64,000 bases of DNA from Haplodiscus bocki (GCA_965655095.1 OZ296656.1:16554001-16618000); one strand, 5' to 3'. Positions 1 through 64,000 are shown, numbered from the stretch's first letter. The notes: generated from the sequence alone by a model not told the origin. Numbers and translations: made by a program.

Positions 1-12749: not shown

Positions 12750-14700
12750 TCAAGGCTCGACGTGAATTGCTGATGTTTCTGAATTGTTGAAAGTTCGTTT
12801 CGATACTTTTTGACGGTATCGCATAATTTTTCAAGAGCAAAGTTATGGCTTCTCAGGCAATTGATAATAATTGTTCTTTCTAAGTTTGGTGAGATATCAA
12901 ATCTTGTTAAGTTGTTGCTTGGAACTTCAATATAATTGACTTTGAATGTTTTTGTTTGTTTTTTTCCGATTTTAGCGAAGAAATTGTTTCATGGTCAACT
13001 TTTGTTCTTCTTCCTTCCGGAGCAAAGTCATCCGGAATCATCTGAGAAGTTTGCGCAAACCGAATTCGGTCATCCGTTTTCATTTACCTGCAAAAAATTG
13101 TTGGGGTGTCTTTTGCAGCGCCCTTGCCCACCATCAAGGCAAACTTAGCTCGTGCGGTTACGAATAAACTAAAGGTACACAAATTACCTATTCACTGTTT
13201 CAACACTTACCGAATACCCTTTGTTTTTTGGAAGTGGTCAGCCAAAGTTCAATGATGGCATTGCCTTCATCTTGGTATAGCACCTTAAAGTTTATATTCA
13301 GAAGCGGTGATGTTTTTTTCCCGCGCGAAAGATTTTGGGATATAAATCGAATTTTTTCCTTGCGCTGTTCGTTGAAACTTTCTGTTGATGAGCAGTCGTT
13401 GGATTGTGTCCCTCTCGGATTTTTTCAACTAGTGATCAGCCGAACTTTTTACCAAGGAGCTGTGTTGATCTATTTCATATTTTGTAGTGTGAATTAACTT
13501 TTCAGCTGATCATTCTTTTTTGTTGTCATCTTTCGTTAAATCTTTTTGTTTCTTAACGACTGGTGCTTGGATTGCCTCAATCGCGTACTTATTCAACTGC
13601 TTAAAACCTTTAGGAACTGTCAAGCAGTAGAAAAGTTTTGTGTTTGGTGTGTACTCGGAAAGTGTTGACTTGGAAAAACCTTTTTTTAAAGCCATCTTCC
13701 ATTAAAACGGTTTTTCGTAATCACCAGCTGTCGGATCGCGTGATTCTCGATCCGATTGAACTACGCAGTACCGGAGTTGTCCATTTTGGAACATCTCGAA
13801 AAATCCTCTTCAATTGAGAATTGGAGTATATTTTTTTCTGCGGCGTTGGTCAAATGTTTTTTTTTTCTTGAAAATGAACTTGGTTGCATTGAGTCCATCA
13901 AGCGTTGGTATGACTACTCGTTGCACCGAGCTTCCTGCGAGTAATCTGACTGACGTGTCTTATAGTTATACGCTCGAAATTTGTAGCTTGTAATCGAAAA
14001 TTGTCGTTTGTGTTCTTTCATACTGTTTTTCTCCTCAACTGAAGGTCGGATTGCGTCCACCGAGTGCTTGCTCGAAGTAGCTCCTATACCGACTTAGAAA
14101 TTTTTTTGGAGAATAACGGGAATTGTCCAATTTGTGGATGTTTTTTAGCGTGTAATTTGATGATCAACCAAGGTTTCAACTGCGTTTTTATTGAAGTGTT
14201 ATTTTTGAAGTTTGCCGATGGAATTGCGTTTGTGCGGACTCTAAAAGATATGCAAACTAAACGTCGTTCTCGGTTGAGCACATTCTTCCAGACGAATGCT
14301 ATTTTTTACGCGGAAAATCAAAGGTGTTTTACCTTGCGTCTTTGGTGGAAATTGATTTTCTCGGAAACTATCAAAAGCAATCCGTTCAACCGGAGATGAT
14401 TTGAGCATAAATGAAAGCGACGCCTCGTAGTGGCTATTCGAAGTATCTGGGATATTTCTTTTCAGAGTTTCAAAACGAGACAGTTTTACTTCTGTTTGGA
14501 AGGGAAGCGAAGTTTTCATCTGTTTCAAAAATATTTCTTTTATCCGAAGATTGTTCGTGCAACTTCCGGCTGCAAATACGTTCAGTAGTCTCGCAAGTGT
14601 TGCGAAATTCAGCTTGACTTCCTGGTAACACTTGCAGCTTGCAATTGTTATGAAATAGTTTCGTCAACCACTTTTCAGCCGATCATTTCTAAACTTGCAT
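12750..14700 (-). mobile_element. Highly decayed LTR-retrotransposon pol remnant (BEL/Pao-like), copy 1
   Basis: Shares sequence with 24960-26400 (tactttttgacggtatcgcata near 12804 and 25012; ggattgcgtcc near 14048 and 25933). Minus-strand remnants only faintly resemble BEL/Pao RT and RNase H motifs. No intact ORF. Confidence 0.4.
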
Positions 14701-15134
14701 CGTCTGTTCACTAATATGGTAGTCGAAATTTGACTGGAAAACGACATCACTCGCTCGCTTGCTTGGTCGAGCAGTCCCCTCTGCATAAGAATTGAATCAG
14801 AAATTTTTAAACGCGTCAGCAGTGAACTATCTAGTAGTGTGGATTGGGATTAACCGAATGTGTAGTGTCAACCAATTGATATTTCACGCTAAAATCATGT
14901 TTTTGTTAGACATTCATTTTTCGGAATGCAAACATCCGCAGTTCCTTCAAAAACCGCTATATGAACAATCTGTAGAGAGGCAGGAGTTTGTCATGCTTTG
15001 GTCTTGAATTCCTTTATTACTTCGAAAAATACCGTCGCAAGTGTTTGCGAAGCACAGCTTCACCTCTTTGCCACTATGTTCGTTACTGATCTCCCTCTAA
15101 TTTACAAGATCTCATTGTTGTTCGTTGTTTCAAG

Positions 15135-15302
15135 TTGTATCTTGTGGATGTGAAGACAGAAGAGAAAGTGACCATGCTGGACTACTGCCAGTTTGTGCAA
15201 TGGGTGCCTCAGAGTGACGTGGTCGTGGCACAGAATAGGGAGTTCCTATGTGTCTGGTACAACATCGACTCACCCGACAAAGTCTCTATGTTTCCCATCA
15301 AG
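15135..15302 (+). CDS. IFT172: IFT172 coding exon (first visible in window)
   Basis: LYLVDVKTEEKVTMLDYCQFVQWVPQSDVVVAQNREFLCVWYNIDSPDKVSMFPIK matches the recalled IFT172 motif [23 protein letters not shown]. caag acceptor, gttaaa donor, phase 0/0. Confidence 0.93.
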
Positions 15303-16123
15303 GTTAAAATTGAATTATGTTATCTGTAGGGAGTCGTACATGAGCTCCTATCAAGAGGTAACTAAGCTCGAGCACTGTACCCAAAGATGCACTCTTGCAA
15401 ATCATCTCTGGCTTCACAGATGCATCTCTTGACTGGTGGGTAGTAAGATGTCTTTTACCTCACAGTTCATCTTTGGCTTAATAGAAAAGTGAATTTTCAA
15501 CTCGGAGGTTTAATTCATCCATGTGAAATTTGGAAATTAGTGTGAAATGAAGGTTGGAAGAAATTTAACGCAGCTGAGGTTTAAAAGCTATAATTCCATA
15601 ACATTTTTCATAGTTTGAATCATGAATTACCAGTTATGACAGAATGGAACCGTTGAAAGCAAAAGAGTTATAAACATGCCTATGCAGGCGATAGCGGATC
15701 AATGAACAGGAAATGGATTGAGTTTTGGATACCAGAATGGCATGCCCTCTCAATACTTTTCGTTTCAGAAGTTTATTTTGTTCGAAACAAACATTGGCCG
15801 TATCAGGGACCACAGAGCGACAACAATGTTCAAATTTTTAAAAACTGAGGAGGAAATTTTGGTAATAAACACATTTTTAACAATATGTGAAAACAGGACG
15901 AACGACAAGCTTTTCCGTTTTTAACAACAAACAACTTTTTAATCAATTTTTTTTAAATTGGAAAAAAAATGAAAAATACCTTGTTGAAAAAGAGGCTGTC
16001 TTCTCGTGTTTTCCTAATATTTTTGAAGCCTTCTGCGCGTCAAGTCCGCGTAATTTGTAATTTGGCGGAAATCACCGCAGCAGGCTGTGGTCCGTTACTT
16101 GCATGGTTGTTGGCTCTTCCTCC

Positions 16124-16287
16124 TCCCCCCCCCACACACACACACACACACACGATATTTTTTTCAACTTTTGAATCAAATTGTCTTGAATTTTGGCACT
16201 ATTATTCAACACTTCTTCAAAAATATTCAAACCTGCAAAAGTCTTATTATTTTCTAATTGAAATTCAATTTGAATGAATTTCTGGCA

Positions 16288-16340
<53 letters not shown>

Positions 16341-16353
16341 GGGGGGGGGGGGG
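16124..16353. repeat. MITE-like element with inverted C-run/(CA)n ... (TA)n(TG)n/G-run termini
   Basis: The left end, a C-run followed by (ac)n, mirrors the right end, (tg)n followed by a G-run. The core (cacacgatattttttcaa..ttattcaaca..gaaattcaatt) recurs at about 29597-29770. Confidence 0.65.
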
Positions 16354-16414
16354 CAGTTTCTCTTTGTTTACCCTTTTGACTTTTGAGTGGCTTACGTGTT
16401 TGGCTCGTGCATAG

Positions 16415-16578
16415 GGTGAAGTGAGAGAAGTGTTGCGAGAACTGGTGCGAGAGAATGACGGGAGAGAGCGGGTGCAGACTAGAGTGTTGGTGGATGAGAA
16501 GCTGGACATGGCCGAATACTTGCTCGACTCTGATCTCATTGCATTCGGAGCTGCTGTCGAATCTGGACAACTCACCGC
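16415..16578 (+). CDS. IFT172: IFT172 coding exon
   Basis: GEVREV...EYLLDSDLIAFGAAVESGQLT(A) resembles YTLDEGLIEFGTAIDDG. atag acceptor, gttagc donor, phase 0/2. Confidence 0.9.
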
Positions 16579-17294
16579 GTTAGCTCTCTTAAACACTTCT
16601 TCGTGGTATCTAACTTAATTCCGTCGCACGCTGTGATACCCAAGAGTCAGAGTCATCTAAAGCCGATGAATTTACCTCAAAAGTGCGGGTTTTTGCTTTT
16701 ATACCACCACTCGGACTTTAAAATTATCTTTCCACAAACACATAAAGGATATTTTCTCCGATTGGCTCGTTTGTAAGTTGAAACATTGCACTGTTTATCC
16801 ATTCGCTGATCAATTATTCCGCGGGGGGTGTTAATTTGGTTGGGCGTGTTGAAAGAGCGAACCCAAAGTGAACTTCGTAAAGAATTTCAAATACAAGTCA
16901 TTAACAAAATCGGACATTAAATGCAACATTGCTTCCTCGAGCAAGAGTTGTGTTCAACATCAGGACCCAACTTATAAAACATTTGACCTTTTAAAAATTC
17001 TGACTGTAAAAATAGAATGTGTATTGGAAAGCGGCTTGTGCATAGTTTTTTTTATTCTGTCCAAAACTTACATTTTGTGATGTCATCAAAGCGTCCAGTC
17101 ATCTAGTATAAACTCTCAAAAGGGGCCCCATTTTGAAAGATCTTCGCTGGTGCTTGCTTATTTTCGCGTTCTGAGAAATGCACAATTTTTGAACATTGGT
17201 TTGGAAAATGAATCACAGCGTTCTAAAAGGTAATGTTTCACATAACAATGTTCTGAATATGAGACAGTGTGGGCAGTGTATAACGTGTCCCCGG

Positions 17295-17447
17295 AAAAAC
17301 GTTACATGTAAAATTTTCAAGCTCTGAAAACGATAATAAAAGTAGACAAGACATCGGAGATAAATAACTTTAAGCTGTTTTGACGTCTTGTTGACAAATA
17401 TTGGCCATTTTGAGAGCTCGAAATTTTTTTTACATGTAACGCTTTTT
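17295..17447. repeat. Short inverted-repeat element (~35-bp arms)
   Basis: aaaaacgttacatgtaaaattttcaagctctgaaaa pairs with ttttgagagctcgaaatttttttacatgtaacgctttt across a spacer of about 75 bp. Confidence 0.7.
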
Positions 17448-18038
17448 TAGGAGTCAAAGCTTTGTTCATTTTTTGGCGCTGTTTTCTGTGTAAATCTTCA
17501 AACATTGGGCCGCAAATTAGCCAAAAAGACCTATTGACAGATCAACTTTTCAAGTATCAGGCACTGTTACAGATTTTTGTTTCATTTCGACTTTTTCAAA
17601 CAACCATTTGACAGACATCTTGTGCAGAATTTCTAAAAGTTTCAATCATGTATCCGATCAAGGTTCAATTATCTCTCAGGGCCTTTGATTTGTTCAAGAT
17701 AGATCTGTGATCTCAACTCACAAGTCGGAATGTGTTGCGAAGTTACGCTTCGCCTGTGTGTGAGAGTTTTGCCTGGTATCGCGTAAATAGAAAAAACGCG
17801 AACGTAAAGATGAGTTGCGCATTAACGAAATGATGCTATTCGTAGAAGAGAAGGGTGACGTATCAACTGGACGACGCCACAGGTAACCGATTGTTCGTTG
17901 AGACGAGTTAAGCTAGTTCCTGAAATTTTAAATAGTTAAGTTAAATAATTACAATATTAAAAGTTAGGGTTCATAAAACAAAGCATTTAAAGAAGTGAAT
18001 AAATATAAAACATTAGCATTATTTCTTTTCTTGTTGGT

Positions 18039-18039
<1 letters not shown>

Positions 18040-18122
<83 letters not shown>
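18040..18122. repeat. (AG)n microsatellite, ~41 units
   Basis: Directly visible. Confidence 0.98.
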
Positions 18123-18126
<4 letters not shown>

Positions 18127-18753
18127 GAGAAATTCCCGATTATTTTTCAAACGATGAGAAAAGTTAAATTTTGCTGTATATAAGAGCTGCTGTTTACTGC
18201 ACCAAAAACTTGTTAAAACGGAGATGAAGGAAAAAATGCGTGATGGGAAAACAAATCGCTAGGTGGCGGCTATTACGAAAATGTCTACTTCACTAATCGT
18301 AGCTGTTAACGAGTGATGACTGATGTACTTCATCACTCATTTTCTACAACGAACAGATACGAGGAACGAACTGTTAATGAATTACTCTATGACAATGAGA
18401 AAAATTTAATGAAAAATATTAAAGAGTTCAGTTTGTTATAATATCAAGAAACTCGTTTTTTTATAAATGCTGGATTTTTTGACCAAAAATGGGTATAATC
18501 ATAATTTTTAATTGGTTTGGCAGTGCTGGAAATTTTCAAATTTTTAATAGGGGCGTCTTTAGTACATTCCATGTACAAAGGTCCATTCATATCAATTTTC
18601 GTATTTCACGACCAAAAATTTTGAAAACAATCGAAACTCAAAAGTCCCGAGAAATTTTCCCTTTCGTGATTTTGACACTGAACTGTTGTGTGAGAAAAAT
18701 GTGATAAACTACAAGACGCTCGTAATTATTCATTTAATAATAATAGTGTAACA

Positions 18754-19125
18754 TTGGGTCATATGGCATTGGGCATTTTGGCATTGGGTATTGTGTCACA
18801 TTAAGTAATATGGCATTGGGTATTTTGGCACTGGGTTTTATGTCCTGACAGCTATTTCGACATGTGGGATTTTATTGTGACACCACCAACATTTTAAAGC
18901 ATCAATCAACTTGAATAATTAGAGGTGTCTTGAACCTTTTAGCTTCAAGACGCTGTTAATTATTTAATTAGTATGGCTATTTCAATCTTGGGTATTTTGG
19001 GACTTTGGGTATTTTGGCCTTGGGTATTTTGGGACTTCGGGTATTTTGGGTTTGGGTATTTTGGGACTTTGGGTATTTTGGGTTTGGGTACTTTGGGCTT
19101 GGGTATTTTGAGTTTGTCCTGCCAC
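18754..19125. repeat. Two arrays of GGGTATTTTGG-core minisatellite (15-18 bp period)
   Basis: ttgggtattttggca units at 18754-18840 and ttgggtattttgggact units at 18988-19110. Each array ends in tgtcctg(a/c)cac/cag. Confidence 0.85.
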
Positions 19126-19468
19126 TGGGTGTACAATCACTAGTAAATTCAAGTATTTGAATGCCAATATTCATTTCATTTTAAATACGGCCTTCCGCTT
19201 ACAATGCATATTATTGAGGCTGAAAATTGCCACTGTCGATACATGTCGGCATAAAAATGCTGTCGATACATGTCGGCATAAAATGGCAATCTTTTTCAAT
19301 TACGACATAATTTGTACGCTGTGTGCATCTTGTTACTAATTTCCCCGTAACTTGTATTGGGGGGATATGATGGTCTCAAATTCGTTAAACTGCAACGTCG
19401 GTTAATTGATCGGTCGGCTAATTGGACGGCACTCAAAGACAAGTGAGCTAATTAATAATTTTTGACAG

Positions 19469-19622
19469 AGCTATGAACTACTTGGAGAATCTGGATGCCA
19501 CTCCCGAAACAGCTGCGCACTGGAGGACGTTGGCCAAACTGAGTTTGGATCAGCTGCGAATCCCAATCGCACAAAGATGCTACGCCGAGTTGGGCGATAT
19601 TGCTAAAGCACGCTATCTCAAA
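19469..19622 (+). CDS. IFT172: IFT172 coding exon (not in the ORF track)
   Basis: AMNYLENLDATPETAAHWRTLAKLSLDQLRIPIAQRCYAELGDIAKARYLK resembles TPETEAMWKTL..AERCFSALGQVAKARFL. gacag acceptor, gtaggt donor, phase 2/0. Confidence 0.93.
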
Positions 19623-22600
19623 GTAGGTTGAATTAGCTGCCGTCGTATTGGTCGTGAAAAATACACATCTTGAAACAGTCAACACTTTTGTCTTAGGCAT
19701 ATTTCTTTAAAGCATGCAAGTACAGGCAAGTACTATAACAAGCCCGGGCAAGTAAACATCAAAGGTGCTTTCTACGAATTTTTTCCGTCTCTGGGGCAAT
19801 CTTTTTTCTCCAAAATTCTTGATACCCCCATCCCCCCGTATGTATAAAATTTTTCGAAGCCACAAACTTTTGGAAACGCTAGAGGGCCCCTTCACGATTT
19901 TTTTTCTGCGACACGAAAAGTTTTCGACAACTTTTTGCTGATACTCACTTCGTTTTTTTCAAATCTTCACTCCCGACAGATGGGCGGCCCCGACATTGCG
20001 CTGTTCTCAGCTTGTTAGGCAATAAGCCTAGCTTGAGGACTACAATATTTATTTTCGCATCTTCGGCCTGCTGAGCGACATACAAAGTGAAGTGGATGAT
20101 TTCCTTAATTTCTTTCAAATATTTTCATGTACTTTCCTCAACGTCCTAACTACAGAAGCGTCACCTGAGCGACCATCACTTTTTACACAAGCTAGTAAGA
20201 AAGCATAGTGTATTACGGGCGGCTGTCGTCTTTTTTGTGCGTCTGGAACTCGCATTTTCTATTGAATGCACAATCGCAATGAATTTGTTCATGTGTTCTC
20301 GTTTTGTTGCAAATTTTTGCTCATGCCGCCTCAAAAATTTTACACCTGGCCTGTTGAACTACTGCGGTACATATGAAACTGTAGATTTTCTAATTCATAA
20401 TTCGACAACCGAAATTTAAGGACTTCGCAAAATGTTAATTCACGAAGTTCTTATAGTGTTGCTCGGTTTTTGTTTTCATTGAAGTTTTTTCGAACAACAT
20501 TTTGCCCTCGTCTAAAAGAAGGAATTTTGTGTCACATTTGAAAAGCTCGGAAAATGTTTTCAAAACTCATCACAGCTGCGTGCGAGTACACAGGAGGAAC
20601 CGTACGGAAAGCAGCGGTGAGAAAGTCCAAATCAAAAACTTCAAAAATTTCTACTTGTTTCTGAGTCAATACGCTTAGTTTTTCGTGCAATATGTTGGAA
20701 AAAATGAAAAGTATCTCACAAAGCTGCTAGCTGACCACAGGGAGCATCATAGTAACGGTGTGAGTGCGCAAATCAAAAAATATTTTTCGAAATCTCACCC
20801 GCCTTGGGCGGCCATTTTTTCGTTGTCTATGGTGAAAAGTTATTTTCTCGAAAACTTGTGCTCGGCTTGCATCCATCACGCCTTAATTCGATTTCTAGGT
20901 ACGTGAATTTCGCGTGGTGACAAGGAGTAGCTGTTCCATACTTTTTTGACGAACTGATTGAAATTTTCCGACTTGAAGTTGAATAATCAACGTTGCTTTT
21001 GTTTTCGTGCTTCATTAAGTAGTTTTTCGAATAAATTCTGGTTCGGATTAAATCCCCTCAGTGTGGAATCAACTACCCGTTGCCTGTTGCTTTTTTTTCT
21101 ATCGCTTCACAACTCGGATTGGTTCCTAGATTCTAATGTCTTTGATAATGTTCATCAGGCGCTCTTGCTTCCTTGCAATTATTTGTTCGTGCAATCTGGC
21201 TTAGTTGTTTAAAAAGTTGTTCTTGTGGCTTCTTTTCCAGCGTAGGCGCTTCTTTTGATTGTAAAGGGAACTAAGTGGTACAGCCGTACGTACTCGTATG
21301 TAAGTTCATAGGAAATAACTGTATTAAATGATTTTCTGTTGTATTTTTCAATCAGTAGTTCCCATAGTATGGCGCTGGCTTCAAAAATTAGTCAAAATTG
21401 GTTGATTTGTTCTTAAGTACTCCGATGTTGTAAATGTTGCGAAGCGCAACTTGGCCTTTGTGTTGGAAAGCGAAGATGTGTTCCTTTCGTCGTTCGTTGA
21501 GGGTGATATTTGACCGTTGTTCGGATTGGATCCATATCAGTGTCGAATCAATGTCTTTTTGTCGGAAGTTTGTGGCAGGAAGCCTGGATGGTCTATTTTC
21601 AAATTTTGCCGAGAAATGTCATAGCTGGTGTAGAAATGTCATAATTGCTGTTGAAATATCGAAGAAGTATTCACTTGTCCTTCATCGAAGGTTTTTTCTT
21701 GGAGACTATTGGTCAGGTGTTGTCATTTTATGTCTAAGTCCGCTAACTGCATCCCGGATTATCCATGCAGGACCAGCATTGGTTTGAGTCAGACTAAACT
21801 TCTATGGGACTTCAGTTAAACTTGTAATAGACAATTCTGAAGAGTTGTTACTCCTTCTTTCAGAAGCATTTTTCTTTGATCGCGTCCGTCAGTATAGCTT
21901 TTACGCAGTTCCTCATAACCAGCTGTTTTTCAGAGTGAGAGTAGATCTGTTGAGCGTTTTTCCATCGATTTTTTAGACGAGTGCTGAAAATCGAGGTCGA
22001 TTTTTCTTGCGTCAATTGTCCAAAATAATACTTGAATTATGCTGCATTATTGGTCAAAAGTGTTTTTGATGACTGGTTTTGAGATGTCGGTTATTGCGCG
22101 TCGTTGAACTGAAAATTGAGAGTACTTATCACTAGCAGGACATAATCTGCTAATTTTTGAATATACTGACTTTGAATCACAAAAGTTTTAGCTTTCATTA
22201 GTTTTGGTATTAGTTACGTTGTTGTTCTTTTGATAACTGTCAGCTGGAAGTCGATTCTGGTTCGCTATTGTTTGCGAAGAGTAATTTCGCCTCTGTGCTA
22301 CACGTGAGATAGCAAGGAACGTGAAGTATACGGGAGCACTTGTTCTGACCTTAAACAACTATCAATATGCATGAAATTAGCCAATTCCATACAAATTCTT
22401 GCTTGCTTACCTGAATGCTAGCTTGAAATTAATGGTAGAATATAATCTTTAATTTTGACAAGAAATTGGTTCCACAGTTGCTTAAATTGGATGGCAAATG
22501 ATTTTGTTATGATAATTTTATTAGTAATCTGGTTTTGCGAAGGAATGGCTTGTAAGCGAGTGGAGCGATAACGACGCGAGGCATCTTTAAACGGCCTTAT

Positions 22601-24959
22601 TTGAAAATTGTGGGCCGATTTTAAAATCCGCTGTTTTTTCAAGTTGGAAGATTATCGTCCGAAGCTTTTTTGACGGAACTAGAATTAGACTCAAATTAGA
22701 GACATTGGGTGTACGTAAATATTTCGATAATACTTTTAAATTTATTGTTTTGACTTTGCCTGTTGTTTGTTAACTTTCTCGCTAGTGTTTGCGAAGCATA
22801 TCTTTGGCTTTGTATTACTCTTTGCTATCAGTACTTTCAGTAATTAGAGCTACAGCGGAAAACCATCCATAGTTCTGTTCGCAACCCTACTTTTTGAAAT
22901 CGATTCGGAACTAGGCTCTAATTGACCCCTGCCTTTGACGTCTTTCTTGTTGGCTAGAGATGCCTAGTTTACAGAGTAGGTATCATATTAGCATCAGATA
23001 TTGATCACTCTGCCATCTCGACGCAAATTAGTGCTGTTTCTGTTCTGTAGCTACATGATATTCTTTCAGAAGGGTGTTTTTCTGTTTAATATGGAAACAT
23101 AGCGCACTAATAATTCAACTTTGGGATATTCCATTTTTCGGTTTTTTGAGATCAGGCAGTGTTTCAATCTGTTCCAGCCAGAGACTGGAACAGGATTTTT
23201 TCTGAATCCGGGCCGGAGATCCGGCTGGACTGGAACTCCGGTACATCCTCTAGTAGTAATTGATTTAAATATTGTCGAATTTGTAATTTAAATGTCTCAT
23301 TTTCCGTTTTTATCAATTATCAGTTTTGCCCAAATCGCTCAATTTCTTTTTTCTTATGCTTAACTCTTAGCTTTTAGTGCCTGGAAACTTGGATGGCTCC
23401 TTGCGGAAAAAAGATTCTTCAACAACCCTAAATTTCGGCCACCAACAAAATTTTGAAAAAAAACTTTATACGCATTGGTGGAACAAAATTTAGCGTGCAA
23501 TTAATGCTTATCGTGCAAAAAATCTTGATTATTGAATAAATGATATCCTTTTCAAATTTTAAATTCTTCAACTCCGGGGTCTGTGTGTCCAGAAGACAGC
23601 CGGAAAATGATAATCCCACGACATAACAACTTTTGTGGCAGTGAAGATTTCCTATCGTTTAATTTCAATAATTCATTCAATTCAAAATTTGAACCAACTT
23701 TGCAATCATGTAAATGAATAGAAATCATTGGAACTGCCCCGTAAATTTTGGAAATTATTCGATCAAAAAAATTAAATTTTTGATGGTTTTTGTAAAATTT
23801 TGTGGCCGATAGAGAAAAAACTGTATTCCTTAAAATAAGAAATCATTCCACTTTCAATAAAAAATATTTTTAGTTTCAAAAAGACCGTGAACAAATATCA
23901 ATGGGAAAATTCTCTAGTAACAAACCTTTTTTTTCACCTGCTTGGACTAAAAGTGATTTTCCAATGGCATTTTACTGTTCAAGTGACCGCAAAACTAGTT
24001 GATTGTTCCCGACGCTGAATTGTTGATTGTATTGTTATGTGGAATCATTAAGCTGGCAACGCCAGCTTGTGACGATTGACGTTTTCGCCTGGTTGTTAAA
24101 ACAACTCGCCTTAACAAATACCTTGGATAAAGAGTAATGGTCGAAATCGCTGAAATCCAATAATGTTTTCTGTGGCGTTTTTAATGTAGAAAATATGAGG
24201 TGATAAGATTAATCAAAAGATGGGGCCTTCGAAAACGATAGTCAGTTATCCATCTGAATTTTTTTGCAGAGATTTTTTTCGTTAACCCAACTAATTCCAG
24301 CCAATCGAAGTTCAGATTTTCTTGAAGGAACCATGGATCTCTATTTTCATTCCTATTATGGAAAATATCTAAGTTTATACTTCAAAACTTGGATGGTTTA
24401 ACGGCAAAATAATGTTTCCTAAGATGATTTCCTTGAAATTTACCAATCAAATTGAAATTATCATTTTTTTCAATCTTTCGGTCCATGTGTTGAAAGCCAG
24501 GGATCTTAACTTTCAAACCTCAACTGGAGAATATTCGAGTTGAAGCTTCGGAGATTAGTTCTATTTTTTTGCAGAAAGGTATTTTCGAAAGTGAATCTCT
24601 TGAATACTTGTGTCCGGATTGTTTTCATCAGATTTTACTTCAAATACTTGAAGGTCGGTAAATTTATTGTGAGTCAGGGGTCTCCGTTTTCATATTTTAC
24701 GTTTCAAGTTTCTAACTTTACACTGCGGAATTCATACTATTCTTCAGCAGAATTGTGTTTGCCAAAGTTTTTTCGACACTATTGATGGGATGAAGATTCG
24801 TATTGTGCTCCTTTTGGGTTGTCAGCTGAGCAAAACTTCTATTCGCCTGTTTACAGTTGCTTTCTTACTCGAGTTTTGCATATCTGTTGGAATTTTGTAA
24901 TTTTGACCACTCCTGTTTTCAGTTTCTCGGTCTTATCTGTTCGAACACAATTTTTCAAA

Positions 24960-27900
24960 TTCCGACGTCAATTTTCAAGGTTTCTGAAGAAACGTTGAAA
25001 ATTCTTTTGGCTACTTTTTGACGGTATCGCATATTTTTTGAAGATTGAAGTTGCAGCTATTAAGCTAAATGTCATGAGTGATCTTTCTATATTTTGATAA
25101 GATATCCAAAATAACTAATGTGGCCTACTAGTCCAATTTAATTGACTTCAACTGTTTTTGTTTTCTTTTTATTTGCGTGAGCGCAACGAAGGGAACAAGT
25201 GTTTTACGGTCGACTGGTTTTTTTTCTGTCCGGTTTGATCTCAACATAAATGTAACCAACTCTTAACATCAACTACTCGGTACTGCAAAATTTATCCATG
25301 CATTGTCGCATTGTTGCAATTATTTTTCCACCATGACTTCTCCAGCAAGCGTTGTTGCCAGCAAAGTTATTTAGCTAGTGCAGTAGAGAATGAACCAAAA
25401 GTAGGCCATATAACCATGATTTATTTTTTAAGATGGCCAAAATCTTTATTTCTTCATGAAAAGCGTTTCGCGCAATCTTCAAGGATTAGACTGGATTTGT
25501 CTGGAACCAATTCCAATACTTGCACCTCGCGTGTTTTGCGCTGCAGTGGGGCTGGTTTGTTTTGTATAAATTTCCCTTCTATAATATTTTTGTTGACCAG
25601 CAGTTAGATTTTGTTGATACGGCGTTTTCAACTAACCAGTACCCGGTGTTGCTGCCAGGGACCTGTGTTGGTTTTCTGCCATTTCTTACGGCTCAACGTT
25701 AAATTGATAAATCAGCGATGTTTTCACCGTCATCTTGCGTTCAAATTGTTTTTCTGGTGGGCTTGCGCAGTGATTGGGTTGCATTCGTCCGTGATTTATG
25801 CACAAACCCAGTACTAGGAATTTCAGCTGGGGAACTGAGCTAGTGTATTTCTTTTTTTCTTCGAATCATCTTTTCTCAATTGAGGAATCATTGTTTTTCA
25901 TTATCTTTCGTTTTTCTTGATGACTAATGGTTGGATTGCGTCCGTCTGAATTTTTTCAAATGTCTTTCGCGTGGAGTTTCCATCAAGTAGCTGAAGTGGT
26001 GTCTTTCATCTTGTTATTTTGGAATAGCTTTCCTTCAATTGAAAACTCTTGATGTTTTTACAGTCTTCTTTCGTTAAAATTGTCTTTCTTCGAAAACAGT
26101 GATCGGATTTCGCCGTGTTCGTTTTATTCCAGTACCCAGTACCAGGAGTTTGCGCTAAGGATCGGAGGTTGCTCATTTTCGTTCTTCTTTTCCAAAAAAA
26201 TGACTCATTCCGATTCTTTCCGTTGCGTCATTGATCAAACTTTCTTATCTTCAGATATGTAGGTTACATTGGGCCTGCTTAACTTCGACCACACGTTACC
26301 CCGGTGTTCTGATGGTTAGCAGGAATGGTTGTTCTCATTTTTTACGATGATATCTTCCAGGTTGATCTCGAACATTCTTTGATGTTTCAATTTCTGTCGT
26401 TAGTTAAAAGTGTTTTTTATCCTTCACTAGTAGTCAGACTGCATCCATCTATCGATACTTCAGATAATAAATGCGTGACGTTTCTAATGAGTGGGAGGGA
26501 AAATTAATTGTTAATTTTGGCCTTTTTTGAAGTTTTCGCTATTCAAAAATGTAAAATCCCTAGACTTTATTCATTGGCGTCGTTCGTCAAAAGTGCCTTT
26601 TGTTGGAAACTATCAATGGTATTTGTGTCGGCGCGGATTTATTTGAATTTATTTCGAAATCACGCTGTATGAAGGCTTTGCGGAGCGTCAGGGATGTTGC
26701 CTGCTGAAAATCGCCAACCAGAAACATTTTACTTCGGATTGGTAACTTAACGAAGTTTTGATATGCGTCTTTTGACGAATGTGTTTGTCTTGATAGTCTA
26801 TCGTTCAGTCTCCATCTCTTAAGCGCTCGATTGTTTTCCCCTTTGCCTGGAAAATGTATGAAATACGATAGGTAGGTGCTTGAGCACTTTTTTAAATTTT
26901 GCCACTGGGAGGAAATTCAAATTAGTTACACCCTACGACCTTCGTCAAAGGTGCTCTTCTCGGAAAGCTTCAATGTAATTAGGATCATTGCGGCCTCTCG
27001 TGATCGGCAAATAGAGGTTGTGATTCTGATGAGATAGGTTGTGATTCAGAAGAGACTCTTTTTTTATTGCCAATTAGTCGTAATTTCAAAAGAATTTTTT
27101 GTTGCCGTTAGTATTGATTGGACCTTTGGACTTCTCTCACCTGTTGGCTGGACATCAGATCAATAGTCTCGCAGACGTTTTTCCATCCACTTTTTTTCCG
27201 TTACGAAACTTGCAATTAAATTCAGGTATTGTTTATATAACTGCTTAAGGTGGACTTGGAATTTGTTCATGCGCTCTCGCATGGTTTGTTCGCATCGCAA
27301 GTGTTCACGTGGCCTTGCATGCTGAAAAAGCGTTTTTATCTAGTGAGCGAAAATAAGTTGAAAAATTAAATGTACGCAGAATTTGTTCAATTATAGGTAC
27401 AAAATCACGAATTTAGTTACTTCACGAGCTTCTTCGACTGGTGGTCTTTTTCTTGAAGAATGTTTTATGGGTCGTTAGTTGAAAGTGTTTCGCTGGATGA
27501 CTACACATTTGATTGCGTCCCTACTTTCCTTCTTGGAAATTTTGCTAACCACTGGTCCTCTGGAGTGGCAGGGATCAACCTTTTCATGTTTTTGTGACGA
27601 ATATTTTTGAATCAAAATTTGGAGTTAACAATTTTTTTTAGCGTCGTTCGTTTGGATTGTTTTTTTCAAGACTTCTAATCGCGGTGTGTCCGTCGTGTTT
27701 TATTCGAGTTCTTAGTACCTATTGGTCTTCTTGATTGCCATGGATTTACTGTTTCATGTTCTTCTGACGAAAATTGCTGGCATATAATCAGAACTTAAAA
27801 ATAATAAAACTTGTTGTCACTTTTGGCGCCTGTTTTCTCGATGAGTGAGTACCGTTATGTCTATGCAACGGTTATTGTACTAATTAGTTCTCACAGCATT
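24960..27900 (-). mobile_element. Highly decayed LTR-retrotransposon pol remnant (BEL/Pao-like), copy 2
   Basis: Homologous to 12750-14700. Minus-strand traces resemble PGK.RVV, VLGL.W and W.WVP...NP. No intact ORF. Confidence 0.4.
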
Positions 27901-28456
27901 TGAGAAGCAACGCGTATTTTGTACCATGTTCTTCTTCATTGAAATCTGATTTTTTTCTTTTGAAAAAGCCTGTCTTTAATTGGTGGGTTTGTTGAAAATA
28001 ATTGTTTCGAAAACTGTTGTTTCGATTACTTCCTCCCACGGATTATCCAAACACTCACAACTCAAAGCATCTGCGGAGTTGTTTAGTTGGTTCAATTAGT
28101 TCCTTTTGTGCGGATTGTCTTAATTTGTTAAGAGGACGCGAAGCCTCTTTCGACGCCAATAATTGGAAATCAAATCGCCTTTCATAATTTTCACAAGCTG
28201 ACTTCAACTCGAAAGTTTCTTGTTCGACGCTATTTTAACGGAACTTTTTTCAAATTATAGACATCCGGTTTACGTAAATATTTCAAAAAATTCTTGAGTT
28301 TTTATTTTCGCCCGATCTCGTTTGTTAACGTTTTCTTAAGTGCTTGTGAAGCACAGCTTCGTCTCTGTATTCAAATCATTTAATCCTATTTTTCAAAATC
28401 ATTTATTGTGAAAAAAACTTATTGATAAAAATGGTCATGCTGTTGTGTGGTTTAAG

Positions 28457-28645
28457 AAAATAGTAGACATGGCACATGAGCGCGGTCTGGAACGGTATGA
28501 GCCGGAAGACAAGCCTGGTCTGGACCATGACACGCGTCAGGGAATTATGTGGAGAGCCATTGTGGAGGCAGAGCCGGAGATCAAAGCCAGAATTCACATG
28601 CTCAAAAAAGAATTCTTTCACGCTCAAATGACTCTGCTCGAAAAT
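28457..28645 (+). CDS. IFT172: IFT172 coding exon
   Basis: KIVDMAHE...EIKARIHMLKKEFFHAQMTLLEN resembles [22 protein letters not shown]. taag acceptor, gttcgt donor, phase 0/0. Confidence 0.88.
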
Positions 28646-28731
28646 GTTCGTTGAAACGTAATCCGATTATCCCAAGAGAAATTTGAGATTTGGACTATTT
28701 GTATAACCGGGCTGTGTCTGGTCCATTTTAG

Positions 28732-28851
28732 GATCAGTTAGACAAGGCGGTGCAGATGTTTATCACCATCGGAAAATGGGAGCAAGCGCTGCAGTTGGCA
28801 GAAGAGAGAAATCATCCAGACTTAGAAAAACTGAGAAACGAATGCAAAGAT
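28732..28851 (+). CDS. IFT172: IFT172 coding exon (not in the ORF track)
   Basis: DQLDKAVQMFITIGKWEQALQLAEERNHPDLEKLRNECKD resembles GHPALEKLR. Follows an 86-nt intron; tttag acceptor, gttagt donor, phase 0/0. Confidence 0.92.
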
Positions 28852-29390
28852 GTTAGTTGCTCAATTACTCATTCCATTTCACGCATAAGCACGCCTAGTT
28901 TTTTTTAAAACAAAAACATAACCTTTAAACATAAAATGGCAATAATTGGACGGTCAAGACTTTCCTAAATGTCTTAAAAAGCAAAGGGACATTTTGGTTG
29001 CCCACCGTGCCGACTTCTCGGTAACATCTTGTATAACTATAAATTCGATGATTTTTCTTGAAGTTCATGATTTTAGCAGAAACTTTGAAAATATACTAAA
29101 GCATCTAGTTTTTGTGTTCCCAATTATACTAACTGCACTCATTTTCATAAAATTAGTTGTTTCTGCTTTTTAAAATACTCTTGCTACTTATTTCAATCAC
29201 GTAATGCAGTAGTTTTGACATTTTTATGGAGTTTTTCCTCGTTTTTTAACTTAAAAAGCGTCTAAGTCACGTTATAATCCAATAGTGTCGGTTCAATAAT
29301 CGTAAAATAATCGCAAAATCTGTCATTCCAAGATTGATAATATTTGGGGTTAAGACCGACACGGGTTCTATTCGGTTGTTGTTTTTTCAG

Positions 29391-29525
29391 TGGCTGAAGA
29401 AGCATCATCAGCAGGAGAAGATCGCGGCTCTGTACGAGGCAGAGGGGCAATACGAGAGTGCAATATTCGAGTACATCAAAGCTGGCATGCCGTCCAAAGC
29501 CGCGAACCAGATGATGAAACGACAG
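29391..29525 (+). CDS. IFT172: IFT172 coding exon
   Basis: WLKKHHQQEKIAALYEAEGQYESAIFEYIKAGMPSKAANQMMKRQ resembles WLMDTQQEE..YLKAGLPAKAA. tttcag acceptor, gtctat donor. Confidence 0.92.
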
Positions 29526-30487
29526 GTCTATTCTTTGACCCACTTGTAAATTATCACATTGGAGTTATAGGATTCACAATAGAACATGGATCGGGCTCCC
29601 CCCCCCCCCTTCACACGATATTTTTTCAAATTTTCAGTGCAATTTTTTTATAATGGATTATTTTTGGCGTTATTATTCAACATTTCCACAAAATCTGAAA
29701 CAAATCTTCAGAAATCCTGCATTATGTATTCGAAATTCAATTTCAATAAAATTTATGTAATGTGTGGGGAAATTTCAATGGATCCTCAAACTGGAAGTAT
29801 ACTGTAAAGAGCATCGAAAGGTTTTTTTCTAAAACTGGAAATTGCAAAAAAAGTACAAGAAACGAGAGGCAAAGGTTGGTAAGCCTTGGAACGTTAACGA
29901 TAATGCTCCCTAATTCATATTCACGATTGAGCTCGTGTTGGTCGCGATTTGAACTGAAACTCGAGAGTTCAAAGAACGCTGTAATTTTCACGAAATCTCC
30001 CGTTAATATATGTATCTATGAGTGAGAAAAAACTAACATTTGAGGCTCTTCGTATCGAAACAAAAATCAATAGTGCAAAACCATCTGAGTTTAAATATTT
30101 AGGGGAAAAACTTCAGCTTCTTTATTTTGTGATTAACTTGCTTCATTTTGTCTTTTCGTGAATATAAACTTTTGAACAAGATCGTGAGAAAGAGAAACGG
30201 TTTGGCCTGATAATTTTTTCTGCCTTTTATTACCTGATTACAACGTCAAATTGATAAGCTCATGGCATATTTTTTGCTGGAAAGTGCTTTGGAATATCTA
30301 TTTTTGCTGTAACGTAAAATACAAATGTTGATTCAAAAAACTACAATTTTGAGCTCTTGGTTGACAGGCTACTTATAAACTCTAGATGCAGCCAAAATGG
30401 AATTTTAAATTTATCAAAGACGCTTTCTTGTCGATTTTGAGCCAGTTTCTGTGGTATCACCAGGAGCACTCACTTCTGTTTCAACCC

Positions 30488-32083
30488 TCACTCGGCCATT
30501 CTAGAGAGTGGAATCTTTGTCGTTTTTGTACCTTTTGAAACTGAAGCACTGCGTTGTGAAGCAGAATCAGTAGTCTGCGAGCTATATGAACTGGTTTTTG
30601 ATGCTGCTGTACTCTCAGTTGCTTTTTCGTCAGCAGCTTTTGACGTAGCACCACTGAGTCGCGCTTGGACCTTGCTATACTTAGATTTTGCGACTGATTT
30701 CGTGCCTCCGGAAGGTTTATGTGGCAATTTTGACCCTATGGGTTGCTCTCTTGGTCCGCGTTGGGGTTCTTCCTCGACGGGTGGAGGTCTAGTGCCACTG
30801 GGTTGAGGTTTTGCAGTACTTGGTTTTGACCGGACAACAGATTGTGGAGCTCCTGAAGCTTTACGGGGTGTTCCTGAAGCGAATGGTCGCTGCCGTTGTT
30901 CTACATCAGAGCTTTTCCGTTCTGCGAGAGAATGCGCTTCTTCCAGATCGTGTTCCAACTCTGATCCCGGTTTGGATTGTGGGCGTGAAAATTTTTGCTG
31001 GGATGCTTCTTCAGGTTCTGGTTCGGGAGGTTTCGGACTTTCTCGTCCTTTGGGTGCCGGTTTTTGAGGTGGTTGCCGTGGTCCACTTTTGGGTTCTAGT
31101 TCTGACTCTGGAGGTTTTTCTTGTGATCCACCTCTTTGTTGCGTATCCGGACGTTCTTGCCCTGATGCTACTTTAGATTCCGGATCTGTGCTTTTGCGTT
31201 CTGCAAAAGAATGCGGGTCGTTGAGATTGTGCTCCACCTTCGATGCGGGTTTAGATAGTGGGCTCGGATGTCTTTGCTGTGTTGTTTCTTTGGGCTCTGA
31301 TTCTGGAGGACCTTTGGATTCGAGTGTTGGAAGTGCTAGCCGAGGTTTCTCTTTAGGTTCTGGCTCTGAAGTTTTCTTTGATCCGCCTTTAGATTCCGTT
31401 TGAGAAGGTTCTAGAGGTTCATGATCAGGTTCTGACATTGGTTTCTGCTTTGATCCTTTCTTTTCAGCTTCCGAAAATTTCTTGCTTCCTTGTGGCCCTT
31501 TTGCTTCCTTGGGTGCTTTCTTTCTTCCTTTGCCGCCTTTATCTCTCTGAGCATTTCCAGCATTGGCTTCTCCCTCGCCACTTTCATTTTCGAAGTCGTA
31601 GTAGTCATCATCATCGGTGTCTGGAATGTCAATTCCTGGATACTTTTCCTTATCAGGTTTAAAAAGTTCGGGCGAAGGCAGCTGTCTCTTTCTACTGCAC
31701 TTTCGTTTGGGAATCTTGTTGCTCGCATGGTTTTCTTTGCAATGCTTGAGTGCATCCAAGTACAACTGCTTCCAAGCGGCTGTCTGTGACTTCAAACTTT
31801 CATTCTTCGTCTCGATTTCCTTCATCCGTGACTTGCTTTCGTCACTGAGGACACTTTCACCTGCGTCGGCGTCACCAGCGCCGTTGGCCCACTCCTGAAC
31901 TCTGTCCAGAATATCTCGCAATGCTTTCAGCGCCTCACTAGCCCTCTGTTGGCCCTGTATGTTCTCGCTGTCTGCTATTCGTTTCTCGAGGTTGCGAAGT
32001 CTTTGCATCTGTTGCTGGTAGAAGCGATCAACTTCGCGAGCCAAAGCTATGCCATTTTGTTCGGCTTCGGGTGACTTGACATT
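30488..32083 (-). CDS. Nested antisense gene, last coding exon (coiled coil, acidic patch, P/E/K/S-rich disordered tail)
   Basis: The 518-aa ORF extends to a tttcag acceptor at 32084 (NVKSPEAEQNGIALAREV...), phase 0, with TGA at 30488. Coding-like composition. Confidence 0.88.
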   Translation of the reverse strand, partial: NVKSPEAEQNGIALAREVDRFYQQQMQRLRNLEKRIADSENIQGQQRASEALKALRDILDRVQEWANGAGDADAGESVLSDESKSRMKEIETKNESLKSQTAAWKQLYLDALKHCKENHASNKIPKRKCSRKRQLPSPELFKPDKEKYPGIDIPDTDDDDYYDFENESGEGEANAGNAQRDKGGKGRKKAPKEAKGPQGSKKFSEAEKKGSKQKPMSEPDHEPLEPSQTESKGGSKKTSEPEPKEKPRLALPTLESKGPPESEPKETTQQRHPSPLSKPASKVEHNLNDPHSFAERKSTDPESKVASGQERPDTQQRGGSQEKPPESELEPKSGPRQPPQKPAPKGRESPKPPEPEPEEASQQKFSRPQSKPGSELEHDLEEAHSLAERKSSDVEQRQRPFASGTPRKASGAPQSVVRSKPSTAKPQPSGTRPPPVEEEPQRGPREQPIGSKLPHKPSGGTKSVAKSKYSKVQARLSGATSKAADEKATESTAASKTSSYSSQTTDSASQRSASVSKGTKTTKIPLSRMAE

Positions 32084-32972
32084 CTGAAATAATTGGGCAG
32101 TTGAGAAAATAGGTGAGATTCAGAACAAAAAGTTCTACGTGTGATGCTGATGCAGGCTTGCTTGCAACTCGCAGTACGTTTATAAGTAGTTACATGGTTT
32201 CAATGGGTGGCCGATTTAACCATAACATTTGTATTTTTTCACTACTGAAATATTTTTAACGTATACTTGCCAATGGAAACATTTTATCAAATTGCTCCGT
32301 CTTAAGTTTGCATTTTTATTTTCCTCCCATATTTTCAGTAGATGGAAGGAAAATCATTCATTCTACAGTCAAATTTTTTCACATAAAATTTGCCAATGGC
32401 ACGGCGTGCACCTCGAGCTTCGGGAAGGAAGGTTGACATAGCGCTAAATGCAGTGGGTGCGCGTGTGGGAAAGCAAAGGATGCCTGTTGGATTCTAGGAA
32501 GGAACGTAAATTTTTCCAACTTTGAGGACCAAAAATCTCGCCTTATTCAAAAAATGATCTATCTAGTCGAAAGTATTTTTTTTAGGTTTTAAATCGGAAT
32601 TTTTAAAATTTGAGTCAATTTTTCTAAATGGTGAAAAGTACATGATAAACGGATTTTTTTTCGCAAAAATATGATTTTCTAAAGGAAATTTAGTTCCATT
32701 CGATGAAACTATTTGACAGAACTTTGAAAAAAATCGAAAAATTCCTCTTCTTAGTTTTCTCAACACTTTTTTAGAAAATTGATGTGGTAGAAAATATCAC
32801 GGTGGCAGCCGAGCGTCTTGTTGGAAATGTTTGTCAAGAATAGTTATGTTGTTTTTGAGATCAGATCTCAAATGCTACATTTAGGTAAATGTTAAAGCGT
32901 CTGCAAAAACTAGTTTTATTGAACTTTTACCTAGAATAGAAATGTTCCCTAGTGTATCAAGTATGTACGAAC

Positions 32973-33160
32973 CCCTAGATTATTCTTGGCATTGAGAACT
33001 CTATCGTAAATTGAATTGGTGGCTCCCTCAATTTGTCCGAGTTCTCTTTTCATTTGGAAGTCTTTTGTGAAATCCGCATCTTGGTTTGCCAATTCGCGAC
33101 TTAAATTCTCCAGAGCTGCTGAAAGCTCTCTCGAGTTGGCCAAGTTCTTGTCTTTCATGT
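32973..33160 (-). CDS. Nested antisense gene, exon 3 (coiled coil)
   Basis: MKDKNLANSRELSAALENLSRELANQ...NAKNNLG. ttgcag acceptor, gttcgt donor, phase 1/0, matching both neighbouring exons. Confidence 0.85.
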
Positions 33161-35636
33161 CTGCAAAATTTGAATCTCATCTATGAATTGGGTTGAATAA
33201 AGCTAAAAATGTGATGTTTTGCCTATCTTAAAACTGATTGAAACGCTCAAAGTCAGCAATTCTGTTTGTTCAGTAACAGCAGTGATGTACGCTGAAATGA
33301 AAGACTTAATGATCCTTCAAGTTTTTACTATTTTTTGCCACATGTGTTTAAATATGTAACTGAAATTTTTCATTCAGGAGGGTTGTTTTTTTCACTGTAT
33401 TTTCGCCATTCTGAGAGTATTTTTGCTCCAAATGCTTCCATCAAGGCAACAATCGACAATTTCGCATGTGTAGAAATTGCTTCGTTATCGAAGTACTTCT
33501 GTTTAAAAAGCTGGCGTATGCAACAAGGATCAATTCTGCTAGAAGATATTCTAAACTGAAATTCAAACCTAAATTTTTTCAAAACTACCTGCTGATTTCC
33601 ATAAATCAACGTCTCACTCGATTATTGTCACCTTGTGAAAGGGTGTTCATTAAATATTTCTTTTGCTATTTCACCTCTCCAATAGGGGCTTCTTTGACCG
33701 GAATTAGCAAGAACTACATTTACGCATGATTAACTTTGCTTATCAAGCTAATTTTTTTTCGAAACTACAGCCTATAACTATTCCATCAATGTTTCAATCG
33801 ACAGTTTCCTTTTAGCAAAACTTCCTTCAACAACAGCATCTTCGATAAAGGTTCTTGCATCGGAAACTTTATGGAAAGAATTACCCAAAAAGTGCTCATA
33901 CGATTGATTTTTCTGGCAACTCAAACCTAAAGTGCTCCAAAACTACCAGCTACGGTTCTTAATCAGTGTCTCAGTCGACATCTTACTTCTTTTAAATTGC
34001 TACTGGACTGTCTACTTTTTTGTTTTGCTGCGGGGAACGGATACGCGATGCGCGGAAGTTGTCAGTGGGTGCATGTTTGTATCAATCGTCTTAATAAACT
34101 GACTCGATTCTTTTCAAAACGATTCTTTCCAAAACAACCTTCTCGATCCTGCTATCATGGTATCAATTAACAAGTTTCTATCCGCAGAGAATCATTCAGT
34201 CGTAACGTTCCTGGAGAAGGTCTTTGCATATATCGACGTGTAAATGAACAATTTTTCCAATTGTAAAGCAACATTCTTTAATAATTTTCTTGGTAAACGT
34301 TTCTTACGTGGGAACTTTTTGGGACCGAAGACACCAGAAAGTGCAAAACTTCTCGATTTTTCATTTTGTTCTCGAAAACTACTGGCTTTATTTCGTCTAT
34401 CAGGGTATCAATCGAAATTTTTGTTCTCGTAAAAATTTACTTGATTGCCAAGCAATGCATTCAGTTCCTCGCAGCGGAAGTTGTTTTTTTGTTCAACGTG
34501 ATTCAATATCCATATCTACTCTTTCCATTCTTTCTTCTAAAACTTGATAGGCCTAAACTGTCAATACCTTTTTGTATGTATGATCTTCTTTTAGAACCAG
34601 TTTTTTCCAAAGCTACCGGCTGCATTTTTTCATCAACGTGACAAACGACAAGTTTTTAATTTTGAATAGCTTGCAAATGAGAAACCTCAGGAATTTTTTT
34701 TCTCTCAGGGGAAATTTGATTGGCTGCGAAGTCCATGACCAGCCTGCGTATGTGGTTCTTCTTGAGATTCCAGCTCATCCGTCCACAACTATCGACTGCA
34801 CTTGTTTCATCAAGGTAGCAGTGGACATTTCTATTTGTGTAGTTTAATCGATAAGTATATTACGAAATATGTTCCCTGCATTCGTTCTCTCAGGCTGAAA
34901 TTGGTAAAAATGCGGTGATTTGTTGCGGCTTTTCTGTACATTCAAACTCATTTTCTCCGAAAGTACTCGCTGGATTTCCACAATCAAGAACTCCCAAGAT
35001 AGTTTTTTATTTTGAGAAGGTGATTCAGAAAAAAAGCTCGGTATTTTTACTTTGTTTCGGAGGTCTGATAATCGATAATGCGGAGAAATGCAGAAATCAG
35101 TAGTGGAATTGATTTTTGTGGAAAACCGTTAACAACTGGATTCAAAACACTGTTCCGGTTCGTTGTTTTATATACAAAAGTTGATCAAAATTTTCGTAAT
35201 TGGGCGAAAAGTATGCCGGTGCTACCCGGCCGTCTTATTATCATTTAATTGGTTCTGTTCGGTTTTATAAAATTTCGAATCTTCAATTTTTTGCTTTTAA
35301 ACTGTTACTGTATGCGATCAACGCCAGGCTGGAACTTTCCCTTCTAAGATTGCGTCGATTATTAGTTATATTGTTCGTAATTTTCGATCAAAATTACTTG
35401 CATCGTGTTCGTCTACCGGGATTTAGGTCGGCATTTTCTGGCCGATTTTATAGTTGTTGAAAAAGTATAATTATAAGCAGGAGTTATATATACTATATTA
35501 CGTTAGTTTTTAAAATATTTTTTATATATAAAGCAAAAATTTATTTCAATAAAGTAAGAATTAGTTTACCGTGAAAGAAAACAAAAATACTACAGTCGTA
35601 TAATGACCGAAACTTGCTATATCTTGAAAAACTAAC

Positions 35637-35857
35637 TTTGCAGTTTCTTGAGCTGACCCTCAGTGAGTTCTGTGTCTGCTTCTAACTGTTCCACCTTGCT
35701 CTTCATCAGTTCGTCCAGTCTTTTTTGTTGTCTCTCCACGTACTGCTTGATCTCGTTCAACATGCTCACAGCACTTTGGAGACGCTGGTCTGCACCATCG
35801 GTGGCCGTCCCTTCAGTTACAGAAGTTTTCACTGGTTGCGGTGCCGGAGACGGGGCT
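35637..35857 (-). CDS. Nested antisense gene, exon 2 (coiled coil)
   Basis: APSPAPQPVKTSV...LNEIKQYVERQQKRLDELMKSKVEQLE...KKLQ. ttgcag acceptor, gttagt donor, phase 2/1. Confidence 0.85.
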
Positions 35858-37460
35858 CTGCAATACGCTCCAACAAATTTTGTGCAAAAACACGATGTTG
35901 TGAATTACAATTGTAGTTTTGAGCAATTTTAAATTTCAGAAATGTTTTTCAACAATTGATGCGATATTTTGCGTCGGTGGTACGAATTAGAACGCAAGAT
36001 CTCATTCATACAGTTTACAGGGCTGCGCCCACGCGTTCCGATACAGAATTGAGAAAGTACCATTTAGCTGGTAAAAGTTTTCGTTTGTCGCATTGTTATT
36101 TTCCGCCCATATCTAAATATGAAAGGAAAATCATCCACTCAACGCGGACGTTTTTTAACGTTTATTTGCCAATCGAAATTATCCGACCAAATGTCCGATT
36201 TTAAATTTGAAAACTCTCGCATATTTGCAGTAGAATGCGATTGAAATAGTAAGATTTGTCAAATACGTACGAAACTTGGGTTTTTTTGAGAGATTTGGGT
36301 TGAAAAAAAACTTCAGTTTTTTCAAAATCTGTATTGGTAGAAAATTTGCTGCAGAATGCGTATCCAGATATTATGTCTCAAAATGCCTTTTCCGCCTTAA
36401 TTGTGAGTTTTTTTGCAAAAATTTGTGAAGTTTTTTTAATTGAGGTTTTTTAAATTTATAAAATTAGAAAATTTGAAGAGTATTTTTTGGGAAAAAACAC
36501 TTTCATTTTTTTGAAAGGCATCTTTAACTAAATTGGAGGGGGGAAAATATGCCAATGGTAGCCGGTCGGCTTGTTTAGGGATTCCAGACAAAGGCGAAAA
36601 GTCTGGAAAAATGAAGAAAACTTTGAAACAATGAAGGAAGGGCTTTCGTGGGCGCAGCACAAAAGTTACTTGATTTCAACAGTAAAGCCATAAGCTCTAA
36701 TTCGTAACCAATTTTTTTTTTCGGTTTTTCACTTCAAAATGGCGAGGGTGGCGGAAAATCGGGGGGAAACTGTATCATCTGATGTGGATATGGGAGCACC
36801 AAGAAGCAAGGAGTAAGCGAAAAACAATTATTCTGGCTAATCGCGAGAACGTGAACTACTGAAAACCAATGAAATCTGCCAGTTCACCTGGATCAGAAAA
36901 AGGCGAATAGTCACGCCAGTTGTGTGGCTTGTTTATACGCGCACCGACTTCTGAAAAATATTTTTAGGCATTAAGTTGATCAGCCAAAAGCTTATAGATT
37001 TTCGTTTTCGTGCATCTTTCGCCAATCGATTCGTGACTGATCGGCTGAGCGCTAAACTGAAGTACAATATTTTTGATTTACTAGCATTTGTATATACTTT
37101 TTTTTACTTCCAAGAAGTACTTTTTTTCGCTTTGATGTGAATTGAAGTAAGTGAAGGTAGAAAAGAAAAAAATTATCTCGCCTCTCTTCACCGCGTCACT
37201 ATTCACTGTTCGTTTTCAAAAACATGTATCGAAAATTTGTCAATTAAATTCGCATCTTATTTTCTACTTATTCGATACTATCGGTCAACTTTTTTTTTGC
37301 TGAATTCGTTCAATTCCAATTTTTACTGAGCTGAATTCTTAGCGCTAAATGCCTAGACTCCTTAATGCCTATCTTTTTTGTATAAGTGCAAAATGTTATA
37401 AAATTTCATTGGTTCATTAGACTGAAACTTGGGCGTAAAATTTTTTTATAAGTTTGAAAC

Positions 37461-37783
37461 CCTGCCAAGATGACGTTGGGAAGCAGGCTGTGTGATGATT
37501 GAATTGCAAACCTCTTGTTTCTCAAGATGTAAGATACAAGCACAAAAATAACGAATGAAGAGGCTAGTGCCAGTGTGACGCAGTATGAGTCGTTTATGCC
37601 TGAAGAGAATGTTGGGAATGAGAATAAGAATCGTGAAGGTGGAGCCGCGGGCGGTTTGGAGCGAAAGAAGGTGAAGACCAGTCTGAGGAACGATCTCCCT
37701 ACCGTCATAATGGGAGAGTCAGGACTGCAGTATTTGTCCACCATACTGCCACTCTTGCATGCCAGGTCCAAATCATCAGACAT
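37461..37783 (-). CDS. Nested antisense gene, probable first coding exon (contains a transmembrane helix)
   Basis: MSDDLDLACKSG...YCVTLALASSFVIFVLVSYILRNKR...VILA(G). The gg|gtttca donor is phase 2, matching exon 2. The start codon is uncertain; an in-frame ttcag acceptor at 37853 allows further upstream exons. Confidence 0.65.
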
Positions 37784-40700
37784 CGTCGCTGATTTTTTCC
37801 AGGACGTCTCTTGGAACTTTGGAAATGTTTTGGTATGCTCCCCTGCTGTGCCCTGAATAAAGACCAGAAGCTTAAGCAGAAAGTTTGACAAAAAGATTTA
37901 TCGCCTGAATTTTGACAAATAAAATATATCAGAGAAGTTAGATAAGTTAATAACGGGCATTTGTTTATTCTTTTCAAATCGAAGCCGAACGTATTGATAT
38001 TACTGGCGTTTTTTCCAGACATTTGTAGCGTTTAAATTGTAGAAAAATTATAAAATAGCACAATAGAGATCAGCCGTCTGCATATTTGATGCTGGCACTG
38101 TAATTGCCTGCTTACATGTACGTTATCTGATGTCGCGTTGATGAAAAGTGTTGGACGATGCAAAATGCAATACATGAACTTGCTGATTTGCATGTAAGTT
38201 CATCCCCGGTTAACCGCTACTTGATCATCTACCATAAACGTCAATCAATATTGCGATGTTGTAAATTTGTTACACTCGGCTCTCTTGAGTGTAACATTCG
38301 TATATCCGCCATTAACATCTAAATAGTAAATTGGTGAAATTCAGCACTCTCGGCTAACCAGCAGTCAATTATCCGTCACAAAAGCAAATAGTGTAAAATT
38401 CAACACTCTCGATTAACCTCTTCAGTTGCTCGCCATCAATGTCAAAATTGTAAGTGCAGTTCTTTTTTGGAAGAGATTTCTTTACGAATTTTCTTCAAAA
38501 AGGGAGTTCTTCCAAACGTTTGATTGTTTTTATTTGGTTCCATTTTTCTTAAAACCATAGCTTCGGTGGTCAACTTGAAATCAACCGAATAGTTGCCAGA
38601 GCATTAATACAGCAGTAATTTATATCAACTTGTTGGTTTTATGGTAATGTGATGTGTTAACTCATTTTTGGTCTAAGAAGGTGGAAAGGTACGTTTTTAG
38701 TATGCGGTTGACAAAAAACAATATGACTGCGACAATTTTTTAAGGTGCTCTTCTCACTTCGAACCGACCCACCATCTGATGATTTTTTAAAATTTCGTAA
38801 ATATAGACAACAAAACTCTGGAACTGCGTTTGCTTATCAGCCAAAAATATGCACTCATTTATTCTGCTAAAATTATGCTACGCCACTTTTGACGAAAAAT
38901 CGAGGGATTGCTGTACTTTGGTATTTTTCCGAACAACTTTGGTCGTAGCATCTGGGTTTCCCTCGATTATCCGCCACTCTAGTTTCCTGCAATTAGGTCT
39001 GCCGACGCGCGAATGTTGGTGGAAAGTTGAGTCGCGGATAATTAGTGTTTAGTGAAGTATTTTTTAAGCTGGCAAACGCCAGCTTAATATGGTCGACTTG
39101 GTTTTTATGTATCGTTCTCAAGTCCTACAATAGAATGATTGGGACGTCTAGTCACAATCAGGCATCATTTGGTGTAGACGGCAGCCATGTGCGCTCAGGC
39201 ACTACTACCGTCCGCGTTCGAATCCAATCTCGGCCAAAACTTCGCGCTCGATTTTTCCCTTTTTCTCAATTAGGTTATCTTTGAAAAATCGTTCAATTTG
39301 CTCAATCGGGCGAAATTTTTGCTGCCCTTTGGAAATGTTTTGTAATTTCACTCCAAATTGAAATTCTCCGAATTTCGTGACTGTTTTTACAGAGATTTCG
39401 AATTGGTACAGAAAGTTTAAGTATTGTATCATCTTAGAAATTGAGCTAAGTTCATCGATGTTAAAAAGTAAATATAGCTGTTTTTGCGCAATTTTTCGCT
39501 TCAATCCTTACCCCATCGAATTTTCGGGCGGAATTGAGAAAGCTATCAAGAACAAAAATTGCCAGAATTTTTTCGATCTTTGTGGAAAGAAACGAAAAAT
39601 TTTGTGTACAAAACTAGCTGTACTTTTGGCTGAGGAGTAATGTTTTCAACTGCGCATTCAAGATAATTTTTCAACACGCTGAGTTTCGGGGAAATGTTTC
39701 AAGTCTTGGAGTCTTTCAAGAAATGCTTTCCGTCTTTTAAAGTAGGTCGCAATTTAGCTAGTTTTCTGTTTTTGCCAGATTTGTTGCAATTCTGATTTCA
39801 ATGTCAATTTTCGGCAGCTTCACCAAGGATTATAGCAAGAACAGGAATGTAGTCAAAAACCGTAAATCTTTTGGAGTGTCTTGGCGGTTCCTGATTGGCC
39901 TAAATGGCGTTTCGATGCCACAGTTGGTCAGAATAGCTAATACCATGTATTACTTTAAATGTTAGTATTTTTTCCGTCCCTATTAACCACCCTTACAGGT
40001 CGCTAATATCGAATGACCTATAAGTTTGTTTGAATATGGCTAAATACGGAAAGAAATTTTTAAGTTATTTTATGGCAGCTTTAATTTTTTTTAAAGTAAA
40101 GAACAGCTTTTTTTGCTGCTTCGGACTTCGCTGAACTTTCGCGCCGTGGTTTTCTAATTTTGCGTTTCAGTTAGAAGTGCCTTAAACACTAATACCGGAT
40201 TGCATATCTTCAAGATATGCAATGAATTTTAAACGTTGCTGCAAATTGTTGTTAGCGTTTCTAATCTGCAAAAACAACTGAGGTTAATATTTTCGCATAT
40301 TTTTTCTCGTTTCCCTTTCGAATATTCTTTGTAACTACGAATCTATCTGATATAATTGAAGCTTGACTTTTGGAAATTCTGGATATCGAATTTTTTATGC
40401 AGAAAGTCTTTTTTTGAATTCCAGCATCAGCCTGAAACTGCGCTAGTTAGCGGTTTTCTTTACAGTTTTCTTCCGCTTGCTCACCAATTTAGCTTTTTGG
40501 CTGCAACTGCAGCAGGTAAGGTTCGAAGGCAAGTGCTATTGCTACATTCTCTTCAATTTCGGTCACTGTAAGCTAATCCACGCTTAGCCATGAGAGAGCC
40601 TAATTGTGCACTGGTTGGTTTTTGTTTGCTATATTTCGAATAATAAACCTCAATGTAACAGTTTTTTGGAAATTCTTGGGCCTTTTGGCTTAAGAAGACT

Positions 40701-42854
40701 GCAGTCTGTCGCAAAATCCCCAGCAGTGGTTTTCCAGACAGTCGTCTATTTCAGTTTTCTACTGAGGTAGAATTTCGTTTCCACAAATTCAGAAGTTTTC
40801 TTATTGTTTTCGACAGTTTTTCCCAAGTTGTTATTGTTAACGCTGTTCCAAATTACCAGAAAGGCTGCGGAATTCGTTTTACCAACTTTGCAGAGCTCTG
40901 CTTCATCTCGTTGTTGCACTCGAGCCAATGGGTGTTATATAATAGGGTTCTGTCATTTTGTGATTCGTTTACATTTCGCATTTTCTCCTATTTTCTGAAG
41001 TTCCTAGATTTCGCTCATGCCCTCTCGTTTTGTTGCGAAAATTTTTCACGTGTGATATTTGTGAGCGTGAGCGGTTGTTATCAGTATAAAACAAATTTAC
41101 TGCTGTAGCCGTTCGTACTTGTTACACTCGTATATAAGTGTATAAGAATTAACAGAAATTTCTGTTCAATTGTTTATTCTTTAGTTTTCTTAGTAGCGTG
41201 GCCTCTTGGAAAATCAGTTTTACTGGTTCTTTTTGTTCACTGGTGCTCCGTTGGAAAGCAGAGTTACGCGTCTGTGTACGAAGTATGAGAAGAAAGTAGT
41301 GAATTTCGGTCTTGAAGCGATGCGTGATTGCTGACGAAAAGTCGAGAAATGAATAATTTTCTCTTCGCATAAAGACCAAAGGGACCAAAATTGCCCAAAA
41401 CATTAGAGGCTGAATCTTAAGGGCGGCGCTGACTTTGTCCCTTCTTGGATTGTTTACATTTAATCCATTTCTTCTTTGATTTGCCGATTTGTATAATATT
41501 GCAGCGGGGCTTTGAGCGTTTTTGTGTACGTTTCTGCTCGATATTCTGTTTTAATGTTCCTTTGTTTTTGAGTGTTAATTTCATGATGGTTAAGTTTTTA
41601 CCTCGTAATTCTTCCTCATTATTCTGCATATTTTTTGACGAAGTTCGAGAAACTTGGAGAAATTAATGGAAATTTGTATAAAAAAACTGATTTAGTTTTG
41701 GAATTGGCTTCCGAAAATATGGGATTTTTCGAGTTTTGAAAAGTCCTAAAAGGTACACTTCATGTTTCAGTTCAAATGGCAAGGCAGTATTTCCTAGAGA
41801 GTAAACCGGAGTTGGATCGTTCAAAAATTTTTCTCGAAGTTTCTAGTTTGTCAAACATCATAATTGCTTATGCTTCGATGTTCAAGCCCCGCCAGGGGCC
41901 CACTTTTTAAATCGGCAAACAGGTGAGGGGGGAGGCGATATAAAAAAAACCTTTTGCAATAAAAATAAAGTTTAAATTTTCTCGATGTTTGATGATGTGG
42001 CATAAGATACTACCGAATCAGACGCCAATTTTTCTGAGCCCTTTTCTTGAAAAATTCAAAGGATTCCCGAAGAAATGCATATATTGTCTACTCATTCCTA
42101 GAAATTCAAGAAAGTTTGATAACAATAACAATAAATTTCATTTGATTGAGTGTCACCGTACCGTAAAGTCATACTTGCACGAAACTGCAATATATATGAA
42201 GAATCAATTGCAACTGCAAAGTTTCTAACCTCTTAAATATGCATTCTTGCTATTGGAGGTGGCGGCTGTCTTTTTCTTACTACTGACAGATAAAAGGGTT
42301 CTGCTTTGAGTCGAAGCTGCCTATGTCTCGGAACTTAATCACATCAATGGTCTGTCAACAGAGCAAAATTTCATGAATGAATTCCGTAACGCAACTTCTA
42401 CGTTCTCATTACAGCATTGAAAGTGAAGATAACTGAAAACGTGACTCAGCAGTAGTTGGGAATCGTGGAGTTGCTTGTAACATTTGCGACTGGAAATTTG
42501 CAGGCAGAGTTGAAACTTGGGACTGGGACTTTCATTTCAAAAGGGAACATTTTCATTGACTTACAAGACGCCACTCCCCCCTCCCACATACACACAGGCA
42601 TTGCCATCTGTGTATTTAAATTAAAGTTCAATTGCATACCAAAAAGGTTTATTTGCCAAGATATTTTCCATCTTTTAGGAGAAATTCTAAAAAGCCTGGT
42701 TATTTGTAAAACTACCGTACTGATTTTAATTGAGCAAAAATTAAGCAAGTTTGGCGGCCCATTTCTCAACAACGCACAACAGTTCTACCAGAAAACTGCA
42801 AGAGCAAAAGTTTCTTAAATTTTCCATATTTTTTGTTTTTAGATCAGATCACTT

Positions 42855-43442
42855 GTTAAAAAGTTATGATTACTCTAATTTAGTCATTTTGTGATCAAAT
42901 TTGAGGTTTTACTGAAAAATTGAATCACATACTAAAGATACAGCAAAACATTCTGACAAAATTATTTAGCTCTGAATCTCTCCTGAAATATATTTTTCAA
43001 GTTTTCGAAAATTCAGTACTTGAAAAATTCACACCTATAAAGCAAAGTGAAGTCGCTATACCATATCTTGATACATGTAAATCACATTTTCGGCACCTAA
43101 AACGGTGATTTTTTTCAAATGAAAATTTTCTTTAAAAGAGGAATACCATGCCCTTGGGGCTTAATTTATTGTGGAGGTAATTGGCTAAAGAATTGAAGAG
43201 ATTGTTTAGTTTTAAGTACTGAAAAGCGGAAGCGGGCAATAGTTAAAAAATGTTGAAAATTGTCAAAAATTGGGATGTCAAACTTTTTGACTGTTCATCA
43301 ATAAATAAAAACTTTTGTAATCCTATCAAAATTCTAAGGAACTCTTGCTCTTCTCACTTTTTTTAAAACTTCTAGTTGAGATCTAAAGCTTCTAAATCGC
43401 CAATTTTCGCTCTGGAGTTAGCTTAATTGAAATCAGTACTGT
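42855..43442. repeat. Dispersed ~590-bp repeat, copy 1
   Basis: gttaaaaagttatga..caaatttgaggttttact..agatacag..aaatcagtactgt is shared with 59367-59970. Confidence 0.8.
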
Positions 43443-43522
43443 GTCTTTCCAAGCGTAAAAGCTGAAGTGATTGAACAGCTGTGATTGGAACGTTCTAGAG
43501 ATGCATTTGTATTGTATTGCAG

Positions 43523-43650
43523 GATCTCATGTCCAATTCGTCTCTGTTGGATTCCGTCATCAAAGAACTGTGTGAGCGCGAATTCTACATCAAGGCAGGG
43601 GAACTGTATGAAACTGCTCATGTGTACGATCGATCACTCAGACTTTACCG
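43523..43650 (+). CDS. IFT172: IFT172 coding exon (not in the ORF track)
   Basis: DLMSNSSLLDSVIKELCEREFYIKAGELYETAHVYDRSLRLY(R) resembles ELLANTELVE..ELYERAGDLFE. ttgcag acceptor, gttggt donor, phase 0/2. Confidence 0.9.
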
Positions 43651-46039
43651 GTTGGTGCTCACTCAATTTAGTTTTCATTAATAGTAGGTAAATATAGTGT
43701 TGAATTGTTAAATAGTTTCAACAACTTTCTTAACTTGAAAGTTTTTTTTATCCGTTCTGGTTAAACCATTGTGAGTATGTCGATATTTTTAGTCGGAGCT
43801 TTGTAGAAGAAAATGTGCCCGACTATTACAGTGACTTTTTTCCTCGTAAGTTGCTTTTCTAGCCTCGCAGCGATCCACTCTTCTTCTTCTCGTGGTCCAC
43901 CCACTATCATCAAACGCTATGCTGGGGAGGGACAAATTTTGCGAAACACTAATGGGTACTCCCTATGAAGTTTTCGGGACTCTGAGACTGAATTTTCTGA
44001 ATGAAATCGTCATAGTTGCTTTAGGTTACCAGAATCTTGTAGAACCCAAAGTTTTTTAAACACGAAAGTGTATCCCTTCGACGTTTTCGGCACTGTGGAA
44101 CAAAAAAAATGATATCCTTCGGTACATACCAAAAATTTTCACTTATTACAGTTTATACCGGTAACTATACCACCATCTACCTTATTTCGAAAAATTTGTG
44201 GTTTCCTTGCATGGTAATAGACAGTCTGGGTCATTTTTGGACGTAGCTTCCCAGACATAGAAAAATAAAATTTGACATAAAAAGTTTAGCGTATCCGAAA
44301 ATAGATCAATTGTCAAGTTTTCTCGCCAAAAACATCAAAATTTCTTCTGTTGCAACTAAAATTTAGTAGGTAAACCACTGAATTCTCATTGCCATTCCAG
44401 TGGAAAATGTGGGCCATTTTGAGGCCGCACTTCTAAGATGTAGCTGTTTTCAAATATCTCGCGGATATCTACCATCGTGGGTCGACGAAACTGATAATAA
44501 TTTAACGTTCTAGTTGCCAAGATAGATTTCAAATTTATAAATATCTTTGAAACGCCGAGAAAACCTCGAATTTTCTTCGATTTTTCGCAAAAAAAAACCA
44601 ATTGAAAAATTTTCTGATCACAACCACAATACAATTGATAATTAATTAGTACTTCTCTCTTATGCTTGTTCGGAATATGGAGTTTTTCAAGAGTTACCTT
44701 CAGTACAAAGGACGAAAATGCAGAGAAAAATCTCAATTTTCAAAATCTTTTCGGAGAGGAACCTTTAGCAAAAGTTTGGCTACCATTTTTTTTCCATCTG
44801 ATGGATTTGATACTTCTTGTTATGGCTCTCCAAGTAGTTTGAAGATATAGGTGTCAAGGTTAAAAAATTTTAGGTGAAAGGACAGAGTGTCCTCGTTGAG
44901 CTTGTTTACAAAGTTAGGTATTTTGGGGGCCTGCATTAGGAATTAAACGACTTCTGTCATGGCAATTATCGTCAAAGTAGCCAAATTAGATTTCCAAGGT
45001 TCTTTCGCAAAATACCGATTGTAAAAGTGTCGCACTGCATCTGATATTAACACTTGTGGTGACGTGAAAAGTTAAAAATAATCCGTCAAATAGGTAATGA
45101 CTTGAGAGTGGAACGGGAAAAATTGAAAAACCCTGCCTCCGAGTTTTCCAATGTTCATGTCTGAAGAGGCTGCGCTACACTCTCCGAATAACGTTATCAC
45201 TGGATGATCGAAATTTCGATAAGTAGTGAAAACTGAATCGGTGGTTTTCGTAAGTGACTGAATTATGTAATTGATGTTTTGAAATCGGTCAATATTTTCA
45301 TCAAACGTTAGTTCCCGATTGAAAATTGAAGGGCTAATAAGCTGAGAACAGCTCACAGTCGGTGCTCCCAATTTGTTGGACGCGAAAATTTCAGTAAACA
45401 CTAAAGGGGTATCACGTGTTCCCACAAGAAACTCACAGTACCGAAAAATTTCGTAGGGGTTAAATTGCGATGATCAACCTGCCCCCGAGAAAAAATTTGG
45501 CACAAGTAAAGCTCGCAATGCTTTTAGGAAGGAACTTTTGCTTTGATGCTCTCAGAAACTTTGGTATACTAGAGGAGTATCAGAAATTATGGATCCGCAG
45601 GGGGCTCTTTGTTCTTTTTGAAGAATTGTGGTTTCCAAAAATTTTGAGTGTAACAAGAGGATTTTTGCATTTGTTTGCAAAAATTCAATCTCACAGGGCT
45701 GAAACTTTTCGTTGAGGCAGATTTGGGGCTCTAGATCATTCGTTTTAGAAGTTCAAATATACTAAAGGAAGTATCACGATTTTTTTGTCGTGAAAATTTT
45801 CGATCAAATTTAAAAATTTCGATTTTTTTGGATATTTTGGCGAAATACGAGTCTCAAGGGCTGGGTATTTTCGAAAACTGGTGAAAAATCGAAAAAAGTA
45901 GCAGTTTCAGAAAGAATTCACCATTGAAAATACGTGAGAGAGTGGACTTTTTCTCGGTTAACCGTGCGTGAGTTCAAATAATCAATGTTCGGATAATCAA
46001 GAACTTATTGTATTATATACAGAGTTTGTGTTGTTTTAG

Positions 46040-46229
46040 AATGTCAAAAGACAAAGAAGGTTTCTCAAACGCAGTAAGACTGGCACGTGAACATGACTTG
46101 GGAGTAGATGCGAGAGATCTTCTGGAGGAGTACGCCGACTATCTCTATGACCAGATGGAGTTTGAGATGGCCATGGAGAAATACCTGCAAGCCTCGGAAC
46201 TTGTGAAAGCACTTAAATCTGCGTTCAAG
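46040..46229 (+). CDS. IFT172: IFT172 coding exon
   Basis: MSKDKEGFSNAVRLAREH...LEEYADYL...KALKSAFK resembles AVELAR..LEEAWGDHL. tttag acceptor, gttaag donor, phase 2/0. Confidence 0.9.
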
Positions 46230-47348
46230 GTTAAGACTATTCAATGAATAATTTATTCAAAAATGAATGCAATATTTTCCATACAATAACTTTTTTCAAG
46301 AAGGAGAATCAGCAAGACACCCGGCTACAACTGGAGTATTTTCCACGCTCCAACTTTGTTAAAATCGCCGTTTGAGGAAGAAAAATACTGTTCTATATGC
46401 GTTCTATATCATATTGGCTAAATTTTCCCAATTTTAAAAATCACATTTTAAAAAAAACCCTAAATTTTGGTCACAAAAAGGTATTTTTCAGAAATATTAC
46501 CGTTCTATCCGAATTGTACATCAGATTTGCTGGTTTTCTCCCATTTTTCGAAAAAAAACAAATTTTTAAACTGAGAAAACTCTATTTTGGTACGTTTTGA
46601 ACAAAACGTAAAAAACGCACGCGTTGAGTGCATAATTATTTTCCAGCCACATTAAAATTCGGCGGGAAATAATTAGTTGTATGTTTTTGTCAAATATACA
46701 TTTATAACGTGCAGAGCCGTGCTCACGAAGAGTTGTTGAATTGAGCAAGCTTCTAAAATGTAGTCATGACGTGGTCGGTCTATGCACCATTGCATTAAAA
46801 AACTGTTCCATTTTGGAAAACCAATGCTAGTGACTGTGGTACGCCTATAACACTAGATACTGTGTCATTATTTTTCGTAAAAAGGCCTGATTAGTATAGT
46901 AGATTTAATCTGTTTCCCACCGTGTATTCAACGAACTGTTTGGGTGATCAAGAATTTTATGGTTCTCTTTAATTTCAGACCAAGATTACAGGTCAGGAAC
47001 GCACTAAAAGCGTCCTTCTGCTAATTTTTGCATTTTTGACAAATTCCGACAAATTTAAAAAATGCGACGTTTTTACCAGAAAAAAAGTGATTTTTTTTGT
47101 CTGAACATCCATGATTTTTGAAAAACAAAGAACCCCAATTATATTTTGGGCCTTTCTGGGCGGCGCCGACTTGAGACGTTCCGAGCTTGTTATTTTTCTA
47201 GTTTACTTGTAGTTCAGTTATTACTTGAGAAAATATTAATATAAATAATTGCGATTATTTATTTAGTTTCAAACATAGCTGTTTTGCAATCATTTTTTGT
47301 TTGCAATAGCATCGCTATTATAATTTGAGCCGCCCTGTTGTGTTGTAG

Positions 47349-47549
47349 GCGAACAGCATCATGAGAGCGGAGGACATCTTCGAGACAATAAAAGAGTCGC
47401 CGGGAGGGAAAGAGAACTTCAACAGGAATGCGAACAGGGGGGCCAACGCCGCGGGGGGTGATGACAATTTGACTTATGAAGCATGGGCCATCAAGTTGGG
47501 ACAGTATTACGCAACTCTGTTGTCGGGCAATAAAGAACGAAACATGAAG
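47349..47549 (+). CDS. IFT172: IFT172 coding exon (with N/G/A-rich insertion)
   Basis: ANSIMRAEDIFETI...KLGQYYATL...RNMK. tgtag acceptor, gtcagt donor, phase 0/0, colinear with flanking exons. Confidence 0.85.
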
Positions 47550-47954
47550 GTCAGTTGAGTTATGCAACTATTATCATATGCATATTTATACATTTCGTTA
47601 TAAAAATCATCATCGGAAACTTGGAAAACACACCGAACCACCAAGTACATCTTCAAGGTCGGTGTTTGTTGCTGACAAAGATCTCGGTAGATTTTCATTT
47701 GTTTTTGAACAAATTAGTGTTCAATGATCGAGCCCCGTAGAAACCTAATTTGCTGAAACGAACCGAAGTGTGGTACGTTCTCGCTTCCTTTCACACCATA
47801 ATTTTTTCAACCTATTCACTTGTGGAAGTGCAAATTTGGCACTGGTAAAATTCGCGACAAGTAGTTGATTTGGAATTTTTAAAGTAGAAAATGAAATTTA
47901 CCATCGAAACTTGTGACTCCTGTACTGAATTATGTATACTTTTTGATGTTTCAG

Positions 47955-48142
47955 AAAGCGCAAAAATACTTCCTGGAAGCAAACAGCGTAGAGCACATAA
48001 TTCGAATGTACAAAGATGCAGGGCATTGGCAGAAGGCTTACGAATACTTGTGTGAAATCGGAGCCAAGCAGGAAGCTAATCAATTCTTACAACAGCAGGC
48101 AGACATTTGCATCTCTGAGAAACGATATACAGATGCCGAAAA
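47955..48142 (+). CDS. IFT172: IFT172 coding exon
   Basis: KAQKYFLEA...IRMYKDAGHWQKAY...RYTDAE(K) resembles MYTQAGRWEQAH..KYREAER. tttcag acceptor, gttggt donor, phase 0/2. Confidence 0.92.
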
Positions 48143-50090
48143 GTTGGTTTTCTATTTAAATCAGTAACTGAATGTCTTCACTGTAAGAATTTTGGCGAGG
48201 TTGCAATGGTCCTCACCGTGGCAGGTTTCTGTTTCTAAAAGAGGTTGCGTATTTATGGAAAGAACGATTAATTTGAATAAAATCTTATCCTAAAGTTTTC
48301 ATGATATCTCCAAATTATCCATTAATTGGCAGTAATTTCAAGAGAGAACAAGCCAAAAACGGCTCAAGTTGGTGCGACCCTCATAGATTAAAATACTTCG
48401 AAATGCATTTTGAAGAGTTCTGGTCTTTCCAAGAATATCATACCAAAGGTATCTGCCGCAATCCCTGCAGTGTTTACCACCCGAGGGTAGAATAGAGCAT
48501 TCTTAGTACGACAGGGATGGGGTAGAGGAGAAGCAGGGATGTCTTAGTACGTGTCCATGGATATTCTTGGGGCTAGAGGTAACTTACTAAGGTGCATCGC
48601 TGGTTTTTCTAACTTATTTCTGGGCCCAGCCCCAGGGCCGTAGTAAGTTATCTATCTATCTCCCAAGTAAGTACACATTACATAATAGTTTAACGTTCTG
48701 ATAGTTTATAAATTCGCCGGAAACCAAGCCTAACTAACCCCGGGAGGTGAAACATGAGGAAAATTATGTCTGTTGGAAATATTGCAGAGAAACATGTCTG
48801 AAAATTTTGAAAATGCTTCGTTTTGGATTAATTCAAAATTTTATTGCTTCCATTTGGCTGATTTTACAAACTTGCTTTATTTTGTTTTTTTTTTGGATAA
48901 GATTATTGTTGCCGTTCTGTGAACCGACGCGAAATGCATGGGTAGGGAAGCGACTATCGATTTTTACTATTTCTCTTGTGTACATTTCTGTAGTGGAAAA
49001 CACAAAACGGAACAAGAAGAGATTTTGGTACTAAGTTGCTCTTATGGGGTGGAAGGCATTCGTACTTAGGTACATCCTAAGTATAGGGCATTGTTACTAC
49101 GCTGCATGTATGTGCGCAGGGACTTTTTTGTTACGGGTTATATCTCGAAGGGTGGGGTTCATACCTGCACCCGTAGTTAGTAATCGCGGTGGCGGTGGTT
49201 CCGAGATCGATTTTCCACCAGCAATTTTGTCACCCCAATTCTTGTGGATAATCGCATGTGACCTTTAACGGAAAGGTCGAGCTCCATCATCTTTCTTAAC
49301 AATAAAGCGCCCAAAAATTTATTTTCGAACATTGATAATCGATTTTGGCGGTTATTCGATCTAATATGGCAAGGTTGGCAGATAATCAAGGAACAAATGC
49401 ATTACATATAGCGAAGCAAGAAAGGAAGTGGTGCCGCTGAGAGGTGAGGTAAGCGAGAACTGCAGTGGGCCAATCACAACACGAGCGATCAATCAAATCT
49501 GTCAATACAAATGTTTCGGAATGAGTCACGCCAATAGTCGGGCTTGTTTGCACGCAATGACCATTAATAGCTTTTGTGTTTCTCTACTTTGACAGGGAGA
49601 AGTGCTTGGTGAGACATCAAATTTTCAAGGTATCCATTAATTTCAGGATCAGAACAACAGGCCAAGAACTCGAAAAGAATGTTTATATGTAAGAAATTTG
49701 TGAGTAATACCCTTGCATATACTGAATGGCATAGACCAAAGGCATTGACCAAAAATATCTGGACCATTAACTTCAGGCAGTAAATATTGTGCAAAAGTTC
49801 CGTCCCTCTACCAAATTTCCAGTTTTTACTAAAATTTTCAAGATTTCTTCACCAGAAAAACGTGATTTTATAAATTTTATTTTGTCCGCAAAGCTACGAT
49901 TTTTCAAAAACAAAGGACCCATGGTTGTTTTGAGCCTTACGGGCGGTGTCGACTTGGACTGTTCCGGCTGGCTAAACGCGTAGTTTCCACTTTTTGAACC
50001 TTTTTGAGGGAAATTGTAAGTTTCTGTGATGAAAGTAAGAAATGTTTTGAAGTGCAGTAATGTTGTCCTGAGGTGATGTTTTGTGTTTAG

Positions 50091-50226
50091 GATATTGATG
50101 AAAGGTAAGATGTATGAAGAGACAGTGGAGATGTACAAACGAATTGACGATTACGACAACGTGCTCAGAGTGCAGAGACGACTCGGAATGGGCGATGACG
50201 TATCCATGCTCATCGAACATGCTGAG
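50091..50226 (+). CDS. IFT172: IFT172 coding exon (not in the ORF track)
   Basis: ILMKGKMYEETVEMYKRIDDYDNVLRVQRRLGMGDDVSMLIEHAE resembles AITMYKKHKLYDDMIRL. tttag acceptor, gttaga donor, phase 2/0. Confidence 0.88.
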
Positions 50227-50559
50227 GTTAGAGAGGAACCATGAAAATGTAACCTGATATAAATGCGCTACTGATACGAGTCGTTTTCCGTAAAGCGTTG
50301 TTTTGTGAGCTCATTTTTAATCAATTGTGTTCAGAGTATAGCGAATATATTTATTTCTAATTCAACTTTAACATGCTCCTTTGATGGTCACGAATAGCTT
50401 CCCATTCGATACCTGTAATCTCTTCTATCGTTTTTTCATCAATTTGTTTTTCCCATCATTTTTCGACCAAACTTAATAAAACACTTTTTTTTCGACTTTC
50501 GAATCTCTTTTAACGCATCCAAAAAGCAAAATCTATAGATGCGTTTGTGTTTTATGTAG

Positions 50560-50676
50560 AGACGGAAGCGTGATGGCGATTTCTACGAGGCCGAGAAGTT
50601 GTACATGGAGGCTGGCAGTTGGAAAGAAGCAGTGAATATGTACATGCAACAAGGCAAATGGGAAGATGCCAGAAGG
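50560..50676 (+). CDS. IFT172: IFT172 coding exon (not in the ORF track)
   Basis: RRKRDGDFYEAEKLYMEAGSWKEAVNMYMQQGKWEDARR resembles EAEYHYLEAQEWKATVNMY..WEEAYR. tgtag acceptor, gttagt donor, phase 0/0. Confidence 0.93.
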
Positions 50677-52396
50677 GTTAGTCTGTTGTCTGTTCAACTC
50701 AAAGATGGATTGGAGCATGAATGAACTGAACCAGTAATCATGAATTTTGGTTCAGCGCAACCATTGAGGCAACTGATTCAGCGCAAAAGATTAAATGATC
50801 GTTTGTATTTGGCAGGGTTGGAAAAAATTGAACGTACATAGCAATAAGTCATTAATTAAAATGCATTTCATTTAGTTTATGTTCGGTGAACAACATTAGC
50901 ATTTGCTTAATGTTGCGAAAACTTTAATGTATCTATTATTTTGGCGGATATTTTGGGCGAGTATACCAGTTCGCGGTCCTTTGTTCATCCGGCAACGTTC
51001 AGTTATATATTTTTTCAATTACTTGCCAATTATTTGCGTAAAATACACGGTAGCCTAATTCTCGGCAACAGTGGATTAGTCAGCAAGGTATTCGCTTGAG
51101 TATCAAAACATAAATCGCTTCTGAAGTTCTTTTTCTCAAACTTTTTCTAATTTTTACCCTAAACCAAAAGTGCAAAATCTATCTCCTCGTTCCGGACAGC
51201 CCGCTCGGGGTGCTGGCCTGAACGGGAACTTATTTTTTTTGGACCCCGGATTCTTCGACCGGAGGATGAGCCTCCAAATGTTGTGATTTTCGAAATATGG
51301 CCCTTTAAAGTCCCTAATGATATTATAAGATAGATCTTTCGTATGCATTTCGGCCAAAAGCTGAAAAAAACGAAATTTAAAAGCGTGTTTACTAAACGGC
51401 TGTGGTAATTCGTTTATAGGTGCTGGCTAGGACCCAACTGATGCATAAACCCGACGGATTTTTTGGATCCTTTGGATGGTCTACTGTACTTTGTATTTTT
51501 CTAGAAACGTGCTTTAGAATTCGATTGTTTCTTTTGAGGTTTGGAATAACTGCAGTCGCAGGGCTACACTGGGAGGGAAAATTCCGTTTTTCACGACAAT
51601 ATATTGATGTTCTGCGTCTTGTTACATTCAAATTTTTGTTTTTTCTCGCCCAGAAAGATTTTACTTCTTGCTCTTGTTTCTCGAAAAACAATGTAAACAA
51701 TCTCCACGCATTTTTTTTTCATTTTACTCAACTGTCGATTTTTTTAAACGGCAGGACTCTTGTGTGTCTGACGATCCCGTTGCCTGTCCTCTCCAAGCCT
51801 CTCATTTATTATTTTGTGTGGATTTAACCACTTGCTTTGAGAATCAAACTTCTTTCTTCTCTAAAAATGATTGGGATCAAAAATTAATGTAAACGTTAAA
51901 TGCAAATGAAGCATTTATGTAATTGGGGAAAACTGCATCAACGTTTAGGTAATGAGCTATTGCATTAATAACATTGCCTCATTTTTAATCCCTAGTCTAT
52001 AATATTCCATGGATTCTATAGCAAAGATAAGTTAAGGTTCAGTACTCCAAATTATTCGTATTAAATAATTCAGATAAATCTTAGAGTATAAATAATTTCA
52101 ATAGGAAAGTTGTTGTAAACATTGGACAATTTAGATAGACGGCCTGCAAAAAACCACCTATTATCTACCCTAGCAGTCACCATCGTAATACTAATTTTGT
52201 TTCGTATCAAAATTAGAGTCCAGGGTATTGTTTGATATGGTAGTGTTTAAAAAGTAGCAAGAGTGAACTGTTGTTTGTATTCTACCTTATGGTTTTCGGC
52301 TTTATCAGTTCTTAAATTTTGAAACAAAAGTGAGTATCGCTTTTGAAATGAATATTCCGGTGAACATGTACTGTTTATGCGAACGTTTTTTGTCAG

Positions 52397-52560
52397 GTTT
52401 GTCAAGAGGTGGGAACGGATGAGTCAAGGAGTAAGGAAGGGTTCATTGGGTACTGCTGGGCCAAAGACATGCCCTCTACTGTGAATGCTGCTAAACTGCT
52501 CGTCAACCTCAATCTACTCGACAAAGTTGTCGAAGTATCATGCAACGCTATTGCCAGCGA
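52397..52560 (+). CDS. IFT172: IFT172 coding exon (not in the ORF track)
   Basis: VCQEVG...GYCWAKDMPSTVNAAKLLVNLNLLDKVVE resembles [24 protein letters not shown]. gtcag acceptor, gtaagt donor, phase 0/2. Confidence 0.9.
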
Positions 52561-53927
52561 GTAAGTCACCATCTTCGGTTCAGCTCAGCCGCTTCACTGC
52601 GGGCGATGAGGAATAACATCTATATCCGTTTTGGGGATAAGATCTGTTCTCTTGCTTTTTATCCTAATATATTGAGTACCAGACTGTTTCCCGTGGAATT
52701 TTAGACTTGGTTCTGTAGATCTTGTTCCAGCGTCCCTTCACTGAGCTGACCAATAGCTTGTGTAATTCAGAATGGAAATGTTTGAGAATCTTTCGATTAT
52801 TCAATGCATGGGAAAGAATAAGCGGTTTTTTAATAGTAGTGAATTCAGATATTTTCCTTTACTCCATTCACCAGTAGTTACGAGAATTTTATGAAATTGA
52901 ACCCCCCTGCACGCGCAAGTGAGTTCTCTTATTGGCTAAAAGATCACTCGCGTGTGAGCGTGATTCAAACCATTACGCCACTGATTTTTTGGGGCATTAA
53001 TTGATGCATTGTGGTTGAACAGGAAAGATCCGTGAATTCTTAATTGCTGACTCATTATGTTTGATTATAATGTATTTTTGTACTTTTCTCAAGGGTCATG
53101 AAGCAGCAGAATATGAAGTGAGTTATCGTGGAGTCATGTCTCGTAGATTGTAGTTTCCCTGGTTTGCTTCTTCACCTCTCAGTACTTGGAGAAAAAACTA
53201 GTCTCACCTGTGAATTTTTGATCATTTGCTGGAAATTCTGTGGGGTGAATACTAAACCACATTGTTTACATGTCGATTCATTTAATGCTTGATGTATGAG
53301 TTACGTTGAACTGAAATTTGAAACTGAAAACTTAACAAAGTAAGTTAATTTTCTGTTTCCAAGGTTGCCCATGACTCTCGATTCTGAAAAGATAAAGTAA
53401 GAATATTTGTGACGAATGATGTGAATTTTAATGCACGAGTGTTCCATTTTTTTGTGCTGATACTGCTCCAAATATGTAACTTGAAGATATTCCTTAACGT
53501 TTGGTAATTTTTCAATGATGACGCCTGAAATTTGAGATTTTATGTCGCAAAGATAAAAATGTCTGAAAATTGTTCAAAAATTGCTGTGAAACTTAGAAAT
53601 AACAAGTTTTTTATGAAAAAAACTGAATTTTGGTGGGAAAACTTTTTTTTGGAAAAATACGTCTATACTAGGCAAATGTGGAGCAATCCTGAATGTTGAG
53701 TGAATGATTTTCCTTCTGTTATGAAATGTCGGCGGAAAATAATGAATTGTGTACGTGGTATATATGCCAAATTTCAATTGGATGGATTTCAAAATCCTAA
53801 AACTCGGAGTTTCTAATAATATTCAATGTGAATTGCTGAATAATGCGTGTTATTTCACTTAGCTTTTTTGCGTGTAGTTAATTCTATCAATCTTCTCATA
53901 TTGTGATTATTGACTCATCATTTTCAG

Positions 53928-54300
53928 GGTTCCTGATTTTGACATGGCCTTTGACCTTTGCTCAGCGGGAGAACGACCTGACCTGACTGCCAGGGTTCAC
54001 CTGTTGAAAGGTCAGTTCTTGGAGGACCAGGGTCAATTCCAAGCTGCAGAACAGGAATTCATAGCTGCTAACAAGCCCAACGAGGCTCTACTTATGTACA
54101 TACATGAAGGAATGCTCGATGCAGCCCAGAAAGTGGCTGATGCTCACTGCACCGTGGAAGAGAAGAACCAGGTGTACACGGCTTTGGGTAATAAGAAGTT
54201 TGATAAAGGGGATTACGACGCGGCTGAGAAATTGTTCCTCAAGAGTGATAATGTGGAACATTTGGTGTCGCTGTATTTGGATATCAATCGATTGGATAAA
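53928..54300 (+). CDS. IFT172: IFT172 coding exon
   Basis: FDMAFDL..VHLLKGQFLEDQGQFQAAEQEFIAANKPNEALLMYIH..AAQKVADAH resembles [34 protein letters not shown]. tttcag acceptor, gtaagt donor, phase 2/0. Confidence 0.95.
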
Positions 54301-57208
54301 GTAAGTCCAACAAGTCACAGAAAAATTCATCCATTTTGGCATGTCAAAATGCTATGCCTGAAAAATGGTTAGGGTCTGGTAAGAATAATACTTTGCTCGA
54401 TTGTCGACTGCTATCATTTTCTGCCTGCTATTTGCACGAAAGTTCTCCACGTAATGATTTGTTCAATGAAATTTGATGAAACTGTTCAGACTCCAAAATT
54501 TCAGGACCATGACGAAGGGCGCCCAAGAATACGAACGAGATTTTTTGGAAGAGCAAATGGGATAAAATCACACCACCTTTACATATCCGCAAATTTTCCC
54601 ACGCTGCGTTTAACGTAACCCCTCACCGTCGTTTAAAAAAACTTCTGGACCTGGGGGCCAAAATTTCGCGATACCGCTTTTCACATAAACCAAAAAATTG
54701 AAGATACTTGGCCAACATTGTTCTAAAATCAAAGGTTTTGTATCAATAGATTTGCCTGAGAGGCGTTGCCGGCTAGTACTGTGCTGCGAAAGGATATAAT
54801 TCTTGGAGCGTTTCTAACTTGTAAATCTTACGAGCTAGTCTTTCCGACTTGCTCTGAGTGGAATCCTGGATCAGGCATGATGCTCCTGAATTTTTGAAAT
54901 CGACTCTCTATGTTTTCATTTTGGAATTGAGTCTGTTTCAAACCGAGGATAGACGCTATTTGGTTGTGGAGAGAGTGAAACACAAACGGTGAAAAAAAGC
55001 TTTCTCTCCGATTTTCTTCTATAGATTACCTTTAAAAACGAGCGAAATTTCACACAAACGTAGAGTTGAAATCCGCATCCTTTTCTCTTGCAGTGCTCAA
55101 GCTAGCTTCAGGTCAATGAAAGTTGGAGGTGCTAAAATTGTGCCTTTTTTGATCAACAAAGCCGGCGTGAAAGTTGAGAACTTTGCAAATAGAAAAGTTT
55201 TGAGACTCAAGGGCTCCTTTACCTCAGAAAAAAGTCTTCGCGAAATATTCAATTTAAAATCAAGTTCGGTAGAATATATCGTGCGCAGATATTTTTTGGA
55301 AAGAAATCAAGACTGGGACAAACTTTGAAAAATGCAATTTCTTCCATAAACTTTCATTAAAAACTAGTGGAATGTTGCCGTTTCAATATACCAAATCCTT
55401 TTGTTTTGCTTGAGCTAAATTCACGAGGGAACTTTTAAGTGTTAATATAATGCCTTGTAGAAAACGGAGAGAGAGAGAATTGAGAAGTCTGTACGTTTCC
55501 AAAAAAGGATTGTAATGGAAAATTCCTGGATCAGACTTGTTGCTCCCAAAAGCTCAAAACGGAGTTTTCAAACGTGTTCAGCTTCAAATCGAGTCCATTT
55601 AAACCTGAAGAGAGATGCTACATATTTGTGAAGAAAGCAAAACGGAAAATTTTCGAAAAACTCAATTTTCTCCAAACTACCCTTAAAAAGAAATCATTAT
55701 AGACTCAAATTTTCTGCTTGCATGTTGTTCGAGACATAAAGGTCGAAGAAAATCTCAGATTTTGGATAAAACGTTCTAAAGACGTTTAAGTTTTTTGATT
55801 AAAAGTTGATAATTTATTTGTCAAGGAAAATGAATGAAAAGACTTTTGGATGTTGTCTGATGATTCGCAAATCGAACAATTGGGTCCTTCTCTTTTGTTT
55901 TGGAACAGACTCGAGTTAGTTGAAAACAGAGCTGACATGATAGGAAATTACATAGACTAAAAAGGTCCGAAAGGGTTTCCTTTAGGGTCATTTTTCTCAA
56001 TAACTCTCTGGCAAAAACAAATGCAACTGTTAAGCACTCAAAAATGAAAATAATTGTACATTATACATTTTACAAAATTTTTTCGGTCAGTGCCAGTTTT
56101 TAGGACAGTTTCGAAAAATTTTGAACCTCCAAAACACGGATAAATGCAGAGCAGTATAGATGTATGCATTGCACTTCTGTGTATTAGCTAACTTGTTCCT
56201 TTTCCCCGCGCACATTGCCAAATGTTTTTTCAAATTCAATTTAAAGTGAATAACGAAAACCTTTCCAAAGTTTTTTTAAACATATATGAAGAAATATTTT
56301 GAAGATGTATGAAGAAATAATAATACTACCAAAAATAATCTTTTACGAAGAATATTACTTTTTAAAAATGGAAAATTACCCGTGTGGGAGAGGGGGAACG
56401 GAATATGAGCCATGGGACCACTGGGACGCTACGTTATTGTCCACGCCATGTACAGTGAACCAAACCAATCCACCTATGAAATTTGTAAGTCTAAGAATAA
56501 GGAATGGTAGAATCGCGGAGAAAAAATGGAAACTACTGTTTTGATAATCTTGTTGTATAAAGTATAGTCGCAAAATAAATTTGATTTCCAAAATGGCGGG
56601 GGATTGGTCTGTCATGGGGTTTGAACCCTCTATATCAAAGTTTAAATATTGAAATAATCAGGAAAGCTTCAGAAAAATACAGAACTTTCTCAGAGTTTTG
56701 TATTTCGGTTTTGAAAATTTTCGATGCTTTCTGAACTTCACGTGTATGTATACACTCAAAACAAGTTAATCACTCATCCTCAAATTCTGCCATTTTCGTG
56801 CGTTAAAGCAATTTGTGATATGAACGACATGTGAAGAAAAGGTCACAAAAACAACGTTTTGAGCAAAAACACTCAATTTTTAGATAGACAGCTTCAAAAA
56901 TATAAGACTGGCCTCTGTTTTGTTGCCTGAGCTTTTTAATTCTAACCACGAAAGCAAATTCAGGATCTTGGAATGAAGGACTCACTATTTCAACGCATTT
57001 TGTCAGGATTATCGCAGATGAGAAAAACAATAATTGGTCTAGAGTGTTATGCAGTTTGTGTGATAAATAAAGGCGTGGTTAAACGATTTGTTTCATTCCA
57101 TAAAAAAGACGGGACCTGACAAATGAGTGTTATTAAGCAGTTTTTCCTGATAAACGTTGTGTGATAACCTAATTCCTAATGCATGTAACTGAACATGCTT
57201 ATTTTCAG

Positions 57209-57514
57209 GTGCATGATTTGGCTGACAGAGGATACCTTACTCCCGAACAGCTGCACAATCTGTCTTCTATGCGCAGAAGCGATCCAATGGGGGCCTCGGG
57301 TGGAGCAGCCGGGGGCTCCTCTGCAGGCTATGGAGGTGCGTCGTCCATTAGTGGGGCCAGCAAGATCGTAGAAGCGAACAGATTAGCCTCCAACATAAAC
57401 AACCCTGCTGATCTACGCGAAGCTCTCAAACTGCTCTTCTCCATCACTTCTTATGACGTCACTGCTTCATCTACGTCATCGGTGGAGGAACAGTTGCTTC
57501 ATTATAACCAACAG
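57209..57514 (+). CDS. IFT172: IFT172 coding exon (divergent, G/S/A-rich insertion)
   Basis: Open 102-codon exon VHDLADRGYL...HYNQQ. tttcag acceptor, gtaaat donor, phase 0/0, in frame with its neighbours. Confidence 0.82.
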
Positions 57515-58079
57515 GTAAATTGTCAATTACAACTATTATCATTAGAAGGCGCATTCGGAAAAAGTGCCCGGCTATCATTATTTTGGCGTCTCCAGTGAAA
57601 TACGATTCCAGTTTTTGAACTAAGATGGGTCAGCGGATTTGTTCCTGGTCCTAAACTTGCAATTTCTGCGATGTTATTCAGCGCCTTGCAAGCACTCAAA
57701 AACGATATTTTCGAGACATTTGGAAGGTTTTCAATATTATGGCGTTCTATGCCTGGCTGTAAAAACACGTGATCTAAAAAGCAACATGATTGACATTCTA
57801 AATTTGTGAGACAATGTGGAAGGTAACTGTTCATTTTTGGTGTTCTAAAGTGTGCGAATTCCGTAAACATGTAAAATAGTGTTGCTGAAAAGGAAACGAT
57901 TGACATGTCCGTTAAACTAACTGGGTCATAAAAATGTCGCTGGTTGTGTATGATTACAAATGTCTCAGGATCTTGATTTTTTTTGTGTTTCTTTCATTCC
58001 TTTTCGGTAAACATCTTCAGAAATTGAAAAGGTTCCGTTTGGCATATGTACTATATTTTTTGTGCGTTTTTCATTGCAG

Positions 58080-58256
58080 GCAATGAAGTTGATAGAGACG
58101 TTGTGCATCCAGAACGGAGGCAGATTTGTGGAGAACTTGTCTCTGAAGGAAGGACCCACTAAAGACGCCAATGGACAGACTTACGAGATGAGACTGTCTG
58201 AAACTGTATCAACTGTACTCGCCACACAAACCAAGTTAAACGGAGACTGGAAAAAG
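58080..58256 (+). CDS. IFT172: IFT172 coding exon (divergent)
   Basis: AMKLIETLC...KLNGDWKK. ttgcag acceptor, gttacc donor, phase 0/0. Confidence 0.8.
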
Positions 58257-59106
58257 GTTACCAGCTCTTACCATCTACCCCTTGTAATTCTCTAGTCATT
58301 CCGCCAGAGACGGTTGGGAATCAAATTGGTTCCAATATCTCCACTGGACCAAAATCAGCATTTGTCTAAGTTGTTTACGGATTAACTTGTTTGTTCAAAT
58401 ATTCAATTATTTTGTAGGCAGAGGATAATGAATACTAGCTTTATCTTTTTTCCGCAGTTCCCAAACTATAGAATAATTCATACTTAACTTCAACTTTTGC
58501 AGCTCATGGGAGAAGTTTGAAATAATGAAATTTATTCTTGTACAATTATTGGCTTCAGTGATTTTCAGTCTTTTAGTTCAAATTGATGAAATATTTCGCT
58601 GATTAGAGTTTCAAAATTCAATGCAATGTTTTTCTTAAAATAATCTTTGGTCTAATTTTTGTGTTGTCGAGAAGCTGTTTCCGAAGCATTGAAAAGGATA
58701 GATTGAATTTTAAAACAAAATGTTTGCGTTGTTGGACACCAATAACGAAACAACATTATGAAGCAATAAGTTTTTTCACAGGAGTACAGAAGCAAAAGAC
58801 GTCACTATTTGAGTACATTACTGAGCATGAAAATACAGAGCTGATTTCAATTGAGTGAACTCCTGAGCAAATAATAAAGTACTTTTGGCGCCCAATTTCC
58901 CAGAGCATATCAATTTTACGAGAATCACCAGAGCAAAAGTTTGTTGGATTTTTCATAAGTTTTCATGGGTGTTTATGTAACAAAATTGGATCCCTCCTTA
59001 CACTTGCGCAGCAAGTGCTTTTATGTCACAGGGCTCTGAATTTTTTCTGATCCCTTCACAACTCTCACAAACTCCTAGATTTTGACCAAAAAGAGGAAAA
59101 TGTCTT

Positions 59107-59168
59107 AGGCTCGAACCTGGGACCTTTCACGCTGCAGGTGCATGCTCTACTAACTATGCCATTGCAGC
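59107..59168 (-). mobile_element. tRNA-derived SINE head / tRNA-like pseudogene
   Basis: The minus strand reads gctgcaaTGGCATAGTTAGtagagcatgcacctgcagcgtgaaaggtcccaGGTTCGAGCCt, with Pol III A and B boxes at tRNA spacing. It has no proper acceptor stem and no U33. Confidence 0.7.
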
Positions 59169-59366
59169 TCAGTATTTTTATCTAAAATATGAAGCGAATG
59201 AAATATTATAGCGTTTCTTCCTTGGAATTAACTGAGTTTCTGTACACATGTTATCACTCATGTTTTTAGTAGTATCGTCGCCCCTTCAAAAATCAATTAT
59301 ATTTAGTCGATTTGTTCACTATTTTTCCTTTGGCACAAGTGTTGAGAAGCACAGTTTCACCTCTGT

Positions 59367-59970
59367 GTTAAAAAGTTATGATAACCCCGATTTTGGGTAC
59401 TTTTGGCCAAATTTGAGGTTTTACTCGAAAATCTGATGAACTACAAAAGATACAGAAAATCATTCAGACATTTGTTTAGCTTTGAATCAGGCCTCAGACG
59501 TGGTTTTTCCGATTTTTTGATGAATCGTTCTCTGAAAAGTTCACGCCTATAGAGGGAAGTGAAATGGCTATACCCTATCTTATTACTAAATCGCATTTTC
59601 ACCACCTTAAAACCTTTAATTTCTAAAACGGTAATACATTTCAACAGAAGTTCAGTACCATATCTTCGGGGGAATTGATGCACGACCTATTCAACGGTCA
59701 CAATTGAGAACACAATTTGATTTAACCGCTGAAAAAATGGAATTTTTTTTCAAAAATGGTGAAGAATTTCCAAAGATTAGGTTCGCAAACTCTTTGAATA
59801 ATTGGTGCGAGTTTTAGTCGAATACTTTTATCAATCTTTGTAATTTTTATCAAAGTTCTAAGAAAATTTTAATCTTACAGTTTTCCTCGAAATCTTTTAG
59901 TTTTTTGAGATTTTGGGCTTGAAAAACGCTAATTTTGCTGAAGAGTTCACTTAATTAAAATCAGTACTGT
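59367..59970. repeat. Dispersed ~590-bp repeat, copy 2
   Basis: Homologous to 42855-43442, same orientation. Confidence 0.8.
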
Positions 59971-60027
59971 ACAAGTATGAGAAAAGGAAAGAAATTTTTT
60001 TAAGATGTCAATTTATAATTGTTGTAG

Positions 60028-60264
60028 GGAGTGTCGTTGTGTCTTAATCTATACAACGCCCTCACCAAAGTGAACTATCTCTCTGAAGGCGACAAGTACG
60101 TGGAGTATGCAGTGAAGTTTGCATGTGTGCATCAGCAGTACACGGCCGCTGCCAAGATAGTGAACCATGCTTACGAGGAGGACCACTCCATTGCACAGGA
60201 CCTACTGGCCTTCATCAAACAACAGGCAGTCGCTGCCAGTCGTCAAGAGGGAGACATGGAAGGG
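60028..60264 (+). CDS. IFT172: IFT172 coding exon (last visible in window)
   Basis: GVSLCLNL...QQYTAAAKIV...SRQEGDMEG is positionally equivalent to ELYLNL..EWNKAKRVA..KNQGKVDS. tgtag acceptor, gttagt donor, phase 0/0. Confidence 0.82.
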
Positions 60265-61282
60265 GTTAGTCAACTAACTCCATTATCGGTACTAGCAAAC
60301 CCTTCTTCTACCAGATCGGCTCATTAAATTATCATTCTGTCCAAGGACATTTTTTGTCCAAGGAAGTTTTTTTGGCTTCAGAGTCACTGTTATCACTGAA
60401 TGAATGCGTGAATAAAGCAGACGACTTGATGAACTCACTCGCTTTCTTCATTTGGCATGATCATGATGACGCCAGTCATAACTGAAGCAGAATCACAGAG
60501 TTTTGTTTACTCATTTTTTATTGGCTCGTTATTTTCACTTGCTGACTTCGTTCTTTCGGCAATGACGTCAGAAAAACTTAGACAGTATTGAACAGCCGAG
60601 ATACGGTTCACTGGCTTCATTTTCTGAAGGATTAATCGATCGCTTAAAGCCCGTTGCTCTCACTTCTTTTCGAAATTCTCTGAAACAGCCATAACAGCGA
60701 GTAGGGCCACCAGAGCGACGATGTTTACTATTTGGCCCCTCCTGGATGTGGTATCCTTCTTTCCGCTTGATTTCCCTCAATAATTCCACGTCTGTATTCA
60801 CTTTTTTTCGTTTTCTTTAGGTGGTTGCGAAGAAGTTTCGGAAATTTTGTCAATTTTCGCATGACATTCTCAGCTTTTTTCACGTTTATCAGTCAGTTTA
60901 CGTGACGTGAAATTGCATTCTTTTTGGACTGCTGGTTTCATAGTGCTTGATACCTAGTTGGTGCTCAAGTTTATTACAAGCATTCAATTTCAAGCATACC
61001 ATACGCACATGAAAGCATGCTCAAATTATTATTTTTTCGTTCTATTCGATGATCTAGAATTCAGATTCTCACGCCCTGTGACTCGTGTGGTCCAAGGGCT
61101 TGAAGTGTGGGAAACCACAATTTGTTCATTCTAAATCAGAAATTTGAAGTTATGATCTGTATCAGATCACGAAAGAACAAGGCACCCGGGTACCAGCTGG
61201 ATATCTTCCGCCCTCCAATTTTGTTGAAATCGCGTTTTGAGTAAAAAATACCCTTCTATTTGCGTTCTATATCACATTTGCT

Positions 61283-63384
61283 CAGAGATGAAACTGGGTC
61301 ACTTTTGTTGACCCTGGACCCATGTGACCCAAATGAACCCTGACCCTGGACCCAGTAAGTTGACCCACCCCACCCCTACCCCCATCCCCACCTTCACCCC
61401 CATCCCCACCTTCACCCCCATCCCCATAATTTGAGTGCAGCACTTGTTGGTAAGTTACTTGAGAAAAGTCAAAACTCAGGAAACTTGATTCAAAGTAAAC
61501 TGTTTTTGTAGCTCTCCAAATTGATTGACACAGCCTCAACTACATCAGGACATAATCTATTACGTATTGGAGTGATTATATGACGAGCATTGAAAGCACT
61601 ATAATGCCGCTCTGACTCGGTCAAAGAGGCCTGCATAACAAAAATTGTTGCAGCAATGTGAGCTAAAATAGACATTTTCTTGCGTTGACTGCACCAAAAA
61701 GTTAATGGATTGCTCTCGTTTTCAAAGGAGTTCACGGCATTATATAGAGTGTATTCTTGCAGCAGCTCTGTTTCCGTGACATCACATTTAGAGTTGACTC
61801 CGGCTGGGTTTGGATCAGATGTACACCAATCAAAAGGATCACTTCCTCTTTCCTGTTTTTTTTTCGCAGTAGATGCACTTTTCAAGTTGGAATCAATTGA
61901 ATCGAAAATTGAAGTAGGTAAACCTTTGAAGTAAGTTAAGAGAGACGACTGAATTTGATCCAAAAATGTGGCTCGATCAGGTAGACTTTTGACAAATTTG
62001 AAACTTTTGAACCTCGGAGTCATATAAGTCGCCAAGAAGTGAATCATTGTAATGCTTTGCCAAAGCTTATTCAGATTAGAAAGAAATTTTTCTTTGCACA
62101 AGGATAAAACTTCATTGTCCTCTGGCTTCGGCTGGAATTGCTCATAAAGTGTATAATATGAAGGCAGGACAAATTGTAATGTTGGAGCATTAGCTCCTTC
62201 AAGCTTGTCAAACAATTTGGTTGCAGGTATCAAGAAGGCAGCAATTTGATTGACAAGGTCTATATCAATTCGGGTAATATAGCTCAATTTCTGCCTTCCA
62301 CGCAGAATCTCTCAATTTCTCGTAACAATGACCCAGCGACTCGTAAGTTGCAGCTAAACTTCTCCAAGGCCGAGTAAGAGCACCTCCCTTGAGCGTTGTT
62401 GGTAGCCGGGCTTGGATACCGGCAGCTTGATGTACATATCTGACTTGTTCTTTGGTAAATTTGTCCAAATCATTCAGGTCAGAATTACACTGTTGGATTT
62501 CGGACCAAGCGGATTCGATAACTGTGTTCAGCCGATGGCAGGCGCAGTCGATTCGTGCTGCAAAGTTCAGCGCGCAAACAACATTGGCACCTTTATCTGT
62601 TGTACACGGTGTTTCATCTTCCAGCGTTAATTCACGTAAAGCTTCTTTGATAAGGCAGGAAATATTGGCAGCTGTATGTCTCTCTGGAAAATGCTTACAT
62701 GAAAAAGACGAATGGCTTAAATTCCAAACAGGTTTGTCTGTATCAATCCAGAATAGAGTCAAATCCAGGTAAGAATTCTTGTTCACATCGGTTGTCGTAT
62801 CAGTTGTGTAAGAGATCACGCTTCTAGCCTTCAAACGAGAGCATATTGAAATAAGTTTGTCTTCGCATGCTCTCATGCGAAGTAAAGAATGCTCACGTAT
62901 CGTTACACGCCCATAAAAAACATCAGAAGCTTGAATTTTGCCGTACTTAGCTCCAATTTGAATGGTGTGCGAAATTGTATCATGAAATCACTGATTTTCT
63001 AGGAAACTGAACGATGTCCCACCACAAACTACCATTTTCAGCAAGTTTTCTTTCATGAAGTCTTTGTCGTTGTATTTTGATGTTTCCCTGTTTACTTTTG
63101 AAATAATTGGTAATTGATGGGCATGAAGGAGTTCTGCAATTTTTCAGGTGATCTGAGAGATTTTTTGTTCTGTAGAAATTAGTATCATCTCCATTTTTAG
63201 CTTTGTACAGAATGGAAGTAAAACAGCTTTTAAAAACAGCTCACCCGAAAAGAATTTTGCCATCTTTCTTTGCCTCGCTGAAATACTTCCAACATTCCGA
63301 AACCCCATTTGTCTTTGGGAATAATTGAATAGTTCCCTCACTAATGCCTTTTCTTATTTCCTCAGCTGTAAATTGGGAGTTCGT
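61283..63384 (-). mobile_element. Decayed hAT-superfamily DNA transposon (BED finger + DDE + hATC dimerisation domain)
   Basis: BED remnant SECWKYF..G*AVFKSC..TKNLSDHLKNC (63130-63300); TTDTTTD, TTDKGANV and CACH (62265-62876); PLTFW..LAHIA..IF..QAS..SERHYS (61490-62287). Frameshift near 62275. Candidate TIR CAGAGATG at 61283 with GACCC subterminal repeats. Confidence 0.93.
61364..61426. repeat. C-rich 18-bp tandem repeat (ccccatccccaccttcac) x~3
   Basis: Directly visible, inside the hAT subterminal region. Confidence 0.9.

Positions 63385-64000: not shown

What the first reader, a model, noticed from the sequence alone, without database searches (positions are those of the whole stretch)
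15303..60270. Splice donors are mostly GTT, not GTR: possible lineage-shifted 5' splice-site code
Seen: the 17 IFT172 donors fixed by frame and homology are gttaaa, gttagc, gtaggt, gttcgt, gttagt, gtctat, gttggt, gttaag, gtcagt, gttggt, gttaga, gttagt, gtaagt, gtaagt, gtaaat, gttacc and gttagt. The 3 nested-gene donors are gtttca, gttagt and gttcgt. Position +3 is T in 14/20, C in 2, A in 4 and G in 0. Established: most eukaryotic U2 introns have a purine at +3 (GTRAGT), read by U1 ACUUAC. Inference: this organism has a GTTAGT-like consensus, perhaps through a variant U1 5' end (ACUAAC would pair perfectly), altered U1C/LUC7, or greater reliance on U6 pairing. Many of these introns are kilobases long, where weak donors are normally disfavoured.
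Basis: partly seen in the sequence, partly recalled or inferred. Interest (0 to 1): 0.8.

Follow-up and report, generated by a model that had tools for sequence, protein, structure and literature searches.

The report
GTT-rich splice donors in IFT172
The introns of this cilia gene really do mostly start GTT, not the usual GTA or GTG, while three related species use GTA/GTG at the same introns, so this species seems to have shifted a core splicing signal; with one locus and no RNA data, a genome-wide shift is unproven.

Summary
Observation confirmed.

Each donor lies where conservation with orthologous contigs of three related species (A, B, C) stops. Two of the three nested-gene donors (GTTAGT, GTTCGT) are verified the same way. 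The third (GTTTCA) is not verifiable.

The T excess is more than chance:
- T is 13 of 19 verified donors, against 40% T after GT in the same introns (p=0.012).
- In the GTNAG context the intron background is only 19% T.
- Relatives have 9 T in 48 donors (Fisher p=3e-4): C is mostly GTA, B is GTG/GTA, A is intermediate at 31% T.
- Background composition is the same in all four species, so mutation bias does not explain it.

This species has stronger +4A, +5G and +6T, so total match to canonical U1 is unchanged (5.9 of 9).

Interpretation partly supported. GTTAGT is the local consensus and is specific to this species, not to the clade. The U1-variant idea could not be tested: no U1 or U6 gene and no RNA run were reachable. 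No other note of this scan on this genome turned up the pattern. Other agents' notes call the genome an acoel; I did not check that.

The parts
15135..15302 (+). IFT172 exon; donor at 15303 AAG|GTTAAA
   Evidence: Frame. Conservation with species C ends here. C has GTAAAG and A' has GTATTT at the same site.
16415..16578 (+). IFT172 exon; donor at 16579 CGC|GTTAGC
   Evidence: C has GTATGT and A' has GTACGT at the same site.
19469..19622 (+). IFT172 exon; donor at 19623 AAA|GTAGGT
   Evidence: C has GTTAGC and A' has GTGGGA.
28457..28645 (+). IFT172 exon; donor at 28646 AAT|GTTCGT (86-bp intron follows)
   Evidence: C has GTATGT.
28732..28851 (+). IFT172 exon; donor at 28852 GAT|GTTAGT
   Evidence: C has GTCCGT.
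29391..29525 (+). IFT172 exon; donor at 29526 CAG|GTCTAT; the 14-kb intron that follows holds the nested gene
   Evidence: C has GTATGG.
43523..43650 (+). IFT172 exon; donor at 43651 CCG|GTTGGT
   Evidence: C has GTAGGC.
46040..46229 (+). IFT172 exon; donor at 46230 AAG|GTTAAG
   Evidence: In species C the intron lies 39 nt upstream (CAG|GTATTT).
47349..47549 (+). IFT172 exon; donor at 47550 AAG|GTCAGT
   Evidence: C has a GC donor, GCGAGT, at the same site.
47955..48142 (+). IFT172 exon; donor at 48143 AAA|GTTGGT
   Evidence: C has GTCAGA and A has GTATGT.
50091..50226 (+). IFT172 exon; donor at 50227 GAG|GTTAGA
   Evidence: C has GTACAC and A has a GC donor, GCAAGC.
50560..50676 (+). IFT172 exon; donor at 50677 AGG|GTTAGT
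   Evidence: The intron lies 12 nt downstream in A (GTCAGC) and 51 nt downstream in C (GTAGTG).
52397..52560 (+). IFT172 exon; donor at 52561 CGA|GTAAGT
   Evidence: C has GTAAGT and A has GTAAGC.
53928..54300 (+). IFT172 exon (TPR region); donor at 54301 AAA|GTAAGT
   Evidence: PDB match to IFT172. A has GTTGGT, B has GTCAGT, C has GTTGAG. Species B splits this exon with an extra intron.
57209..57514 (+). IFT172 exon; donor at 57515 CAG|GTAAAT
   Evidence: A has GTTAAT, B has GTGACC, C has GTAGGA. Species B splits this exon as well.
58080..58256 (+). IFT172 exon; donor at 58257 AAG|GTTACC
   Evidence: A has GTAAAC, B has GTGCCG, C has GTAGGC.
60028..60264 (+). IFT172 exon; donor at 60265 GGG|GTTAGT; the next intron runs past the window end (more than 19 kb)
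   Evidence: B has GTGAGT and C has GTAAGA.
35637..35760 (-). Nested antisense gene, internal exon (5' end not fixed); donor G at 35636, AAA|GTTAGT
   Evidence: tblastx block to species C and a shared junction (KKLQ-N-). C has GTTAGA.
32973..33160 (-). Nested antisense gene, internal exon; donor G at 32972, GGG|GTTCGT
   Evidence: 50% identical to the species C exon, same phase. C has GTTTCA.
30488..32083 (-). Nested antisense gene, last exon (low-complexity protein)
   Evidence: ORF; acceptor tttcag|AAT; conserved in species C as part of a 907-aa ORF.
37461..37783 (-).
   Evidence: ORF starting at the ATG at 37783. Several other frame-compatible GT sites exist and there is no reliable conservation.

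Best explanation
These are ordinary GT-AG (U2-type) introns of an IFT172 gene and of a gene nested antisense in one of its introns. The donor sites are correctly placed.

In the window's species the third intron base is a pyrimidine in 15 of 19 verified donors (T 13, C 2). The local consensus is AAG|GTTAGT. At the same introns three related species mostly keep the canonical purine. Position +3 turns over quickly between species, so each species' composition reflects its own current preference. That preference has moved from A towards T in this species.

Inferred, not shown: I think the most likely mechanism is a canonical or near-canonical U1 that tolerates a mismatch at +3, much as yeasts tolerate +4U. 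The loss would be offset by better pairing at +4 to +6, and possibly by a U-G wobble between +3U and the G of the U6 ACAGA box. I expect the bias to extend beyond this locus (T at +3 well above 30% genome-wide), but that has not been shown.
For: Donor placement:
- One open 3147-nt frame through all 17 exons.
- Exon ends coincide with the ends of cross-species conservation, with GT or GC in register in the relatives at 15 of the 17 sites.
- Acceptors are (T-rich)NAG.

The bias is real:
- T is 13 of 19, against a background of 0.40 T after GT (p=0.012).
- In the GTNAG context the intron background is 19 of 98 T, against 6 of 9 in donors.
- G is absent (0 of 19) although 21% of intronic GTN sites are GTG.

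The bias is species-specific:
- 13 of 19 T against 9 of 48 in the relatives (Fisher p=2.9e-4). Against C alone 4 of 26 (p=5e-4), against B 0 of 6 (p=0.005), against A 5 of 16 (p=0.04).
- Among the 17 intron pairs compared between the window and C (two of them at positions shifted by 39-51 nt), T-in-window/A-in-C occurs 7 times and the reverse twice.

Not composition or mutation bias:
- Intron base composition and GTN frequencies are the same in all four species (T 0.40-0.48 after GT).
- The nested gene on the opposite strand also has GTT.

Compensation:
- Mean matches to CAG|GTRAGT are 5.89 in the window, 5.96 in C and 5.81 in A.
- +6T is 14 of 19 in the window against 20 of 48 in the relatives (p=0.03).

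Precedent: lineages with atypical donors mostly keep a standard U1 (Saccharomycotina, Giardia, Trichomonas, Micromonas, Thecamonas). U6 ACAGA pairs with +2 to +6 (10.1101/2022.06.08.495308).
Against: - There are only 19 verified donors, all from one 45-kb locus.
- The finding was picked because it looked extreme. If the true genome-wide T frequency were about 35-40%, a locus like this would turn up occasionally.
- No RNA evidence exists for any junction: no RNA run holds the locus, and the four runs that do are DNA.
- No other note of this scan on the same genome that my searches returned mentions GTT donors. Notes on LTR elements quote GTAAGT donors.
Confidence: 0.45

Rival explanations
1. 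Relaxed constraint plus ascertainment. In this clade the 5' splice site is weakly defined beyond GT and +5G, and +3 is close to neutral in the window's species. T is simply the commonest base after GT (40%). This locus would then be a high draw, noticed because it is extreme.
For: - Donors in all four species are degenerate, for example GTTTTA, GTCACA, GTGCCG, GTACAC, and GC donors occur.
- +3 differs between species at most shared introns.
- Species A already has 31% T.
- The binomial p against the 0.40 background is only 0.012 for 19 donors, and 0.035 for the 17 IFT172 donors.
- The scan looked at hundreds of windows of this genome.
Against: - In the relevant GTNAG context the neutral T frequency is 19%, not 40%, while donors have 6 of 9.
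- G is absent (0 of 19 against 21% expected).
- Relatives with the same background composition clearly prefer A. C has 17 of 26, p=1e-4 against a background A frequency of 0.29. Full neutrality in this species would therefore itself be a lineage-specific change.
- +4 to +6 are closer to consensus here than in the relatives, as expected if +3T is a systematic feature.
Confidence: 0.3
2. Co-evolved U1. This species carries U1 snRNA genes, possibly alongside canonical ones, whose 5' end reads ACUAAC. GUUAGU would then be fully complementary, as Entamoeba's ACAAAC matches GUUUGU.
For: - The consensus is specifically GTTAGT, with strong +4A, +5G and +6T.
- Mean matches to a +3T variant consensus are 6.37 of 9 in the window, against 5.4-6.0 in the relatives.
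- Compensatory U1 changes are documented in Entamoeba and Mastigamoeba (10.1101/2022.06.08.495308).
Against: - Not tested: there is no U1 gene in the window or in the six loci scanned.
- Four of 19 donors are still GTA and two are GTC.
- LTR-element donors quoted in other notes on this genome are GTAAGT.
- The relatives are canonical, so thousands of donors and U1 would have had to change within a short divergence in an intron-rich genome. The known co-evolution cases include an intron-poor lineage, and most lineages with atypical donors kept a standard U1.
Confidence: 0.15
3. Local effect. The bias is peculiar to this gene or chromosomal region, through regional mutation, gene-specific regulation by weak donors, or young introns sharing a transposon-derived end. 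It would say nothing about the spliceosome.
For: - All donors come from one locus.
- The genome is reported to hold transposon-derived introns (note s1-359258).
- Intron positions here do turn over between species.
Against: - At least 15 of the 17 IFT172 introns are shared in position with one or more relatives, so they are old.
- Intronic GTN composition at the locus is ordinary.
- The nested gene on the other strand shows GTT in both the window and species C.
- I made no dedicated search for repeats shared between intron starts; blastn and tblastx of the window against the relatives' loci matched only the exons.
Confidence: 0.07
4. Mis-set boundaries. The true donors would be nearby GTR sites.
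For: In-frame GTA or GTG sites lie within 45 nt of 11 of the 17 donors.
Against: - Using them would delete residues conserved in three species, or add residues absent from all of them.
- The one I traced (+33 at 15303) lies beyond an in-frame stop.
- At 15 of the 17 sites the relatives have their GT or GC at exactly the aligned position.
Confidence: 0.03

Closest known systems
Canonical U2-type GT-AG introns with a GURAGU donor read by the U1 5' end ACUUAC
   Same: GT at +1/+2 in 19 of 19 donors and AG at every acceptor. T-rich tracts precede the acceptors. +4A, +5G, +6T and -2A, -1G are preferred. The reading frame is restored exactly.
   Different: +3 is a purine in only 4 of 19 donors (T 13, C 2, G 0). 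G is the second commonest base at +3 in most animals (my own knowledge); here it is absent.
Entamoeba GUUUGU donors with a co-evolved U1 (AACAAAC), and Mastigamoeba with U1 ACGUAC (Roy and Bowser, bioRxiv 10.1101/2022.06.08.495308)
   Same: A lineage-specific shift of the donor consensus that puts U at +3. It raises the same question of whether the snRNA followed.
   Different: Entamoeba is intron-poor and nearly uniform: 88-90% of donors are GUUUGU in all five species, and both +3 and +4 have changed. Here only +3 differs, the preference is about 70%, the genome is intron-rich with kilobase introns, related species do not share the shift, and no U1 sequence is available.
GUAUGU-type lineages (Saccharomycotina, Giardia, Trichomonas) that keep a standard U1
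   Same: One systematic mismatch to U1 within +3/+4 is tolerated without an snRNA change. That mismatch can add a pair with U6 ACAGA. Species C of this clade often uses GTATGT itself (4 of 26 donors).
   Different: The mismatch is at +4 in those lineages, and they are intron-poor. Here it is at +3, in an animal-like intron-rich genome.
Shifted or bulged U1 registers at atypical human donors
   Same: GUU-initial donors can be read if a UAAGU core follows, with U1 paired one position downstream.
   Different: Only GTTAAG (46230) approaches that motif. The dominant GTTAGT does not gain pairs in a shifted register.
Abundant non-canonical GA/GG donors in the copepod Eurytemora affinis (PMC5714493)
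   Same: An animal genome in which the donor rule is loosened in a lineage-specific way. GA donors have also been noted for this genome by another agent (s1-356324; I did not check this).
   Different: Those cases change +2. Here +1/+2 stay GT and +3 changes.

Membership tests
U2-type GT-AG spliceosomal introns | GT (rarely GC) at the 5' end and AG at the 3' end, with removal restoring the reading frame | tested here: met
   17 exons give 3147 nt with no stops. All donors are GT and all acceptors are AG. The nested-gene junctions are in phase in two species.
U2-type GT-AG spliceosomal introns | Pyrimidine-rich tract before the acceptor | tested here: met
   Acceptor contexts such as ttgttgttttttcag and cgtttttcattgcag. 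Two acceptors are AAG rather than YAG (15135, 28457).
U2-type GT-AG spliceosomal introns | Purine at +3 (GURAGU consensus) | tested here: not met
   A 4, G 0, T 13, C 2 in 19 verified donors. Positions +4 to +6 do follow the consensus.
U12-type (minor) introns | Donor RTATCCTT | tested here: not met
   None of the 19 donors resembles it.
Lineage with a transformed donor and a co-evolved U1 (Entamoeba type) | The atypical donor is near-universal across the genome | not testable with these tools
   Only one locus of this genome is readable. No RNA runs exist, and walking the same-species contig gave no further exons.
Lineage with a transformed donor and a co-evolved U1 (Entamoeba type) | Atypical donor shared by related species | tested here: not met
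   T at +3 is 4 of 26 in C, 0 of 6 in B and 5 of 16 in A, against 13 of 19 here.
Lineage with a transformed donor and a co-evolved U1 (Entamoeba type) | U1 5' end complementary to the new donor | not testable with these tools
   No Rfam match reached the gathering score in the window or in the 124.5 kb of the six loci scanned.
Shifted-register U1 donors | GU followed by a UAAGU core | tested here: not met
   One of the 13 GTT donors (GTTAAG at 46230) comes close. Five are GTTAGT.

The most novel reading that the evidence does not exclude
Since it split from relatives that still use GTA/GTG, this one species has switched the preferred base at intron position +3 from A to U genome-wide, and part or all of its U1 snRNA gene family has followed (5' end ACUAAC). 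That would be a case of splice-signal and snRNA co-evolution in an intron-rich animal, caught between close relatives.
Probability: 0.15. Interest if true: 0.85.

Novelty: new variant of a known kind. Interest (0 to 1): 0.6.

Why it matters
The 5' splice-site core GURAGU and the U1 5' end are among the most conserved signals in eukaryotes. The documented departures come from protists and yeasts, most of them intron-poor, and whether introns and snRNAs co-evolve is still debated (10.1101/2022.06.08.495308).

Suppose an intron-rich animal with kilobase introns uses mostly GUU, while sister lineages with the same genes and introns use GUA or GUG. Those species would then form a natural comparison set. 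One could ask how thousands of donors can shift, and whether U1, U6 or protein factors changed first.

There is also a practical point. Gene predictors and splice-aware aligners trained on GTR donors would mis-model genes in this genome.

Tried and rejected
- **RNA evidence.** The look-up of sequencing runs returned only four runs. They hold 80-96% of words including introns. Laid on 46000-51999, they are DNA contigs with no splice joints.
- **snRNA genes.** Rfam at gathering score found nothing in the window or in six loci.
- **More donors from the same species.**
  - The window has no IFT172 exon in 1-15100 or 60265-64000.
  - Walking the same-species ENA contig to its end added 15 kb with no exon.
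  - ORFs there have no Pfam match.
  - A word search with an upstream exon ORF of species C found only species C and A.
- **Nested gene's last exon.** A word search with it found nothing.
- **Distant IFT172 proteins.** They are only about 31% identical, too far to fix the boundaries. I used related genomic contigs instead.
- **Composition, strand and mutation-bias explanations.** Rejected.
- **In-frame stop at GT-TAG.** Considered as a reason for GTTAG. No donor is phase 1, so TAG is never in frame.
- **Shifted U1 register.** It fits only one donor.
- **Literature.** Searches for GTTAGT, for acoel splice sites and for acoel U1 found no published donor logo for this group.
- **S. roscoffensis spliced-leader sequence.** It is not in the window.

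Full report
**What is there.** The window is 37% GC and has no N. The ORF at 53944-54372 (+) matches Chlamydomonas IFT172 residues 1135-1246 in PDB 8bd7 (E 4e-21). Other ORFs hit the IF140/IFT172 TPR Pfam model weakly. Distant full-length IFT172 proteins are only about 31% identical to the window's product. That is too far to fix splice sites, so I looked for close relatives.

**Relatives.** The exhaustive protein search returned short ORF-proteins 93% identical to the exon. They lie on long metagenome-assembly contigs in ENA. I fetched and, for species C, merged these loci:
- Species A: L001, plus a second contig from the same sample, L009.
- Species B: L002.
- Species C: L003 to L006 merged into 48.8 kb. 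Its introns are compact.
- A second haplotype of the window's own species: L007, L008 and L010, 98.2% identical over 12.7 kb.

Exons are 67-89% identical in DNA between species. Introns do not align.

**Gene model and donors.** blastn blocks between the window and the relatives end exactly at exon boundaries. Seventeen exons from 15135 to 60264 join into 3147 nt with no stop. A junction-refinement script, which enumerates GT/GC and AG sites and scores the joined translation, gave unambiguous orthologous junctions in C, A and B. The 24-exon model for C is also stop-free. No further IFT172 exon lies in window 1-15100 or 60265-64000, or in the next 15 kb of the same-species contig.

**Nested gene.** Two internal exons and the last exon of the antisense gene are conserved in species C, in the same host intron. 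The junctions are in phase. In all, 19 of the 20 donors are verified.

**Is the T excess real?** The window has T 13, A 4, C 2, G 0 at +3.
- Intron sense-strand composition is T 0.34. After GT it is T 0.41. The binomial p is 0.002 and 0.012 respectively.
- In the context GTNAG, intron background T is only 19 of 98, while donors of that form have T in 6 of 9.
- Background GTN frequencies are the same in all four species (T 0.40-0.48). The nested gene on the other strand also shows GTT. Composition, strand asymmetry and a species-specific mutation bias are therefore rejected.

**Is it a lineage property?** No, not of the clade.

| Species | Donors | A | T | C | G |
|---|---|---|---|---|---|
| Window | 19 | 4 | 13 | 2 | 0 |
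| C | 26 | 17 | 4 | 3 | 2 |
| A (two contigs) | 16 | 8 | 5 | 2 | 1 |
| B | 6 | 2 | 0 | 1 | 3 |

Fisher tests for T at +3 give p=2.9e-4 for the window against all relatives, 5e-4 against C, 0.005 against B and 0.04 against A.

The same intron can carry all variants. At 54301 the window has GTAAGT, A has GTTGGT, B has GTCAGT and C has GTTGAG. So +3 turns over fast, and each species' composition reflects its own present preference. Where C and A agree on the ancestral state (15303, 16579, 50227, 58257), the window changed A to T. I see one likely reverse change, at 54301.

**Compensation.** The window's donors have +4A in 13, +5G in 14 and +6T in 14 of 19. The relatives have 24, 32 and 20 of 48. 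Mean matches to CAG|GTRAGT are 5.89 in the window, 5.96 in C and 5.81 in A. The potential to pair with a canonical U1 is therefore preserved. The mismatch sits at +3, where species C often has it at +4 (GTATGT, GTAGGN).

Roy and Bowser state that U6 ACAGA pairs with +2 to +6. On that register +3 faces the U6 G, so U (wobble) or C would pair there. In the window 15 of 19 donors have a pyrimidine at +3. This step is inference.

**What it most likely is.** It is a real, species-specific move of the +3 preference from A to U, in a clade whose donors are weakly defined overall. Most likely it is handled by tolerance and compensation rather than by a changed U1 (confidence 0.45). The rivals are:
- Relaxation plus ascertainment (0.30).
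- A co-evolved U1 variant (0.15).
- A local effect (0.07).
- Mis-set boundaries (0.03).

The main weakness is that everything rests on one locus. No RNA run holds it, and the four runs that do are DNA. No U1 or U6 gene was reachable.

**Known context.** The closest precedent is Entamoeba: GUUUGU donors with U1 AACAAAC, and Mastigamoeba with ACGUAC. Yeasts, Giardia, Trichomonas, Micromonas and Thecamonas keep a standard U1 despite atypical donors (10.1101/2022.06.08.495308).

Other agents' notes call this genome an acoel flatworm (s1-356324, s1-369320). I did not verify that. It fits the long-branch IFT172, and the 37% GC is close to the 36.7% reported for the LTR-retrotransposon-rich genome of Symsagittifera roscoffensis (PMC9911081). 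I found no published donor logo or U1 description for acoels in the held library. No other note of this scan that my searches returned reports GTT donors.

**Verdict.** It is a new variant of a known kind of phenomenon, lineage-shifted donor consensus. Interest is 0.6, pending a genome-wide logo and the U1 sequence.

Noticed in passing
window 46230, 50677, 53928-54300, 57209-57514, 60028-64; loci L001, L002, L003-L006: Intron positions turn over between the four species. The intron at 46230 lies 39 nt upstream in C. The intron at 50677 lies 12 nt downstream in A and 51 nt downstream in C. B has extra introns inside the exons 53928-54300 and 57209-57514. C has an extra intron inside 60028-60264. 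This fits other agents' notes of transposon-derived introns in this genome.
   Followed up: partly
L001:1200 and merged species C locus position 30102 (orthologous to window 50227 and 47550): Relatives use GC donors (GAG|GCAAGC in A, AAG|GCGAGT in C) at introns where the window has GTTAGA and GTCAGT.
   Followed up: partly
window ~51308; L007:345-7307: A second haplotype of the same species is 98.2% identical. It carries a Ty3/gypsy-type LTR retrotransposon (capsid, RT, RNase H and integrase ORFs) in the intron between 50677 and 52396 that the window lacks. This is an insertion polymorphism.
   Followed up: partly
window 30488-37783 (-); L004:40-2763: The antisense nested gene sits in the same IFT172 intron in species C, where its last exon ORF is 907 aa. 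It has no Pfam match and no homologues by word search.
   Followed up: partly
window ~61500-62800 (-); L007:17574-18884: A 436-aa ORF with a hAT dimerisation domain (PF05699) lies in the intron after the last IFT172 exon of the window.
   Followed up: no
window 63400-63800: A tandem repeat of roughly 56-70 bp with an open frame (NDEYDYERNNIRFIKRNERTMNM repeated). It appears as multiple offset blastn matches between the two haplotypes.
   Followed up: no
window 15135 and 28457: Two of the 17 IFT172 acceptors are AAG rather than the usual YAG (tttcaag|TTG and gtttaag|AAA). The C orthologues have CAG and TAG.
   Followed up: no
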